Source: Euglena gracilis
Lineage: Eukaryota
NCBI GenBank assembly: GCA_039621445.1
Contig: CP154954.1
Span: 7,017,425 to 7,081,424, forward strand
Length of the DNA: 64,000 nt
Reading direction: 5' to 3'
Positions 1 to 64,000 of this stretch are shown one piece after another. The notes under the pieces are model-generated. The model was not told the origin of the DNA and did not search any database. It saw only the letters and a list, made by a program, of their open reading frames with translations. How positions within the stretch are numbered: position 1 is the stretch's first letter; each line of letters opens with the position of its first letter. The translations under genes were made by a program, and so were the position numbers.

Positions 1-3000
1 CGAAGCCAAACCTCCCGTCCCGTCCAAAAGAAGCCACCGAGCTTCATCCAGGGCTGCATCTGGAGCCCAAAATCACTGACAATAAGGTCCGGTGCGTTGT
101 CCACCCAACCCCCCTCCACTCCCTCTCACTTCTGGGGCACCAGCTTCCTAACTCCATTGATTTTCAAGCTACTATTCCCAGCCGTCTCCGATGGCGCTCC
201 ACTTTCGATGGGGAGGTGTTGCCGCCAGGCCGATTTGTTGGTTTTTTTGTTGTTTTGGGCAAGCCATTTTAAGGTGTTTTGAACTCTTTCAGAATCTCTG
301 GCGTGTTTATATTTTTCCATTTGGATTTTGCATTATTTTTTTGCTGTTTATTTTTTTAAAAAAAAATTGCATGTACTTGCATAATTTTTGGAGCAAAATG
401 TGAATGAGTGTTCGACATGTCCAAACGAATGTTGCATGATGAAATTTTTTCCTGAGGAGATTCCTGCAGAAATGTTTACTGCCCAGCTTGGTCTGTTTAA
501 ATGTTTTTTTTTCCTTTCACCCAAGCGCATTCCAGGCCAGGCGGCGCGGTCCGTGGCCTCGGAAACACAGCCCTGGCCGCGGAACCGTCGTCTTCCAATC
601 CTTCCCGCGCCGCAAAGAAGCAAAAGAAGGCAAAGGTACGCGCCGTGTTTGATGTGCCGAGTTGGAATCGGGTGGGGAAACCCAAGGGTGTCCCCCGCTT
701 CTCAACCATGTCAAGCTGCGTGAGAAGACAGGCGGCCCATGTGGCATTTAAGAATTCCGCACACCTGCGCACGAACCTGTGACGTGTCCGTCTGCTTCAT
801 TTTGCCCTGTTTGAAACTCCTTCTGTCGGTGACCCTCCGGCCTGTTGCCCAAACATGGCTGAAGTGTCTCGGGGGTTGAACCTGGAGAATTGCCAGAGGG
901 GGAGCTGCAGGCCCCCCAAAAACCTGCTGACTGTGGCACCACAAAGCATTGCAACCCACATATCTGTTGGTCCTTTCACCCTCGCCCGTCACTCGGCAAG
1001 CAAAATTGAGGGCTTGTCCATCAGTTTCTAAACCCAACGCCCTCCAGTGCCTTTGCGCCTGCCTCAGGTCCCAGCGTTTTGCATTGACTTTCAACATCGG
1101 GGCTTGGACCCCATCCAACACGTTTTGAGATGTGTGATCTTTTCCTCAGAGACCCAATCGTGCGCATATGCGCGCGATCCGGCCATCAAAGACCCCTCGG
1201 TGATGTGCTTGGAGACAACGGCTGCCTTCCAGCGGCGTGTTTGTTGGGAGGGGTTTCAAACAGGGGCCGAGAAGCCGAAGAGGTGGAAGTACCCGATGCG
1301 TCCACAGGCGCATGACACCTGCGTGAAGCATCGCCTCTCTGCCTGGGTTTTCAACACGGGCCATGGCGTCTCTCTTCCAATCGCGGCAAGTGCGCATGCA
1401 GTGTGTACCTCTGCGGGCGCGAGCTCGCGCGGTTCGGTGCTGAGTGTATTCCCTCTGGCTCGAGGTCTCCCGCACGGGTAGCCGAGGGCTTCCATTCCGG
1501 TCAATCTGCTGTGTTAAGTGCTGTCTTTTAGCGACCAGCTCGTGGCCAGGCACCGATGACCGACCAGGGCCGACCATGATTTTCAGGACCCCCCCCCCCC
1601 ATAGAACCCCCTTTGTGGGGGTTCTGACCAGGGACAACCGGGGCTGACCTGGGACAACCAGGGCCGACCAGGGCCGCCTTTTCATTTTTTGTTTTGTCAG
1701 CTGATTGTGCCCATGGGAAATGCTGGATAAGATCTTCCCTGGCCTGCAGTTTTTTGGCCGTTTGGTGACGCTTCAAATGGCGGGGTCGGCTCACACGCAG
1801 GTGCCCTCAATCGTGCCATGCGATGTGCACATGTTGTTCCAGCACCGCAAGGTCACTGTCTGCGGAGATTCAGAGGGGTTTCTTACTCACAAGTTTTGAG
1901 TGCCATATTTGCCATCTAACACTTTTTTCCTTTATTGCCCTGAGAATGAATGCCAGGCCAGAGGCAGGTATTACTCTTTTAGGTAGACCACCCCCTCCGA
2001 ACAGCAGGGTGAGAAGGGTGCTGAGTCAGCAGTGGTTCTGTTTAGGGGAGGGGATGTTGGGACCCCCCCCCCCCCGGGGGGCACCCCATGTTGATTTCCC
2101 CAAACAGCTGGTCCCCTTGGCCCCACCCCACAGAGGTTGGGTCGGTTGGTGCTGACCGCACCAGGCTTGTGCTTAGTCGGGTGCCTACCCCACGGGGAGG
2201 GGGGGTGCTAGGGGCAGGCACCCTATAGCACCCGATCCGACCCCCCCCGGGGGGTAGGGTTTTGGGGGGTGCCTGCCCCTAGCAGGCACCCCCCTCCGAC
2301 CCCCGGCGCCGAAGGCGCCGGGGGCCCGGAAAAGGCCATTTTCGATGAAAATTTCTTTCTGGGTCCCCCCCGGACCCCTATCCCCCCCGGGGGGGTGTGC
2401 CTGCTAGGGGCAGGCACCCTATAGCCCCCCCCCCCCTCCCCCCCCCAGTTGGTAAGCACAAGCATGGACCGCACCCCCCCCCCCGGGCCCAACAAAACCT
2501 CCACCCGTGGGGCAATCGGAACCACTTTGCTTTTTCAGGATTGCATTTGGTCAAATCTCTGGCTGCACCGCAGGTGGAGGCCGCCAGCGATGGCGGCAGC
2601 GAGGACGAGCAGACCCCGTTCGTGGTGGAGGAGGTGCTGGCGCAGGCGTACGCCAAAAAGAAGTGGTGCCCGGGGCAACGGCCTTTCTGCCCTTCCGCCG
2701 GCGTTGCCAGGCTGTGGGAAGCCCCAAGCCCAAGCTCCCAATCCAACTGCTTTGGGACTGCTTTACCCCAGGTTGACTTTTAAAGGACAGAGCAGTTTTT
2801 TTTTCTTTCGAAATGTCAGGAGTCTTCCCTTCAGGACCATCCAGAGGGCAAAGGGCTCCCAGTCGCCCCTCTGGAGCTCTTTCAGGACCGGAAATTTGGA
2901 AGTCGAAAAACAGTTTTTTTTATTTGAAGCATTATTTCCTGTTTCCCCCCCATTTTTTTGAAGTTGAAAGAGAAGTTGTTTGCACCAAATTCGACCTTTT

Positions 3001-3315
3001 CTCCGAGTGAAGTTTTTCTTATGCACCCACCCACCCACTCACCCATGTGTATTCCAGTTCTAGCGCCTTTTGTGTTCTTTAAATCACTTATTCTCATCTT
3101 CCAAGTCCCCACAACCAGAACCAATTTTGTGCGTTCTTTTTCTGTGCTGTTTCCGCCCTCCTGCCGGGTGCGTTCTTGCCAATCAATGCCCTCCGCTGAA
3201 GCGTTGTCGCTGCCCCGCTGCCGGGTGCTGCTGCGGTGGGAGGGCCTGCCCCGGTGGAAGGCCACCTGGCACGAGCGGGACGAGAACCCGCGCCTGAAGC
3301 TCGCGGACGTCCCGG
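1..3315 (+). CDS. Partial chromodomain-containing protein (multi-exon; 5' end outside window, 3' end unresolved)
   Basis: In-frame exon chain 1-91, 536-635, 2574-2667, 3223-3315. The first two introns are GT-AG with matching phases; 2668-3222 is non-conventional (gcc-CGG...CCG-ctgcc). Spliced peptide ...AAKKQKKAK|VEAASDGGSEDEQTPFVVEEVLAQAYAKKKWWVLLRWEGLPRWKATWHERDENP fits the chromodomain pattern (F/Y-x-VE-x-I/V-L...L-x-W-x-G...TW). Possible further exons near 5430-5610 and 6300-6350 were not resolved. Confidence 0.65.
2162..2466. mobile_element. hAT-like MITE, 8-bp TSD
   Basis: TIR caggcttgtgctta...taagcacaagcatg; perfect TSD gaccgcac on both sides; lies in an intron of the chromodomain gene. 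Confidence 0.85.
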
Positions 3316-6300
3316 GTATGCTGTGGGGACCCCCCCTTAGTTGCACGAAGGCTTCTTGTCTGTTTATGGCCGGTGCTAACTTCGCTTCTGGCCCAGTTTG
3401 CTGCGTGGTGAGTGGCCAGGGACCCCTTACCCCAGTGCTCTTTTGTTGCTCCGCCTGGCCGGGTGAGTAACTCTGGTGTAATTCCAGCGCTGTAGGGACA
3501 TACACTCACCTTGTGTGGTTGGTGTGGTCTCCCCCCCCCCCCCCGTGGGGACTGTGGGGACCCCCCCCCACGTACAGCGTTGTCCGATCCAAGCGGTCAT
3601 CAGAGGCTGTGGCGCTTGGAAATTTCGGTCTCGGTCTGCCCGACGCTCCATAGCACTGATTCACTGGTGAGGTTGCGGTGGTTAACTGGCGGGGTTACAG
3701 GTGAAATGCCTCAAAGAAATACAAGGGCTCGTTCATTGTCGAATGCAGTTCCGTATGGGCTTGCCAAATAGTATCCGGTCCTGTTCGGATGTCTGCTCCC
3801 TCCTCTGTGAGGGGTCTCCATCTGTGTGGTTTATTTTTCCTTTTCATCAAGGGTGCCTTGAACCGCGCTTTGAGCAATATATGTTTGCAAATTCAAGACC
3901 CATTGAATGTGCAGTAAGGAGAACCACATGCCAGCAAAATCGATGCGGTTTTTTTGTATCACTCTGGATGTCTTCACGTTAATATGTGTATTACACCCAG
4001 CGTCTGAAATGTTTGCCCACGGCCGACAAAAATATTTGCCCCAACCTGTCAAAATTGTTGCCAAGCGCCCTCAAAGAAATTCGCCCAACGGTCTCAAGGT
4101 TTTTGGCAGTGCCCCGGAAAAATATTTGCATTTGTTCCGAAAAAAAAATTTGCACTCCGTCATTTTATTTTTTGTTCAATGAAAAACAGCTTTATACTGG
4201 ACAATGGAAAAAGATCCACGCCGATTGAAGTTTCAACTGTGCAAAACACCGACCCAAGTGCAAGGATTTTTGGAACGGAGGCAAATATTTTTGGGATATG
4301 GTGCAAACATTTTTGAGAAAAGTTGCAAAAGAATTGGTAGCACGTGCAAACATTTTTGAGATGCAATCCAAAAAAAAAAAGACCTGAAGTGCAAAAAATA
4401 TACGGTGTGAAGTGCGAATAATAATTCGGTCGTCATAACAAATCAGTTGATTAATTTGTATCACTCTGGATCGTTTTCCCCTGTTTTCCTTTTTCTGCCC
4501 TGTCTGGTCACATCTCAAGATACAAAATTTATTTTGGGTGAACGTGTGGACATCAGAAAACGGGTTATTTTTATTTTTCTCTCTCGAATTAGTTTTTAAG
4601 TTCATGCCTTTTTGGCAAACGCCTCTTGTCAATGGATGGCACATTGACCAGTCTGTGCACGTTTTTTCCTGGAACTCGTCCCAGATCCCTTTTGTGTGGT
4701 GTTGGGAGATGCATTGTGCAACACTCTGTTATTACTTTGTGCCGATCTTCCTGTGAGTTTATCATTTTGAGAACAGACCTGGAATACACATTTTTTCAAT
4801 TTTTTCTCACGTTGTTTTTGACCCTTCGCAGTGTGGGATTTGAAGGTGTGCCCGGAATGCCAGCGGGGCAGTTTCAATGTGAAGGATGGCCTCCTGCTTG
4901 AGTGCTTTCCATCCGACTGCTAACCCTTTCTCAGCTGCCTGAGTGTTTTTGGAAACATCCCCATAGCTTTGAATTTTTTCATTGCCCTTTTCCCAGGCTG
5001 CATCATTTTCTGTGACTTTTTTTTTGGAATGCAAAAGGAATTGGTCATTTGTTGTGCTGTATCATTGATTTGCCTACAAATTGCCAAGCAGTTGTATGCT
5101 GCTGTTACTGCCATCAGCATTTCCACAAGTCGTGGCCCCTTCTGGAGAGCAGGAAATGCATTTGATGTAATTCTGGGCTTTCTTCTCCCTTCTGGAAAAC
5201 GGTCGGATTAATCCCGTTGTGGATCTCTTTCGTTTTCCCTCAGTCGAGTATTTTTGTGACGATTAACCCAACAAAAAAAAAGAGCTGAGGCGTCATATCG
5301 ACAAATGGTGAAAGCCTCTTTGTGACAGCATCTAGAAGCTATTCCCCAGTTCCCTATTTCTCACTAAGCGCGAGATTTTTTTTGGCTCGAACGGGATGTC
5401 GCATTTCGTCGTTTCAGAGAGGGTTGCAGGCAGTTTGGTTCCAATTCCGGGCTCAGGCTCCCAAGTGGGAGGCAGCGGGGAGACCGTTCCGGCCGAAGGG
5501 GCCACCCTCCGGGCTGTGCCGGCCCCCACCACCCGCACCAGGGATGCCGCAGGTGGCCGGCCGTCCATTTCCTCCGTTGTCCAATTCTTTTACCCTGGCC
5601 TGCTAGCGTCGGGTGAGACGTTGATGAGGGGTGGTGGCAGACATCTGCTGAGCTGCTTTTTTCCATTCCAGCCGAGGTTTTTTCTGAAAGTTTGGTGAAT
5701 AGGGGAGGGGGTGGGTGTGTCCCCCCCCCCCCATGGAGGTGGGGTCGGGCCGGGTCCCCCCAGAGGAGGCTTTTTTCTCCACTTTCGACGCGAAGCATTA
5801 AATTGAATGCCGAAATTCACCTCCCAAAAATTTGTCCCGTCGGACCCCCCCCCCCCAGGGGTAGGTAGTCGGTCTGGACCACTCCTCTGGTTCTGAAAAA
5901 AGAATTTCTCAGTTGATGAAATTTGCATTGGAACCGAAAATTTATTTTGTGCTGTTTTCAAGAAATAGTTTGCTTGCTTTTAATTTGCTTTTCAGAATTT
6001 GGTGCATGAATCCACCTGCAAATCATTCCCTACTGCCCAGGTGGAAATATTCTTGAAATACATGGGCACATGTTGTTTTTGAAGTCAATCTTATGGTGCA
6101 ATCTCCCAAAGTGCATCGTTCTGCGAAGCGATGTTTGCTGAATTCATGCCCCCGACCACTTTCTCAAGATCCTCCGAACAGTTTCAGGGATTGTGTAAAT
6201 TTTTTCCGAGTTTTTTTGGGGGGGTTTCCCCCAGAAGGCCGCAAATTGTGCCATCAAAGTGGCAAGGGATGGGGCAAGGTTGTGCCAGGGGCTCGGGGGG

Positions 6301-6594
6301 GCACGGTCACCTACAGCCGCCGGTACTGTGTCCTGGACGAGCCCCGCCGGCCCAGCTCCGCCCCGCCGTCCCATCAGCCGCTTGGGGCAGGCCTCTCCCA
6401 TCGGTGTTGTTAAATTTTTGTGTTTGCCCGGGCAACAAGGATGCGCAAAAAAGCGTGTTTCTCTGCGGCTGGTTTTGGTTGCACCCAGGCGCCATGTATG
6501 TGTTAATTTTACAGTTTTTTTTTTGTTTTGAAAGGTTGTTTTGTTCCCCCAGATCCCCCGGGGGGTGGAAGGGTGTGGGTGGGCAGGTCCGGGG

Positions 6595-8187
6595 CAGACA
6601 TTCATTTAGTGTGGTACACCAAGGTTGTCATTTTGTGGTTCACTGTGGACACCAAATTTTTTTTTGTGGTTCACCTGTGGACACCAAAAATTTTTTTGTG
6701 GTTCACCTGTGGACACCAAAAAAAATTTGTGGTTCACATGTGGACACCAAACATTGGGGTCAAAAAATTGATTTTCCTAAAAATTTCTCGAAAATGGTGG
6801 GGAATTAAAGGAAAGGTCCGGCGACCTGAATTGAAGCCCTTTGAAGCCGTATCTAAGGGTATTTTGATTTCCCCGCAACTCCCCACCCAGCCCGAGTTAC
6901 GTCCATTTTCCGGCAAATTTGGGCCATTTTGTACAGTGGCCTGTTTTGATTTAGCCGTTTTAGGTCATTTTTGTGTGAAAAAGGTCTAAAACGTTCGAAA
7001 AAAAATCGAAAAGAAATTGCCCGAAACATGTTTCCCGGACCCGGAAGACCTGTTTTTGAGCCGAAAATGAGCGTTTTTCGACCCCCGTCCCCCCGTTTTT
7101 TTTTTGCCCGGAACCCACGCATTTGGGTGCAAATTTTTATATTTAGCCTCAAGGGGGTCTTAAAATACACACCTGGCGCGAAGCACCGGAAGTTTTTTTT
7201 TTTTGCCCCTGCAGAGGAGGGGGCCAAAATGCTTCCTTTTTCTTTTTTTTCCCCACCAGGCTTCTGCTTAAGGGATTGCAGTACCCCCCCCCCTCCCGGG
7301 GGGGGACTGGACTGCAGCTAGTCCAAATTTGGCTAGTGGGATTTCTAGCAGACCCCCCCGGGGGGGTCTGCAAGCAGGGCTGGCTAGTGGAAAATTTTTT
7401 CCAGTGACCGGCGCGACCCCCAAAAATGGCCAAAAATGCCCGTTTTTGGCCATTTTTGGGAATTTTTGGAACAAAATCTGCCAAAAACCTATTAGAAACC
7501 TCATTTCCACCTCGGTGCACAGCGCCGGAGGAAAATTTTTTTCCAGTTCGGGGGGCCCCTGGGGGGGGGAGGGGGGGGTCTAGCTAATCCATTTTTTCCA
7601 GTGTCTGGCCGATTGGCTAGCCAGTACCCCCCCCCCCCGGGGTCCTTAAGCAGAAGCCTGTTCCCCACTCTTTTTCAGTTTTCCCCCTATTTTGTGATGT
7701 CAAGCAATGAATCAAGTGATTATGTGTCAAATTTGGGCTTGGATTGGAAGTATTTGGTCTGAGAAGGACAGTTCTGAGGATTGTGTGTCCTTTTCCGACC
7801 TGAGATGTGACAGTGATTTCTCCTTTGGGAGGGGTGCGAACTTTTTAGGGAGGTAGTTTTGAACCCTTGGGGGGTGCGCACTTATTAGGGCACTGCGCAT
7901 AATTAGGGCATTGCGCACTTATTTGGGGGGGTTAACGGGTTTAACCGGAGCCAGGGTCCACAATTTGGCTGAGGTGTCTCAAGATCAATCAATTTCGATC
8001 CTCAATCAATCTTTATGGGCAAAATTTTTTGTGGACGCCAAAAATGTTTTGTGGTTCACTGTGGACACCAAAAAATTTTTTGTGGTTCACCTGTGGACAC
8101 CAAAAAAATTTTGTGGTTCATCTGTGGACACCAAAAAAAAATTTGTGGTTCACACGTCTTTTGTGAACCACACTAAATGAACGTCTG
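6595..8187. mobile_element. hAT-like non-autonomous element, family A, copy 1
   Basis: TIR cagacattcatttagtgtgg...ccacactaaatgaacgtctg; perfect TSD gtccgggg; subterminal arrays of about 29-bp tttgtggttcacctgtggacaccaaaa at both ends; contains a nested family B copy. Confidence 0.92.
7257..7660. mobile_element. hAT-like MITE, family B, nested in family A
   Basis: TIR caggcttctgcttaagg...ccttaagcagaagcctg (perfect 17 bp); perfect TSD ttccccac. Confidence 0.95.
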
Positions 8188-8316
8188 GTCCGGGGCTGGA
8201 GGCTTGGTATGGATTTGAGAGAAGATTGCCCTTGGACAGCCCCGATGGGGCTTTCTCAAAAAATTTCCAGCACTTCGCACGCCCCCCCCCCTCCACAGAG
8301 TTTTATGTTTCCTTTA

Positions 8317-9014
8317 CTGTCATAGGAAAAAATAACATCCGGAAAAAATAACATCTGGAAAAAATAGCATCTGAATAAATAACATCCAGAGAGGCTTGTC
8401 AAAAGGCACTTAAAGGTTATCTAGTTCCAGCGCTTCAGTCACCCGGACTGCGCCATTGTTTAGGTGGAGGGAGTGCAAGGCATTGCAAAAAAAAAACTGG
8501 AGCGCACACCAGACATTTACCTACACCCCCCCACGAGTCATTGCCAGTTTTCCCCCCAGGACCCCCACAGGACAGGGTCCTGGGGGGGGGGGAACTGGCC
8601 ATAAATGCCCCCCACACACCCCACACTTGACCAGTGTGGGCTTAAGGCAGGTGGGAGGGTCGGACTCCCACCCGGTCCAGGAGGGGGGGGTCGGGCATAT
8701 TGCAATAACTGGGTGATCCCAACACAAACAAATAGCATCTGGTATAAGAGTATCCAGAGCATAACCCATGAAACGGTACATTCCTTACTTCAAAAAGGCA
8801 AGGATTGAATGCAAGCTTGATGGACTGCCTCGTCCTTTGGTAATGATTGTCACAGTCGTTCGTGTTCTTCATCCCACATCCTATCCACTTTATACATCTT
8901 ATCTATTTTCGACTTATTTCTGGAGCAAATGAAGAAAAAATAACATCTGACTAAATAACATCTAAAAGCGGCTTAGATGTTATTTTTTCCAGATGTTATT
9001 TTTTCCTATGACAG
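8317..9014. mobile_element. TA-flanked non-autonomous DNA transposon (Tc1/mariner-like)
   Basis: TIR of about 40 bp, ctgtcataggaaaaaataacatc...gatgttattttttcctatgacag, with TA on both sides. Confidence 0.85.
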
Positions 9015-9697
9015 TAATTCAATTTTGGGTGGCCTTTGTAAATCCAGGTTCGATTTTGTTGTATGTATTTGTTGGAGTGCCGTTTTGAGTTTAGGTGAGT
9101 TGAGAGAAAAGGAAATGCTGCAATGGTCAGAAGTTTCGGAGATCCCAGACACACATTATTTTTAAGGCAAATTTTTTTATACTTTAATGTGTTTTTAAGG
9201 TGTTTTTTTTATATAAAAAAACAGCTTGTAAAGGTTTTTTGAAGGCATTCTGGCAAATTTTTTAAAGGTTTATTTCTTACAGGGTTTTAAGGTTTTTTAA
9301 GGCTCCTTTAAACAATAATGCCTGATCCCAGGTTCCACGCACATGCATCTTTGTGTGTTTTTGTTTCAACCTCGGGGGGTTGTGGACACTTTTGTGGGCT
9401 GCCCCCTGACCGCCTTCCAAGCGCCAGAAGTGACGACCCCGTCCGCAGCCCGGTGGCCCCGTATCCCCCTGCACGCCCCTTTCTCCCATGCCTGCAAGCC
9501 AGTGGACCACCGTTCAGAAAGTTGCCACCCCCGGCAGCTGTCCCCCCCGGTACCGCGCAGACATTCACTGTGCATCGCCCAAAATCCTTTGTGCATGGCT
9601 GTGCCATGGCATTGCCACCCATGTTAAGTGAATGGCTGGCTCTGCGGCGGCGCTCCTGCTCGAAGGGTCCCCTCGGGGCCAAGCTCCTATGAAATGG

Positions 9698-9781
9698 CTG
9701 GGCGTGACTGGGCGTGACTGGGCGTGACTGGGCGTGACTGGGCGTGACTGGGCGTGACTGGGCGTGACTGGGCGTGACCGG
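9698..9781. repeat. 10-bp minisatellite (ggcgtgactg) x8
   Basis: Direct tandem array with no spacers; the last unit is ggcgtgaccg. Confidence 0.95.
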
Positions 9782-11107
9782 GTTCAGGATTCTGGTTACC
9801 CATAGGTGTTTGCTTCGGGCCCACCAGCGCGCCGACGGTGCACATCCAGCTTGCTGCCGTTCGATGGCGTCCGTTTGGTTCCATCGCCGGCTGTACACTA
9901 CCCCTCCCCCGTTGTGGAGCCCCAGGGGCTCTGTCTGCCTGCCCTCGCCCTTGCAACCCGAACACGGTCACCATTTGTGGCCATCAGAGTCTGCCCCTCC
10001 TGCCCCTCCCCACTCCCCAACCACGCATGAACGCGACCGTCCCCCCCTCAACGTTGCACACGTGCAGCCCAGTCCTGCCCCTGGACCTCCCGTGCCACTG
10101 GAACTAATATGCCACTCCTTGGCGAGTGGGCATTGCTTCTGTGTCATATCGTGTGTTGCTGGTCTGCTTTTCCGATTCAAAGGTGGTTTGGAGCCAAAAT
10201 GACCCATTCACATATTTTGCAGAAGCTTATTATGCAAATCTTTGGATAAACATCTCATAAAAGAACAGCATGGGGTAAACCCTTCCTTGAGGAGAAAACC
10301 TTTCCCATTTCAAAAACCAGCCCTATCCGACCTCCAGCAAACTACAGCGGGGGGGGGGGGCAACACAGACCTAGAAAATGTAAAAAAGACACCCCCGATG
10401 AACACTGCTAGACAAGACTCACCTTCTCAAGAATATCTCAGAATTTTATTTAATTCTGCAATATTACATGTCATCCAACATTGTGCTTAAGTTGGGCAAA
10501 TTTTTGCATATTTCCCACCGGGATAACAAGGTCCAAAAAATTGTCGAGCAAAAACTCAAAAATCACTGGCACAAAAAAAGCACATTTTTTTACCAAAATT
10601 GAACAAAAACATCCCCTGCACAGGCCATGCCCAGAAAGGTAGCTTAAAATAACCATGCTCCAAACATTACCAATTTGTGGTGACCCACCCAAAGGGCGCC
10701 GGAATGGTAATTATAAACCAGAGTACTAAAATAGAAAGAGATAATACTGCATATATTTAGAACACTTGAATCCCAAAATGTGGGGGTGGGACCCCACTTC
10801 TCCACTTATGGCTCTTAGATGCTGATGTGTCAGTCTGGCCGCCGCATCTTGGTAGCATGTGCAGCCCATTAGGCATGGCGTGGCAGCCATCAAGCCACGC
10901 GATGTGTTGCGGGGGTGACCAGCTGACAGGGTTCCGGGAGATAATTTTCCTGCAAACGTCGACGCAATTTTCTCCCCCCGTGTGCCGTTCGCATGGGCAG
11001 TTCACGCTTAAGCTATCCTTGCCGCCCAAACAAACACTGGTCCCCCTGAGCCCCCCCTTCCTTCCGGGTGGTGAGTGTGTGGGTCCTGACCCTCAACACA
11101 GGGGGCC

Positions 11108-11971
11108 ATGGCGACGGTCGCCCCGACCGTCCGGTCCGTCGGGGCCACGATGCGGCGGCCGTCGCAGCACCAGGCCAGGCGGCTTCCAACAAGGAATTCC
11201 CCCGGGGGGCCGGGATCTCTGGGAAGCTGAGGTTGGTGGTCAGAAGGGGGTCCCGACCCCCGGGGTCCAGGTGATCGGGGGGGGGGGGCAGACCTTGGTG
11301 GGTTCCAAAAGTTGTGCAAAAATTCTTTCAGAGCTCTGCGCTGCGAAATGCAAAAAAAATCACTTTTTCTTCTTTATTTTCCCTCACCACTACACATTAC
11401 CCTGCTACGCCCCTCCCCACTTCCCCCCCTGCCCCCCCCCCGGTCTGGGCAAAACGCCTGTCGCCGGCGCACAACGAGCTGCGGGCCCGCAGTGACCAGC
11501 AGAAGATGCACCAGAGCTGGGCGGGCGCTGCCGTTCCGGGTGACTGGAAAGACTGCCGGTTCCCCCCACCCACCTTGAGGTAAGCTTTGGGGGGGGGGCT
11601 TGGAGGTCCCATTTTGCGTTCCAGTTCACCGCTTTGTTTTGGGGTCGCAGAACTTTGACAAATACCCCTCTCACCACGCTTTGCAACAAACCTGCGGGCC
11701 ACATCTCCAGCAAACCCACTCCCGCGTTGAAAAATAATGCATTTCAGGCTGGTTTTTTCTAAAAAAAATACCCGTCCGGTCTGCAAAGCGATTCATTGTG
11801 TGCCTATTTTAAGGTTCAGGTGTAGGTGGTTCGGGGCACCAGCTAGGTTTTGAGTGTTGTGGCTGCAGGAAAAAAGCTGGTTGGGCTCTTTGGTTGGGCT
11901 TTTCGAACCATGAACCATGAACCAGCAATTTCCAAGGAAAGTCTAGCCAGGCCAGTGAATTTGTAGCACAC

Positions 11972-12003
<32 letters not shown>

Positions 12004-15000
12004 GCACATACCATTGCCCATCACTGGATGTCTTGACGGGCAAAGCTCCCCCCACAAACGAACTCGGGGTTCCCGCGATAGGGAGGCCCGATTGACCCTG
12101 GCTGGGCCACCGCCCGCCCGCTGGCGAGGGCATCTTCCGGGCCATCAAGGAGGGCCGGCGGGTGGAGGTGAACCGCCTCGTGCAGCGGGACCCGTCGGTG
12201 CTCATCAGCTGCGGCCGAGGGGTCCTCGGCGCCGGTGACAATGGCGCAAAAACGCAAATTGCACTGTGGGTGGGACCACACAACCACTTCGTCCCTGGCC
12301 GACCCCCCCAAGTGAATGGTTTTTTTTAGATTGATTGGTTTTTGGGCCGGACTTCTCCCCCCAAACCAGAAAATTGACTGCTACCAAAGGCGCCGAAAAA
12401 ATTCCTTCTTGTGGTCAATTTCCTCTTGGGTTCCCGAGTGGCCGAGTGGTCCCCTTGACTTTCCCGGGAGTCGGTAAAAAATTGTTTGTTTGGGACCTCT
12501 TTCGGAAAGTGGTGCCGGATCTGCACACACCCACCCACCCACGCACAAACATGCGGATACACCTGCACATCTGCAAACAAATGAAATCATGCTTTCCTTA
12601 GGTTCACGTTTCCACATTATGTATTTTCTTTTCCATTATCATCATCATGTGTTTATTCAGTGTCCTTTGTTTAATTTTGCAACCATTGTTTTGCTGTTGT
12701 TGTTGGTGGTGGTGGTGGTGGTGTTGTTTCAGGAATGTGTGCACCCCAGCACCATTTCCTGTGGGAGAAGTCCCTTCGTGGGCGACGCCGTGGGGGCGAA
12801 TCCGATCCACATTGCCTTCCTCTACCGCCAGACAGAGATCGGCCAAACCCTCGTCCGACAATACCCCGAGCTGGCAGACAGGCGGACCTTTGCCTGGCGC
12901 GATACTGTTGTCTGGCACGCGCGCATGTGTGTGTGTGTGTGTGTCCATGTGTATTTCCTTTCGACCTTGGTTTATCGCCGCCCAGGTCTTTACCTTCCCA
13001 TTGAGCATTGCATTTGCATTCGTCTGGATGCGTGGGGCAGTGCTTATGCAGGATCAGCACTTTGGGGCGTTTTGTGTTTTCCAACTGTTGCATCTAACAG
13101 CGACCCTGTCTGACTCTGTTCCCACTGGCACTCTCGGTGGGAAGACTGAAGTGTGCTGCTCAATTCAAGAGAATGTGCATATCTGTGATTGCGCAGATGT
13201 ACCATCCCTCCTGTTCCTGAAAGGTTTCCCTACTCCCGACGTCGGTGTACGGGGAGGGGGAGTACAGCGGGGAGAACATCCTGCACATCGCCATCATCCA
13301 CCAGGACGTGGAGCTGGTGCGCTGGCTGCTGAACCGGGATCAGGATTTGTTTGCCGGATGAAAGTGGGTGCAGGCGGTGGGATTAGAGCCAAGCATTCCC
13401 CAGGTCTGGTTTTGTTGAAAACTCCTCTTGTCTTCTCCCTCTGTACTCCACAATCCCCTGGGTTTGTGCAATTGGGGGAGGTCAAAGTGTACCAACTTTT
13501 TGCACAGTTGCTACCTCCTGAGCATGTATGCATATTTGGAAGGCCCTGGACCTTCTGCAGCAATGGCACGGCGAAATTTCTTTGGCCCAAATTTCACAGT
13601 GGAATGCAAGGTACGTTGGAACTTTTATCGCTTTCAAAGTTAGCCATGAAGTGTACAGTTCTTGCATTCACACCCGTCGGCACAAAAAAATATTCTGAGT
13701 GGGACCCAGAGCTGCTCAACGCGGAGACCACTGGCTCGTTCTTTGCCCCCAGCGGGGACGTGTATTTTGGAGGCCCAGGGGTTGCCTCACAACCCAATCT
13801 TGGGGCTCCAAGCTACAAAATGGTGTCGGAGCCAGCCACTGCTCCTCCTAGTTACAAAACTCAATATTCTGGAATGGAGAGTTTTTTGGGGAGAAAATGT
13901 CTTGTAGGAAATATGTACACCTGAATAATCAGCACTGCAGTTTCAAGCGAAGCTTGGGAAAGGGTCTAGTGATGTTGCATTTGCTAGACGAAGAAGAGCA
14001 GGAGGAGGATGTTGACGTGAGGAATTTGTTTTGGAACGTTTTCTTGAGTGGTGCAGAGTGCACAAAGTCACAGGAATTGGTTCTTAATTTGCTGTTGTTG
14101 TTTTTGTTGCTATTGTTGTTGTCGTTGTTGGTGTTGCTGATGTTGTTGAAGGTATTTTTGCAGTATTTGAAAATATTGGTGACAGTCTTTTTGCGGGCGA
14201 CTGTGGGATACGATGATAGGAAATTCACCCCCAAATGCCAAATGCCAAATGTGTCTCCTTTCAGATTGAGACGGGCGTCCCGTTGGCACGGGACAGCTGT
14301 CGTCTCAGGTGGGCCATTTTGGCCCAATTTGTCGCAGGAAACTGAATGCCACCTGGATGCTCGTGGTGTATCCACTGCAACCGTCTGAGTTGGTCCCTGG
14401 TGGAGCTACAGCCATGCACATATGGGGGAGCCAATTGTACCCTTCCCATAGAATTGTACCAGTGTAGGGCAGTGTGGGCTGTGGAACGGTACCAAACCTA
14501 CACAGGAGAGAGAAACCTGTCAATGACAGTTTTGAGCCTCAAACGCGACGGGTTTGGCCGGTTGGCGGGCCCTGCCGACGGTACCCGCTGCTGTTCGCGG
14601 TGTCCAGCAACCAGATCGACATCCTGCAGTACATCCTCGCCACCCGCAACGCGGAGCGCTGCCGCATGCGCGGCCACTTCAAGAACCAGCCCAGGGCGGT
14701 GCACGGCGACTGTTTCGAGTAGGAAGGCCACAAGCAGAAAGCTGGCAACCGAGGTGTGGTCACGCTTCCTTTTAGCATGGTCGCTGGAGATTTGAACAAT
14801 TTATATTGTGGCTTCGGAAGCTTGGGCATTCATAACCCCCACGCTGTCCCAATTTACGCCGAGATTTCTCCTTGCAACAGAACAACAACAGAACACCAGT
14901 ACAAGAAGAGCACCTCACCATCTCCGTCCAAGTGGAGAGCATACTCTGTGGGGCGTTTGTGGTTTCCCATAAATGAACCTAGTTCAGCCGACTGAATGGC

Positions 15001-18000
15001 TGAATGACAACAAATACTGGTTGCGTCGCCGGCCGGCCGCCGCCCTGGCCGAGATCACGACCACCGATCGCTTCGGGAACTGCGCGCTCCACATGGCGGT
15101 CATCCATGGGCTGGAACGCTCTGTGCCTCCCCGAACGGATTGCCACGGGAAGTTGTCCACTGAGGAATTGGAGAGGCCTAAATAGATTGTCGACCCAGAA
15201 AAAACGAATTTCAAACTCATATTTTCAGATATGAAAATATGTCCCAATAGTATGAAGGAGCATATGTCAGGGATCAATGAGTGATTTTGGCCAATTTTCC
15301 CTCCAACTCCGTTGGTCCACCGGGGGAAGTGTGTATTTTTGTATTTTTCGGCCAAAGTTTGCTGAAACCTTAAAACTTGGCCCAACCTGAATACCGAATC
15401 CAGGCCTAAATTTAGGCCTGAATGCGTGACCGTAACCCGATCCCTATCATTAACCCTGCATCCAGCGTCTGAAAACCCAACTGAAAAAGTGGTGTGGTTT
15501 CCAGGACCCCCGAAATTGGGGTACTGATGTGTTACTAAAACAGGGACTGGACCCCTCTTCATACTACTGGGACGTGGGCCCAGTAGCAGGCTACCAGCTT
15601 TGTAGTTGCATACAAAAAAATTTGGCTCAAAAAGGCCAAAAGTTTTAGGCCTAAAACTCGGCATAATTTTGGGAGGCCTAGCTCAGGCCTAAAAACTAAA
15701 TCCAACTCCGAGGCCTAACCATATCCCTAGCCCTGTCTCAATCATTTACGCCAATTACCACCCTCGGGGACCACCGCAAAAGGGAGGGGTCAGGCGAACC
15801 CTTGGTCGTCCGAGGCAAAACTACGATAAGGGCCTTTAAGTTGAACAAGCCGAAGATCCTGGGGGCAATTGCAAATCCTTCATCCTGATAAGTGTCCGCA
15901 TCCGGTCGCCGGAGCGGGATGAAACGAATACCTTGAGTTTCTCGGTGCCTTTCTTTTGAAGAGCCGAAAGCTTTTCAGAATGCGGATCAGTCTGAAACAA
16001 GGAAGCTGGTGAACTGTGGGAGGGGCGATGCCGAAAGTGAACAGGATCGTCACTGGCAGGCGGCGAATGGCACAACACCGTATCCTGCGTCTTTGTTGGG
16101 AGTGATTCGGCAAAGAGCGCTTCAGCGGTCGACCTGCCCGATATGTACGACCAACTGCCGTCTTTATTGAATGCCTCTTTCCCTTGTGTTGCACTTGGTG
16201 CGAATTGCATGTTCCTGAATCCAAAAAGAAAGTGGGGGAGATGAAGCCGGAAACGATTGCAGTCTGCAAAAATATGGTGTTCGGCTCTGCGAGGTTGCAT
16301 TCTTTTCAGTGTTTTTGATGGTAAGTGATTGTTGGCATCCAAAAAAGTTGAAAAAGTTGACGTTGGCCAATTTGTGTGACTGAGCAACAGATTATGGTGG
16401 AAGAAAAGCCTTGCATGCAGGCAGACAGACACGGAATTCATACGGATTTTGGTGTTTGTATCGCCATTTTTTTCAACTCACATCTGCTGCCTGCCTGTTA
16501 TCTGGCTGCGTTTGCGCTGTTTGCCTGTGCATGCGTTCATATGTGCACATTGATGTACGCACATTCATACTCACATGTGCATAATCATATATGTGCATGC
16601 GCATGTGAATGCGATTCCGTGTGTGTTCGCGTGTTTTTTGTTCGGTTTGTGGTCTGGTGCTCGGAGCGTCGCACGCAGGCACCCACAGCGCGTGACAGCG
16701 GCTGCCCGCGATTTCGTGGTGGAGGAGATGCGCCGCCACGGGCTGACCCACACCGACGTGCGGCACCGCCTCAATGTGGAGCGGCTCACCCCGCTGGCCC
16801 TCGCCGCCGCTATGGGCCAGGAGCGCATGTTCCGCCCAGCCGGCCTGTCTGCCCCCCCCCCTGTGCCCCGCAAGAACTAATTTGCCGACAGGTTTTATTT
16901 ATATCTGCTTTCAGCTTTCGAACTGCTGCTGGCTGTTACAATTGTTACAATATTAAACAGTATGATTTAATGACAGCCTCTATGGGTAGGGTTGCAACTG
17001 TCGCTCCTAAATGGTCTTAGGGTTTGGGTGGGCCAAAGTCAGGGAGTCAGGCCGAAATCGTGCCTAAATTCTGGCCTAAATTTTGCCTATTTTTTTCAGC
17101 CTGAATTTAGGCCAAACGGCCCAAATGCTCACCCTGACCCTATTCCCAAACGCCAACCCCATCCCTATCTTACCCAAACCTTTGCCTTATATAAAAAGTG
17201 GACTTTCCCTATTGCACATTTGTCATGGGCACCTTCGGTGGGCAGCACGAAATCGCAGGTCGTTAGAGGCTGCCGATTTGGTAATATACAAAAAAGAAAA
17301 AAACGTAAAATAAAATTTGTAAAACAAAACGGTGTGCCAAAATTTTTTTCCCCTCGAGTTGTATGGGTGGGTACCAGGGATTTTTTTAGTCGTGGACCCC
17401 CGGGGGGGGGAGGGGGGGTAGGCAGGGTTCGATATAAGGAGGGCGTACATGGTTTAGGTGGGCGGGTGCCCCCCCCCCCCCCCCCCCCTCCTGGCCCGCA
17501 GGGGGGGGGGGTCCGGACCACCCCCCCCCCCCACCTGCAAGGGGGTTCCGGACCGACCCTGGGGGGGTACCCGGGACCCCCCCCAAAAAGGGTCAATTTT
17601 TTCCTCCAGCGCTTCGCGCCGAATTTTTTTTGCATTTTTGGCCAATTTTTGCCCAAAAAGTGCCCAAAATGGCACTTTTGGTCGTTTTGGGGGGTCAAAA
17701 ATTTTCACCCTGACCGCGCCACTGTTTAGGTGGGGGGGGTCCCCCCCCCCCCCCCCCCCCCCCTCCTGGCCTGCAGGGGGGTCCGGACCACCCCCCCCCC
17801 CCCTCTCCTTATATCGAACCCTGGGGGTAGGGTGGGTGGGTCCGACCGAGCCCCCCCCCCCCCCCCCAGGGGGGGGTCCCCCGGAGGGGGGTGGGATATA
17901 CTTTTCGGCCGAGAATTTTTTGAAAAAGCGCTATTTTAGCACTTCGCGATTTTTTGTGGGTCCCCCCGGGACCCCCCCTCCCCCTCCCCGGTTTCCTGGT

Positions 18001-21000
18001 GGGTACTCAACCCCAAGCCCCAAAGCCTTTGTCAGCCCATGGGATGGTGGTGGTAGTGTTAGCGTGGTCCTGCTCCACATGGCAGCTCTGCCACAGGACT
18101 TGGTGCAAATGTGACGCTGGTTATGTGATTCAATTGGTGACCCTTCCTGTTTGCCATTCAAACCTCAGCACAGGCAAACGGGCCGGGGGGTGACAGGAAA
18201 ATGGACTACCCCACTCGCCAATTCTTTGAATCCACAGAATTCTCAAAGTGGACAAATCTTCTCAAAGTGGAACCCCAAGCCGCGTTGGGTTGGGCAATTC
18301 ATTAAATCTGATTAACATCAAACAATAGTTGTCGAGAACGGACCCCTCAACCCGTCAATGAATAGTTATCCAGCGACGACTGTCGGCAAGTGTCAAGTAT
18401 TTTCTGGGTCGGGTCCGAACCAGATTTGAGTTCGTATGTCTGCACCGTTGCCTCTGGACAGCGGCTGCTTCGCACCACATTTTGGCCAAGAACTCCGTCA
18501 TTGCCTGGGATTATGGCCCTGTGCAGGCCGTGCTGTGTGGCCTCTTGAAAACTGCACACAAAGAGAACCACCCACCATTCGTTTGTGTGGGTGATTGCGT
18601 GCATTCTTTAACCCATGACACCCCCGGAGGGGGTGTTGTGGGTGGTTGGGTAGGTGGGCGAGATGTCAAAAATTGTTTTGGTGGGTTGGCAACCCAGAGG
18701 GAATTACCTGGGCAACCCTGAAAAAGTACCCCATCGGAGGTTGAATAGCTCCCCCCCCCCATCCAAACACCGTGCCTTGAGACCATACCGTTGCTTAAGG
18801 TGTGTCTGACACCACTCCCAATCTTCAAGGAAGGTGGTTTTCAATGGCTTGTTGGCAAAAAGGGCCAAATATTTTGGCATTTGCCCTGCGGCATTCACAA
18901 GCGAGTGAGGAGTAAGAAAAAGTAAGAAACGTTGGACAAAGTGCATAATTTCTTTGCGAACTCACGCTCCGAGTAAATTCGAATTTTTTCAGAGCCGGCG
19001 CCACCACTCCATCCCCAAACTAATTCGGATACTGCGTGACCGCTGTGGCGCATGCGCTGGCACCAACCGCCCTCACACCACCAGGCAGAAGGTTTCTTCG
19101 GCGGTACATGCTTGTGGTCCGAGTTATCCGAAAGACAGTGTCAGTCAGCCTGTGTGCCAGCTCCCCCCCCCCCAGGAATCGGCCAAACAGTCAGGGTGGT
19201 GGGTGGGGGGGGGGGAGGGTCGACCCCCACCTCCTCCTGTATTTCCAGGAGCACCGATTTTCGATCCCAAATATTTTTTCCAGGCCTTCGGCCCCGGGAG
19301 GAAATCTGTGAAGAATGCTGTGGTGGGTGGGGGGATCGACCCCCCCCCCACCGGTGTGCCCCACCCCCTCCGGCGACCCCCACACCGCCGCCTGGCGCCG
19401 TGACGTGCAAGCTGTTCCCGCTCGGCGGGCTGGAGCAGCCGTTCATCGACCCGGACACGGGCCGGTTCGTGAAGACCTCCATCGAGTGCATGTGCGCCGG
19501 CGCCCAGAGCCCCGCCCAGGCCGACAGCAAATGGCGCCATGCATCCATCGCCATGAAGTTTCGATGCCCCCCCCCCCCCCTATGTCGAAACCCCAACCTA
19601 GTTGGAGGACACCTTTTTGGAGGTTTTGTCCAACTTCTGCATTTTTGCTGCCCAAAAGCTTCCATTTTGTAAACTTTTTTTTTGGCAAAAATTTGTTCAA
19701 AAAAAAGAAAAAAACAGCAGTGCCAAAAGGATAATTTTAACTTTGGGGGGTTGGGTCTCGGGCACCCCACCAGTCTGTGGAATTTGTTTTGGGCCTCTTG
19801 TCAAACGACCGACCTCCAGGTTGGAGGGCATCTTTTTGGTCAACCATCCATCCAATGCAGGGAGCGCTACCCCTGGGCTCCAAGCGGGCCTTCCAATCTC
19901 CCTGACGTAACCAGGAATAAACTTCGGCCCCAGCCAGTTCTTTCTTTTCAAACCAGGCAGATACGGTCTGCCAGCATCACGGAGTGCCTCAAATTTGTCG
20001 ACAACAAAATTCCCAGCAAAGTGGAACAGGCACCGTGGTAGCGGCTGCGCCACAGACTCCTGTCGCACTTCTGAAAATAGCACCCAGACAAGTATCAGAG
20101 ACACACAACGCTCTTGAACTTGCGAAGCCTCATTTGGCAAGTGTCAGTGCTTTTTGTTGGGTTTCCAGCGTTTCAACTCCATAAGTGCAGGTCATGAAAT
20201 GCTGGTTTCCTGAATGGTCTAGTGGGCGTTTTTCAGGGAGTATTTCTCTTTTTTTTCGCCTTCCAACCGGCTTGGAGATGCCTACCCTCCCCCCTATGTC
20301 CAACGACCCCCCTATGTCCAATGACCACCCCCCCGGTCAGAGGACACCTTTTCGGAGGTTTGACCAAATTTTTGGTCCCGGCGCACCGGGACGAAAAATT
20401 TTGCCCAAAAATTGGCCAAAAATTTGGCCAAAATGCCATTCTTGGCACTTTTTGGACAAAAATTTGTCAAAATTGCCCAAAATTTTCGGCGCGAAGCGCC
20501 GGAATGGAAAATTTGGGCATTTTTGGGTGGGTAGGGACCCGGGTACCCACCAACTTTCTTTTGACCCCATGTCCAACGACCACCCCCCCCCCCGGTCAGA
20601 GGACACCTTTTTGGTCACTACCCTATGTCCAACGACCACCCCCCCCCCCCGGTCAGAGGACAGAGGTTACCGGTCATTGGACATAGGGGGGGGCGGGTAC
20701 TTAAAGTTCACTTGGCACGCGATTCCTAACTCCAGCCTCCAACCTACGCCGGACCCGGCACCACGCGCCGCGGCTGGACCTCGTCGTCAGCGCGGAGGTG
20801 CGGCAGGTGCTGGACAAGAAGTGGGACGCGTTCGGGCAGCGCATGTTCTACCGGAAGCTGGCGGTGGCCCTCGGCACTGTGCTGGCCTGGACCGCCGCCA
20901 GCATCATTCCCGCCCAGGGGGTGGCTAGAGCTACTCTCCCCCCCATGCCCAATGAACGCCCATGCCCAATGAACAGGGGGTGTTCGGACTGTCTAGCTTA

Positions 21001-23186
21001 GTCTAGATTGTCACCTTAGTTAGTGTTCATTGGGCTTGGGGCGGGGGAAGGAAGGAAAGGGGGTACCATGCTAAAACCCTTCTGAAGAGGTACCCCCCAA
21101 GGAACTCAGCAGAACTTGTCCAACCCTCTCTTTTCGCAACCTCTTCCCATGTCTTGGAACCTGTCCCCTACTCTTCCCCCCCCGTTTTTTTTCGACTTTT
21201 TGGCCCGAAATGGCCGAAAATGGCGTCGGAAGCCTGCCGCGCTATTTCGGGCCGTAAATCAACCATATATCGGGCTTGGTGGGGAGTTACGGGGAAATCA
21301 AAATACCGTTAGATAGGGCGTTCCAAGGGCTTCAATTTAGGTCTGACATTTCCTTTGATTTGCTTCATTTCCGATACATTTTTAAAACATCGATTTTGCT
21401 ACATTGTGGATATATTTTGAAAAAAATCGATTGATTGACCAAAAAAAAAAACGGCCGAAAAGCACCCCAAAATGGCCGGTTTGGGCCACAAAAGTGCTAG
21501 GCGTGTCGGCGGCCAAAACGGCGAACAGGGGGTGATAGAGGGTCTCTAGGGGTACATTTCGTCAGAACCACATTTCTGGAAATATTGTAAGTTTTCTCGA
21601 GATATCTTCGAAAATCGATTTTTTGACCGAAAATCTCACCCCGGCGAAATGGCAGAGTCGAAACTGGGGGGGGTGGCGAATCCGAGTTTGGACCCCTTCG
21701 TGGCTGAATAACTCGGGCCTGGCGGGGAGTTGGGGGTCAAACGGAGGTGATTTGGAAACTCAGTGCATTTCCCCCCCATGAAGCTAATCCATGTATTGGA
21801 CCTGCTGACCTGTCGGACCAACGGTGCGACCAAAACAATGATTTTTAATGAAAAAATAAACATTTTCCATTTTGGAAAACAATTGCTCTTCGTCAGCTGG
21901 AAGCCGAAAGCCCTGTCCCCCAACCACTACAGCCTTGCCGACCAGAACCGCGTGGACTTCCCAGTGGCCAACGCCGTCATCCAGGCGCTGGAGCTGTTCG
22001 TCTTCCTCTCGGTGAGCTGGCGGGGCCTGTGCGTGGTGTACAGCAACTGCCTGCCCACCCATGTCAGTATCGTTCAGGGCTTCGTCGTTGGGCTTTTGGA
22101 TTCCTCAAGCCTCCAAAAGGCTGAGGACTGCCTTTTTTTTTGAGGTTTCTTCATTTTGTGCTTGGATCGGGGGGAACCAAACTATTGACATTCTGTATTT
22201 TTCCATGATTATTTTTTTGAGGAACCAGGAGATTTGCACGCCAGGTGGCACATGAACCGGGTCTCGCGAGCATATATGTACACATACACAAGTTAACGTG
22301 CACGTATGCAGGTACATATAATATATACACATATGTATGTATATGTGTATGTATATATATACATATTTACATATATACACACACATATGTACATATATAT
22401 ACACATATACCCACAAGCACACGTGTGCCATGGCTGCAATAAGGCCACACCAACCAAGGATTATTTTCGGTAAATGTTGGCATGTACAAATCAATCAGTG
22501 ACGAAGTGACACTTTCTTTTTCCCCCCTGTCGAACTTGTTGAGCACACATGAAGAAAGCTTCAACTACAAATGGGCTGTTTAGCTGAGAGCCTGCCTTGA
22601 GGGTGCTGCGGTTGGGATGTGCCAGTTTTTGGGGCTGGCTGCAGCAGCGACCCTGTGAGTTCTTGTTCAACATGCAGCACTGTAGTTTGGGTATTTCAAA
22701 ACGTGTCCGGATGCCCCCAGGGGCAGGTGGCACACCCAGTAATGTTCATTTAAGTAATTTTAATTTTATTCCCCCCGCCCGCTTGTTCAAGGCTGTGCCA
22801 TGATCTCGTATCAACAGCACAGTTTTTTTGGTATTTGAGAAAGCCTTCTCTCTCTACTTTGATCATTTGGCTGGATCTGTGATCCAAAACAGAACCGAAA
22901 TTACATACAAGGGCCATCTACCACTTGCACACTGGGTCGTTCACCCCCCCCCCCCGCCGTGTCCCAGAACATTGGCATCTTGGACAGGGGGGGAACGGGA
23001 AATAAAGAAGTAACTCAAGCTGGGGCCAGCCCGGCCGGAAACAAACTGCCTGGGGTGCGCAGCCGTGCTCGGGAGACCCACGGCGCGGCGGCGGTGGAGG
23101 CGGCGCTGGGCAACGTGTTCTGCGGCTTGTACCTGTCCTCCCTCGCCTTCCGCCCAGGGAACCGCAGAGGGCCGACCCCCACTTGG

Positions 23187-23222
<36 letters not shown>

Positions 23223-26200
23223 ATGTTTGAGCCCATGTCCATACGCCTTTCTGTCTGCTCTCCTGTTTTGTTTGTCTGCAGAAATTCAGGACACCTGCTA
23301 TGACACGCAGCGTTGCCCTGCCCGCTGTCTTGCGGAGCTGCCAACCCTCGTTGACATCACCGCTGCCTTTGCCGCCCTCACTGGCTGGCTCCACGTGTTC
23401 TTCTTCTTGCACAGGGTGGTTTTTTTCACACATAAATCATTGAAGACTGATTAAGGTAATGACGTAGCAAGGAGACAGCAACTCAGTCACACCACAGGGC
23501 AGGGTCCAGAACATACACTCACTTAGTCAATGCCCCCCATGGGATTGGATGATTGGTTTTTTTAGAGTTACTGCATGGTTTTTGGCCAGAGGGTGGATGC
23601 ACTTCTGGGTCGGAACACACATGCCTCAATGCAGGTACGTGCTCGAGTGCTTGACTAACTGTCCTGGAAGCACTTGGCTTCCGTTCCACAGGTCCCTTCG
23701 TCATTATGATCAAGGAAATGCTGGAGTATGAGCTGGCCTGGGAGATATTGTAGCACACCGTTTATGTGGGGCCTGGGCGAGAGGGTGTTCCGACCTCCCC
23801 CACCTGCCGTTTTGTCGCACCCGGGTGGTGTTCTCACAGTTTTGGATATGACAAACAGCATCAACCAATTTGCCCCACTCAAAACCCCTAGGAATGCCAA
23901 CCATGGGAGACCAGCCTAAACTAAACAAAAAATTTGCAAGTGGATTGGTTTTAAGCATGCCCTCAAAATCGAATTTGGCCATTTCTTTGGAAATTTTTTG
24001 GACAATTGGGCTTTTAAACGGCAAACTGTTGAGTATTTGGAGGTTTTTTAATTTTGAGGTGGGGTCATTTTCAGGGAATTTTCACGAAATGCCTCGGTTA
24101 TGAAGGGGGGGGCGGACCCCTGGTTTGTTGGATCATCTATACTGGATCGTGGGGCCCCCTCAGCTATCCCCCCCGAGCTATTCCTGGGTTTTATTTGCAT
24201 TAAGAAACACGATCAACGACGTCCAACGTTTGGACAATCATTTGCATTTATTCTGAAGCAGCATGGACACACAGTTGTTTGAAAGAAAAAATACATGCAC
24301 ACAAATCTGGGTCTGGGGATGTCCACGGCCCTCAGGCTTCAGGCAGATTGGTCCAACACTGCTATCCCCCAGCCACCGTTTGGACCACTCATTGTTGCCA
24401 CCAGTCTCAACCCTCTGATTCTCACCTCCCTGTGGGGGGGGGTTCAACCCCACTCAATCCTCTGGGCCTTTCCCTCTCCCAAGCCAGAGGCAGACATCCG
24501 GCGCTTCCTGTCGGTGTACTTTGCGGTGCTGCTTGGCTTCGCGATGTCACTGTATATGCTGACCGAGAACCTCCAGTGACAATGCCCGGCAAGTTCCGAC
24601 AAATTGAAACCATTCCCAACAATGCCCGCCCGCTCCTGGCAATTCCGGGCAAATCCGGACCATCCAACGATTCGCAACAGCAGCACCGAATATCGCTTGC
24701 CCGGAGGGGCTCGGGGGCGACATACAGCCAGGACGAGCACGGGCCCGACGCGTTCCTGAAGCACCTCTGCCCAGGGCCCAGGGCCCAGGGCCTATGGGGC
24801 TGGCTGTGGCCATTGCTTCACAGGGCACCACTTGAGCCTCTTTTCTGACCCAAAAAAAACCCACCGCAGGGCACAAAGGAGCGTTTGGGCCAGTAAAGGA
24901 TCAGCAGCCCCATCCCTCACCAGGGAACAGTAGCACTCCAGTGTATCCCCTGCAAAGATACGCAATATATTATTCCGAAGTGAAGGAAACGCTAGATTTT
25001 TGGCATGCCACTGATGCCAACAGCTTTTTGATGCTAAACGCTCTTTGAGCGGGATAAACCTCCCTCCTCAAATAAGTCCAACCAAAAAAATGAAGCAACC
25101 CCAAAAACAAAACCCCCCCAGCCGATTTTCACCGAAGATATTCACAGGAAAACCCAAGAATGGCCCGTAAAGCTGAGCCAATTTTCGTTGATGGCGAAGG
25201 ATCCAGCTTTATGGACCTATTTTGAGCCCTACCACAGATATTTATCCCCCCCCCCCTGTGATAAGAATCCCCCTTCTGACGGGACACATTATGTTTTTGG
25301 GTGTTATTTCTCCGCTTTCCAATGGCACAACAGCATCGTGCGATTGTTGGTATGCCCTCAAGACCCCTTCCTCCAATCAAACCCCAAAAAACATAAGACC
25401 TTGGGCTACATTTTGGTCCCGTTGCTGAAAATCCCAAAAGGGATCTTCAAATTCAACTCTATCTTCAACTTCAGGGAGCCACTTTCGGTTATTGCTGAGG
25501 GCGTTGGTTAAAAATAACATTTTTTCTGCAATTTCCGCAACTTCCCACAATTTCTGCAATTTGCTGCAATTTTCTTGCAATTTCTGCAGTTTTCCCCACA
25601 ATTTTCCCAATTTTCCTGCAAATTTTTTCTTTTCTGCAATTTTTCCGAATGAACCTGAAATACAAGGTAAAATGAGTTCTGGATGGTTACCGCCACACAC
25701 ATATGCATGTGTGTGCATCGAAACCCGGGTGTCCCTGGCTCACTTTGACCCCTCTCCCCTCCCCCCTCCGCCCTGCTGGCGGCAGTTTGTGCTGCTTGGG
25801 CTGGTCGGTGACTTCCCGTTCGAGGAGTACAGCGAGCGCTTCAGTGGGGCCCGCATGCTACTGCTGGACCTGCTGGTCATGTCGCCCGGGCTGGGGCCGC
25901 AGGTGTCCCCCCCCCCCCCTGTCGGAGGACAACTTTTCAGGGTGTGATGAGTCTGGGGAAGCTTTTTTTTTGGACCAAAAAATCCTCCCTTCGAAAGTCA
26001 GAGATTCCGGTTCGTTGGACACACATATATATATTGTAAAAGGTTGGATCCCCCAAAAGCCTCAGTGGGGTGGATGTTGGGCGATGCTGGGGTATGGGGG
26101 CTGTAGGGGGCGTCAGGGGGCGTCGGGGGGTGTCGGGGTGTTTCAGGGGGTGTGGGAGTTGAAGGGGGTGGGGGGTGGGGGGTGGGGGGGTGAGGGGATG

Positions 26201-28854
26201 GGGGGTGGGGTAATTTTTCCCGAAATTTTTTCTTTTGTATTTTCGGAAGTGCTGGGATCACTCTGGTTACTTGTAGTCAAAAAAAACGCCCCCCCCCCAG
26301 TTTCATTACAGGACGACTAATTTCAGGACGACTTTTCAGGGGGGAAACATCCATCCTAAAATGAAATTCAAACAACGGGGAAGGGGGAGGCAGGGTTTTT
26401 TGGGGGGGGATTCTGGGATGGCGCATCCCCACCCCAGGCACAGGCACATTCTTGCCATCTCCCTTGGAAAAAAATTGCACCCCCATGCACCAGCCAGTGG
26501 GGAGAGGTGTGGTGTGGGGCGAAATTGCTACCTACACCCCCCTCCCCCCGGGAAACTGTCATACCCGAGAAACTGTCAGGTCCCAGGAAACTGCCAGGGT
26601 CCTTGGTTCCGGCCGACCTGTCAGTATGGGTGGTTCGTCAGGTTCCCTGGTACGGGCCGGCCTGTCAGGTGACAGTTTCCCGGGGGGGGGGGGTAGTTGG
26701 GGCCCCTGTTTTTTTTGCAAAATTATTGGAAAGTTCAAGTTTTTGGGTAAAATGGTGGTATATTTTTTTGCGTTGTGGTTGGTTACATTCGATTTGATCA
26801 AATTCTTGCAAAATGGTCAGAAACAAACGTCTTGTGGTGCATTGGTGTTTTTTTTTGTAAATTTCATTTTCAAAATAAATCTGAAGGACTGACAACATTA
26901 CACAACCCCAGCCTTTTGAACCCCCCCCCCCAAACTTTTCAGAGTCCCACCCGGGAACCTTTCAGAGTCCCCAGCCAACCTATCAGTATTGGAAGCTTTC
27001 AGGGTTTGGTTGCTGTTACCAGCCAAACTGTCAGGTGATAGGTGGGGGGGGGGGAGCTATATGAAATTTGATAACCCCCGAGAGTTAGAGGGTTAGAGGG
27101 TGTAGGAAAGGTACACTGGAAAAAATTACGCGAAAAAACCATGGTATCCCATACTTTTTGTCTCCTGTATTTTTGTCTGGACTGTATCCCGTTATTTTTA
27201 GGGAAGAGGTGCAGACCACCTGACCCATTCCCTCATGGTCAGTGGGATGGGTGATTGGTCAGGTGGGCAATGGTGGTGTGCCTTGTCGGCCCCCGGCCTG
27301 CCGCCGTACATCATCCTGGTGGTCATCCTGCTGCTCAACCTGCTCATCGCCATGATGGGCAACACGTACGCTTGCGTGCAGGAGCAGGCCGAGAAGCGCT
27401 GGTACCTGGAGCGGGCCAACCTCATGGCCAGGGCGACTGGGAGGTTGAAACACCCCCTGGGAGTAGGGCAACAGCCCAAATCCCTGAATTGATCTTGACC
27501 CTCCACAGTCTTTCCTGTACGTCTCATCTGTGCCAGCCAGATCAAAGTACCACACGTTTCTCCTGTCTTCCTTGTTTCAGTGCGACACTTGTTTCATCCT
27601 CACCCGGTCCGTTTCCCCCCTTTTCACTGCAGTGCCCACGTGTCATCATTTATCTATTTCCTTCCCCATGATTGCCCTCTGTTTAAAGCACCTTTTGATT
27701 TAAATTCTGCGTGACATGACATGGATAAATTTTAGTCAATGGTCACATCCAAGTTTGCAAAGTTTTTCTCCTGGCAGGAATCTGTTTTTTTAATCCCCAC
27801 CTGCTGTCTACGCCTACCTTCAGGGCCAGCCGTCATTCTTTCCTGTTCTCTCGGCTTGCGCAACTGTTTGACGCATAAAAAGGTCGTGGTTGATTTTCCC
27901 CTGCTGTTGCCCACCCACGTCAGGTCAGCAGCGGTGGCAACGGTGGCCGGCAGAGTGACGATTGGATCCCGCCCCCCTGCAGCGGGCAGCGTACGAGTCC
28001 GAGCACAGCATGGATGAGATGCAGGATATCCGGAAGGAATATGCCACCCCATTCAACCCAGGCTGCTGTGCATCTCCATTGTGGCAATGTGTGAAACAGG
28101 TGCTATACCATTGATTCCCCTCGAAAATACATATACTGTCACCATATTATTCCACATTTTTTTTTCTCTCACAGAGCAAGTAGTGCACGGAAAGCAGCGT
28201 CACCGCCCAAATTCGGTGTTTCAGACCACCCACCCAGGTTTTTAGGTATTTTTGATTGGTAAGTTCCCACGGGGTTGATATAAAAACATCACCACACAGC
28301 TACACGCACGCACGCACGCACACACACACACAAACGGGAAGCGGGTCTGGTGGGGAACGTGGTTACTTGTCACATGTGACCAGTGTGATGCATGCAACGT
28401 GACACATCACCTGCTGTAAGATCTTTCCGGTCCAAGAAAACAGACCAAGTTAGGAACCGAGGATGACAATACCTGACCTGAGGGATACCCACTCAGGGGG
28501 CGTGGAGTGGGGGGTGAGATATTCGACACGGGCCGTGGGATTCAGGGCAGGGTTTGATATAAGGAGGGCGTACATGGTTTAGGTGGGGGTGTCCCCCCCA
28601 CCCCCCCCCTCCTGGCCCGCAGGGGGTGTCCGGACCCCCCCCCACCTGTCCTTATATCGAACCCTGATTCAGGGTTGCCTTCCGCCTGCCCGGCCCGCCC
28701 AGCAGCGTGCCACTGCCAGGCGGACTCCGTGACGAAGCACCTCGAGTTCTGCCTCACCACCACGTCGTGCTCCGAGTCGTGGAAGTTCCGCCGGCCGTCC
28801 GCGCAGCGCCGCCTCAGCGCCGTGCCGCAGTTCTCGATGCTGACCACCCCGTGA
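11108..28854 (+). CDS. TRPV-like (OSM-9/Nanchung/TRPV5-6-like) ankyrin-repeat cation channel, paralog 1, about 682 aa, 24 exons
   Basis: Exons: 11108-11172, 11466-11514, 12126-12212, 12784-12875, 13238-13337, 13703-13772, 14580-14688, 15053-15107, 16131-16148, 16710-16833, 18474-18520, 19400-19513, 19976-20031, 20770-20911, 21922-22071, 23073-23151, 23327-23408, 23672-23729, 24493-24570, 24729-24768, 25781-25883, 27306-27425, 27985-28055, 28715-28854 (2049 nt, ATG to TGA, all phases consistent). Motifs: [24 protein letters not shown]...[65 protein letters not shown], pore [24 protein letters not shown]-box-like WYLERA. A few junctions are ambiguous by 1 nt. Confidence 0.9.
13338..13702 (+). 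other. Non-conventional intron present only in paralog 1
   Basis: gat-CAGgatttgtttgccg ... cggcacaaaaaaatattCTG-agtgg. Paralog 2 is uninterrupted here (exon 50862-51031). The 8-mers outside CAG/CTG are accgggat and agtgggac (5/8 identical). Confidence 0.85.
17375..17998. mobile_element. hAT-like MITE (family E-like) inside TRPV paralog 1 intron 10
   Basis: CAG...CTG ends, perfect TSD gtgggtac, degenerate TIR; hosts a nested family D copy. Confidence 0.75.
17423..17823. mobile_element. hAT-like MITE, family D, nested
   Basis: TIR cagggttcgatataagga...tccttatatcgaaccctg; perfect TSD ggggtagg. Confidence 0.93.
20285..20697. mobile_element. TA-flanked MITE, family C
   Basis: Ends C(n)tatgtccaa...ttggacataG(n) with TA on both sides; internal ggtcagaggaca repeats; homologous copies at 35172, 39246 and 54025. 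Confidence 0.85.
21250..21640 (-). repeat. Dispersed repeat related to the interior of family A copy 1
   Basis: 21271-21345 is approximately the reverse complement of 6823-6895. Confidence 0.6.
23189..23221. repeat. (GT)n microsatellite
   Basis: Perfect dinucleotide run inside an intron. Confidence 0.9.
24571..24728 (+). other. Intron present only in paralog 1 (boundaries uncertain by 1-2 nt)
   Basis: Interrupts [13 protein letters not shown], while paralog 2 reads LTVSPEQCGLEAF without a break. Starts ctc-CAG; 3' pairing is weak. Confidence 0.65.
26535..26693. mobile_element. TA-flanked MITE, family G
   Basis: Ends C(n)gggaaactgtca...tgacagtttcccG(n); related copies at 39675-39976, about 29830-30020 and about 48110-48515. 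Confidence 0.75.
28548..28666. mobile_element. hAT-like MITE, family D, 119-bp deletion derivative
   Basis: TIR cagggtttgatataagga...tccttatatcgaaccctg; perfect TSD attcaggg; lies in the last intron of paralog 1. Confidence 0.92.
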
Positions 28855-29489
28855 CCCTCGTGACCTGTGGGGATTTGGGACCCAGGGCCTGTTGCCGCTC
28901 GCGAGCCATCGCCAGTGACTATGGCCTCCGGGGGCACGGCCCGCTCATGATTTGTGCCGTTGCTTAGTGGGTGATGACCCAGGGTTTAACGCATGCGAGT
29001 CCGGGGGGCTGATTGACTGGTTTGATTGACCCCGAAAGCATTGGGGGTCAATCAAACCCCCAATCCCCCTCTCAGGGGGATTTGGGAGCAGCCAGATGTA
29101 CCATAAGTGGCTCCAAGTCCATTGGTGTTTGGCCATTTAGTCCGTTTGGGGGGTCCGAACTGACCGACTGGTTTTCAAAAAAGTGGCAAATTGTTGTTGT
29201 TCTTTTTTTGGACAGTGGAATGCGACCCCATTGGGGTGGGGAAGCCATGGTACAATTGTGACCATACTCCCGTCACCAGCGTCGTTCTCGTCACTCGCCT
29301 CTCTCAAAGTTCTTCCCCCTTTCTCACTCACATTTCTTTCCTTTCCCCGCTAAGCCGGGCCCCCCTGGGCCAGCTCATGCCCAGGGATCAGCATCCATTG
29401 GACTTCTGCTTCAGTACGTCTACCACACTTGCAGCCGACGGAACTGTATTCCTGCCAGAAGACAGTGGTATTGCTAACCACCCCCCGAA

Positions 29490-29762
29490 CAGGCTTCTTT
29501 TTAAGTCACCTGACCCCCCCCCCCCCCGGGGGGGGAGGGGGGGGGGGGGGGGGGGGGGTGCGGGCCGGACCCCCCCCTGGGGGGGGGGGGTCCCGCGCCG
29601 GAGGCGCTGGGTATACCTTTTCGGCGCGAAGCGCCGAAAATTTTTGAAAATTGCCTTTAACGGCCCCGATTTTGGCCCCCCCCCCCCCGGGGGGGGCCCG
29701 TGCCCCCCTGGGTGGGTGGGGGGGGACCCCCCCTCCCCCCCGGGGTCTTAAAAAGAAGCCTG
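29490..29762. mobile_element. hAT-like MITE, family E
   Basis: TIR caggcttctttttaag...cttaaaaagaagcctg; TSD cccccgaa/cccctgaa (7/8). Confidence 0.88.
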
Positions 29763-30022
29763 CCCCTGAAAGGAAATCCTTGTCCCCAGGGCTGAATGGG
29801 AATCCGGGACAAGGGTTTTCTTAAGTCGGAGGGGACCAGGAAGTTGTCAGGGTCCCCGGCACCGGCCAACCTGTCAGGGTCATTTTTCATTGACTTTCCC
29901 TGAATTGACCAACCTGGGAAACTGTCAGAGGGTCTTTGATGCGGGCCAACCTGTCATGATAAGAAGTTGTCAGGGTCCCCGGTACCGGCAGACCTGTCAG
30001 TGGCAGTTTCCCGGGGGGGGGT

Positions 30023-31810
30023 CAGACATTCATTTAGTGTGGTACACCAAGGTTGTCATTTTGTGGTTCACTGTGGACACCACAAAATTTTTTGTGGTTC
30101 ACCTGTGGACACCAAAATTTTTTTTGTGGTTCACTTGTGGACACCAAAATTTTTTTTGTGGTTCACCTGTGGACACCAAAGTAATATTTGTGGTTCACAT
30201 GTGGACACCAAAAAATTTACCACCGCCTGCTGACATTTGCATCATTTTCTTTCTCATCAACAGCAATGAAGCAATCTTCTTTGAACATATTTGACTCAGG
30301 CGGCGTAATTTGGCCAAAAATTCTGGTGCTCTAAAAACAGAAGAGGAAGCGGAAAACCACTTCCAAAAAAAAGGGTCATATTTTCGATTTTTTTTTTGAA
30401 GAGGTTCTGATTTTGGCCAATTCCGGTGGACGTTTGGCTCACAGTGAAGGAGACCTATACAATCGAAAACAGACCTAAAAAGGCCAACTTATTTTCGAAT
30501 TCTAGTAAAATCAACAAAACCAATCAAAAAATACATGAACAGGAGGAACTGACAAAAACAAGCGTTGTTTCTGCTGCCGTAGGCCCCGAAGGAACGAAAC
30601 AGAAAAATTAAAAAATGGAAGCGGTAAATATTGCATTCCGCTTCAAACGCAGGAGATGTGCAACGAAAACTGAACACAGTGAATCATACAGAATGTAATG
30701 TAAAAATGTGCATGATGTTTGCACACCAAAAAGGAAGCGGAAAACCGCTTTGAAAGAATCCGTAACAAAAATAGTATGAATTGAAATGATCAACAATGAT
30801 CACCAAACGATATTCCAATCCCAACAACAACGAAGAACGTTAACATTTATGAAATTTATGAAAATAACAGAAACTGAACAACCTGAACAAAAATTGAATG
30901 TCATTATCCAAAGTGCATAATGCAAACACGTCAAACCACGTGGAGACAATTGCACGATTTACGAAGGGTAGAACAGGCGAAACGATGCAGACCTTCTGTT
31001 CATTTCCCTGTGCTCCACCTGGAAGGAAGAACATTTCGAAATGACATTGGCGTAAAACCTGCAAAAAAACAGAGCAAATATGAAGCGGTTATCCGCTTCC
31101 TCAGGCTGACATAATACTTTTTAATTATCTCATAGTGCCAAACTGCAAAAACTAGAATGAGGCTGACACTTACCCTTCTGAATGAAAAACTATACTGAAT
31201 GCGGTCTTTCATTGAATGGTCAAGTTGAAGATCTGACACCACAGCAATGAAGTGGCTTTCCGGCTCCTACCTCAAAACAAAGCACATGGCATTGATTTTT
31301 CAGGCACTTTTTCAGGCATTGAGGCACTCGGCACTCAACTGACATCCCACAATGCCCCAGAACGCTCTCAATGTCCGCAGCCATGCCAAAGCCCCACGAT
31401 AATGTCGCGTGTTTCTGCTTCCATGAAGCGGAATTCCGCTTCATCGACGCCAGTATTTAACTTTTTGATGGTATCCTTGTTGGGTAAGTTGTCTATACAG
31501 CACGTCTGCTTGAGAACTCTCGATAGCAATCTGTCCAATTTCAACTGCCACGCTTCGTGGATTGAGCCGGGGCCAAGGCTCACAATGTGGCTGAGGTGTC
31601 TAAAGATAAACCCGCCTTTAGGTGTAATTTTTTTTACTTTTTTTCGATCCTCAATCAACTTTTGTGGACCACAAAATTTTTTGTGGACACCACAAAAATT
31701 TTTGTGGTTCACCTGTGGACACCAAAAAAAATTTTGTGGTTCACCTGTGGACACCAGAAAAAAATTTGTGGTTCACACGTCTTTTGTGAACCACACTAAA
31801 TGAATGTCTG
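30023..31810. mobile_element. hAT-like non-autonomous element, family A, copy 2
   Basis: Same TIRs and subterminal arrays as 6595-8187; perfect TSD gggggggt; different AT-rich interior; inserted into the poly-G end of a family G element. Confidence 0.92.
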
Positions 31811-33253
31811 GGGGGGGTTGGTAATGGTATTCCTATCGTGCTTCTATCCCAGGAGGTTTCTAAGTAAAATACTGGCAGAGGGCTTCGGGGAAAGGCCAAA
31901 ATGGCCGTCTCGCAGCTCACGGGACCATATCTACCATACCTATGTCTATATCATAGCACATGTGTTGCGTGTTGCAGCGTTTGCTGTGTGTGTTTTTGTC
32001 TGCACGGGGGAGGACGGCGGTTGTGACCCTCACCTGGCAGAATCCAGTGAACGTGGGACATGCATTGGTGGCAAGCAGACAGGAGTCTGTTGTGGTGGAT
32101 GCTTTGTGATTTTTTTGGGTGGGGCGGGAGGGTGCAAATGGTTTAGTAAACACCAGCGGTCTTTTAGCCGAACGGAAGCCAAAGCCTGCCGACGGATGTA
32201 GACAGGTGGGGTATGGCACGCTTCCCAGCGCCCCACGTCTCCGCAAACTGCACATCATCCTTCTGTTGCTCCCCAGCAACACTGTGAAGGCGCTCACCCA
32301 TACCCCCTTCCTGCGTTTTTTGAAGGTTCCTGCTGCTTTGCCATGGTATTTGGATGCCCCAATTTCGTCTCATACATCATATATTGCACACGCTCCTTTT
32401 GTCCAAGCACACCCCAGGAAGTTCACCTGCAACGATGGTGCGTTCCTCATCTCGTCAGAGTCTCTGACTGTGATTTGTCAAGAGGAACACATTTCATCAA
32501 TTTAATATAATTTAATTTTATTTAATTTTAAATTTAATAATTTATTTTATAAAAAAATTATTTTAATTTATTTCATTTTTTTTCTCTTTCAATTTCCCTG
32601 TTGCGCAACAGGAAGTCTCAAAGAAAATGAACAGTGGTGGCAGTTTAACGGCAAACATCATCGTGTTTTGCTGGGCCACCTGCCATTTCCCCTGAATCTC
32701 TTCCTCCCCAGGGTTCAAGGTTCTGGTGTCAGCTCTTGGTTGTTAATTACATTAGTAAGTGTTTTACTGTAAAAATTCCGAAAAAGCATCCCCACGGAGG
32801 CGACACTTCCAGTTTTTGATCTCCGTTGCTAGTCAAGCCCCCTGATACGGGAGGGCCTGGTGGGGGTGGGTCGACCCCCCCCACCATAGGGTTTAGGGGA
32901 TTCCTACCCGCCCCGACTGGACACAACGACACTGTCTAAATACGCTGGTCTGAGAATACTTTTCAAGTAATATGTTGCTTTGCATTTGTGCTCAATTTTT
33001 TTCTTTCGACTGGGAGAAGCTGAATTAGTCGACCTTGTTCAGATTTTCACTTCAGGGGCTGTTGACAAAGAGATGCCAACTGACGAAGATGACCCCCCGC
33101 CGGTCCCGTGGTCCGGGCCTCATCTCCCCCCCCCCCCCGGAAACCTGCTGTGAAAACCCGGGAAAAATATACCCGCTGGCTGGGAGGTGCGCTTTATGTT
33201 CGAAGACCCCTGGACTGCCCCTGGGGGGTGGTCCCGGGCCGGGGGGGGGGTTA

Positions 33254-35159
33254 CCGTAGGAGGAGGTTCGATCTCGAACGTTCAAGCTCGAACCTCCTCG
33301 AACGTTTCTAAGCACCCCCTTCAAGGGGGGGCTTAAAAATGTTCGAGGACCCTCCTCGAACGACCTCGAACGACATTCGAGGAAGGTCTCGAACCTCCTT
33401 GAACGACCTCGAACGTCGTTCGAGGAGGGTCTCGAACCTCCTCGAATGACCTCGAATGACGTTCGAGGAGGGTCTCGAACCTCCTCGAACGTCGTCGAAC
33501 GACATTCGAGGAGGGACCTCGAACCTCCTCGAACGACCTCGAACTACATCTCGACCCTCCTCCTACGTACATGCATACAGCTTTCAACACCAACATTCTC
33601 GTAATCCTTTTAGGGTTAGAAAAATATTTTTCCTTACGCAGGAATGCACTCATTCAAAAGTATTTTATTCAAAAATATTCCCATACCAAGAGAATTTCTG
33701 AGGTTATTAGAAGGAATAGGGTTAGGGTTAAGATTTCATCCCCAATGGTTTGCAACCATCCTGCTCATCGTTGTTATATTTCCCTCTACAGGGTACACAG
33801 CGAACCCAAAGAGTCGCCCATGGGGGGACCCGAGCGAGGCGCCGAAGGCGCCGAGCGAGGGTCCCCCCATGTGTATTAACCCTAGTTGGGCGACTCTTTG
33901 GGGTAGCTGGTACCCAGTAGGGGGAACTTTTCCACACATTGTAAAAGAAACATATTTTTTTCTTTCGCAGAATGCACCGATTCTTCAACATTTTTTTTTC
34001 CTTCAAAAATGATCCCATACCGAGAGAATTTCTGAGGTTATTAGAAGGAATAGGGTTAGGGTTAAGATTTCATCGCGAATGGTTGCAACCATCCCGCTCT
34101 TCGTCAGTGGCAGAATTTAAAAGGTACATATTGTTGAGTTGTTTTGTAAGTTGCAAGTCCATGGTTCATTGTTCTTGATTCTGCTTGTTTTTTTTTTGTC
34201 TTTCACTGGCACGATCCGGAAGAAATTAAAGACAGGGGAAGAGAGAGAGAGGATTTTGTTTCAACTGTTTTTTTCCCCCACTGGCATTGACATGATTTGG
34301 AACACAGGAATCTTTCAGTGGCAGAATTTAAAAGGAACATATTTTTCCTTACGCAGGAATGCACTCATTCAAAAGTATTTTATTCAAAAATATTCCCATA
34401 CCGGGAGAATTTCTGAGGTTATTAGAAGGAATGGGGTTAGGGTTAAGATTTCATCCCCAATGGTTTGCAACCATCCTGCTCATCGTTGCTACATTTCCCT
34501 CTACAGGGTACACAGCGAACCCAAAGAGTCGCCCAACTAGGGTTAAAAACATGGGGGGACCCGAGCGAGGCGCCGAAGGCGCCGAGCGAGGGTCCCCCCA
34601 TGTGTATTAACCCTAGTTGGGCGACTCTTTGGGGTAGCTGGTACCCAGTAGGGGGAACTTTTCCACGCATTGTAAAAGAAACATATTTTTTCTTTCGCAG
34701 AATGCACCGATTCTTCAACATTTTTTTTTCCTTCAAAAATGATCCCATACCGAGAGAATTTCTGAGGTTATTAGGAGTAGGGTTAGGGTTAAGATTTCAT
34801 CGTGAATGGTTGCAACCATCCCGCTCATCGTCAGTGGCAAAAATTAAAAGGAACATATTTTTGAGCTGTTTTGTTTGCATGTGCTCCACACCCGTACCCA
34901 AAACACCCAATCGTCACTTGAACCTGCATCGTGGAACCTGCATTGAAAGATTTCGTTTTTTTGTTTCTTGTGTTGCACCACTTGTTGTGGCGACTGTCGT
35001 TTGTTTGGTTTTCATTTCTCCTGATTGATGGATGCATGTACGTAGGAGGAGGGTCTCGAACGTCCTCGAACGACCTCGAACGACATTCGAGGAGGGTCTC
35101 GAACCTCCTCGAATGTCGTTCGAGGAGGTTCGAGGAGGTTCGAGACCCTCCTCCTACGG
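33254..35159. mobile_element. Foldback-like composite element
   Basis: Two self-palindromic tcgaac/gttcga-rich modules (about 33255-33567 and 35041-35158, each cgtaggaggagg...cctcctcctacg) flank a core bounded by tacatgcat/atgcatgta. The core carries a direct duplication (about 33625-34130 vs 34341-34860). Confidence 0.7.
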
Positions 35160-35171
35160 ACCCTCCCACTA

Positions 35172-35514
35172 CCTCCCCCCCCCCTATGTCCAATGACCCC
35201 CCCCCCCGGTCAGAGGACACCTTTTCGGAGGTTTGACCAAATTTTTGGTCCCGGCGAGAAGCGACGGGACGAAAAATTTTGCCCAAGAATTAGCCAAAAA
35301 TTTGGCCAAAAGGCCATTTTTGACACTTTCTGGACAAAAATTTGTCCAAATTGCCCAAAATTTTCGGCGCGAAGCGCCGGAAGGGAAAGGGGCATTTTTG
35401 GGTGGGTGGGGACCCGGGTACCCACCAACTTTCTTTTGACCCCATGTCCAACGACCACCCCCCCCCCCCCGGTCAGAGGACAGAGGTTACCGGTCATTGG
35501 ACATAGGGGGGGGG
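35172..35514. mobile_element. TA-flanked MITE, family C
   Basis: Homologous to 20285-20697; TA flanks. Confidence 0.85.
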
Positions 35515-35564
35515 TACTGTAACCCTCCCGTCCCGGGCCGGAGGCCCCGGTATGGGTTCCGGAC

Positions 35565-36142
35565 CAGGCTGTTGCTTAAGGGATTGCAGTACCCCCCCCC
35601 CCCCCCCCCCCCCGGGGGGGCTGGACTGCAGCTAGTCCAAATTTGGCTAGTGGGTTTTCTAGCAGACCCCCCCCGGGGGGGGGTCTGCTAACAGGGCTAG
35701 CTAGTGGAAAAATTTTTCCAGTGACCGGCGCGAAGCGCCGAAAATTTTTTTTGGGACCCCCCAAAATGGCCAAAAATGCCCGTTTTTGGCCATTTTTGGG
35801 AATTTTTGGAACAAAATCAGCCAAAAACCTGTTAAAAACCTCATTTTTTTTTTTTTTTTTTTTTTTTTTTATTTTATTTTTTATTTTTTGTTTTTGTTTT
35901 TTATTTTTTTTTTTTTTTTTTTTGAGTTGCATTTTTTCCTCCGGCGCAGTTTTTTTTTTTTTTTTTTTTCCTCCGCCCGCACACAGCGCCGGAGGAAATT
36001 TTTTTTCCCAGTCCGGGGGACCCCCGGACCCCCCCCCCCCCCGGGGGGGGAGGGGGGGGGCTAGCTAGTCCACTTTTTCCAGTGTCTAGCCGATTGGCTA
36101 GCCAGTACCCCCCCCCCCCGGGGGTCCTTAAGCAAAAGCCTG
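35565..36142. mobile_element. hAT-like MITE, family B
   Basis: TIR caggctgttgcttaagg...ccttaagcaaaagcctg; perfect TSD ttccggac; internal poly-T expansion. Confidence 0.95.
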
Positions 36143-36269
36143 TTCCGGACGATGCGCCGAAAAACGTTTTTTAGGAAATGCCCTCAGACGGGGAGGGGGG
36201 TCCCGCGCCGGGCTGGGTGGGGGACCCCCCCCTCCCCCGGAGGCCTTAAAACGAAGCTTGGGCGGCCCA

Positions 36270-39200
36270 GGGCGGCGCGCCGGCGATCTGGGGCTTCGGC
36301 CACCCCCGGCCCGGAGGCCGTCCGTCGTTCCCCTCGCAGGCCTCGGCCCCGCAGCCGTGTGCCCCGCCCCTGGACTTCTCCCCGCATGGCAGACTGTGGC
36401 TTGGGGGACGACCCCCCAGGGCCGCTAGCCCCAGAGCAGGGCTTCTTTTTAGGGGGGGGGGCTTCCAGGAGAGGAAGGCCACAGCCAACTTGTGGGTAAT
36501 TTAACCTCACTCTGATGACACCCCATGATCAGTACCTCCGTCTGGATGGTTGGTGCAGATGATCCATTTGACTTGACCATTGCCATTTTCACCTTGTAGC
36601 TTTCTACTTAAAAATGCCACAGGGTGTAATTCTTTTGCTGCGTTATGCTGGCTTAAAACACCATCTGCAGCATAATCGCTGTTATCCACTTCTAGCACAA
36701 AGGTGATCGCCCAGACGCCCCAAAAGGAAAGACTCCTATTTTTTGGGGTTCACACAAAGGCCGCCTTTCTTGCCAGTTGGTGCGGAGCCTCAGCCACTTC
36801 ATTGATTTGCCTATGTTTTTTCCCCCCATGCAACGAGCAAGGCTTTGCCCCAAGCGTGGGCCTAACGGCCCCTCCCGCAGCTGAGGTGGGGAGGGAGGAC
36901 ATTTCATCTTTGGCTGCACTCCTTCCAACGTGACCGCAGGGCGGAGGGTTTCGGTCAATGGCCCAGGTATTGATTTTGGAGCCCAGCGCCGGAAATTTCT
37001 GCCCCTCTCAGGGGGTCCCATGGCACCCTGGCTGGGGGGCTGGGTGGATGGGCCGACCCCCTGTCTTCTTGTAAGAAGCCTGCCTGGGGGGTGGGGGGGT
37101 CGAAGGAAGAGGCCCTGCTGCGGAGGTCGAGGCGTGGCTCGGCTCGTGCCTTGCCGGGCTGGCCTCGCAGCTCGCCCTCTGCCTCGCCGAAACCGGGGCG
37201 GAGGTGGACGGGTTTGGAGAGCCGCCCAAACCGCCCGGGCTGTTCTTCTAAGTGGCGGTGGCAGTTTCCCTTCCCAAGAGTGCAACCCAAACAGCACTGA
37301 ATGACTGATGTGTAGTTATTTTGTTTAAACCTGGTGCCCCACAGGGGGGGAAGGTGGCTGGCTACCCCCCCCCCCAGGGATGAGGTTGGGCCAGGTTGCC
37401 TCCTCGGAGGGGAGTGTTTCGCTTTTTCTTTGGACCCAAAATTGACCCCCCCCCCAACAGGGTTCCACCAAGCCCCCCCCCCCCCATGTGGGACCTCTAG
37501 GGGGTGGGTGGGTGAGCCGACCTCCCCTCCCCCCAGGTCCTAAAAAACCCCAGTCAGGGAACGATATTTTTTTAGGCATTGACACATGAACACACTTTTT
37601 TAAAAAAAAATGAATCAGACGCTCTCACCAGGGATTTCCACAGCTTCCCAGGCAGGGGGAGGGTTAACAAAATGGACAAGCAAAAGGCACCGGGTCAGCA
37701 AAACGTTAACATTTTCAATGCTTGTGTAAGGTGTCAGATAAGAATATTGTTGCGGAAACTGTGGTGTCGGCCTTTACTGGGCCCCTCCCGGGGGGGGGGG
37801 GGGGCAGTAGTTGCAGTAGTTACTAGGGAGGTCCACCTTCTTAAACGACAGCTGATGGGGTCTCAACGGCACCTTTTCAGTGTTCTCCGTTGTTTTTTGG
37901 GGCAGGGTTAGGGTTACAGCTATCGTTCCAAAGGGGATCCGGGTTAGGGTTAGGCCAAAAGTTAGGGAGTTAGGCCGAAATCAGGCCGTAATTCCTGCCT
38001 AAATTGGCCTAATTTGGCTGCCCAATTGGCCAAATTTAGGCCAAGAGGCCTAAATCCTAACCCTAACCCTAACCCAAACCCTAACTCTAACCCTATCCCT
38101 TTCAATAAACCCAAACCCGGAAGCCTGGGAACAATAGTAGGCCTTCCTTACTGCGCATTTGTCTGGGACATCTCCGGCGGGGAGGGCAAAAACGCAGGCG
38201 GATGGGGGGGGTCTATCTTCTTAACCGTGGGGGGTCCGAACCCCCCCCCCCTGTTTAACTGCTGCCCCGCCCCAGTGGGAGGCCAGTAGGAAAGGCTGCA
38301 ATTGTGGAAAACACAGCCATTTATACTGGCCTGTCATGCAAATTCCTTCAGGGGTCGGCATGAATGGATCCGTATGTCCATTTTAAGGTCCAAAAAACAT
38401 TCAATCACAGTTTTGTTTGTCTCTTTTTTCTGCACCCCTGCAAACACTGTCTGTGTCTCATCAAAGAAGTCTTCTATTTGCGCATATTTTCAGAATTGGA
38501 AAATGTGCCAAATCCTGCCCCCCCCCCCCCCCTTTATACCCACCCCTCATTTTCACCAACCTCCCTTCGGAAATAACACAGCGGACAATCCAAGTTCCAA
38601 CTGAGTCAGAGGCCACATCGAAAAGGAAGGCAAAGCCTGAAGAACCCGGAGACTGACAAACAGGAGCTTTCAGGCTCCAGCCCTACCGTTGAAATCCCTG
38701 AAGATGTGCCTGGGGGGTCCAAAGCAAAAAAAACGAGGCGAAAACGGTACGTTTGCAGACTAACCTAAGGCCATGGTGCAGTTTGTGGCTGTGGCGGTGC
38801 AGCCCCCCCGCAGGGCGGCCCGCCGGGGGACGGACCTCCCCGCGCAGCTGCGGCGGCTGGCCGCCGTGGTCCGCGCGGCGGAGGCGCGGCTGCGGCGGCT
38901 GGCGGCGGTGGCGGAGGCCCCGCCGGGGGGACCCCTGCGGCAGCACCGGCGCAAGGGGCCGCCCCAACCCCTGCTGATGGGGCCACATACAACTTTTTTT
39001 TTGCTGTGTCCATTTCCACTCGGTACCTCCAAACAGGGCGTCGGGAGCACACCCAGTGACGTCACATTTTCTTTTCGGCATTGGCAAGGCTCCCTCGCCT
39101 CTGGCGGCGCTTTGGCTGCGCCAACCACGTTGCAGACGGAGTCGGCTTGCCACGTTGGCCATCCAGGGCTGCTGGGCTTTCCCAAACCACCGAGAGGAAC

Positions 39201-42200
39201 GTGCGGATGGGACGGCTGTGGTTGTTATTGCCAAACGCTGGTCTATTCCCCCCCCCCCCCCTATGTCCAACGACCCCCCTATGTCCAACGACCACCCCCC
39301 CGGTCAGAGGACACCTTTTTGGAGGTTTGGCGAAAATTTTGGTCCCGGCGCGAAGCGCCGGGCCGAAAATTTTTGTGCCCCAAATGGGTCAAAAATTGGC
39401 CAAAATGCCATTTTTGGCACTTTTTGGACAAAAATTTGTCAAAATTGCCCAGAATTTTTGGCGCAAAGCGCTGGAAGGGAAAATTTGACCTTATTTGGGG
39501 GGTGGGGTCCCGATTACCCGCCAACATTTTTTTTGACCCCTTGTCCAACGACCACCCCCCCCGGTCAGAGGACACCTTTTTGGTCACTACCCTATGTCCA
39601 ACGACCACCCCCCCGGTCGGAGGACAGAGGTTACTGGTCGTTGGACATAGGGGGGAGGGTAAGCACTCTCCCTACCCCCCCCCCCGGGAAACTGTCATGC
39701 CCGAGAACCTGTCAGGCTCCCGACCGGGAAACTGTCAGGGTCCCCGGTACCGGCCAACCTGTCAGTATAGGAAGTTGTCAGGATCCCCGGTGCCAGCCAA
39801 CCTGTCAGGGTCATTTTTCATTGACTTTCCCTTGAAATGCCCTACCCGGGAAACTGTCAGGGTCCCGCCCGGGAAACTGTCAGGGTCCCCAGTACCGGCC
39901 AACCTGTCAGTATAGGAAGTTGTCAGGGTCCCCGGTACTGGCCAACCTGTCAGGTGACAGTTTCCCGGGGGGGGGGTAGGTATCCCCCCCACAGGAAACT
40001 TCCTCTACCCTCTCTACCACTGCCAACTTGTACAGTTTTTTTTTTGCATTTTTTTGCTCGGATATTTTTTCGGCTTGAAAAAATTCCACATGTCATTATT
40101 ATGTCATTTTTGACTTTTTGGTCAACAAATTCCATAATTTTGGAATCATGTTGTTCCAAAAATCTAGTCAAAATACATCAAAGTACAGTTGTATGACGGA
40201 AACGTGAAGGAGCACTTGAAGGAGTTTCCATGCATCGAGCATTTTTGTGATTTTTTTTCTGTCACATTTTCCGAGGGTCTGTGCTGTGCTGTCCCCCTTC
40301 CCTGTTAAGAAGTGGAACACCGACCGCTGGCATTTTTTCCCCTCCCAAAATAAACGCAACGTTTGCACCCGAAAGACAATGATCAGTTCGGCCTCTCAGC
40401 TTGTGAATTCATCCCAAGTTGAGTTCCCAGTGCGGCTGGAAATAACAAACGACCGAAGTTGGCAAAGGAATGTGTGCACTGCAGGAGAATTTCCACCCAA
40501 TCGGATTTCGATTGTGGATGTTTAGATCAAAATCCAACACTAATCGCAATTCCGAAAACGGAATTCTCCCCCAATGATACACTTGGTTGTAGCCCGCAAT
40601 GCGCGGAGATACACCGAGTACTCCAACAACGCGGATTAGCCTCGTTGTTTGGAAACGCGAAAAGCGTCATTCCTAATCACAATCGCAATTACACTTGGTA
40701 CGGATTTGATGCGGAATGGGGAAAACCCCAACCTGTCCAAACTCCCTTGGGATTAACCCTTGAGGTAGTGGAAGACAGCCCGCATGTTTGTGGATCCATT
40801 CATTGTGTTTCTTCACTCCAACCCGGAAATCGGGTGCATGAATACGCGAAACGCGTATGGAATGCTTTCAATTTTGGTCAATGTCGCATTTTGGAACGAT
40901 GGTTTTCCAAAATCGCGTCATTGGCTGATTCCTTTGATTTGGCATTGGAAATCGATGTCTTTTCATCGAAAGCGCATGCCCGTTTGCCACGTCATTGGTC
41001 ACACCACTCCAACGCATTTGATAAATTTTGGGGTGATACGGTGTTATGGGCACAACTGTGGCATGATTATTTTTTCCACGTTTTTTTATCCGTCGGTTTT
41101 TGACGCCAAGTTGGATTTGGAATGCCTTTCTGGAATTATGTGCTGACATTTTTATCTCTTGAGGCATTGCAGCTTGGGCAATTTCCATAGACCCTGTCCC
41201 CACGATCAGCATCCTGATCCACAGCCCAGCAACGCGGGCAGGCCAGACGATACCCATCCTGTTGCATATTGGGTGCGGGGGGCGGGCTGTCCAAAACCTC
41301 ATGGGTGTAAGTGGCGAGTGTGGGATGGGGGGTCCGACGACCATATTCCCATTTATCCAGGTCGCTTTTTCAAATCAGATTTTTTCCTTCAGATTGCCAT
41401 TTTGTGTGTGGGGGGGGGCTTCTCCTCATTCAGCCCTGGGTATCAAATGGTTCAGGGCCTCAGAAGGTGTGGATGTGGTGAATACCCGAGAAATTAGAGA
41501 TGATTGGATGTTGGAATGGACGATGCTGCCAGTTTGGAATGGGTCAACTACCTCCATGTTTTCAGTAGTGGTTTCCAATCACATTCCATCGCCCCGGCCT
41601 GAAATCAACAGTGCAGAACATCCCCCTGCCAGACACCCCGCTCTCCCGGCCAGTCTGTGACTGGAGAGTCTCCCCTCCACTTGGGTTTCATGGCCTGTCA
41701 CTTCTTCTGCACACCATGTGTCGCCCCCATATAGTGAGGTGAGCACCACCTGGCATGTGGTTCACATCATACCATTGCCTGTGTGTGTCCGACCCCCCAA
41801 CTAATTTGTTTTTCTGGCTCTGTCCCAACCGCAAAACAATTTTTTGTTGTTTTGCTCCACCTTCATCGATTCATTTAACACCTTTGGGGTATGCCGCGTG
41901 TCAGATGTTGGCCTTACCGAAGGCCGAGCCAGGAATTTTTTTCAAGGGGTTTCGGCCGATTTTGGCTGGATTTTGGGTGGGTGGGTGTTTGTTGGGTGTG
42001 GTTGACCCGGGGGGGTGGGGTATTTCAAAAACTTGGCTGGGTTGGTATGGGCCCGGGAAAAGTGCCCCCCAGGGGGTTCCTTTTTTTTGGCAGGGGTCGC
42101 AAAGTGAATCCATGCTTTGGACTACGCACCCCCATTTTCCTTGTTTCGCCTGGCAGGACGGCCTTCCTTCATGATGGGGGTTGGTGGGAGGGATTTTGGA

Positions 42201-45200
42201 ACCCTGGGGGGGGGGGGCGTTCAGATGGGTGCGCCGTTCGGTGGGTCGGGGGCTGCCGGCCTCCCCGGCGGTTGCACGCGCCGCCGCTGACGCCGCTGGG
42301 CGGGGCTGCCGCGCCGCCCCCCTTCCCTGGCCGGTGCGGTGCGGCGCGTCCTGGCTGGCTGCGTGCCGGGCGAGGGACCACACCAATAATGCACGGGCCC
42401 CATGCTTGCCACCTGTTTGACCAATTCCTGCTTCCCAATTCCAAATAGGGAGATAAGGTAAGCCCCCCCCCCCCCTCCATGCCGCTGGGGACACTGTCGC
42501 CAGACAAGTTGGCCAGCACCGCAAGCACAGACAGCTTCCCGTGGCCTGATAGTCTCAAATTGGTTATCGAGCTTGGGAAGGGGGGCGTCCTTGATGGGGG
42601 AGAAAATCGACTGGAGGGGAAGCCATTTTGGTTGTTGAGGCAGGTGTTTGGGGGGGGTCCTGACCCCCCCCTCCGGGTAAGGTGGTACCACTGGTGGGGC
42701 GGTCCGAAACCCTCTAGACGTTGGTAGAGGCCTGAGAGGGAGTCCGGACAACTCCCCCTTGGCAGGCTCCAAAATCACTGAGAAGTATTTGGGGAATCTG
42801 CATGCCGGGAAGTTCAAAATGTTTTTTTTTTCTTTTGGTCACAATGCACAGGTTTTCATGTTTCGGTGTTTTCCACATTAATTTAAAATCAATAAAATCG
42901 AAACACTTTGTATTTATTTTCAAGAAAAACAGTTTTCCACATTTTGTGGCTTGGCATCAGGCCATTTGACTGGTCACAGGTATGAAGATTTTCTAGGTCC
43001 CTGATGGGTTTGACACCCCACCCCCACTTTTGGGGATTCCCATGCATCCCTGAACACCCAGAATCCTAAGTAGAATGGTGTTCTGGTAAGGAGCAGCCTG
43101 GTGTAAGGACTGCAGGGTTTTTTTTTCCAGTCTTGGACCACTGGGGGGGTGGGTGGGTCCGGCCGGGCCCCCCCCCCCCCCGGGTCTACTCTACTTAGTG
43201 GGATCTACTTTTCGGCTCCAAAGGCGCCGATTTTTTTTTGAAAAGGTGCTAATTTTTGCATTTCGCGATTTGTGGCCTTTTTGGGGAAAAGTGGGTTGGG
43301 TCCAGGGGTTTTTTTTTAGCCTTGGACCCCCCCCCCCCCCGGGGGGTGGGGTAGGGGCTGGTGGGTATATCTTTTTCGGCGCCGAAGGCGCCGAAAATTT
43401 TGAAAAGGTGCTATTTTTAGCATTTTTGGGCAAAAGTGGGTGGGTCCCCCGGGACCCCCCCCCCCTCCCCCCGGGGGGGCCCCACCCCTGGGGGTGGGTG
43501 GGTGGGTGCCGACCTTCTCCCCCCCCCCCACCCCTGGTTGGGTCCCCGGGACCCCCCCTCCCGCAGGGGGCCCCCCAGGGGGTGGGTGGGGGGGACCCCC
43601 CTCCCCCCGGTCTTAAAAATAAACCCTGAAGGGCTGCCACAATTATCGATCATTTCTCTTGTATCGCATACCCAGCAAAATGGTTCTCCAATGTTGAGCA
43701 AGTAAAAAATGATTTCCAAAACTTCAGTGTATCTGCCTAGTCTAACAAGGCTGTGACAAAGAGGCTTTTTTTCTGCATCTCTGTGCGCGTGTGTGTGCGC
43801 ATGCGCCCGCACACGTGTGCGTGTGCGAACATGTGTCTTTCTGTGACTGTGTGTGCGTCGTTTCCTCACCGCACCCTGCTCAGCTTTGCCGAGGTTACCT
43901 GCCCGGACGACCCGCAGGCAGACGGGCAATCGCTGGACGCCATCGCTGAGCACAGGCTTCCGTTTTATTTGCTTTTTTCCACCATTGTTGGAATTGGTTT
44001 TTTCCCTGCAAGTCTATCGCTTCGCTGTTCCGACGGTTCAACATCGAGATTTCCTCAAGCCGGACGGTATCATGCCACTCCTGGGGACCCTCGACTCACC
44101 CAACAGTGTTCGGGAACACCTGTTGGGCGTCCACTCCGCCCTCCAGATTTCCATTTGTGCTTTTTTCCATTGCCGGTGCCGACGGAAGCGTAACTGGGGC
44201 ACAGTGTGACGGTCTCGCCAAGCCCCTGGGGCTGACCAACGGCTCAGACTTGGTTCCCGGCTCAGTCCCACGCCCGCTGTGCACCGGCAAGGTTGCCGGG
44301 GAGACGGCGGGGGCCACACAAACGAGCGGCCTGTGGGGGCCGCGGGGTCTTTGTGCCTGCAGGGCCGTGGGGTCTTTAGAAGCTGATTTGATACATGGAA
44401 AAAACCAGCCTTCGCATGGAGGAGGTAACTGGTGGTCGAAATCCTCAGAGGCGTTGGGCACAACTGTTTGAAAGTATCCCTAGGCTCTGTTTACCTGGCA
44501 TTTCATGTGATACAGTGCGGATGTAAAAAATGCATTGATGTAGATTAATGCATATAACATATTATGTACTTTTTCCAAAGGCATCATTGTCAGAACCATC
44601 CATCATCATCAACGTCCTCCTCCTCATCAGCACAGCCATCCTCGTTAATATCACTGTTGCTCCACTCTTATTAGCATGCTAGTGGTAGCGCAGTGTCAAC
44701 GTTTTTGTCGTTGTTGTGATTGTTTGTTGCTTTGCTGCAAGGATGTTTTTTTGGGCCAAAGCCAAAGGATTTCCTTGTATCTTTTCTAACGCCATTTTTG
44801 TACGAAACTTGTGGGAAACATCTCTATACACAACCCAGGATTTTTTTTACAGGGAGGTTGCACCACCCATCCACGCTTCCAACCCTTCCCATTTTTCTGG
44901 AGCGCTTATTTTTAGTTTGTTTTAAAATTTTTTAAGAATACATGTCATGCTTAATCAATATGTCAATGCAGGTCCACTGGTCCCCAACCACGTCTCAGTC
45001 GAATGTAATTTGCTCCGGAGAGTTGCCTCCACAGTCGCCGAACCGGCCGTCCGCAGTCCCAACCATTCCTTGTCGGTCGTCGGGGGAGAGAGGAAGGTTC
45101 CGACTAGGATGGGATCCCCGGTGATGTCCCTAATGTGATCGAGCTTTTGGGGATGGACACCCATCGTTCATTTCACACCGGTGTGACCCCACCGCTGGCT

Positions 45201-46480
45201 TAGTGACAACAATGAAGACAAATCAGAAGGTTTTGATTGCACCCTTTTTCATTGTGCTGAAAGGCATCAGAATTCGTGGAGGTTTCAGGATTTCATAGAA
45301 GCCAAGAAGACCAGTGTGCAGACCAGGGTGCCGTTTCATCGTTCTCGATCTAAAGGAACAACTTCGGAATAAGTATGCGTTTAATTTAACTAATTTTACT
45401 TAATAATCATTAAAATTAATTTATTTTTTCTAGTTTTAATCACTTTTAATTTAATCTTCATTATTTTTCCCACGTTGCAATTGAAATTAATTGCAATTAT
45501 TTTTTCACAAAATGAATAATTTTCCACAATTTCATTTTGTAATATATTTTTTTATGTTTCTGTAATTTGGTGTTGTATGGAAACAGCTTCATTTTTTGGG
45601 GGAAAAAATTGTCACCTGCTTCCTGTATATTTTTTTTGGACTGACCAACGCCAACACAGTGGCGCTCACATCCTGGGACCGGCGACGGGCTCTCTGTCGC
45701 GCCGCCGCCCTGGGGCCCTGGGGCCCGGCCCAAACTTTCCCTCCAATCGAATCGTTTTGCCCCCAGACCCACATCCTTTTTCAGACAACGGGGCACGAGA
45801 GTTGGGCGGCCCTCATCCCTGGTCCCTGGGCTGGGGGTGGGCGGGGTGGGTTTGGCCCCCTCCCCCGCGGAGCAGTGCTCTGGGATGCATGGCGCAGGAA
45901 GAAATGAAGAAACAGCTTTTTTGGCAACATTTTCAAAGGTATTTTGAGATGTTCCTTTTTCATTTTTCCACGACTTTGAATGGCTTTTTTGCTTTTTTTC
46001 TGCGACCTGAAAAATGGACCCTCATGTATTCTAACTCTTTGAACGTGCTCAATCGTTCATTACCACTCCTCAGCAGGGGCTTTCCAAACGTTAGGTGTTA
46101 GTAACGCAAACCAGTTTAAATTTTTTAAACAGCTATTGCCGGATTGTAATCCGGTTTCAGGCCTAGCTCCAGCCCATGGGACCGCTATGGGGATGGGAGG
46201 GGGGGGGTCAGCCAGCGGCTTTTTTCCAGACACCCAGCCACTGAGCCCGGGGGGAGGGTGGCAGGGGTCTTTAAGTGACGTCCCAGTGGACCCTTTTTGT
46301 TTTCTTAAGGAGATCTTGCCCACCATCCGACCATCCAGCACCATCAGGGGCTGAATTCCCAGGGTTGTTAGGTTGCGGTGAATACTGGGGGACACAACAC
46401 GATGCATGTCCGTGGACGGATCAGGGGGAAGTCTGCCTCCGCCCCTTCCCGGCCGACGCTCTTGACGGTTGTTGTACTGC
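36270..46480 (+). CDS. Scattered GC-rich exon-like segments of an unresolved gene (or an N-terminal extension of TRPV paralog 2)
   Basis: Codon-like GC-rich islands at about 37105-37225 (AAEVEAWLGSCLAGLASQLALCLAETGAEVDG), 38773-38960 (MVQFVAVAV...LRRLAAVVRAAEARLRRL), 42260-42370, 43870-43950 (FAEVTCPDDPQADGQSLDAIA), 44030-44150, 44970-45130 and 45640-45710. No recognisable domain; junctions not established. Confidence 0.3.
36590..36698 (-). pseudogene. Ty3/gypsy LTR-retrotransposon RNase H fragment
   Basis: LEVDNSDYAADGVLSQ...LHPVAFLSRKLQ matches the gypsy RNase H pattern (LETDASDYAIGAVLSQ...HPVAF.SRKL); isolated fragment. Confidence 0.8.
37905..38100. repeat. Dispersed repeat with telomere-like TTAGGG/CCCTAA ends
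   Basis: ggttagggtt units on the left, (cctaac)n units on the right and an aggcctaaa core; homologous to about 16988-17175 and, inverted, about 15350-15735. Confidence 0.7.
39246..39659. mobile_element. TA-flanked MITE, family C
   Basis: Homologous to 20285-20697. Confidence 0.85.
39675..39976. mobile_element. TA-flanked MITE, family G
   Basis: TIR C(n)gggaaactgtca...tgacagtttcccG(n), TA flanks, internal repeats of ctgtcagggtccccggtaccggccaacctgtcag. Confidence 0.85.
40459..41103 (+). pseudogene. Degenerate retroelement-type (DIRS-like) adenine methyltransferase domain remnant
   Basis: IDVFSSKAHARLPRHWSHHSNAFDKFWGDTVLWAQ resembles IDLFAS..N..LPR..S....AF...W.....WANPP, but the catalytic NPP is absent. 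Intronless, with lower GC than host exons. Confidence 0.55.
43113..43628. mobile_element. hAT-like MITE (family E-like)
   Basis: Ends cagggttttttttt...aaaaataaaccctg; TSD aaggactg/aagggctg (7/8). Confidence 0.82.
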
Positions 46481-47585
46481 ATGGATTGTACGGATGTGGT
46501 CCGTTTTCAAGCGGTGGTTCGGTTTTGAATGGCTGGATGGGCTGGTTTGACTGGCACTGTGGCTGTATTATGTGTACCCCATGGTTATGATGATTACCAT
46601 AACCAGGTGTATGAGAAGCTGTCAGAATCCTTGTTCCGCCAGCAAAAGAACTGATTGTGAGGCTTTTTTCGACGCATTAACTGTTTGTGTGCAGATTGGG
46701 TTTCAAAAAAGAGGAAGAAGGAATCGTGTTTTAGAGTGACTGACTGGTTTTTGGCCCAGACCCCCTCCCCCGGGGGGGGGGTTCAGCAAAATGAGCCAGT
46801 GCCGAACGCGCCAGAAATTCCTTTGGATTCCAGAGTGGCCAACCCCGGGCGGGAGGGGTAGTGACTGACTGGTTTTCCCAAAAAAGAAGTGAGTGACTTG
46901 TTTTTGGAAGAGTGGAGAGCGTGCCCACCCAGTGAGGGGGGGGGGTCGGTAAAAAAATGTATGAGGGGAACCCTGGGGACTGGAAGGCTGGAGTGGTTCG
47001 ATCATCTGTCCTGGTGATAGGTTCTGAGCTTTGCTGAGCTTAGCTGAGCATCTCGGGCTTTTACATCAAAAGCGTTGGCACTTTCTGCCAAAAGAATCTT
47101 TTCTCAGATTAAGGGAACCTCCCTGGGGGCGTCAGGCTGTGGAGAAAGTAGTGATAAATCACAGTTTTCAAACGAGGTTTTCCGTAAAGCCAGCTTTCCC
47201 TTTCCTTAAAGGCGTTCCAGGGACGGGCTTGAACCCGGGGACTTGTTCAGTGATAGCCTTGCTTGGGGGGGGGGCGTGGTTTGCCTCGTGCCGCGCAATA
47301 TGCAATGCGTTCTTTTATTTGGTGTTAACATGAAAATGATGCATTTTCACCCGGCATAGTTCGTATCACCCAATCTTTTGCGTGGTATGTGTGTCTCCAC
47401 AAGTGCCATATGTGCCATGTGTATCACAACATTATTTATCACATGTGTTATCACCGAAATTCTTTTTGTGTAATTTAGCATCTGTGCCACCAAAGCAAAA
47501 TTATTGTATTTGGTTCGTTCTCCTTTGCATTCGCGGCCGCGTCCCCAGCCCAGCCCCACTCACCCTCCGCCGGCGGTCCGAGTCG

Positions 47586-50500
47586 ATGCTGGAGATGTCC
47601 CCCCGCCAGGGCTCGCTCCGCGCCCAGAGCGACCAGCAGCGGATGCACCAGGCCCAGGCCGCTGCCCGGCGGTGGGCTCTTGCCTGAGGCTGTTGGCCCA
47701 GGGCCAGGCTTCTTTTGAAGTCAGAAGACCCCGGGGGGGGGGGAGGGTGGGTGGGTCCGGGGCCGGACAGCCAGGAGGGGGTCCCGGGCCGGAAGCCTGG
47801 GAATGGGTCTGTCGCGCAGCGCGGAAAATTTTTCGGAAATGCCCTCAGACGGCTCGATGTTTTGCGGTCCCCCCCGGGGGGGTCCTGCGCCGGGCAGGGT
47901 GGTTGGGGGATCCCCCCTCCCCCCCGGGGTCTTAAAAGGATGCCTGCCCAGGGGGACCAGGGGAGATGGGTTCCAGCCAGGGGTTTTCTTAAGCTGGAGG
48001 GGACACTGCACCCAGCTAGCACCCCTTTTCAAGCCAGTCCCAGCTGAGCTGCACTCCTCCAGCTGGCACGAAATTCTTTTCCCTGACGAACTCGGCATTT
48101 TTTCCTCCCCCCCTCCCCCGGGAAACTGTCCTCTAATCCCCCGCACCCGCTAATCTGCCCTCATAGAAATGTCTCCTCGCATTGCACCCGCTAACCCGTC
48201 CTCATAAAAATGTCTCCCAGCCTTGTACCTGCTGACCTGTCAACTAGCAAATTTTTGCAAATGTTCACACGTTTTAGTTGAAAAGGCAACCGTTTTCCAA
48301 GTTGAAAAATTTGCCAACCTTGGTTTCAAGATTGTGATTACAAATTTGTGGGGAAAACCCCACATTTTGGATTTTTGTGTAAAAAATTGTCATTTTTTTG
48401 CGGGACCCGCCCGGGAAACTGTCTCCTGTCTCCGTACCCACTGACCTGTCTTTATGGGACCTGCCTCCTACCTCTATGCCTGCTGACTTGTCTAGAGACA
48501 GTTTCCCAGGAGGGGTAGGTACTCGGCCCCCCCAGGCAATTGACGCCCCCGGGCAATTGACGCCCCCGGGCAATTGTCACTCCTGGCTGTGCCGGCCAAT
48601 TTGTCACCCTGGGAAATTGTCACCCCCTTCCGTGCTGCCCAGTCTGTCACCCCCCCCCCCGTTTGCAGTATTGCACTGTGAACTTTCTTTTCGCCGACAT
48701 GACTCGATTGATCTTCTATTTCGCTACAACGTGCTGAGAACTTTCGCATACCAAACGCTCTGCACATTATCACGACCATAGCTGCATTTTTCCTGCGTTC
48801 ACTTGTGTTTAAGATGGTGTTCTTGGTCATTTGGTTTAAATGTGGCTTACATGGGTGGGCAATTGACGCCCCCGGGCAATTGACGCCCCCGGGCAATTGT
48901 CACCCCCCTCTGTGCCGGCCAATTTGTCACCCTGGGAAATTGTCACACCCCTCCGTGCTGCCCAATTTGTCACGCAACAATTGCCCAAGGGGGGGGGGCG
49001 AGTATGATGAGAAACGATTTGGAATTGGCGAGGCTTGTGCCCCTCTCCATGCCCAATGGAAAAAATGCCCAATGAACAGAACCCAAATTTTGCCATTTAC
49101 ACAGTTACCATATACCTGTCATAACCCCCCCCCCCAAATATAACCCCCCCCCCCCGGTTTTATGTTTGGGCGGAAATTTGACGACCCCGAGGGGGGTTTA
49201 TATTTGGGGGGGGTTTACATTCGGTCGGAAAAATCAGCTTCCCGGCAGGCTCCAGTAGTCACTTTTTCGGTCCAAAATCACAAATACGCCCACCCTTGGG
49301 GGTCCAAAAACTTCATTTTTCGGGCGAAGGATCAATTTTCACATGTTTTTGGTAAAAATTGTTCCCAAATCTGCAAAAAATCACAATTTCGGGAGAGATT
49401 TTGTCGAAAAAATTTCCTTCCGGCGCTTTGCGCCGGAGGGGGGGGGGTTTACATTCGGGCGGGATTTCAGGGTCCTCAGGGGGGGGGTTATATTTGGGGG
49501 GGTTTTGTATTTGGGGGGGGGGTTTGTATTTGGGGGGGGTTTACAAGATTAGCGAACTCCCATGTCCAATGATCGTCCCCGTCCACACCATCTGGGTTGT
49601 CACCTTCAGGGCCTCACCCCACCTTACCCCACCACAGACCCACCGGGGGGTCATGCATTGGCGGGCTTTCACAAAACACAGTGGGTGGATGGTTTTTGGG
49701 ATTTGGGCCCGGAGAAGTGCTCGCCCCCTCCGGGAGACCTGTGATCAGAATTGCAATGCGGAGAAACCTTCCCCACAGGCCTCTCCTGCGGCAGCCGTCT
49801 GCCTGGGAGGGCATCTTCTGGGCGGTCAAGGAGGGGCTGCGGGACCGGGTGCGCCAGTTGGTGGCCGAGGACCCCGCCGTGCTGACCCAGCCCAGCCAGG
49901 CACTGCTGGCTGGTGGGGAGGGGTCCGGTGCCTGTTTGGGTCGCTTTTCTTTGGAACCTTGTGGCTGGCCGAGTGTTTTATGCATTGTGTGGCGTATTTT
50001 TTTTGAAGAATATTGGCGGGAGAAAGGCAGGTGCAGACATCTGTGTCTCCCGTCTGGTGGTGTTGACTGGCGGTAGACTGTCGGTTTGGCCGGCGCTATA
50101 TCTGTGGATGCCAGGAATATCGCCGTTTTTAAGACTGCGGATTTCATAATGTTTCTGTATTGGCTTCCATGTCAAAATAGTGCAAATGGGAACTCCTCTT
50201 GCGGAATTTAGGGCAACTGGGCTGGGACGTTCTTGCCAGAACCGCATGCAGGCTGACGCAGTGGGGGCCAGCCCGATCCACGTCGCGTTCCTGTACTGGC
50301 AGACAGAGATTGGCAAAGCCCTCGTGGAAGAGTTTCCGAAGCTGGCACTCAGGAAGATCCGCACAGTGCAACGAGAAGAACTAAATACGCCCCTTGCCAT
50401 TTCAAGCATTGCCTTCCCATATCCAACCAAGGTGGCTCCATTATTTAAAGAGAATTGTTTGTTTTTGGGTGAAGCCGCAGGATTATGAGACAACTGCATG

Positions 50501-53181
50501 GGGGAGATGACGTTTTTTTTTTTGAGTTGATCCCCTGCTTTTAAATGGAAAGTGTGATGCCGTCTTCACTGCATCATCAATGTCAATGCTTTGTATCTTG
50601 AAAAAAAAATACTCCTGACAAACCGCACGTCAAATGCAGGTTTGTGTTGCTTTACAAGGGAGGCATACCTTTTCCTCCAATTAAAAAGAAACCTGCCTCA
50701 TCACATACATTCAAAGCTATTTTCCACACCTCAGTAACGGTATTATTAACGGGTGTTCAAAAAAAGGGTTGTGCAATACCTGCCACAAATGTGAGAACAA
50801 TACGTGCCAGTAAACCCAACCGTTCAATGAGACCCCCCCCCCCCAAGGTTTCCCTGCTCCCGACGTCGGTGTACGGGGAGGGGGAGTACAGCGGGGAGAG
50901 TGTCCTGCACATCGCCATCATCCACCAGGACGCGGAGCTGGTGCAGTGGCTGCTGGACCGACACCCGGAGCTGCTCAACGCGGAGACCACCGGCTCGTTC
51001 TTCGCCCCAAGCGGGGACGTGTACTTTGGGGACCCAGGGAGTGTCTCGGGTGTTTGTTTTCTGACGAAAACAGAGCAGGGTCCAAAAAATTTATTCCACG
51101 TGACTTTAAATTTTTCAGGAAAGTCCATGCGACGTCCCAGAAGTTGTCAATGGTGCACAATTACGAAACCCTATGGGTGGTGGGTGGGGGATCGACCCCC
51201 ATCCACCTCCGGCGTGGGGGCTTCAACTCTCCCCCCCCCAACCTGGCCATCCAGTGCTTCCGGTGGCGCAGAATTTTTCCTCAGGTGTCAGAATCTTGTC
51301 TTGCAAATTACCATTGTTGGTGTGGTCGACCCTCTTAGCAAGCTTTCCCAGCTTCCCCGCCCATGAATTTTTTAGCCGGAGTTCGCCATGCCCTGCGAGC
51401 CGGCTTCCGCTGCTGTTCGCAGTGTCCAGCAATCAGGTCGACATCTTGCGGTGCATCCTTGCCACCCGCATCGCGGATGATCCACGCGATGACCTGAAGA
51501 ACCAAAACAGAGAAACCAAAATGGATTTCCCCAGGCACGATGTCAACCATTTCCCCCAGGCACGATGTCACAGGTTCTGTGGGCTCTGGATTGGGACGTT
51601 CTTTCAAAATGATAAGAATTGGAACAAAATTGTTTTGAATGGTTTTTTTTTTGGAACCTTGGGAATCTTTTCCTCCAGAATCATTTTCTCCGAAGCCCAA
51701 ATGCTTCAGGTTTTCCTCCAGGAAGGAACACCGGAACCTCTGCGCGGTTCCGGAATCCCATTTTCCCATTTCTTGCGAAAAGTGGTCCCCCCTTTGCATT
51801 GACAAGGGCCCGACATCCCCAAGAACTTTCCCAATCGAAGCACCTCCCTCCCTCCTCCCTCCAGAGAATCATGTTGTCCCCTGCCCGGCCGGGATGTCTG
51901 GCCTTTCATTGCTGCCCCCCCCCCCAACCATTCCAGTCCTATGTCCCTCTGATGCCGATCACTGTGGCGGACCGCTTTGGCAACTCAGCCCTCCACATGG
52001 CGGTCATCCAAAGCCAGGGGCTTCCTCCCCCGGGCACCACGTCGGGGTGGTTGGCGGTGTCCTCTTTTTCCCGGTTCTTTTCATTCCGGGGGTCTGATAC
52101 CTTGAAAGTTTTTTGACCCGGGTCTCCCCCCTCAGATACCCCGAAAAAAGCTTGCTAAAAATACCATTGGCAGTCTGGTTTTCCTCCAACTACAGCATTA
52201 TTAATAATGTATTCTGTGGCTCCGGTTATTGCAAGCACTGGCGGAGTTATTGGAAGTTATTGGGCGCGTTATTCTGGTGTCTGTTGTGCAAGGGCGTCGG
52301 AGGTACGCCCTGCGGCCGACCTGCCGGACATGTATGCCCAACTGTCTCTGGTGGCCGTGCCCCACGCTGTGGAACGTCGTGTTGCACTCCTGTGCAGATG
52401 CTGCGTATTTTTGGGCCTGGAGGGATGTTTATCAAGGAGGAATCCCCTTACAAGGGGACTGTCCTCTATTTTTGGTGGCAAGCACCCAAAAAAAAGACCC
52501 CCAAAGTGGGTCCCACAAGCCCTCCCCCCCTTGGTGGGCCAGGGGTGTGTTTTAGGTGGGTAACGTCCCAAATATAACCCCCCAGGGTATTTTTTTTTGC
52601 CTGATGTCCAGGGTGGGTATATTTGGGGGGGGGTTCCAGCTTAGATCTTGAAGCCGGACTCTAGGGGGGTTGCATTTGCGGGTGCGTCTTAAAATAAAAC
52701 ATCTCTTTGCGGGTAATATGTGTGGCCTTGTGGCGGTTGGCGGTGTGTTGTTCGTGCACTGCTGTGCTGTACGATCCTTCGTTTGTTGAGTTCTTTTTGT
52801 TTGTGTCCCGTGCGGAGGCAGTTGCCCCCCGACCTGGTGGTGGAGGAGATGCTCCGCGACGGCTTGTCGGCGGCGGAAGTCCGGCGGCTGCTCAACGCGG
52901 AGGGGCTGACCCCCCTCGCCCTCGCTGCCGCCATGGGGCAGGACCGCATGTTCCGCCCGGCCGGCAGAGGTTTACTCCTGCCGCCTGTCTCCTCCCACCC
53001 TGAACGTCATTTTTTCCCTCCAGCGCTTCGTGCCAGTAAGCCTTTTCCGGCATTTCCGAACTTTGCCCCGTATTTAATTTTTATTTTATAATTTTCATAT
53101 TATTTTATTTATATAATTATAATATATTAAAAAATATACGTATTATTGTATGTGTATATGTTATATATATATATGTATACG

Positions 53182-53212
<31 letters not shown>

Positions 53213-56200
53213 GTATATGTATATATTGTATATACATATATTATATATTATTATATTTTATAATTTTAATTTTTTTGCATTCTTTTTGTCTGTTAGTTTA
53301 TCAAAGTGGGTCATCTTGACCATTACAATGTTGAGGGGGGAGGGGCTTAGACGGCCAACCTCGCATTTAAGTGTTTTTTTTTGGTGTGCGCAAATGCCCG
53401 CATGTTGGGGGTTTTGACTGTTGCACCAGTGTCACAAGAGCGATGGGCGAAATGTGGCTGAAATGCACTTTTTGGCCCTGGCAGCGGGGATGTGTCCCGC
53501 CAAATTGTGTTGCATTGCGACCAGAGAGGTGATCACACAACTGGGGAACGATTCATTACACCCATGGTTTGAACAAAGAAGGTCGATGTGCGCACTTTCG
53601 CGCATCACCTACTCCAGGGTTCCCCCGAACAACGGCCAATGAATACCCCAGAATTCACACTGCTGAAAATGGTGTGCCAAATGGAACCTTCGTGTTACAC
53701 AAATTTATGAAGTGGGTGTGAGTTTGCGTATTTGCGCACATCGACCACCTATGTAATTGTGTGAATGGTTGGTCTGCGCATTCGCACAAATCGACATGTG
53801 TTTCATCTGGAATGTTTATATCGTGGTCAGTGTGCGCAAATGCGCATGTCGTCGTGGTGTGCGCATTTTGCACTCCGACGACGTGCATCTTTACGCACGT
53901 GTTTGGTGTGTGCAAGTGTGCACACCGACCACGTGCAAATTTGCGCAAATCGGCTTTTTATTCCAATGTGTTATTTGACACAAGTTTTTTTTTTCAATTT
54001 ATGTCTGTTTTCAGATTGAGACTACCCCCCCCCCCCTATGTCCAACGACCCCCCTATGTCCAATGACCACCCCCCCGGTCAGAGGACACCTTTTCGGAGG
54101 TTTGACCAAATTTTTGGTCCCGGCGTGAAGCGCCGGGGACGAAAAATTTTGCCCAAAAATTGGCCCAAAAATTTGGCCAAGATGCCATTTTTGACACTTT
54201 TTGGACAAAAATTTGTCAAAATTGCCCCAAAATTTTCGGCGTAAAGCGCCGGAAGGAAAATGTTGGGAATTTTGGGGTGGGTAGGGACCCGGGTACCACA
54301 CCAACTTTCTTTTGACCCCCATGTCCAACGACCACCCCCCCGGTCAGAGGCACTTTTTTTGGTCACTACCCTCTGTCCAACGACCACCCCCCCGGTCAGA
54401 GGACAGATGTTACCGGTCATTGGACATAGGGGGGGGGGGGGTACGTCGTTGGAAGCCCTCCCATTTATTGTTTTTTAAAAGGCTCAGGCGAGCGAGGTTC
54501 ATATGCTGTGATACTTGATCGCATTCCTTTGCACAAATGTGTACATGAGGTAGGTTTGTGTGCAAATGCGAACACATTGATGGTGTGCGCATTTTCGCAT
54601 TTGCGCAAACCGACCTCATCTTCTGTCCCCGATAAACCCTGGTCATGAAAAGAGACAGTGTTCTGGGAAGTTCTGTCATGCCATAATGATTGAACTCCAA
54701 TTCCATCGTCCAAGGTGGTGGCATCACTCGGTATCAAACCAGGATGCAACACCCAGCAAGTACAGGTAGCACGTACACGCCAATACCCATATGCGCAACA
54801 GCATAATTACTTAGAAACCTTCGTGTTTCCTAACTCGCATCGCGAGGTGTGCAAGTAACAAAATTTTGTGTTCCCTGGTGCAATCGGCGGGTTCAGGGGT
54901 TTTTGTGACAAAAAAAATTGCGCATTTGTCCGCATCAACAAAGAAAATAGCTTAAGCGCGAGTTTTGCTTAAGCGCGAGTTTTGCCGCCTAAGAGGGGGT
55001 GGTCACCCCTTCTTTCTCCCTCCTTGACCACTGGTGGGGTGGGGACCATCCAGTCCTCACCCCATCCCGTGTTATTGTTGCGTCGCTGTCGCTCCTCACC
55101 CACTCACTCTGATAGCTTTACGGCAATTGCGGGGGCTCTGCAGTAACTTTCCACGTTGCCCACAAACCGGCACTTTAAATGCTTCCCTGGCTGAGCGTCA
55201 TAATTTGCCTCCGCCGGCCGTCTTCAGCACATCCTTGCAAAGTCCTCCGTTATTGCATGGGACTACGGTCCTGCACAGGCGCTGCTGGACCCAAGTTAGA
55301 CATCCCCAATCGATTTTAAGAGCTCATATTTCCCTCCTTCCAGTGGCCATTTTCTTCGTTTCCATTTCCATTTCCATTTTCATTTTTTTTTTGGTTTATT
55401 TAGCTTCCAAAATATGAATGTGCTTCCCCAGAATTGCTTTTTTTACAGGTTCTTTGTGTTGTTAAAGCGCTTTCATCACTTGTTGTGAAAACAGTTGTAT
55501 TCTTTGTACACCTACAATTGGGGTATTTTCGAACCTGGATTGCTGTTTGGGAACCCAGCAAATCGAAGGAACGTGTTGTCTGAAGAGTCCAAACACGCTC
55601 TCATCTTTTGACTCCTTTTTTTAAGCTTCAAAATGGCCACCACCTTTGAATTGCCGGTGAGTCCACCTGTTCTACGTTATTATTATTGTATGTTTATTAT
55701 TTTGTGTATTTCTATGCATACGTTGTATGATATTTATTATTTATGTTATTTTTTTTCCTTCGAATTTGTAGTTGTCCAAATTCCTTCTTGTTTTACAGGA
55801 TGAATGTTTGCCGAATCTGGCACATGGCCGAAGAATTGGGGTTTGGCACACGTCAGGGTGCCTCCCCCAACCCACGCCTGACCCCATCACCTGCAAGCTG
55901 TTCCCCCTCGGCGGCCTGGAACAGCCGTTCCTCCACCCGGAGTCGCAGGACCCCATCCGCACTGCGATCGGCTGCCTGTGTGCCGGGGCCCAAAGCCCTG
56001 TCCAGGCGGGGTATGCCCCGGGGGCTGGGGTGTGGTGTGGTGTGGCTGCCGCTGTTCTAATTCAGCGAACCTCCCCGCCCCCGCCTGCCCCGTCACGCAG
56101 TGCCTCAAAATGGTGGACAGCCGCATCCCCCGCCCCGTGCAGCAAGCGCCGTGGCCCTGGCTGGGATCCTGCCGCCGTCTTCCGGAAAGCAGATTGATGG

Positions 56201-59200
56201 GAATGCCGATCAGGATAGTTGCAGGCGGTCGGGGAAGGGGTGATCTGGCAGATGACTGGAGGGTACCAAAGGATTCCCGCGGTGCCTGCCTCGGGTTTTT
56301 CTCCACTGGTATTTTCGGCGGTTCAAGGCCTTGCCAGCCAACCCCCCCCCCAAAGTGAATGAAATGTTATCCAGCAATTTGTTCGAGATGGTGGGAGAGG
56401 TGCGACGCGGCATTTTATCTGAATATAAAAACCTGATCCCAACCAGGCTTGTGACGACTGAGAGGGGAAGAAGCTTGTGGCTGGCTAAAAACGGCCAACA
56501 ATGGATGAATTCGGGCAAATGTGAACTAAAGTGGCCAAAAGTGGCCAAGAGCGGGCGAAAGTGGGCAAAAGTGGGCAAAAGTGGGCAAATGGTCAAAAGT
56601 GAACATAATTGGACAAAAGTGTATGGAGTGGATGCAGGTGAGGTTGTGGACGGAGTGGATGCAGTTTTTCAGGGAATGCAGGTATTGGAGGTACACCACT
56701 AAAGGACTTCAAAGGCGATGCTGTGCGATGCTGAAAGATGCCGGGCGATGCTGGGCCCAAGGGCATGGTTGACCAAAGCTGCTCGATCGCCAGGAACCTG
56801 CCGACAGTACAGTATGTGCTTGGCCCGCTGCACGCCATCCTCCTGGTGTCTCTCATGCAGTCCGATTGCGTCGGAGATGCCTAATTTTCAACGCCCAGTC
56901 AAACCACGATGAGGGCCACCCGGGGCCACGCGCCGCGGCTGGACCTCATCGTCAGCGCGGAGGTGCGGCAGGTGCTGGACAAGAAGTGGGACGCGTTCGG
57001 GCAGCGGATGTTCTACCGGAAGCTGGCGGTGGCCCTCGGCACCGTGCTGGCCTGGACCGCCACAAACATTTTGCCCGCCCAAGAATAGCCCACAATTCTT
57101 GGGGGGTTCGCTCACTCAGGGGCTTTAGGCGTGCCATTCCTGACGTTTGTCAGTTTAACTTGAGTGTTCTGTTTATTTTTTCATTGTGTCAGTGTTGTTG
57201 TTTTTTATGCAACAAACAGACATCTAACCCCCGAATACGTCTTACAATTTTGCACGAGGGTGGCATTGGTTGTTATCTCAAATATGTATCCTGGAGGATG
57301 GGACATTTTCACCATTTCGTCCCATTCATGAAGTCGCCCACCAAGAGGGCTGCTCTGTCCCCCAACCACTACGGCTGTGTGGGCTACTGGGAGGCGGAGC
57401 ACCCAGTCCAGGCCATTGCTTAAGGATTTGAAGTACCCCCCTGGGGGGTGGCTCGATTGCAGCTGGTTCAAATTTGGCTGAAATCCCAGTGGACCCCTCC
57501 CCCCCAGGGCGGGGATCCGCTCAGCCAGCTGGTGGAATTTTTTTTCTGGACCCCAAAACTTGCCAGAAATGCCCATTTTTGGGGGTTTTTTTTTGAACAA
57601 GATCACCCGGAAAAAAATAAACTGAAAACCATTTCCACCTCGGCGCGCAACACCAGAAGAATTTTTTTTTTCAGTAGGGGAACCCCCCCCCCCCCGGGTG
57701 TGGTCTACCTGCTTTTTCCGGTGTCCAGCAAAATGGCTGCAGACCCCGGGGGGGGGGGGGCTGCTTTAGCAATGGCCTGACCCGATCGCCCACGCCGCCA
57801 TCCAGGCGCTGGAGGTGCTGGTGCTGCTGTCCACCGGCTGGCGCGGCATCGGGACAATGTGGAAGGCCTGCCTGCCTTCGAACCGCAGCGTTGGCCAGGA
57901 ATGGGATGGGATGGTGGCGTGCGGGGGTGCCCCGACCCTTGGCCAATTGGGAGAATTTTTGCTTTTTTTTAGGATTGCATTTTTTTTCCTTCTAAAGTAG
58001 TTGTTTTCGTTAATTGTTCTGGATGACCACCAAACAGGTTGAAAATGCCAAAACTGGCATAAAAAAGGCCAACAGTCCCCAAAATTGCCAAGGGTGTGTC
58101 CAAAAGCCACAAACAATTGGCTTCAAATAGCCAAAAATGTTCATATAAACCCATACATGGCCATTTTTTCCACCTGAACTGCCCCCTGCCCCCCCCCCCC
58201 CCGTCTTACGACCCTTTGGTCAGAGACAAATATTAGTGGTCATTGGGCGACGGGGGGGGGGGGGTGATAAAAAGAACCAGACTGATTTTTTTATGGTTAA
58301 TTTGACCGACATTCTTTTCAGTCTTTGGGTGGGATGTCCTGCAAATGCACTCGACAATTATTCACAAAACCCTTCAATTTTTTTTTGGATCTGCCCCTGC
58401 ATTTTTTTCTATTACTATCTCCATTGTCATCAGGTGTGTCCTCTGTGCTGTGTCCATTTAAAGTTAGGTCAAGGTTAGGATTAGGGTTATGGTCAGGGTT
58501 ACCTCAATCTTTTGATGGTTTCTTCTGCGGTGCTTGCGACTGAAAACCCAGCCGCCCCAACCCCTTCCTGCGCTCGAGATTCACGGCGCTGCTTTGTTCG
58601 AGGTGACCCTTGGCAATGTGTTCTGTGGGCTCTACCTCATGTCGCTCGTCTTCCACCCAGGGCAACGTGCTGGGATTTTCCCCCATTCCCGACTTATTTG
58701 AATATTTTCTTTTTGGAGAGTTTTGTGTACTTTTGTGTAGTTTTGTTTGTTTGTTGGTGTATTTTTGTGTAGTTTTGTGCTCAGGCTGACATACCCGTTC
58801 GCTTGGGAAGATGCTTATCCCAAGAAATGTTCATGCCAGAAGGACTGTCAGGCCCAGCCATGTGCTCATTCAAACCTTGTGTGACCCTCCCGGGAAGAAT
58901 TGGTGGGGGTCTTTCTGACAGTCTTTTTGCCGGCTGGGTTTGGCCCGGTGTGCCCCTGGTGGGGTTGAGGTGCGTTTGGCCCATCCGGTGGCCAATTTAA
59001 TCAAAACTATTTTTCAACGGCTTTTGGGATTTTCTTGGTTCTTAGACTGAGCCCCCTGTTCCAGGGGGCTTTTATTGAACCTGCAGCTTCCCTAGAACAC
59101 AACTCAAAGGGTAAAGAAACGTTTGTATTTCCCCGGTCCCAGGCACCGCAGGTATTGTCTGGGTTTCTGACCCGTCAGGTCACAAGCAGTCATGCCTCCC

Positions 59201-62200
59201 TCCAACCCCACCCCCCCCCTTCTCTCAGAGGTTTCCCTGTCCTCTGACTCTCCGAACTGCCGGGGTTGGTCGATGTCACCGCTGCCTTTGGTGCCCTCAC
59301 TGGGTGGCTCCACGTGTTCTTCTTCTTACACAGGGCAGCCCCATCCAACTGTTGTCTGCACCTCTCCCTTGGGTTTGTTTTCACACTGCAGGGACGCCTT
59401 TCTACCCGTTTCTTACGGGTCGAAAATATGTAAATATTTTCCTGGAGACACACACCCCGAAGCACTAATGACACATTTCCCCTAAATATGCAGCATTCAT
59501 GGACGACGTGGGCAGGCATGACCTAATGGACAATTAGAATTTCATCTCCTGTTGCCTCCTGGTGAGTGACACTGCATGACCAAAATTGCGAATTGCGAAG
59601 GCCGCTCTGATCTCACTTGGTTTCCGGTCCACGGGGCCATTCGTCATCATGATCAAGGAAATGCTGCAGTATGAGCTGACCTGTGCAGAGACTGAACTCA
59701 AAGGGAACAAGTGCTGTTTTTTCGGCTTACGAGGAGCTTGTGCCCCCCCCCCCCCCCCGCGCCAAATGCACAACTGCCAGCATCCCCCCCCCTTGTCCAA
59801 CGACCACTAAATATCGCTACTGACCGGGGCGGGGTCGCTATTTTGGCAAAATATTACTACTGACGGAGGGGTGGTTGTTAGACAAGACCGGGGTCAAAAT
59901 CACAAATGTCTGGGAAAAAAGATCACCTGGTAAAAGATTGCTACTGACTGGGGGGGATTGTTGAACAAGGCCGGTCGTTGGACAAAGGGGGGGGGTTGCT
60001 TCGTCCCACCGGCCAATCTGCCACCCCGGGAGTGAGAAAAAAAAAACCCAAAACAACCCCATGCCAAATTCTGCTCCCAATCCTGAAGGGAAGTGTTGTT
60101 GGATGTTGGTTTTGGAGACACAACCGGGGAAGCTTGAGCACTGTTCTCCTTCAGGCCGGTGAAGTGGTAAATCAAATTGACGGAATCGAACCGTTTCGGT
60201 CAATTTCACCGCATCCACTGTAAGGCAGGAGCAAAGTTTCTGCAACCCCCCTTCCCTTGCCCAATGACCAGGCTTGTCCAATAACCACCCCCTCCCTCCG
60301 GTTGCGATGTTGGTTCAATAATTGTGGGAAGAATTGTATGATTGAATTTTGCATTTGCATTTGGTGGTTTCAGAGTTTTTTTCCCTGTATTTTGTTTGGA
60401 TGATTTCGTAAATTTGGCTGAAAATGCCCAAAAATGGCACCAGAAGAGCTTCCTGCGGCAAGGGCGCATGTACGTGCTGCGGGTGTGTTGACCCCGAGTG
60501 AGTGTGTTGTGGTCGCGGTGGGGGCAAATTTAGCGGTGTTTGAATTGAGTCCGAATTCCTTGCAAAGCAACCTCTGTAAAATCGAAGTCTCAGACAGAAA
60601 AACCAATCACTCCAAAAAAATGTTTCCAAATTACCCAGAATAAAAATTGATGCTAGTGTGTGATTGCAACGCATGGCAAAAAAATACGTTGAAAGTTGGC
60701 AAAAAAAGCCAAAAATGGTCACAAGTGACCAAAACTGTCCAAAACTGGCCAAAAATATCCCAACTTTGGTTAATTTTTTGCGGACCTGGGTTCCACCCCC
60801 CTTATCCTACGAACCCCCCCTCCCTGGTTCGGAAAACATTGGCTGTTTTAGCGACCGCCCCCCCCCCCCCCGGTCGGAGACGTGGGGGGGTAACTGGGAT
60901 AACCCCCGGGGTGTGATGGGTGGTGGGTCCGCAATTGGTGCTCGCTGAGCTGTAATTTGTGGACACCGATGATTTTGTGGTGATGATTTTTTGATTTTTT
61001 GTGGTTCTGGATTTTTTGCAATTTTGGTAATTTTTTTGCCACCCCAAATGCAGCCTGTTCCTCCTTGGGCTGCGCTTGGAAGGTGAGTGGGATGGGTGGG
61101 GTTGGAGAGGTCTGCGGCGGGGGCCAGCGGCGGACGTGCGACGGTTCCTCTCCGTCATCGTCGCCCTGCTGCTGGGCTTCACCGTGGCCCTCTACCGGCT
61201 GACAGTCAGCCCGGAGCAGTGTGGCTTGGAGGCCTTCGCCGACCGGCTGTGGCCAGGGTGCCTGGAGGGCATGGATTTGGGACCCTCGCGAGTCCCTGGA
61301 CAAAAGCACAATGCCACAAAAGTCATCCCCGTGTTGAACGTAGGAGTATGCTTGCTGGGTGTTGAAAAATGCTTTTTTCCAGACGTCACGTGTGGGCAGG
61401 TCTTAAAAACGTTCGTGGATGCGCACACAAGTTGCGTACACAAGGCGCACACGACACAAAGGAATTGATAAATTTTGATATTACATACCACATGTAAACA
61501 TCATACATCTGTGTAATTTGGAAGGAATGATCGGCTCAAGCATGTTTTCGGAAAACCCTAAAGATGTTTTTATAAGCATTTTCTCATTTTTAATGACAGA
61601 CATGGGCTCTTTTGTTGCCTGCGGCCTGGATGCGGAATGGCAAACCACGAGCCGATCCTCACTCGCCCGAGGGAATTCCAGGTAACCTTAAGCAGCTGCC
61701 AAAGGCAGCAGTTGTTAACGGTGGATTTTTTCAGCTTGGGTGGGCAAGTCCCTCGTGTCTCACTTCACCTCTCTCCCACGGTCGGCTGTAATTTGAATCC
61801 TAAACCGAGACACATCCTAAAAAAAAGCCGAATTTTTCTGTCCAGTGATTCCGTGGATATTTCAAAAGTGTTGCCTGTGAAATCACCTGGTAATTTTTGG
61901 AACCCATTGACAAAGGTGCTGAAATTAAGACGAAAATTTTTTTACCGATTTTGAAAGTGGTAAAAAATTCTGGATGATGGTTAAATATTTTTCGCAATTG
62001 TCAGCGACGTCCCTCGGCAGCTTCTTTGGATGATGCTTGCTCTGTTGAATTCCAATTGCTCCTTTTATCAACAGATTTTCCCCCCAACTGCAGCGCACAG
62101 CAACAGATATATTTCTGATGACGCACTCTACACTCCACTTTTTTACATTCTGGACAATTCAGCCTTCTTTGCAGAGCTCTTCAACTTTAGTTCTGCAAGT

Positions 62201-62818
62201 TCTGCAAGATGTGTTGTTCGCTGTAATGCTGGGTCAAAAGGGCCATCACCCCACCTCCACGGGGGAGGGACAAGGTCCGGGTCAGGAATAAGAGGGAAGC
62301 AGCACTTATTTACGGGAACCCGTGGAGAAGTTCACCTTTCAAGGCTTTTCATAAACTTGTTTTGAACATGTTTTTCGGAAAACTGTAAACGTCCCCCATT
62401 GTGCAACCTTTTTCTCAGGCCTCCAATCATTCACAGGAACCCGTGATCTGCCAACAGGGCAATATTATTCCAGAATTATTCCAGAACACCCTGGGACTTA
62501 CAAATTTCCCGGAGATTATTTCGGCACAAAAATGAAAGAAATCGACCCAAATGGGGCAGCTTTCTGAGTGGGCAGACAGGCTGGGTCGCGGCTCGCAAGC
62601 ATTGTTCTCCTGTACTTCTCCTGGCAGTCAATCGCCGAATTTTTTTTAGAAGACTGATGGAAACATTTTTGGCCTTTTAATCGCGGTGTGTCGGTCCCTC
62701 CGGCGCCCTGCCAGGGGCAGCTGGTGCTGCTGGGGCTCGTGGGGGACTTCCCATTCCGGGAATACCACGAGCACTTCAGCGGGGGCCGCATGATGCTCAT
62801 CGGGCTGCTCTTTACATT
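47586..62818 (+). CDS. TRPV-like ankyrin-repeat cation channel, paralog 2 (partial; start uncertain, last exons beyond window)
   Basis: Exons: about 47586-47651, 49807-49893, 50255-50346, 50862-51031, 51402-51504, 51957-52011, 52318-52335, 52831-52954, 55226-55272, 55886-55999, 56092-56147, 56935-57076, 57364-57405, 57785-57892, 58576-58654, 59246-59327, 59615-59672, 61133-61250, 62716-62818. Exon lengths match paralog 1 (87, 92, 100+70, 55, 18, 124, 47, 114, 56, 142, 42+108, 79, 82, 58, 78+40, 103; one exon is 6 nt shorter) and the same motifs are present. Confidence 0.88.
47705..47946. mobile_element. hAT-like MITE, family E
   Basis: Ends caggcttctttt...aaaaggatgcctg; TSD cccagggc/cccagggg (7/8); inside a paralog 2 intron. 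Confidence 0.82.
48522..49002. mobile_element. TA-flanked MITE with ggcaattg repeats
   Basis: TA|ctcg-C(n)..ggcaattg ... caattgcc..G(n)cgag|TA, with an internal duplication of the gggcaattgacgccccc block. Confidence 0.7.
49113..49548. mobile_element. Probable TA-flanked MITE
   Basis: taaC(n)aaatataaC(n) at the left end is mirrored by G(n)ttatatttG(n)tttaca at the right end. Confidence 0.6.
53085..53275. repeat. AT-rich / (TA)n low-complexity tract
   Basis: Degenerate TA dinucleotide repeats inside an intron; a similar tract lies at about 22270-22410. Confidence 0.85.
54025..54441. mobile_element. TA-flanked MITE, family C
   Basis: Homologous to 20285-20697; TA flanks. Confidence 0.85.
57406..57784 (+). 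other. Non-conventional intron present only in paralog 2, derived from MITE family B
   Basis: gtc-CAGgccattgcttaag ... ctttagcaatggcCTG-acccg. Removal restores EHP|IAHAAIQALE, colinear with paralog 1 [13 protein letters not shown]. The body resembles 7257-7660 and 35565-36142. Confidence 0.9.
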
Positions 62819-64000
62819 GCCCAGGTCCACCGACAGCCGGATTTCCACAGCAACAGTCCACGGAAAGTTGGCTGCGTAGTGTGGCACGGAGGTGAGTTTC
62901 TTGATATGCTCACCCTACGGGGGAGGTTGGTCTTCAAGGTTTTGCTGACAGGTCACGGGGGGATGGCTGTGCCGTTTGCGGAGTTGCACTCCACAGAGTG
63001 AATTCTGTTTCCACCCCCACCCCAAACAGGGTCCCCAAACAGGGTCTTATTGGGGGTGTCGCTTAAGCCTTATGGTACCCCATCCCCCGGGGGTTGGTCC
63101 AGCCAGCCAGCACCCTATTTCCCAGCCTCAGACCCCCTACCCCATCGACGTTTTATTTTTTCCCCAGCCGCTCAAAGGGCTGCCGGATGGTGATGGTTTT
63201 TTTTTTTGGCTTCCAAAGAGGTGCAAAATGGGCCAAAAAAGCAAAAATGGTCAGAAAAGAGCTGCACGGCAAATTTGGGTGTTTTCTTTCATAATTGACA
63301 GTTTTTTTTGGGGGAGGTAGCATTTCTGCTGTTTCGGTTGTTTTTTTGGTACTTGGTTTGACCCCCAGTCACGCTGACGTTCCAGCTGGAGAACCTGTGG
63401 GTCCATCAGCCTCTCGGCCCCGGTGCTGTGGCCCGAAGAGAGCCATACCTTTTTCCTCCGTCACGGTGGCGTTGGCTGTTCTTAGGGGGCGGTATCAAGC
63501 CAGGTGGGGGTTGGCACAGGTCCCCGGGTGAAGGAGGGGGGACTGCGCTACCTGCGTGAGGGTGGCGCGCACAGAGCATCTAGGTATCTCCTCCACCACT
63601 GTCAACCCGTAGGGCCCGACAGAGGGCCTAGCAAGGAAGATAGCAAAATCTATTTCGAAATTAGTGATGAATTTTTCAACCAGCTTGGGTCATGCTTTGC
63701 ATGCTTTTTGAACTGAGAGAGCTGAGTAACCCACCACCCGAATTTAAGACCCCCCTAAGCGCACTGGGTGGAAATTTTTCCTGGTGTTTCATTTCGTATC
63801 CAAATTTTAGGCGATAATATCGAGATATTTTGAATTTTTGAGACCAAAAAACCTACGAATCTTCACACCGATTTGCACTTTGATGGAATAAAGGATTTTA
63901 ACTGCTCTTGTGAAACCAAAAAAGCATCATGATTCTTTAGGTCAGTTTTAATCATGCAAAAACAAAATCACACCCGCCGAAGTTAGACCCCTGGACGTTT

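What the first reader, a model, noticed from the sequence alone, without database searches (positions are those of the whole stretch)
2154..47954. Several distinct CAG...CTG MITE families, all with 8-bp TSDs: a reservoir of ready-made introns
Seen: 11 insertions outside exons have 8-bp TSDs. Perfect: 2162, 6595, 7257, 17375, 17423, 28548, 30023, 35565. One mismatch: 29490, 43113, 47705. All start with CAG and 10 end with CTG, the same signature as the intron stems. Perfect TSDs suggest recent activity. No transposase ORF is visible, so mobilisation would be in trans.
Basis: partly seen in the sequence, partly recalled or inferred. Interest (0 to 1): 0.8.

Follow-up and report, generated by a model that had tools for sequence, protein, structure and literature searches.

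The report
Mobile DNA elements doubling as introns
This stretch of Euglena-like nuclear DNA carries about 13 small non-coding transposons whose ends and 8-base target duplications match the rule by which Euglena removes its unusual introns, and one of them is itself an intron.

Summary
All 11 listed insertions exist. Eight have perfect 8-bp target-site duplications (TSDs) and three have one mismatch. All start with CAG and 10 end with CTG. I found two more: 43303-43536 (nested) and 57409-57779. A scan found 8 such structures against a mean of 0.2 in 100 simulated sequences, and flanking repeats peak sharply at exactly 8 bp.

The 13 elements fall into about six families sharing a CAGG(C/G)TT...TAAG-type inverted end. 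Four are nested in other elements. None of 269 scanned ORFs has a transposase domain.

The published Euglena nonconventional-intron code is 3 nt + CAG...CTG + 5 nt. Since 3+5 = 8, an inserted element plus one TSD copy is a precise intron. In the window, 57409-57779 (TSD 6/8) is intron 11 of a TRPV-like channel gene. Its tandem paralog is uninterrupted at that site. Ten of 12 other CAG...CTG stems also splice gaplessly under the 3+5 rule.

Merlin, which also makes 8-bp TSDs in E. gracilis, has different ends.

A MITE origin of these introns was proposed in 2014. My searches found no paper naming concrete source families or the 8 = 3+5 match.

The parts
2154..2474 (.). Element F, 2162-2466 (305 bp), with 8-bp TSD GACCGCAC on both sides. 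Starts CAGGCTTGTGCTTA and ends CATG, so it has one TIR mismatch inside the CAG/CTG triplet.
   Evidence: coordinates re-read
6587..8195 (.). Family B element, 6595-8187 (1593 bp), TSD GTCCGGGG perfect, TIR 25 bp with <=2 mismatches. Both subterminal regions carry arrays of the motif GTGG(N1-2)CACC. It hosts a nested family A element.
7249..7668 (.). Family A element, 7257-7660 (404 bp), TSD TTCCCCAC perfect, TIR 17 bp. Nested inside 6595-8187.
17367..18006 (.). Family E element, 17375-17998 (624 bp), TSD GTGGGTAC perfect, weak TIR (6/14). It lies in intron 7 of TRPV-like gene 1 and hosts the nested 17423 element.
17415..17831 (.). Family C element, 17423-17823 (401 bp), TSD GGGGTAGG perfect, TIR 23 bp. 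Nested in 17375-17998.
28540..28674 (.). Family C deletion derivative, 28548-28666 (119 bp), TSD ATTCAGGG perfect. It lies in the last mapped intron of gene 1.
29482..29770 (.). Family D element, 29490-29762 (273 bp), TSD CCCCCGAA/CCCCTGAA, TIR 14/14 over the first 14 bases. About 0.7 kb downstream of the last mapped exon of gene 1.
30015..31818 (.). Family B element, 30023-31810 (1788 bp), [11 protein letters not shown] perfect, TIR 28 bp, subterminal GTGG(N1-2)CACC arrays. A paralogous repeat copy at about 39769-39990 aligns a short way across the insertion site once the element and one TSD copy are removed.
35557..36150 (.). Family A element, 35565-36142 (578 bp), TSD TTCCGGAC perfect. It is inserted into a degraded family D remnant that ends at 36260.
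43105..43636 (.). Family E element, 43113-43628 (516 bp), TSD AAGGACTG/AAGGGCTG. It hosts the nested 43303-43536 element.
43295..43544 (.). Family E element, 43303-43536 (234 bp), TSD GTTGGGTC perfect, weak 3' TIR. Nested in 43113-43628.
47697..47954 (.). Family D element, 47705-47946 (242 bp), TSD CCCAGGGC/CCCAGGGG. It lies in the first mapped intron of gene 2.
57401..57787 (+). Family A-like element, 57409-57779 (371 bp), TIR 18 bp, TSD ACCCAGTC/ACCCGATC. With 3 nt before and 5 nt after (57406-57784) it is intron 11 of TRPV-like gene 2.
21871..22071 (+). Exon of the tandem paralog (gene 1) that is uninterrupted at the site homologous to the 57409 insertion. It serves as the empty-site comparator.
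13338..13702 (+). A second paralog-specific nonconventional intron with 3+CAG...CTG+5 geometry, stem 10/12 and junction repeats 5/8. It is present in gene 1 and absent from gene 2 exon 50857-51030.

Best explanation
The window is euglenid nuclear DNA. Its closest proteins are Euglena gracilis transcript products.

It carries at least 13 non-autonomous cut-and-paste DNA transposons. Eleven are MITE-sized and two are 1.6-1.8 kb. They fall into about six families with related 14-28-bp terminal inverted repeats of the form CAGG(C/G)TT...TAAG. Every insertion duplicated 8 bp of target.

They must be mobilised in trans by a transposase that cuts the target with an 8-bp stagger. A hAT-type enzyme is the most likely candidate; this is inferred.

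As RNA, the inverted ends pair into the stem that the Euglena nonconventional-intron machinery recognises. That machinery cuts 3 nt before CAG and 5 nt after CTG. It therefore removes the element plus exactly 8 nt, which equals one TSD copy. The result is the pre-insertion mRNA, whichever way round the element sits.

The elements are therefore both transposons and latent introns. One has already become an intron here.

Shown: element anatomy, TSD length, nesting, the paralog empty site, and the 3+5 geometry by homology.
Inferred: the hAT enzyme, actual RNA excision in this organism, and current mobility.
For: - TSD and TIR statistics: 8 structures against a mean of 0.2 in 100 simulations, with a sharp peak at k=8.
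- 13 of 13 elements have 8-bp TSDs: 9 perfect, 3 with one mismatch, 1 with two.
- Family structure rests on blastn and alignment.
- There are four nested insertions.
- Family B carries 24 of the window's 31 GTGG(N1-2)CACC motifs, clustered at both ends. This pattern resembles transposase-binding arrays.
- No protein domain of any transposase was found in 269 ORFs.
- The published code is a 3-nt spacer, CAG, a paired stem, CTG, a 5-nt spacer and a purine at the start of the next exon (PMC12501133, passages).
- Splicing 57406-57784 by that code gives ...WEAEHPIAHAAIQALEV..., which is collinear with EG_transcript_3144.
- The nucleotide alignment to paralog gene 1 is gapless across the site.
- In the RNA fold the terminal stem forms, with z = -3.5.
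- Of 12 other candidate stems, 10 give alignments contiguous across the junction under 3+5.
- 8 of 8 stems with >=10/12 pairing fall in the reading-frame class that 8 nt requires.
- The paralogs show dN/dS 0.33 over 279 codons, so the interrupted gene has been under constraint.
- A recently gained E. agilis intron has 8-nt direct repeats (PMC4770533, passages).
- 129,984 of 157,875 E. agilis CAG-CTG introns are 'slidable', meaning they have junction repeats (PMC12501133 Dataset S7).
- Introns validated there start CAGGGTT and CAGGCTTG, like families C/E and A/D/F here (Dataset S9).
Against: - No transposase of any kind was found, and none could be sought outside the window.
Splicing of 57406-57784 and any strain polymorphism therefore rest on homology alone.
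- The protein alignment of the spliced product to EG_transcript_3144 has a one-residue indel two residues before the junction.
- Only 5 of the 13 5' ends fit the recalled hAT end consensus YARNG. The others read CAGGC or CAGAC.
- The recalled hAT target preference nTnnnnAn is weak here: T at position 2 in 6 of 13, A at position 7 in 5 of 13.
- 17375 and 43303 have poor TIRs.
- 4 of the 13 TSDs have a pyrimidine at the position that would start the downstream exon, which the published code disfavours.
- 2162 has a mismatch inside the CAG/CTG pair and would probably not splice.
- Within-family identity of 66-95% argues against very recent bursts at this locus.
- One of the 12 stems (gene 2 intron 9) failed the 3+5 test.
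Confidence: 0.7

Rival explanations
1. The elements are real 8-bp-TSD transposons but belong to another superfamily, such as Merlin, P or Mutator, or to an undescribed one. They are not hAT.
For: - Merlin is the only DNA transposon I found documented in E. gracilis, and both of its families there make 8-bp TSDs (PMC8101967, passages).
- My searches found no paper reporting hAT in Euglena.
- Only 5 of 13 ends fit YARNG.
Against: - The E. gracilis Merlin ends begin GGTACTTGT..., and Merlin ends in general begin GG (PMC8101967 text and supplement file 3 part 107). All 13 elements here begin CAG directly after the TSD.
- The Merlin end motif occurs once in the window with one mismatch. That is at chance level: 68 of 100 shuffles had at least one match.
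- Short TIRs, subterminal motif arrays and a strict 8-bp TSD fit hAT better than Mutator (long TIRs, 9-11 bp TSD; recalled) or P (31-bp TIR; recalled).
Confidence: 0.25
2. The 8-nt junction repeats and inverted ends arise from intron gain by double-strand-break repair, or from intron mobility through RNA (reverse splicing of the circular intron), not from DNA transposition. On this view the non-genic copies are dispersed introns.
For: - Milanowski et al. 2016 read the 8-nt repeats of a new gapC intron as a break-repair footprint (PMC4770533, passages).
- Nonconventional introns are released as full-length circles (PMC11282704, passages).
Against: - The same families occur at non-exonic sites and inside one another. 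Each copy is flanked by a different 8-mer that matches its own local target.
- An RNA-borne copy would carry the donor's 8 nt rather than duplicate the new target.
- Break repair does not explain multi-copy families with conserved ends and subterminal motif arrays.
Confidence: 0.07
3. 57409-57779 is simply a disabling insertion in a decaying paralog and is not a spliced intron. On this view the match with the intron code is coincidental.
For: - No RNA evidence was obtained.
- No protein identical to gene 2 exists in the protein collection. One search gave a best identity of 88%. One search gave no hit.
Against: - All 17 mapped exon segments of gene 2 align to the E. gracilis proteins by tblastn.
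- dN/dS between the paralogs is 0.33.
- The insertion is old enough to have 2 TSD changes and 34% divergence from its family, yet the frame across it is restored exactly by the 3+5 rule.
- Ten other introns of the same two genes follow the same geometry.
Confidence: 0.1
4. The flanking 8-bp repeats are chance matches in G/C-rich, low-complexity DNA.
For: - 6 of the 12 perfect 8-bp flank repeats around CAG...CTG pairs have weak TIRs, and some are poly-C or part of other repeats.
- Several TSDs are G-rich.
Against: - 8 observed against a mean of 0.2 simulated.
- The repeat length peaks at exactly 8.
- The elements have homologous copies elsewhere in the window.
Confidence: 0.02

Closest known systems
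Euglenid nonconventional introns (Milanowski et al. 2014, 2016; splicing code in PNAS 2025, PMC12501133)
   Same: - CAG at +4..+6 and CTG at -8..-6.
- A stem formed by inverted ends.
- Junction direct repeats.
- Gain and loss between close relatives.
- Element 57409-57779 and at least 10 other introns here fit the code.
   Different: Twelve of the 13 elements are not introns by themselves: they lie in introns of other genes or outside mapped exons. They have intact 8-bp TSDs and form multi-copy families. The papers I read say the origin of these introns is still unclear, and none names a source element.
hAT-derived non-autonomous elements and MITEs (Ds-like elements; recalled)
   Same: - 8-bp TSD.
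- Short TIRs beginning CAG.
- Subterminal repeated motifs (family B).
- No coding capacity, and internal sequence that varies between copies.
   Different: No hAT transposase has been linked to them. The fifth TIR base is often C rather than G. The target preference is weak.
Introners: transposon-derived spliceosomal introns of Micromonas, Aureococcus, dinoflagellates and Fritillaria (reviewed in PMC11282704)
   Same: A DNA transposon with TIRs and TSDs inserts into exons and is removed from the RNA. The TSD takes part in restoring the reading frame.
   Different: In those cases removal is by the spliceosome, with splice sites built from the element plus its TSD. Here removal would be by the non-spliceosomal Euglena pathway, which measures fixed distances (3 and 5 nt) from a stem and yields circular introns.
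Merlin transposons of E. gracilis (PMC8101967)
   Same: Same host genus and an 8-bp TSD.
   Different: Merlin ends start GGTACTTGT... The described copies encode a DDE_Tnp_IS1595 transposase. No such ends occur in the window above chance.

Membership tests
hAT superfamily | 8-bp target-site duplication | tested here: met
   13 of 13 elements: 9 perfect, 3 with one mismatch, 1 with two. No other repeat length fits.
hAT superfamily | Short TIRs (about 10-25 bp) starting with the consensus YARNG (consensus recalled, not from a call) | tested here: inconclusive
   TIR lengths are 12-28 bp with <=2 mismatches in 10 of 13. All 13 start CAG. Only the 5 that start CAGGG fit the fifth base; the others read CAGGC or CAGAC.
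hAT superfamily | An autonomous partner encoding a BED zinc finger, DDE (RNase H-like) and hATC dimerisation domains and sharing the TIRs | not testable with these tools
   No Pfam transposase hit in 269 of the 356 window ORFs >=85 aa. No genome is held. Two metagenome scans with element ends gave 0 matches.
hAT superfamily | Target preference nTnnnnAn (recalled) | tested here: inconclusive
   T at position 2 in 6 of 13, A at position 7 in 5 of 13, both in 3 of 13 (read from the TSDs).
MITE / non-autonomous TIR element | TIRs, TSD, no coding capacity, several related copies | tested here: met
   Two members (1593 and 1788 bp) exceed the usual MITE size. Genome-wide copy number was not testable.
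Euglena nonconventional intron (code of PMC12501133) | 3 nt + CAG ... CTG + 5 nt, with a paired stem after CAG and before CTG | tested here: met
   12 of 13 elements with their TSDs have this layout. 2162 ends CATG and does not. Terminal stems form in mini-folds of all 13 and in the full fold of 57396-57794.
Euglena nonconventional intron (code of PMC12501133) | Purine at the first base of the downstream exon | tested here: inconclusive
   Position 6 of the right TSD copy is a purine in 9 of 13, including the one real intron (A). This is read, with the 2162 and 17375 coordinates corrected.
Euglena nonconventional intron (code of PMC12501133) | Actually removed from mRNA | tested here: inconclusive
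   Removal is supported for 57406-57784 only by collinearity with E. gracilis transcript proteins and with the paralog.
Merlin superfamily | Terminal 5'-GG and TIRs like the two E. gracilis families | tested here: not met
   All 13 elements start CAG directly after the TSD. The Merlin end motif matched once with one mismatch, at chance level.

The most novel reading that the evidence does not exclude
Euglenid nonconventional introns as a class are insertions of one group of CAG-ended, 8-bp-TSD (hAT-like) transposons. In E. agilis, CAG-CTG introns alone number about 158,000.

On this reading the fixed 3-nt and 5-nt cut offsets of the unknown splicing machinery exist because together they erase exactly one TSD copy. 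That would make the pathway an RNA-level 'precise excision' system for this transposon. Free copies such as those in this window would still seed new introns.

A bolder corollary is that the machinery's recognition of the ends descends from the transposon's own end-binding protein.
Probability: 0.5. Interest if true: 0.9.

Novelty: new variant of a known kind. Interest (0 to 1): 0.72.

Why it matters
The origin and removal mechanism of Euglena's nonconventional introns have been open questions since the 1990s. A MITE origin was proposed in 2014, at a time when no euglenid transposon was known. A 2025 paper that defined the splicing code still calls the origin unclear.

This window supplies concrete candidate source elements:
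- several families with free copies, nested copies and one intronic copy;
- a simple numerical link (TSD of 8 = spacers of 3 + 5) that explains why insertion into an exon would be harmless;
- a ready explanation for why most such introns have 'slidable' junction repeats.

The hypothesis becomes testable in three ways: genome-wide TSD statistics, a search for the transposase, and knock-in of a natural element with its duplication into the published reporter system.

Tried and rejected
- Whole-genome search: no genome is held for this window.
- Sequencing runs: 24 runs were listed and no RNA holder was listed among the indexed runs.
Only ORFs >=85 aa were scanned. 87 of the 356 were dropped beforehand as low-complexity or Pro/Gly-rich, and shorter ORFs were not scanned.
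- Metagenome scans with a family B end (26-mer) and a family C subterminal 32-mer: 0 matches each.
- Protein search with gene 2 exon 12, to find its own spliced product: the first query was too short and the second gave no hit.
- Search of the E. gracilis contigs in the Merlin paper's supplement for six element ends: 0 occurrences. The sample is tiny and its sequences were cut when stored.
- The idea that the 8-bp repeats are chance was rejected.
- Merlin as the source was rejected on the ends.
- Literature searches that found no paper linking Euglena introns to hAT or to named transposon families. The SI Appendix PDF of PMC12501133, including its sliding-distance figure, could not be read and may bear on the 8-bp claim.

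Full report
WHAT THE WINDOW IS

The DNA is eukaryotic. It has about 50% G+C, many poly-C/poly-G tracts and dense repeats. No whole genome is held for it.

Two tandem genes on the + strand encode TRPV-like channels with ankyrin repeats and an ion-transport domain. Weak Pfam hits support this. The closest proteins are two Euglena gracilis transcript products from EukProt, EG_transcript_3144 and EG_transcript_820.

tblastn maps 19 exon segments of gene 1 (12126-28800) and 17 of gene 2 (47562-62810). Per-exon identity is mostly about 45-96%. I therefore treat the source as a Euglena species.

CHECK OF THE OBSERVATION

All 11 listed positions start with CAG. I recovered their ends with my own TIR-plus-TSD scan and by eye.

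- Eight have perfect 8-bp duplications: 2162-2466, 6595-8187, 7257-7660, 17375-17998, 17423-17823, 28548-28666, 30023-31810 and 35565-36142.
- Three have one mismatch: 29490-29762, 43113-43628 and 47705-47946.
- Ten end in CTG. 2162 ends CATG.

A scan for CAG...CTG pairs with TIR >=10/14 and an 8-bp TSD with at most one mismatch finds 8 structures. The mean in 100 first-order Markov simulations is 0.2, with a maximum of 2. Among 157 TIR pairs, perfect flanking repeats occur 6 times at length 8 and never at lengths 6, 7 or 9-12.

One result cuts the other way. Of 84,855 CAG...CTG pairs, 12 have a perfect 8-mer repeat, and half of those have weak TIRs. A perfect TSD alone is therefore not proof. 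17375 (TIR 6/14) is accepted because it aligns at about 83% with 43113 and with a further nested copy.

I add two elements to the list. 43303-43536 has the perfect TSD GTTGGGTC and lies inside 43113. 57409-57779 has a 13/14 TIR and a 6/8 TSD.

FAMILIES AND ANATOMY

blastn and pairwise alignments give these families:

| Family | Members | Notes |
|---|---|---|
| A | 7257, 35565, 57409 | 83% and 66% identity |
| B | 6595, 30023 | ends 92-95% alike; interiors unrelated |
| C | 17423, 28548 | 28548 is a 119-bp deletion derivative |
| D | 29490, 47705 | plus a remnant ending at 36260 |
| E | 17375, 43113, 43303 | |
| F | 2162 | single copy |

Families A, C, D, E and F share ends of the form CAGG(C/G)TT...TAAG. 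Family B starts CAGACATTCATTTAG.

Family B holds 24 of the window's 31 GTGG(N1-2)CACC motifs, packed within about 200 bp of both ends. This looks like an array of transposase-binding sites.

Four insertions are nested in other elements: 7257 in 6595, 17423 in 17375, 43303 in 43113, and 35565 in the family D remnant. This shows successive rounds of insertion.

Together the elements cover about 6.4 kb, or 10% of the window.

No transposase domain was found in 269 of the 356 ORFs >=85 aa. The other 87 were dropped beforehand as low-complexity.

THE LINK TO INTRONS

The published Euglena code for nonconventional introns has these parts (PMC12501133, passages):
- a 3-nt spacer, then CAG;
- a paired stem;
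- CTG, then a 5-nt (sometimes 6-nt) spacer;
- a purine at the start of the next exon.

Three plus five is eight. Suppose an element with CAG...CTG ends inserts into an exon and duplicates 8 bp. Cutting 3 nt before CAG and 5 nt after CTG then removes the element plus eight bases. The mRNA keeps bases 1-5 of the left copy and bases 6-8 of the right copy, which is the original target. Because the ends are inverted repeats, this holds in either orientation. This step is arithmetic applied to a published rule, not an experiment done here.

None of the passages I read states this equivalence.

EVIDENCE IN THE WINDOW

Element 57409-57779 lies exactly between two exon segments of gene 2.

- Removing 57406-57784 gives ...SPNHYGCVGYWEAEHPIAHAAIQALEVLVLLS... 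This is collinear with EG_transcript_3144 (...PNHYGCVGYEEAEQHPIAHVAIQALEVLVLLS...). There is one single-residue indel two residues before the junction.
- The tandem paralog, gene 1, has one uninterrupted exon there (21871-22071). The nucleotide alignment of that exon to the spliced gene 2 sequence is gapless across the site. Gene 2 therefore carries the element plus exactly 8 extra bases.
- The RNA fold of 57396-57794 pairs the two ends, with z = -3.5.
- The paralogs differ by dS 0.46 and dN/dS 0.33 over 279 codons. The interrupted gene has therefore been under constraint.

A second paralog-specific intron, 13338-13702 in gene 1, has the same geometry and 5/8 junction repeats. It is absent from gene 2.

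More broadly, I took the best CAG...CTG stem near each of the 34 mapped exon-segment junctions.
- All 8 stems with >=10/12 pairing fall in the reading-frame class that '+8 nt' requires. So do 12 of 17 with >=9 and 14 of 22 with >=8. The chance rate is one third.
- Applying 3+5 to 12 stems gave alignments contiguous across the junction in 10. One had an indel close by, and one failed.

All of this rests on homology. No reads could be laid.

WHAT IS KNOWN

- A MITE origin was proposed in 2014, when no euglenid transposon was known (PMC3935182, passages).
- A 2016 paper found a strain-specific new intron in E. agilis gapC with eight-nucleotide direct repeats and read them as a break-repair footprint (PMC4770533, passages).
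- A 2024 review notes TSD-like repeats at the junctions (PMC11282704, passages).
- The 2025 code paper says the origin remains unclear. It reports that 84% of introns have junction repeats, and that 129,984 of 157,875 CAG-CTG introns are 'slidable' (Dataset S7).
- The introns it validated start CAGGGTT and CAGGCTTG, like the families here (Dataset S9).
- Merlin transposons of E. gracilis also make 8-bp TSDs, but their ends start GGTACTTGT (PMC8101967, text and supplement file 3). That motif is at chance level in the window.
- Searches for Euglena with hAT, introners or transposon families found nothing that names source elements.
- I could not read the SI Appendix PDF of the 2025 paper.

WHAT REMAINS INFERRED

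The hAT label rests on the strict 8-bp TSD, the short CAG-initial TIRs and the subterminal motif arrays. The fifth TIR base and the target preference fit only weakly. No transposase could be sought.

Mobility today is not shown. Copies within families are 66-95% alike, and strain comparison was not possible.

VERDICT

The 'ready-made intron' reading is supported by one clear case and by the geometry of the neighbouring introns. The hAT assignment is plausible but untested.

Noticed in passing
window 20281-20699, 35165-35514, 39242-39663, 54023-54442: A different MITE family. Its G/C-rich inverted ends contain CTATGTCCAAYGACC, and all four copies are flanked by TA on both sides (Stowaway/Tc1-mariner-like TSD). 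TSD length therefore differs between superfamilies in this genome but not within the CAG group.
   Followed up: partly
window 17562-17681 vs 20428-20551, 35306-35426, 39400-39522, 54183-54303: An internal segment of about 120 bp in the family C element 17423 is 75-81% identical to the interior of the TA-flanked family. Unrelated ends thus share an internal module. This is unexplained.
   Followed up: no
window 12126-28800 and 47562-62810: Two tandem TRPV-like channel paralogs (ankyrin plus ion-transport domains) with about 18 and 16 mapped introns. At least two nonconventional introns are specific to one paralog (13338-13702 and 57406-57784). The pair is a natural gain/loss comparison.
   Followed up: yes
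window 33336-33534 and 35003-35158: Arrays of a 43-bp tandem repeat in inverted orientation about 1.5 kb apart enclose a region with its own internal duplication (33622-34047 and 34337-34777). This may be a foldback-type element.
   Followed up: no
window 26574-26648, 29827-30024, 39715-39977, 48402-48937: A dispersed repeat built of units such as CTGTCAGGGTCCCCGGTACCGGCCAACCTGTCAG. The copy at 39769-39990 serves as a partial empty-site comparator for the family B insertion at 30023.
   Followed up: partly
window 2567-2670 and 3213-3318: Two exon-like stretches on the + strand together read like a chromodomain (...FVVEEVLAQAYAKKKW / RVLLRWEGLPRWKATWHERDENPRL...). This was judged by eye only; Pfam gave no hit for the ORFs containing them.
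   Followed up: no
window 3946-3966 and 4451-4471: A 17-bp direct repeat (TTTGTATCACTCTGGAT) flanks about 500 bp of A/T-rich DNA with internal inverted repeats. It may be another kind of insertion or a local duplication.
   Followed up: no
window 9685-9794: A minisatellite of about 10 copies of a 10-bp unit (TGACTGGGCG).
   Followed up: no

Follow-up and report, generated by a model that had tools for sequence, protein, structure and literature searches.

Two TRPV-like channel genes lie in tandem in a nuclear genome of the Euglena type; the locus at positions 11108-28854 (+ strand) is one of them, within a window, i.e., the whole stretch of DNA that was analysed, of 64 kb. This gene, hereafter paralogue 1, was modelled with 23 exons and 22 introns, one intron fewer than the 23 counted in the first-pass annotation, and with a CDS of 2046 nt (681 aa). 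The evidence for it consists of high-GC3 coding blocks that match two transcript-derived proteins of Euglena, P0001 and P0002, as well as the second paralogue within the window. The junction model reads without internal stop and 491 of its 648 aligned residues are identical to P0001 (76% identity); a search for a transcript-derived protein identical to the model found none. Paralogue 2 (47562-62810, + strand) was modelled with 17 introns in the window. Its final modelled exon core stops at 62810, and no relatives of exons E20-E22 were found for it within the 64 kb.

The product of paralogue 1 was classified through its homologue P0001, which matches ankyrin families and, weakly, Ion_trans (20.8 bits, under the cut-off of 25). 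Among solved structures, the best relatives of P0001 are TRPV-type channels (E-values from 1e-39 to 1e-34), and its phmmer hits comprise Inactive, Nanchung, TRPV6, TRPV5, and TRPV1 (E-values from 1e-39 to 1e-24). By this route, paralogue 1 is predicted to code for a TRPV-type channel in which N-terminal ankyrin repeats are followed by a six-helix domain. For Euglena, neither the channel gene nor the type of its introns is out of the ordinary.

Intron geometry of the two paralogues

Around the exon cores, all donor/acceptor pairs that keep the frame and create no stop were listed (~1,400-3,100 per intron), and the joined peptides were scored against P0001 and P0002 without the use of any motif. 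GT-AG or GC-AG ends are absent from the best-scoring sets of all 22 introns of paralogue 1 (0.48 expected) and all 17 of paralogue 2, i.e., 0/39 vs. 0.9 expected, in agreement with the first-pass annotation, which had noted no GT...AG intron in paralogue 1. The strict arrangement N3-CAG...CTG-N5/6 occurs in the best sets of 9/22 introns of paralogue 1 (0.12 expected) and 7/17 of paralogue 2 (0.085 expected), an enrichment of ~80-fold in sets that are blind to the motif. The code with a Watson-Crick middle base and a purine is found in 10/22 and 9/17 best sets (0.14 and 0.13 expected, respectively), I20 (CGG/CTG) being additional, and the variants CTG/CAG, CGG/CTG, and CGG/CCG stand at the code offsets in the best sets of I17, K17, I20, and K9 (I and K denote introns of paralogues 1 and 2). 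Counting triplets of whatever sequence, full pairing at these offsets is seen in 14/22 best sets of paralogue 1, against ~6 by chance on a rough estimate, so that the “complementary or near-complementary” triplets earlier counted in 19 of 23 introns represent a loose criterion.

All introns of paralogue 1 lie on the + strand. Strict CAG/CTG geometry with spacers of 3 and 5 nt belongs to the best set in I5 (13338-13702; flanking 8-mers matching at 5/8 positions), I6 (13773-14579), I7 (14689-15052), I10 (18521-19399; flanking 8-mers 6/8), I16 (23409-23671), I19 (24769-25780), and I21 (27426-27984), and with spacers of 3 and 6 nt in I13 (20912-21921) and I15 (23152-23326). The code junction scores one point under the best in I11 (19514-19975; CAG/CTG, 3/5) and I9 (16834-18473; CAG/CTG, 3+6), as it does in K10 of paralogue 2. 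Triplets paired at two of three positions, with 3/5 spacers in the best set, characterize I4 (12876-13237; CAG/CTA), I14 (22072-23072; CAG/GTG), and I22 (28056-28714; CAG/GTG). Other pairs at 3/5 are GTG/CAC in I12 (20032-20769; best set), which contains a family D repeat, and TGG/CCG in I2 (11515-12125), whose single best homology junction carries a terminal stem of 12 positions, while I17 (23730-24492; CTG/CAG) and I20 (25884-27305; CGG/CTG) have in their best sets variants that are reported as functional (PMC12501133). I1 (11168-11466) and I3 (12203-12767) are uncertain, their CAG/CTG 3+6 junctions being motif-guided and scoring 8 and 17 points under the homology best, which for I3 is 12209-12779. 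Two introns depart from the code. I8 (15126-16709; best set) has CTG-N5 at its 3′ side and CCC in place of CAG at its 5′ side, and a GC-AG alternative scores 5 points lower. For I18 (24565-24725), no code-conforming junction yields a product of homologue length; the alternative 24571-24644 (CAG/CTG, 3+6) adds a loop of ~29 residues, and the ORF is kept by both. I5 and I18 are missing from paralogue 2, which reads through at 50857-51030 and 61133-61252, respectively.

A total offset of 9, i.e., an N6 spacer, is required by I13 and I15 in the best set and by I9 one point under the best; in I1 and I3 the offset of 9 is only motif-guided. The first-pass annotation had counted three introns with this offset and one unclear case. 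When the anchored introns of the two paralogues are taken together (37), the 3′ spacer measures 6 nt in 11. Y|R junctions are found in 24/37 at each end, in keeping with the “mostly Y|R” noted earlier, and a purine opens the downstream exon in 35/37 (21/21 in paralogue 1). Inside the triplet, the ends of an intron pair with each other at 6.68 of 10 positions, compared with 4.49 (sd 0.23) when the ends are permuted. Junctions are slidable, bearing short direct repeats, in 26/37 introns.

This geometry, seen in the window at the level of homology, is that of the euglenid nonconventional introns, for which the code 5′-N3CDG-/-CH′GN5-6|R has been genetically defined (Nomura et al., 2025; PMC12501133). 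According to the same paper, the code is present in 61.2% of nonconventional introns, 84.4% are slidable genome-wide in E. agilis, and knock-in mutagenesis shows a 5′ spacer of strictly 3 nt and a 3′ spacer of 5 nt, 6 being tolerated. The introns of both paralogues very probably belong to this class, and since its code is already published, they are in themselves known biology; both the consensus recognized by the first-pass annotation and its idea of a fixed distance measured from the terminal stem were correct and already established (PMC12501133). Transcripts would be spliced at the junctions modelled here. That the gene model is wrong, either because conventional GT-AG introns were given misplaced borders or because the locus is an unspliced pseudogene, is very improbable: the junctions were placed by homology rather than by RNA, and in three introns (I7, I8, and I13) a GC-AG pair scores no more than 10 points under the best junction, but the best sets hold fewer GT/GC-AG pairs than the 0.9 expected, the strict code is strongly enriched, and the ORF stays intact over 22 junctions at the identity given above to a transcript-derived homologue.

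Inverted-repeat elements with 8-bp duplications

Three families of inverted-repeat elements (A, B, and C) that start with CAG and end with CTG occur in the window. When 971 inverted-repeat pairs were sorted by terminal triplet, the flanking 8-mers matched at 6 or more of 8 positions in 8/22 pairs of the CAG class and in 20/949 of all other classes (Fisher p = 4e-8). Among these 8 CAG elements, the left and right flanking L-mers are identical in 6/8 at L = 8, and in 0/8 at L = 3-7 and 9-12. The duplication flanking the CAG...CTG elements is thus exactly 8 bp. Their arms, which agree at 12-14 of 14 positions, invariably open with CAG. Family A, listed like the others without strand, comprises an element of 404 bp (7257-7660), nested inside a family C element, and one of 578 bp (35565-36142) that is 90.7% identical to it over 420 nt, both with a perfect 8-bp duplication; an A-like element of 273 bp with a 7/8 duplication (29490-29762) lies ~640 nt downstream of the stop codon of paralogue 1. 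The two family B elements, of 401 bp (17423-17823) and 119 bp (28548-28666), are nested within introns I9 and I22, respectively, and have perfect 8-bp duplications, as do the two family C elements, of 1593 bp (6595-8187), with subterminal repeats, and 1788 bp (30023-31810).

Termini of hAT elements often begin with CAG or TAG, and arrays of subterminal repeats are typical of this superfamily. Beyond CAG, the hAT terminal consensus would fit family B only. The elements may be hAT-like, as the first-pass annotation implied, an assignment that has duplication length and termini as its only characters. They resemble hAT MITEs in their exact 8-bp duplication, in the subterminal repeats of family C, and, as far as the initial CAG goes, possibly in their short terminal inverted repeats; they differ in that no transposase accompanies them in the window. 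Indeed, no Pfam match was obtained in five ORFs in or overlapping the 1.8-kb family C element (30023-31810), nor in the six longest scanned ORFs of the window that lie outside the paralogue 2 gene, and neither a hAT transposase nor an autonomous partner with the same termini was found within the 64 kb. The elements could be true sources of introns and yet belong to Merlin or to another superfamily that duplicates 8 bp. This is rather unlikely. The absence of a hAT transposase domain from the window speaks for it, as does the report of two Merlin families in E. gracilis that duplicate 8 bp (PMC8101967); against it stand the subterminal repeat arrays of family C and, for Merlin, the criterion of an 8-9-bp duplication with inverted repeats ending in GG (PMC8101967). 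The duplication length of the elements fits Merlin, but their termini, CAG in all three families, do not.

One intron of the window is itself such an element. K13x (57406-57784, + strand) is made up of a 371-bp family A element (57409-57779) preceded by 3 nt and followed by 5 nt, with flanking 8-mers matching at 6/8 positions. It is restricted to paralogue 2, exon E13 of paralogue 1 being uninterrupted at the same place. Over 367-380 nt, i.e., the full length of the intron, it is 69-70% identical to family A, with a local score of 81 vs. 12.6 (sd 1.6) for shuffles, and its minimum-free-energy fold closes with a terminal stem. A cut 3 nt before CAG and 5 nt after CTG restores the frame and the residue count of paralogue 1; this code junction scores 11 under the best because P0002 carries one more residue, and among the options scoring up to 10 points under the best, none had GT-AG or GC-AG ends. 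K13x is a diverged full-length member of family A and shares with introner-type introns its membership in a multi-copy element family with inverted repeats and a target duplication.

Possible duplication remnants and a proposed origin of the introns

The introns are proposed to start as insertions of non-autonomous DNA transposons that end in CAG...CTG and duplicate exactly 8 bp of target. In the transcript, the intron would fold so that a terminal stem, usually CAG at +4 to +6 paired with CTG at -8 to -6, joins both ends; cleavage would then take place 3 nt upstream of the stem at the 5′ end and 5, sometimes 6, nt downstream of it at the 3′ end, ahead of a purine, and the exons would be joined. 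Since 3 + 5 = 8, such a cut would take out the element together with one copy of the duplication, so that a fresh insertion into an exon would be born as a frame-restoring intron. On a more tentative reading, every CAG...CTG element with an 8-bp duplication would leave the RNA together with 3 nt before it and 5 nt after it, and would be a harmless intron from the outset wherever in an exon it lands before a purine. Each duplication copy would then be cut between its positions 5 and 6, which would give the two junctions one and the same Y|R dinucleotide. As an argument against the scheme, the tolerance of a 6-nt spacer (PMC12501133) shows that the 3′ cut does not measure strictly.

Part of this scheme is known, the MITE origin and the idea of transposon tolerance having been published (PMC3935182; PMC11282704; PMC12501133). 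The origin of nonconventional introns was still called unclear in the genome-scale paper of 2025 (PMC12501133). What is new is the equality of the 3+5 spacers with the 8-bp target-site duplication (TSD), an arithmetic not found in the literature searched. If true, this link explains why the spacers sum to 8, why Y|R stands at both junctions, and why most introns are slidable.

The equality could be a coincidence, the offsets reflecting how a nuclease/ligase that measures RNA structure sits on the stem, while most introns have other origins (repair of double-strand breaks, for example, or older introns that were converted), and the elements merely happen to end in CAG...CTG. We consider this unlikely. 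Several observations favor it. Similarity to the element families of the window is limited to K13x (1/37 introns), the other 36 having none, and no resemblance to these families was found for the introns of paralogue 1. The frequent 6-nt spacer (11/37) departs from the sum of 8, a 4-nt spacer fits one intron, and experiments have shown some flexibility of the 3′ spacer (PMC12501133). The intron with the 4-nt spacer, K11 of paralogue 2 (56000-56091, + strand; 92 nt), has nine equally scoring junctions; at its ends stands an 8-nt direct repeat (7/8), the second copy of which starts at the G of CTG, giving a total offset of 7. In the gapC gene of E. agilis, a recently gained intron likewise has eight-nucleotide direct repeats at its junctions, which its authors attributed to double-strand-break repair (PMC4770533); the length of these repeats speaks for the transposon reading, the explanation of the authors against it.

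The remnants of duplication in older introns bear on both readings. Outside the triplets, the 8-mers of the 37 anchored introns match at 2.95 of 8 positions, compared with 2.48 (sd 0.18) after permutation (p = 0.008), and among shifts from -4 to +4 the match peaks at register 0. The excess identity anticipated by the first-pass annotation is therefore present among the introns of the window, but it is not significant in paralogue 1 alone (2.90 vs. 2.54, p = 0.08), and without K13x and I5 it falls to 2.80 vs. 2.46 (p = 0.039). The signal in old introns is weak, being small and carried by few introns. The remnant singled out earlier at 18521-19399 matches at exactly 6/8 positions, but is not significant by itself: with a probability of ~0.013 for at least 6/8 in a single intron, ~0.5 such cases are expected among 37. 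Against coincidence speak the register of the 8-mer identity, the exactly 8-bp duplication of CAG...CTG elements, and K13x, which belongs to family A and at the same time is an intron that, when excised according to the code, leaves the reading frame restored; nor does break repair explain the inverted-repeat termini common to multi-copy elements.

Nonconventional introns derived from transposons, with spacers that match the 8-bp TSD, are on balance the best explanation of the whole, and a fairly probable one; the link between TSD and splice geometry taken separately is likewise favored, with the same reserve. A common transposon origin is suggested for the older introns as well. The observations and interpretation of the first-pass annotation are thus partly upheld: the support for 3 + 5 = 8 comes mainly from outside the gene it described, from the exact duplications of the elements and the paralogue 2-specific K13x, the remnants in paralogue 1 being weak. 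More tentatively, the euglenid pathway might amount to an RNA-level “precise excision” matched to one class of DNA transposons, and the elements to the first non-spliceosomal “introners,” the source of most of the ~70% nonconventional introns of Euglena. An element family with an exact 8-bp duplication and a member that is an intron makes the MITE hypothesis countable genome-wide, and testable in the existing knock-in assay.

Relation to known intron and transposon systems

The introns described here are essentially those of other euglenids (Milanowski et al., 2014, 2016; Nomura et al., 2025; PMC3935182; PMC4770533; PMC12501133), with which they share non-GT-AG ends, CAG at +4 to +6 and CTG at -8 to -6, a terminal stem specific to each intron, the downstream purine, Y|R junctions, the variants CTG/CAG, CGG/CTG, and CGG/CCG, and junction repeats. 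No essential difference separates the two sets, except that a paralogue-specific intron can here be assigned to a multi-copy family with an 8-bp duplication; an assignment to such a concrete family was not found in the euglenid intron literature searched. The closest parallels elsewhere are the introners of Micromonas, dinoflagellates, and fungi and the noncanonical introns of Fritillaria borealis, in which a non-autonomous inverted-repeat DNA transposon and its target duplication likewise become an intron, and the exon is likewise restored by removal of the element and one copy of the duplication (PMC11282704). The euglenid pathway, which yields a circular intron product, is thought to be non-spliceosomal (PMC11282704). 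Introners are removed by the spliceosome, often at splice sites supplied by the duplication (PMC11282704), whereas in Euglena the signal would be the terminal stem of the element itself.

Two tandem channel genes and their homologues

The window has the look of Euglena nuclear DNA, with a GC content of about 0.5, long C/G runs and many short inverted-repeat elements, and between 11108 and 28854 short blocks on the + strand have a high third-position GC. Translations of these blocks match two Euglena transcript-derived proteins from EukProt, P0001 (1152 aa) and P0002 (854 aa), as well as a second gene copy, diverged in sequence, further along the same strand at about 47562-62810 (hereafter paralogue 2, with introns numbered K; those of paralogue 1 are numbered I). 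Along with ankyrin repeats, P0001 shows a weak ion-transport match, and the solved proteins most closely related to it are TRPV-type channels (Inactive, Nanchung and TRPV6/5/1; E 1e-39 to 1e-24), on which basis the name “TRPV paralogue” used in the first-pass annotation is fair. The two proteins share 60-96% identity per exon with the genes of the window; since neither is identical to them, they guide the exon joins and do not fix them. Likewise, protein searches with exon E12 returned just two non-identical Euglena transcript proteins and no identical transcript product, so that the junctions are not fixed by a transcript protein.

The anchored model of paralogue 1 is an open reading frame of 2046 nt with no internal stops, in which 491 of 648 residues are identical to P0001; it has 22 introns, one fewer than first annotated. 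The 360-480 additional N-terminal residues of P0001 and P0002 are unmatched in the window at E < 0.01, hence 11108 may not be the true 5′ end. Sixteen intron positions are common to the tandem paralogues and three differ, I5 and I18 being restricted to paralogue 1 and K13x to paralogue 2. The lengths of shared introns diverge widely; the pair I11/K11, for example, measures 462 nt and 92 nt.

Intron borders scored without the motif

All frame-keeping, stop-free donor/acceptor pairs in the gaps that separate the exon cores were enumerated (about 1,400-3,100 per intron) and each joined peptide was scored against the homologues, without use of the motif. The claim that no intron of paralogue 1 has GT-AG ends held under this homology scoring, as GT/GC-AG occurs in 0 of 22 best-scoring sets (0.48 expected); the figure for paralogue 2 is 0 of 17 (0.44 expected). 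The strict geometry N3-CAG...CTG-N5 or -N6 is present in the best-scoring sets of 9 of 22 introns in paralogue 1, where 0.12 are expected, and of 7 of 17 introns in paralogue 2, where 0.085 are expected; it lies one score point below the best for I9, I11, and K10. The homology junction sets also include the terminal triplets CTG/CAG (I17, K17), CGG/CTG (I20), CGG/CCG (K9), and GTG/CAC (I12, K12), while I2 combines TGG/CCG with a 12-position stem. The triplets of I4, I14, and I22 pair at 2/3 positions, the junctions of I1 and I3 are motif-guided only, and the 5′ motif is absent from I8. Counting any “near-complementary” triplet as support was rejected, 2/3 pairs being common by chance.

Counts over both genes cover 37 introns, I18 and K7 having been left out for lack of a usable anchor. 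Pairing between an intron's own ends extends past the triplet, with 6.68 of 10 positions paired against 4.49 (sd 0.23) when the ends are permuted. Each junction end reads Y|R in 24 of these introns, a purine is the first base of the downstream exon in 35, and 11 need a 6-nt 3′ spacer, which brings the sum of the spacers to 9. For I18, the junction search settled on no junction of homologue length that conforms to the published splicing code. The segment between E17 and E18 (24571-24725) has two readings, either all intron (161 nt, without the code) or a 74-nt code-conforming intron plus about 29 extra codons in a channel loop; this segment may be an exonised intron remnant.

CAG...CTG elements and the intron K13x

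Inverted-repeat pairs were collected across the window (arms 40-3000 nt apart and paired at 12 or more of their 14 positions, with a true outer end; low complexity excluded) and classed by terminal triplet. Flanking 8-mers match at 6 or more of 8 positions in 28 of the 971 pairs. Eight of the 22 pairs in the CAG class have such flanks, six of them perfect, vs. 20 of 949 in all other classes (Fisher p = 4e-8), and several of these non-CAG pairs sit in a tandem array. In the CCT class, the array (33293-35095, units of ~43 nt) produces many inverted-repeat pairs that are spurious although their flanks match. For the eight CAG...CTG elements, the left and right flanking L-mers are identical in 6/8 cases at L = 8 and in 0/8 at L = 3-7 and 9-12: their duplication is exactly 8 bp.

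Three families were distinguished, A (7257-7660, 35565-36142, and 29490-29762), B (17423-17823 and 28548-28666), and C (6595-8187 and 30023-31810), the last consisting of elements of 1.6-1.8 kb with subterminal repeats. No recognisable protein domain was found in any of the three, and a search for a transposase detected no Pfam domain, either in ORFs of family C or in the long ORFs of the window. The length of the duplication, the CAG termini, and the subterminal repeats are the grounds for a putative assignment to hAT transposons. The family A element at 7257-7660 is nested in the family C element at 6595-8187, each with its own perfect 8-bp duplication, which implies that the two families were mobile in succession. 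The copies of a fourth repeat family, D (~420 bp; 20285-20700, 54027-54444, 39252-39655, and 35179-35482), are 88-92% identical, and their inverted ends begin with a triplet other than CAG. One copy is contained in I12 and another in K9; no copy constitutes an intron on its own.

The eighth CAG...CTG element (57409-57779) is located inside paralogue 2, where exon E13 of paralogue 1 runs uninterrupted, and makes up the intron K13x (57406-57784). It aligns over its full length with family A at 69-70% identity over 367-380 nt, with a local score of 81 vs. 12.6 (sd 1.6) for dinucleotide shuffles, its flanking 8-mers match at 6/8 positions, and the predicted fold of the intron is closed by its own terminal stem. 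Cutting 3 nt before CAG and 5 nt after CTG yields a peptide with the residue count of paralogue 1; this junction scores 11 points under the homology best solely because P0002 has one extra residue there. From its sequence, K13x appears to be a direct example in which a nonconventional intron is itself a transposon, with the junctions dividing the 8-bp duplication 5|3.

Possible duplication remnants and the published splicing code

Resemblance to the element families of the window was detected in one of the 37 introns: when the ends of the introns were compared with the families, K13x alone was found, and blastn of every intron against the window turned up nothing beyond nested repeats. A match of I22 to the families was set aside, as it reflects a nested element near the 3′ end and not the intron itself. 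I5, specific to paralogue 1, has the strict geometry and flanking 8-mers matching at 5/8 positions. Over the 37 introns, the 8-mers outside the triplets match at 2.95/8 positions vs. 2.48 (sd 0.18) when permuted (p = 0.008), with the maximum at register 0 among registers -4 to +4; the values are 2.80 vs. 2.46 (p = 0.039) once K13x and I5 are removed, and 2.90 vs. 2.54 (p = 0.08) in paralogue 1 alone. The duplication remnant first reported at 18521-19399 does match at 6/8 positions, but about 0.5 such matches are expected by chance among 37 introns. The 92-nt intron K11 (56000-56091) carries at its junctions an 8-nt direct repeat matching at 7/8 positions; the second copy starts at the G of CTG, which gives a sum of 7. 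Such a position would imply either that the 3′ spacer is 4 nt long or that 1 nt was deleted after the insertion.

The first-pass annotation had equated the sum of the spacers (3 + 5 nt) with an 8-bp target-site duplication. This link is plausible, with one clear example (K13x) and a clean statistic for the 8-bp duplication; in the 22 introns of paralogue 1 it is putative.

For Euglena, both the gene and its introns are of an ordinary kind, and their splicing code has already been published. On sequence grounds, the introns of paralogue 1 are identified as euglenid nonconventional introns, a class that amounts to 71.8% in E. agilis (Nomura et al., 2025, PMC12501133). Descriptions of the stem, of Y|R, and of where CAG and CTG lie go back to Milanowski et al. 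(PMC3935182; PMC4770533), so the consensus that the earlier reading took as established is right on these sources together with PMC12501133. Its proposal of a fixed distance measured from the stem was already experimental knowledge: knock-in mutagenesis defined the code as 5′-N3CDG-/-CH′GN5-6|R, with a 5′ spacer of strictly 3 nt, a 3′ spacer of 5 nt (6 tolerated), and the functional variants CGG-CCG, CGG-CTG, and CTG-CAG (PMC12501133). Both an origin from MITEs and a dedicated machinery mitigating transposon insertions have likewise been proposed before (PMC12501133; the 2014 paper, PMC3935182; the 2024 review, PMC11282704).

Searches of the openly available main texts, including term searches inside PMC12501133, PMC11282704, PMC3935182, PMC11170887, PMC12621601, and PMC4770533, found no printed statement of 3 + 5 = an 8-bp duplication, or of hAT elements in Euglena. 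Merlin elements of E. gracilis make 8-bp duplications, but their termini are said to be GG (PMC8101967). The closest printed statement to the 3 + 5 sum concerns a newly gained gapC intron of E. agilis with eight-nucleotide direct repeats at its junctions, displayed in Table S3 of that paper and ascribed by its authors to break repair (PMC4770533).

Follow-up and report, generated by a model that had tools for sequence, protein, structure and literature searches.

Two paralogs of a gene for a TRPV-like channel, arranged in tandem in Euglena gracilis, appear to share a nonconventional intron in which the middle base pair of the splice-site motif has been swapped between the copies. In the first paralog (P1) the intron at 15108-16130 reads ggg-CTG...CAG-cggtc, and in the second (P2) the intron at 52012-52317 reads agc-CAG...CTG-cggcc at the same position, each followed by G; these letters and coordinates were taken from a preliminary description of the locus and were verified for both copies. 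The swap of CTG/CAG for CAG/CTG is real, had been read correctly, and is a variant that was already known. The two sequences are probably homologous nonconventional euglenid introns, inherited by both channel paralogs. All positions refer to the window, the whole stretch of 64 000 nucleotides of nuclear, Euglena gracilis-like DNA analysed here, and all features lie on its + strand.

Host genes of the focal introns

P1 extends over 12126-28800 and P2 over 47562-62810, the latter running past the end of the window. The genes are arranged in tandem, both on the + strand, and have at least 16 exons in common, in conserved order. For P1, 21 introns were inferred and 20 placed, with 20 exons totalling 1710 nt; for P2, 18 were inferred and 17 placed, with 17 exons totalling 1503 nt. 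The smallest exon is 18 nt. After removal of the inferred introns no stop codon was present in either P1 (570 codons) or P2 (501 codons), and a comparison of 454 codons yielded a dN/dS of 0.28 and a dS of 0.64. The open frames and this ratio indicate that both genes are under purifying selection. P1 is not truncated after ...SLYMLT, as had seemed the case; an intron present only in P1 (24561-24718) and a short exon account for the appearance.

Domain and structure searches were run on the homologues P0002 and P0003 and not on P1 and P2 proper. In these homologues Pfam identified Ank_2 (E 9e-19) and an Ion_trans match of 20.8 bits, which is under the cut-off of 25, while in the structure search TRPV6 chains matched a homologue at E 1e-39 and a TRPV1 match spanned residues 87-611. 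P1 and P2 align exon by exon with P0002 and P0003, and through these homologues the host genes are assigned as predicted TRPV-like ankyrin cation channels, a type with ankyrin repeats at the N terminus and a TRPV-related ion-transport domain of six helices. One exon matched EukProt Euglena gracilis transcripts at 96%. The proteins of P1 and P2 themselves were not found in the protein collection by word-based searches, which also missed known relatives; the matches were to other paralogs or relatives only, namely P0001 and P0002 (EukProt Euglena gracilis transcripts), P0003 (JGI) and P0004 (a Logan contig). In P0004 an exon was read through into intron-like sequence. Pattern scans of metagenomes gave 183 and 594 matching places, none of which coded for a relative.

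Position and ends of the two focal introns

The P1 focal intron (15108-16130, 1023 nt) lies between an exon at 15053-15107, located by protein homology, and an 18 nt micro-exon at 16131-16148 (DLPDMY), which is flanked on both sides by nonconventional introns. Its removal joins ...HMAVIH to DLPDMY in frame, and its ends are GG..TC. The intron can be slid by 1 nt (g), 15109-16131 being an equivalent placement with an identical mRNA. The 5' motif CTG occupies +4 to +6 (15111-15113) after ggg (15108-15110), the 3' motif CAG occupies -8 to -6 (16123-16125) and is followed by the 5 nt spacer cggtc (16126-16130), and the downstream exon begins with G (16131). The unconstrained minimum free energy fold of the whole intron paired 15111-15113 with 16123-16125, that is +4:-6, +5:-7 and +6:-8. 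The terminal stem of the preliminary description was recovered as quoted, its 17 nt arms corresponding to 15111-15127 and 16109-16125; over the first 16 positions only two are unpaired, and one of the 14 pairs is G-U (pairing pattern WWWuW.WWWWWW.WWW). The end duplex was calculated at -27.4 kcal/mol, whereas interior 25-mers averaged -12.4, and none of 300 controls was as good. No second copy of this intron, as a repeat or mobile element, was found within the window.

The P2 focal intron (52012-52317, 306 nt, AG...CC ends) joins ...HMAVIQ to DLPDMY and cannot be slid, so a single placement corresponds to the inferred mRNA. The 5' motif CAG (+4 to +6, 52015-52017) follows agc (52012-52014), the 3' motif CTG (-8 to -6, 52310-52312) precedes the spacer cggcc (52313-52317), and the downstream exon again begins with G (52318), as the first letter of an 18 nt micro-exon (DLPDMY, 52318-52335). 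The terminal stem is paired at 11 of 14 positions, and the end duplex reached -25.8 kcal/mol where interior controls averaged -13.4, none of the 300 being as good. The whole-intron fold left the ends unpaired and was no better than that of shuffled sequences (z -0.48).

A P2 junction lying 1 nt upstream (52011-52316) would make the swap at the defined positions partly an artefact of placement. By peptide score this placement comes first (243, with 219 for 52012-52317), because it restores a His common to P1 and all three guide proteins. It is nevertheless unlikely to be the true one, as the downstream exon would begin with C and the motif CAG would fall at +5 to +7, whereas a purine starts the downstream exon in all 37 placed introns here and in 55 of 55 in PMC4770533. 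It also implies a 4 nt 5' spacer, and a change of 1 nt in that spacer abolished splicing in knock-ins (PMC12501133). The cDNA expected from 52012-52317 would read ...ATCCAAGACCTG..., and that from 52011-52316 would read ...ATCCACGACCTG....

With P2 placed at 52012-52317, the focal introns cut an identical codon boundary in the same phase, ...HMAVI(H/Q)|DLPDMY, and differ at the +5/-7 pair, with U:A in P1 but A:U in P2. We infer the exact junctions and the common descent of the two introns from the DNA, the junctions on the basis of protein homology, intact reading frames and the dN/dS of 0.28. The spacers at -5 to -1 (cggtc and cggcc) are identical at four of five positions. Identity of the ends is otherwise low (7/15 nt at the 5' end, 4/12 in the 3' arm), and no BLAST match was found between the interiors. 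The ends of the other 13 homologous intron pairs were comparable, for example 5/15 and 6/12 for pair a4 and 7/15 and 5/12 for pair a12.

These values bear on a separate origin of the two introns, by replacement or new insertion of a MITE-like element at the site in one copy, whereby the motif difference would reflect two elements and not compensatory substitution. The dissimilar interiors, the low stem identity and the unequal lengths (1023 and 306 nt) are in keeping with such an event. So is the presence of introns in one paralog only at three sites (13338-13702 and 24561-24718 in P1, 57406-57784 in P2), and the literature describes both a turnover of the positions of nonconventional introns and a proposed MITE origin (PMC4770533; PMC11282704; PMC12501133). 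Against it, the two introns share their exact nucleotide position and phase, their 3' spacers are nearly identical and their end identities lie within the range of the 13 other pairs, while a dS of 0.64 is sufficient to erase unconstrained similarity; separate origin is therefore rather improbable. In the review (Mob DNA 2024, PMC11282704), MITE-like derivation is a proposed origin only. The introns of this locus resemble the MITE-like or introner-type introns described there in the inverted repeats at their termini and, where they can be slid, in short direct repeats flanking the junctions, but there is no transposase, no further copy of the P1 focal intron in the window and no sign of recent mobility. 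We retain inheritance from a common ancestral intron as the preferred reading.

Motif pairing across the intron set

In total, 39 introns were inferred (21 in P1, 18 in P2) and 37 placed (20 and 17); no pairing geometry fitted the remaining two, at ~28058-28716 in P1 and ~49885-50254 in P2. None of the 37 has GT/GC-AG borders. All three motif positions were paired in 33 of 37, a count to be read with the circularity that pairing itself was used to pick among peptide-equivalent placements, five of the 37 (including P2 52012-52317) not having the top peptide score. When the 3' partner was slid by 1-3 nt, the count fell to between 0 and 4 of 37. With the 3' triplets shuffled among P1 introns, 9.64 introns paired on average, and the observed 17 of 20 was reached in none of 20 000 shuffles; among P2 introns the average was 11.01, and the observed 16 of 17 was reached in three of 20 000. 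Thirty of the 37 introns can be slid by 1-4 nt. The seven that cannot form an unbiased subset, and all carry CAG/CTG at the expected distance. Behind the motif, stem positions 4-12 were paired at 6.57 of 9, compared with 3.98 in 1302 decoy pairings.

The 5' spacer is always 3 nt, whereas the 3' spacer varies: 29 introns have 5 nt, seven have 6 nt and one has 4 nt (56000-56091 in P2, where it is needed to stay in frame). The downstream exon begins with a purine in 37 of 37. For the weak rules of Milanowski et al. (2016), the set has an exon-end pyrimidine in 29, an intron-start purine in 37 and an intron-end pyrimidine in 28; the P1 focal intron (t|g...c|g) fits all three, and the P2 focal intron (a|a...c|g) is without the upstream pyrimidine. 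In the literature, the class consensus is CAG/CTG, in a helix running from 3 nt inside the 5' junction to 5-6 nt before the 3' junction, with a purine-start exon. On their borders, motif pairing, 3 and 5 nt spacers, exon-start purine and further end pairing, both focal introns are predicted members of the euglenid nonconventional class.

In tRNA-type bulge-helix-bulge introns, cleavage occurs at fixed helix distances and gives a circular product, a resemblance to the focal class. Membership of that type was rejected, as an outer helix between the flanking exon sequences averaged -5.61 kcal/mol against -5.59 for decoys, and 9355 of 20 000 shuffles were as low. Nonconventional introns are released as full-length circular RNA, according to the review (PMC11282704).

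The further paired variants listed in the preliminary description were all present at their coordinates: CGA/TCG at 12213-12783 in P1, GTG/CAC at 20032-20769 (P1) and 56148-56934 (P2), CTG/CAG at 23730-24492 (P1) and 59673-61132 (P2), CGG/CCG at 52955-55225 (P2; CAG/CTG in the P1 counterpart 16834-18473) and CAA/TTG at 52336-52830 (P2). Two positions required correction, as the TTG of 52336-52830 lies at -9 to -7, before a 6 nt spacer, and not at -8 to -6, and the CTG of P1 16834-18473 likewise lies at -9 to -7. Wherever a 3' triplet departs from the consensus and is still paired, it complements the 5' triplet of its intron exactly (CTG/CAG in three introns, CGA/TCG in two, GTG/CAC in two, and CGG/CCG and CAA/TTG in one each). 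The paralogs differ in the middle pair of the motif at two introns, and both differences are double and keep the pair. The second, between 16834-18473 and 52955-55225, is a change from A:U to G:C, and its wobble intermediate, CGG/CTG, also occurs in P1 (25884-27305).

In four of the 37 introns a motif position does not pair: 12876-13237 (CAG/CTA), 16149-16709 and 57077-57363 (both CAA/CTG), and 22072-23072 (CAG/GTG). These uncompensated mismatches were absent from the preliminary description. Mismatches of this type abolished splicing as single knock-in mutations (PMC12501133), and one such mutation, CTG to CTA, is exactly the state of P1 12876-13237. Together with the 4 nt spacer required at P2 56000-56091 and the failure to find either protein in the collection, they would be expected if one or both copies were decaying or silent, the motif differences then being neutral drift and not the result of selection for pairing. 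We regard this as very improbable in view of the 570 and 501 codons without a stop, the dN/dS of 0.28, and the full complementarity and long stems of the focal pair in both copies, which drift would not yield on both strands.

The swapped pair and the splicing code

That pairing is kept in such introns had been published before. Milanowski et al. 2016 (BMC Evol Biol, PMC4770533) concluded that what is conserved at +4 to +6/-8 to -6 is complementarity and not sequence, and they observed U/A at +5/-7. The focal introns are like E. agilis tubB intron 9 and its homologous introns in that study in the U/A at +5/-7, the compensatory changes, the kept pairing and the purine starts; that study compares strains of one species for one gene, whereas the comparison here is between old paralogs (dS 0.64) in one genome. 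Nomura et al. 2025 (PNAS, PMC12501133) formulated a noncanonical splicing code, 5'-N3CDG-/-CH'GN5-6|R (D = A/G/T), and found that spacing matters for splicing. The two focal introns agree with this code in each of its terms and have pairing behind the motif; in contrast to the introns of that work, both configurations occur here at one position of two natural paralogs. Read strictly, the code accommodates 27 of the 37 introns and leaves 10 outside, and 38.8% of E. agilis nonconventional introns are outside it (PMC12501133).

In the knock-in mutagenesis of Nomura et al., CTG-CAG was spliced and the other complementary middle pairs tested failed; pairing alone is therefore insufficient. The proposal of the preliminary description that pairing and spacing, not the CAG sequence, define the splice sites thus holds in part. 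The variants are complementary and the 5' spacing is fixed, but CAG/CTG is kept in 23 of 37 introns, the exon-start purine in all 37, four introns are unpaired at a motif position, and the knock-ins do not agree with it.

The +5/-7 pair would have been inverted since the duplication, A:U becoming U:A or the reverse, through a single change in each strand. The two states are both within the code N3CDG/CH'GN5-6|R, and splicing at the same point would be expected in both copies. A flip from A:U to U:A has no wobble intermediate, so the pair would have gone through an unpaired state, which could have been tolerated in a redundant duplicate.

A helix that measures out the splice sites may tentatively be read purely as a helix, and it is possible, though we think it doubtful, that the outer pairs (C:G and G:C) are likewise free to flip or change as long as they are kept paired. 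The triplets outside the CDG/CH'G code, namely GTG/CAC (which both paralogs would have retained from the time of the duplication), CGA/TCG (present in P1 in two introns unrelated to each other) and CAA/TTG, would be candidates for such flips.

The swap itself has little discovery value, the class, the positions, the rule of complementarity over sequence and the U:A variant having been in print in 2016, and the disrupt-and-restore test asked for in the preliminary description having appeared in 2025 as far as the middle pair is concerned. The locus contributes a clear case from nature, with both configurations at one intron position in old paralogs (dS 0.64) under purifying selection, accompanied by the A:U to G:C change with its wobble intermediate and by the four uncompensated mismatches. 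Combined with RNA data, the 39 introns would form a compact test set for the strictness of the code at the outer two pairs. Efficient splicing of the introns with outer variants at their predicted sites would mean that the outer pairs can change provided pairing stays. Should the helix alone be what is read, the focal flip would be one of several crossings of a splicing-dead unpaired intermediate, enabled by gene duplication, and the four mismatched introns would be intermediates caught in passing.

Host genes and intron placement

BLASTN, TBLASTX and TBLASTN of homologous proteins against the window located two tandem paralogs on the + strand, P1 (~12126-28800) and P2 (~47562 to the window end), with an identical order of short exons. 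Two EukProt Euglena gracilis transcript proteins are 96% identical to window exon 20738-20917; both, and the JGI relative P0003, contain ankyrin repeats and match Ion_trans weakly, and P0003 matched TRPV6 structures (E 1e-39). Word-based searches of a protein collection found no proteins of P1 and P2 themselves, and no related loci were found among metagenome contigs. After removal of the inferred introns, P1 comprised 1710 nt in 20 exons and P2 1503 nt in 17 exons, both with zero stop codons. Over 454 aligned codons the paralogs shared 74% amino-acid identity, with dS 0.64, dN 0.178 and dN/dS 0.28. The open frames and the dN/dS value lend indirect support to the view that the inferred introns would be removed in frame.

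To place the introns, all frame-keeping donor/acceptor pairs were enumerated around every exon junction, junction peptides were scored against three transcript-derived homologues, and placements were then selected in which +4..+6 could pair with a triplet set 5 or 6 nt back from the 3' end. In all, 37 of 39 inferred introns were placed and two could not be placed. The chosen placement did not have the top peptide score in five of the 37 (P1 12213-12783, 16834-18473 and 19514-19975; P2 52012-52317 and 57406-57784). Four introns with a mismatched motif, and P2 56000-56091, were placed via the 5' triplet and analogy with the paralog. None of the 37 had GT/GC-AG borders, and all had a purine at both the intron start and the downstream exon start. 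A review (PMC11282704) describes nonconventional introns as removed after conventional introns and released as circles, and reports a proposed MITE-like origin.

An 18-nt micro-exon (DLPDMY; 16131-16148 and 52318-52335) is flanked by two nonconventional introns in both paralogs. An element of ~410 bp (88-92% identity), probably a dispersed repeat, lies at 20285-20697 within one P1 intron, at 54027-54440 within a non-homologous P2 intron and twice between the genes (39252-39655 and 35179-35482). The 185-aa protein P0004, predicted from a Logan contig, carries the exon-7 sequence of EG_transcript_3144 and continues into residues identical to the translated start of P2 intron 52955-55225 (compared with 52831-53010); the 5' end of this intron is therefore probably common to a third paralog.

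Terminal pairing and its exceptions

Conserved complementary positions were described at +4,+5/-7,-6, mostly CA/TG, by Milanowski et al. (2014; PMC3935182), and were widened to +4..+6/-8..-6, with CAG/CTG in 33 of 55 introns, by Milanowski et al. (2016; PMC4770533). All three motif positions were paired in 33 of the 37 introns placed here, 32 by Watson-Crick pairs only. CAG/CTG predominated (23 introns), followed by CTG/CAG (three), CGA/TCG and GTG/CAC (two each) and CGG/CCG, CGG/CTG and CAA/TTG (one each). The 3' spacer was 5 nt in 29 introns, 6 nt in seven and 4 nt in one. The strict code reported by Nomura et al. (2025; PMC12501133), N3CDG/CH'GN5-6|R, fitted 27 of the 37, and is reported to fit 61.2% of the nonconventional introns in E. 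agilis.

With the 3' partner shifted by 1-3 nt, full pairing remained in 0-4 of 37 introns. When 3' triplets were re-dealt, the 17 of 20 observed in P1 (shuffled mean 9.64) was reached in 0 of 20000 shuffles, and the 16 of 17 in P2 (mean 11.01) in three of 20000. Behind the motif, where Nomura et al. report that pairing is required, 6.57 of nine positions were paired versus 3.98 (sd 1.55) in 1302 decoy pairings. Thirty of the 37 introns were slidable, near the 84.4% reported for E. agilis; in the other seven, where placement leaves no choice once the mRNA is fixed, CAG/CTG stood at the expected distance in every case. The paired motif is real and well above chance.

One motif position was unpaired in four introns, 12876-13237 (CAG/CTA), 16149-16709 and 57077-57363 (both CAA/CTG) and 22072-23072 (CAG/GTG), and the paralog retained the paired form for three of them. 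The CTG-to-CTA change of 12876-13237 is one that blocked splicing in the knock-in experiments of PMC12501133. P2 56000-56091, of 92 nt and with a perfect 9-bp terminal stem (CAGGCGGGG/CCCCGCCTG), keeps frame only with a 4-nt 3' spacer or a 2-nt 5' spacer, one nucleotide below the rule. The preliminary description, made from sequence alone, had placed introns and pairing positions correctly, apart from two 3' spacers that are 6 nt rather than 5, and did not mention the four uncompensated mismatches.

Paired changes between the paralogs

The letters quoted in the preliminary description for the two focal introns were present at the coordinates given there. In P1 15108-16130 the two ends read ggg-CTG and CAG-cggtc, and in P2 52012-52317 they read agc-CAG and CTG-cggcc; the next base is G in both. 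Both interrupt the same codon boundary, ...HMAVI(H/Q)|DLPDMY. The +5/-7 pair is U:A in P1 and A:U in P2, and C:G at +4/-6 and G:C at +6/-8 are unchanged. End identity (7/15 and 4/12) is low, yet inside the range of other pairs. The P1 placement is one of two yielding identical mRNA and the P2 placement is unique for its mRNA. A P2 placement 1 nt upstream had a higher peptide score (243 versus 219) because the conserved His is restored; the exon would then begin with C and the 5' spacer would become 4 nt. Nomura et al. report that a 3-nt 5' spacer is obligatory, that the 3' spacer is 5 nt with 6 tolerated, and that a purine should begin the downstream exon.

Folded at full length with 10-nt flanks, the P1 intron paired +4:-6, +5:-7 and +6:-8, on to +20:-22. 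The minimum-energy fold of the P2 intron left the ends unpaired and was not better than shuffles (z -0.48). The 25-nt ends formed duplexes of -27.4 kcal/mol in P1 and -25.8 kcal/mol in P2, each beating all 300 interior controls. There was no support for the exon flanks forming a second helix. Seven of the window's 20 AGGCCT sites lie inside 15108-16130, several in short repeats, direct and inverted, that resemble AGGCCTAAA; no further copy of this intron was found in the window.

Across 14 homologous intron pairs, a set excluding P1's last shared intron, 36 of 42 motif cells held an identical pair, four were paired in one copy only and two had changed on both sides with pairing kept, both at the middle pair: the focal introns, and 16834-18473 (A:U) versus 52955-55225 (G:C). 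The latter change has a wobble path, with the intermediate CGG/CTG found in P1 25884-27305; the A:U to U:A flip would have no such path and would require an unpaired intermediate. Of the 168 cells at 12 stem positions, 71 were the same, 22 were double changes, 15 were one-sided yet paired, 41 were lost in one copy and 19 were unpaired in both.

Intron presence differed at three positions, all nonconventional: 13338-13702 (CAG/CTG) and 24561-24718 (CGA/TCG) in P1 only, and 57406-57784 (CAG/CTG, with a perfect 12-bp stem) in P2 only. The first shared intron, 12213-12783 in P1 (...VLISC|DAVG) and 49885-50254 in P2 (...VLTQ(P/A)|DAVG), seemingly lies a few nucleotides apart; end pairing was absent at all frame-keeping placements of 49885-50254.

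From knock-ins, Nomura et al. report that single CAG or CTG changes abolished splicing, that natural CGG-CCG and CGG-CTG introns were spliced, and that CTG-CAG was the one second-position variant, of those tested, to remain spliced. The proposal that pairing and spacing, not the CAG sequence, define the splice sites thus holds in that pairing and spacing matter, but the sequence is also read, given this mutagenesis and the strong CAG/CTG bias in P1 and P2. Milanowski et al. (2016) found numerous compensatory changes among homologous introns, as well as U/A at +5/-7 in tubB intron 9, and concluded that complementarity at +4..+6/-8..-6, not sequence, is preserved. The pairing rule and the U:A variant are already in print, and the focal pair adds a further example of a known phenomenon.

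Follow-up and report, generated by a model that had tools for sequence, protein, structure and literature searches.

Two ankyrin-repeat channel-like genes lie in tandem in the Euglena gracilis nuclear genome, and a coding exon of the second (paralog 2) is split by a MITE whose termini bear the signals of a euglenid nonconventional intron. We consider it probable that a non-autonomous transposon inserted into this exon and that the insert is the nonconventional intron 57406-57784, because it carries the signals of the splicing code and its spacers follow the 8-nt arithmetic described below. Positions are those of the window, the whole 64-kb stretch of contig CP154954.1 that was analysed, in which paralog 1 lies 35 kb upstream. 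The features of the locus and of its relatives in the window are as follows.

57363-57405, + strand: upstream part of the interrupted paralog 2 exon (...PNHYGCVGYWEAEHP); its start is uncertain by +/- 3 nt, the boundary of the preceding intron being free to slide
57401-57408, unstranded: upstream TSD copy ACCCAGTC, the first 5 nt exonic and the last 3 nt forming the 5' spacer of the intron
57406-57784, + strand: predicted nonconventional intron of 379 nt, the length of the element and one 8-nt duplication together
57409-57779, unstranded: MITE of 371 nt, a distant family B member (from alignment, shuffles and flank scan)
57409-57425, + strand: 5' terminal inverted repeat CAGGCCATTGCTTAAGG, with CAG at intron positions +4 to +6
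57763-57779, + strand: 3' terminal inverted repeat, differing from the 5' repeat at 2 of 17 positions and carrying CTG at intron positions -8 to -6
57780-57787, unstranded: downstream TSD copy ACCCGATC, the first 5 nt forming the 3' spacer of the intron and the last 3 nt exonic
57785-57892, + strand: downstream part of the interrupted exon (IAHAAIQALEVLVLLSTGW...SNRSV), whose first base is A, a purine
57893-58575: a further exact-code nonconventional intron, directly 3' of the downstream half-exon
21919-22071, + strand: the equivalent stretch of paralog 1, uninterrupted, 51 codons
7257-7660, unstranded: family B copy with a perfect 8-bp TSD, TTCCCCAC, at 7249-7256 and 7661-7668
35565-36142, unstranded: family B copy with a perfect 8-bp TSD, TTCCGGAC, at 35557-35564 and 36143-36150

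The arms of the insert are 17 nt long with 2 mismatches, and a separate count found them complementary at 15 of 16 positions. The 8-mers that border it, ACCCAGTC and ACCCGATC, are identical at 6 of 8 positions. An earlier sequence-only reading of this DNA had described terminal inverted repeats at 57409-57779 and a 6/8 TSD at its flanks, and our recount agrees with both. The borders of the predicted intron cannot slide, because 57406 is G where 57785 is A, and 57405 is A where 57784 is G.

The two close family B copies in the window both lie outside coding sequence and are 83% identical to each other; the copy at 7257-7660 is nested within another CAG...CTG element (6595-8187). By blastn, the insert matched 7257-7547 at 66.3% identity over 300 columns (E 4.2e-17, or 3.9e-18 with the low-complexity filter), and its local score against this copy was 92, compared with 13.0 +/- 1.6 and a maximum of 19 in 200 dinucleotide shuffles. 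The match to the 35565 copy was weaker and came in pieces (72% of 87, 84% of 44), with a score of 42 versus 13.7 +/- 1.7. A MAFFT alignment of all three copies gave 70% mean column identity and contained the shared blocks that the sequence-only reading had listed. Its proposal that the insert aligns significantly to family B thus stands, and the perfect 8-bp TSDs that it had reported around the two other copies (TTCCCCAC and TTCCGGAC) were recovered. Its picture of an element caught in the act of becoming an intron fares less well: the nearest copy in the window is only 66% identical and the duplication agrees at 6/8 positions, so the insert is not very young.

We scanned the window for CAG...CTG pairs with inverted repeats of at least 12/14, scoring the flanks as 8-mers. 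This returned 33 pairs, nine of which had flanks agreeing at at least 6/8 positions, six of them perfectly, compared with 3/250 pairs in 20 block shuffles (Fisher p 2e-7). A chance resemblance of the insert to mobile elements was ruled out by the shuffle controls. Taken together, these comparisons support the view that the insert belongs, at subfamily distance, to a mobile family with CAG...CTG ends that generates 8-bp TSDs.

Full-length members of family B number three in the 64 kb, and at 371-578 nt they are too short to encode a transposase. We take an 8-bp TSD together with CAG termini as a hAT signature; superfamilies besides hAT also make 8-bp duplications, and the hAT label, which rests on these two features, is a lead and not a result. 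The term "hAT-like MITE" used previously was borne out as regards inverted repeats, small size and 8-bp TSD, but a Pfam search of nine long ORFs outside genes (picked from 55 ORFs of at least 170 aa) returned no transposase and no family. Scanning a 22-nt family B motif against metagenomes gave 0 matches, and Rfam gave three matches on 57000-58200, all far below the gathering score. We also set aside the label "introner", since a single intron carried the element and its signals are not those of the spliceosome. Of the 36 introns modelled in the two paralogs one belongs to family B, whose two further copies lie outside exons, so that many introns sharing element sequence are not seen within the window; and in place of spliceosomal GT-AG removal, the code-based borders are GT...CG, with CAG/CTG plus pairing as signals.

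Removal of 57406-57784 restores the reading frame, as had been claimed for a cut that takes out the element plus 8 nt. The joined stretch of paralog 2 reads PNHYGCVGYWEAEHP|IAHAAIQALEV... over 51 residues, the same length as the stretch in paralog 1. The exon split at EHP|IAH is likewise confirmed, the stretch being unbroken in paralog 1 as well as in the nearest two proteins derived from transcripts; P0002, an E. gracilis transcript product, has ...EQHPIAHVA... as one continuous run. If the insert were retained, translation would meet a stop after 6 codons.

The code of Euglena nonconventional introns places CAG behind a 3-nt spacer and CTG ahead of one of 5 nt, calls for ~12 nt of complementarity beside these two triplets, and has a purine open the next exon (PMC12501133). 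Five of five fully synthetic introns made by these rules were spliced in E. gracilis (PMC12501133). All four published sequence requirements are found in 57406-57784: CAG at 57409-57411 follows a 3-nt spacer from the intron start, CTG at 57777-57779 precedes a 5-nt spacer to the intron end at 57784, 15/16 positions pair beside them, and the base at 57785 is A. Both the MFE and the centroid fold pair the two intron ends (z -3.5), and 0/100 shuffles fold as well. The cut that had been put forward from the letters, 3 nt before CAG and 5 nt after CTG, coincides with this experimentally defined code (PMC12501133). Because the 3- and 5-nt spacers add up to one 8-bp duplication, excision would be scarless.

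The same code is widespread in the host genes. Of the 36 modelled introns, 14 carry the exact code where homology supports an in-frame junction, 15 carry half of it and seven neither, and each of the 14 exact-code introns of both paralogs is followed by a purine. One intron pair keeps the +4/-8 geometry with GTG...CAC replacing CAG...CTG. An intron specific to paralog 1 (13338-13702) had no repeat relatives in the window.

These data bear on whether the insert is removed at other borders. There are 21 in-frame, stop-free GT/GC-AG pairs, and one of them, the spliceosomal GT...AG pair 57406-57769, leaves both exon halves intact and would add QWPDP. A different cut, 57404-57779, which would yield ...EHHPIAH..., ranked first when introns were modelled against P0002, owing to the one extra residue that P0002 has at the junction. 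However, this cut matches no known signal, the acceptor ...GGGGGGCTGCTTTAG of the GT-AG alternative lacks a pyrimidine tract (its donor reads GTCCAG), GT/GC-AG was the best solution for 0/36 modelled introns, and the code-based cut gives the length of paralog 1 exactly. We therefore regard removal at other borders as very unlikely, and the RNA is predicted to be cut and joined at 57405|57785.

A different concern is that the insertion broke paralog 2 and left an untranscribed or unspliced pseudogene, in which the match to the code is without consequence. The stop 6 codons into the retained insert and the presence of a redundant tandem paralog would fit such a history, as would the searches for products. 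With exon 12 as query, the protein collection returned two relatives only, EG_transcript_3144 and EG_transcript_820; the E. gracilis transcriptome yielded two other family members, whereas this collection returned no protein from a paralog 2 transcript. The downstream half-exon had no match there in either of two search modes, which missed a known relative too, so that these blanks are weak. The absent product may mean that the gene is silent, or that the window comes from another strain or species. Set against a pseudogene are the coding sequences themselves. All 18 modelled exon blocks of paralog 2 join in frame and are stop-free, and over 532 codons the paralogs differ by dN 0.20 and dS 0.66 (dN/dS 0.31), which indicates that both are under purifying selection. 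In addition, the upstream half-exon closely resembles P0002, a relative that is expressed (PNHYGCVGYWEAEHP versus PNHYGCVGYEEAEQHP), and the insert meets 4/4 published sequence requirements for splicing. A broken gene is thus unlikely, and a spliced nonconventional intron remains our preferred reading.

The timing of the insertion is less certain. The sequence-only reading had proposed a gain specific to paralog 2, and in support of this the exon is unsplit in paralog 1. Introns at shared positions have also diverged beyond recognition: 0/15 can be aligned between the paralogs, the best matches being 33 nt or less, whereas 268 of the 379 nt of the intron 57406-57784 align to a dispersed family copy. 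Among the 14 exact-code introns it has the best inverted repeat (15/16) and the joint-best flanks (6/8). Moreover, frequent gain of nonconventional introns has been reported (PMC3935182, PMC4770533). On these grounds insertion after the gene duplication is favoured, but not proven. The Jukes-Cantor distance from the intron to the family copy, estimated from the blastn alignment, is ~0.45, comparable to the dS of 0.66 between the paralogs and not much below it, so that a transposon-derived intron older than the duplication, followed by its precise loss from paralog 1, has also to be considered. Presence and absence cannot be polarised from two paralogs, and some exon blocks have a dS between paralogs of only 0.12-0.13, which suggests gene conversion, a process that could also erase an intron. 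Given the preservation of the insert beside unalignable shared introns, we judge this older origin to be quite unlikely.

The preferred reading, a transposon turned intron, can be laid out as a sequence of steps. A non-autonomous cut-and-paste transposon with CAG...CTG repeats and a hAT-like 8-bp TSD would have landed in the coding exon of paralog 2. The element itself would supply what the intron machinery reads, namely CAG and CTG heading two complementary arms. That machinery would cut 3 nt 5' of CAG and 5 nt 3' of CTG, 8 nt in all, and excision would carry away the element together with precisely one TSD copy; the reading frame that existed before the insertion would thereby be restored. 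Euglenid nonconventional introns are reported to be released as a circle.

A wider model, which we advance tentatively and find slightly easier to doubt than to accept, is that the nonconventional splicing code as a whole mirrors, at the RNA level, a single transposon superfamily. CAG and CTG, on which the code depends, would be the element termini, the required pairing would be the terminal inverted repeat, and the fixed 3- and 5-nt spacers would sum to the 8-bp TSD. Two observations lend this model support beyond a single intron: in the remaining 13 exact-code introns the 8-nt flanks agree at 43/104 positions versus a background of 27% (p 0.001), and there is the GTG...CAC pair described above. 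If the model were true, an element that entered a transcribed exon, whichever way round, would from the start be an intron that leaves no scar, and the target would only have to offer a purine at TSD position 6. Excision would be the work of a structure-measuring endonuclease plus a ligase, a system that became established as a means of tolerating insertions, and nonconventional introns as a class would descend from that superfamily. Such introns make up ~72% of the introns of E. agilis (PMC12501133).

The general idea that nonconventional introns derive from transposons is already known, and the locus offers concrete sequence evidence for it. Where euglenid nonconventional introns come from has been asked since the 1990s. 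In 2013, MITEs were put forward as their source (PMC3935182), a proposal taken up again in a 2024 review (PMC11282704) and in the 2025 paper on the code (PMC12501133). As presented in its text, the 2013 hypothesis rested only on the inverted repeats at intron ends, and its authors noted that euglenid genomes had until then yielded no transposable elements (PMC3935182). The 2025 paper still describes the origins of these introns as ones that "remain unclear" (PMC12501133). In the main text of open-access papers, our literature search found no paper that ties a nonconventional intron to an identified transposon family. The locus supplies mobile elements with clean 8-bp TSDs, one of them in an exon and with exact splicing signals, and the sum 3 + 5 = 8 explains how excision would restore the message. 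The MITE hypothesis thus becomes testable genome-wide with any Euglena assembly and RNA-seq, and the EgGSL2 assay (PMC12501133) would suit a knock-in.

Several known systems resemble parts of this arrangement. MITE-derived spliceosomal introns, the introners, were reportedly described in Micromonas and Aureococcus by Huff et al. in 2016, and the 2024 review discusses them (PMC11282704). In these, as proposed here, a DNA transposon with inverted repeats and a TSD becomes an intron and the mRNA is restored exactly. However, introners use the spliceosome and GT-AG sites, one site coming from the element and one from the target, whereas the insert would rely on CAG/CTG plus pairing with 3- and 5-nt offsets; and introners form large intron families, whereas family B is seen here in one intron. 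Maize Ds, a hAT element, can reportedly be spliced from pre-mRNA (Giroux et al. in 1994, as cited in PMC3935182). It shares with the insert an 8-bp TSD, termini starting with CAG and intron-like behaviour after insertion into an exon, but its removal is imprecise and spliceosomal, at cryptic sites, and no hAT transposase was found among the nine window ORFs searched.

Closer to home, intron 4 of gapC in E. agilis has eight-nucleotide direct repeats at its junctions and is strain-specific, and hence recent (PMC4770533, 2016). On our reading it resembles the insert in its recent gain and its 8-nt flanking repeats, but double-strand-break repair was proposed for it, and no related mobile family is reported in the text of that paper (PMC4770533). 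The invasive intronic elements of Amoebophrya (PMC7789003) are likewise non-canonical introns with inverted repeats and TSDs; they differ in that their TSDs are 3-5 nt long, their lineage is another one and their end motifs are different (PMC11282704). The insert is most similar to euglenid nonconventional introns in general, to which most other introns of both host paralogs also belong. As these introns are described in the literature, it shares with them CAG at +4 to +6, CTG at -8 to -6, the complementary arms, the downstream purine and the lack of a GT-AG pair. It differs from them in its body: where the published texts infer a MITE from intron ends only, here the interior of the intron is itself recognisable as a copy of a dispersed family whose non-genic members are flanked by 8-bp TSDs.

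In paralog 2, homology to the related proteins ends at 57405 (...PNHYGCVGYWEAEHP) and picks up at 57785 with IAHAAIQALEV..., whereas the counterpart exon of paralog 1 (21919-22071) and both protein relatives run uninterrupted across this point. The two genes lie in Euglena nuclear DNA:

~11.4-28.8 kb, + strand, paralog 1, many exons, in tandem with paralog 2
approximately 47.5-63 kb, + strand, paralog 2, many exons, in tandem with paralog 1

Both encode proteins with ankyrin repeats and a C-terminal region that is channel-like. Only two protein relatives were found, EG_transcript_3144 (P0002) and EG_transcript_820 (P0003), both E. gracilis transcriptome products; they matched the window exons at 33-100% identity block by block, and neither was identical to either paralog. 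On P0003, Pfam returned Ank_2 (E 9e-16); Ion_trans reached 20.8 bits, under the 25-bit cut-off. The paralogs differ by dS 0.66 and dN 0.20 over 532 codons (dN/dS 0.31). Two pairs of exon blocks (13221-13337/50845-50961 and 20771-20908/56936-57073) showed dS of only 0.12-0.13, against mostly 0.3-1.3 in the others, a pattern suggestive of gene conversion between the two tandem copies.

The sequence-only reading had described the insert as a family B transposon copy with terminal inverted repeats and a degraded target-site duplication (TSD), and this anatomy was borne out. The 371-nt element (57409-57779) starts with CAGGCCATTGCTTAAGG, and its 3' end is the reverse complement with 2 mismatches in 17 (15/16 by a second count); the adjoining 8-mers, ACCCAGTC and ACCCGATC, match at 6/8 positions. 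The non-genic family B copies at 7257-7660 and 35565-36142 have termini of the same kind and, as claimed, perfect 8-bp flanking repeats. Alignment of the insert to the 7257 copy, proposed in the same reading, gave 66.3% identity over 300 columns (E 4.2e-17; 3.9e-18 with the low-complexity filter), and was patchier with the 35565 copy. The local score against the 7257 copy was 92, compared with 13.0 +/- 1.6 for 200 dinucleotide shuffles. With 83% identity between the two non-genic copies, the intron copy ranks as a distant family member.

We compared the insert with the nonconventional splicing code. According to the portion available of a 2025 genetic dissection (PMC12501133), these introns need CAG preceded by a 3-nt spacer, CTG followed by a 5-nt spacer, adjoining stretches that are complementary and preferably a purine opening the next exon, and splicing was obtained with five fully synthetic introns designed to this scheme. 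With the intron set at 57406-57784, the insert shows all four features, and its ends pair in the predicted fold. Cutting there removes 379 nt, the element plus 8, and gives a 51-codon stretch exactly as long as that of paralog 1, as expected from the earlier proposal that excision takes out the element with one TSD length and restores the frame. Because 3+5 equals the duplication length, excision would leave one composite target copy, made of 5 nt of the upstream TSD copy and 3 nt of the downstream copy.

To model the other introns, neighbouring exon blocks were joined in frame and scored against P0002 and P0003, giving 36 introns. The exact code (3 nt before CAG, 5 nt after CTG) was found in 14, seven per paralog, half of it in 15 and neither half in 7; GT/GC-AG was the best solution in 0/36. 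The target is counted among the 14 after separate verification, the automated ranking having placed it lower, with P0002 carrying one extra residue there. A purine follows all 14, and their 8-nt flanks agree at 49/112 positions, where the background rate is 27% (p 1e-4), or at 43/104 without the target (p 0.001); faint duplication remnants are therefore general among exact-code introns, the ends of the target being the best preserved of all.

Several introns depart from this pattern. In the shared pair 20032-20769/56148-56934, GTG (+4 to +6) and CAC (-8 to -6) replace CAG/CTG, while both spacers are unchanged and a purine opens the next exon. This suggests that the machinery sets the cut by distance from the end of the helix and not by recognizing CAG itself. 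Another shared intron has CTA at -8 to -6 in paralog 1 (12876-13237) and CTG in paralog 2 (50347-50861). Paralog 1 may splice it poorly, since a CTG-to-CTA change blocked splicing in the assay as given in the available part of PMC12501133, or natural introns may tolerate CTA. In introns including 20912-21921 (paralog 1) and 16834-18473, CAG and CTG lie one base out of register with each other (3+6 instead of 3+5) when the intron is given the only length that keeps the frame; either the strict spacer rule has natural exceptions or the exon models are in error here. A reciprocal case is the 365-nt exact-code intron 13338-13702, present in paralog 1 only: paralog 2 (at 50961/50962), P0002 and P0003 run uninterrupted (...LLDRHPELLNAE...). 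Its flanks match at 5/8 and its arms at 9/16, and no relatives were found elsewhere in the window.

The target still aligns to dispersed copies over 268/379 nt, which favours insertion after the gene duplication. It is possible that the intron predates the duplication and was lost from paralog 1, since its Jukes-Cantor distance to the family copy, ~0.45 from the blastn alignment, is close to the paralog dS; against this, introns at the 15 shared positions do not align between paralogs (best matches at most 33 nt), whereas the target remains alignable to dispersed copies. The target is not a fresh insertion, and the image of a MITE caught becoming an intron was not borne out.

We also scanned the window for CAG...CTG pairs with terminal 14-nt stretches that are inverted repeats of each other at 12/14 or better. 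Of the 33 pairs obtained, nine had flanking 8-mers that agreed at 6/8 or better, six of them perfectly, compared with 3/250 pairs in 20 block shuffles (Fisher p 2e-7). These nine belong to about four families, family B among them; about three others comprise six elements with TSDs of 7/8 or 8/8:

6595-8187 and 30023-31810, one element family
17423-17823 and 28548-28666, one element family, the latter derived from the 17423 type by deletion
29490-29762 and 43113-43628, one element family

Two of these six sit within paralog 1 introns. The 7257 copy is nested within 6595-8187, which clearly points to transposition into DNA that is non-coding. The family B profile also matches an internal module (profile ~143-342) in elements of other families (17520-17707, 20378-20594, 35272-35472, 39332-39552 and 54143-54273), so that the families appear to have internal modules in common and differing ends. 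An 8-bp duplication and CAG termini characterize the hAT superfamily, to which the earlier label of hAT-like MITE refers. No transposase was seen among nine ORFs searched with Pfam, and 8-bp duplications are made by other superfamilies as well, so hAT-like is a lead only.

Paralog 2 may be a silent gene, as no transcript-derived product of it was found in the protein collection, although these searches were weak and the transcriptome strain may differ from that of the window. However, all its modelled exon joins are open, the dN/dS is well below one, and the half-exon upstream of the insert is nearly identical to the expressed P0002; a retained insert would bring a stop after six codons. Taken together, these results make it likely that the insert is a transposon-born nonconventional intron whose predicted splicing takes place. 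The original observation holds, and the mechanism it proposes is the best reading.

The nonconventional intron class and the MITE hypothesis are already known. Our literature search found no explicit link between a nonconventional intron and an identified family of mobile elements with 8-bp duplications, and supplements (the PMC4770533 repeat table and the PMC12501133 intron sets) may bear on novelty. Nor was the 3+5=8 arithmetic found stated in the literature searched, including the available portions of PMC12501133, PMC11282704 and PMC4770533. The part available of a 2024 review (PMC11282704) depicts CAG/CTG as inverted repeats, with duplication-like repeats at the junctions. A strain-specific gapC intron, described in the accessible part of a 2016 study (PMC4770533), has eight-nucleotide direct repeats, but they were ascribed there to break repair.
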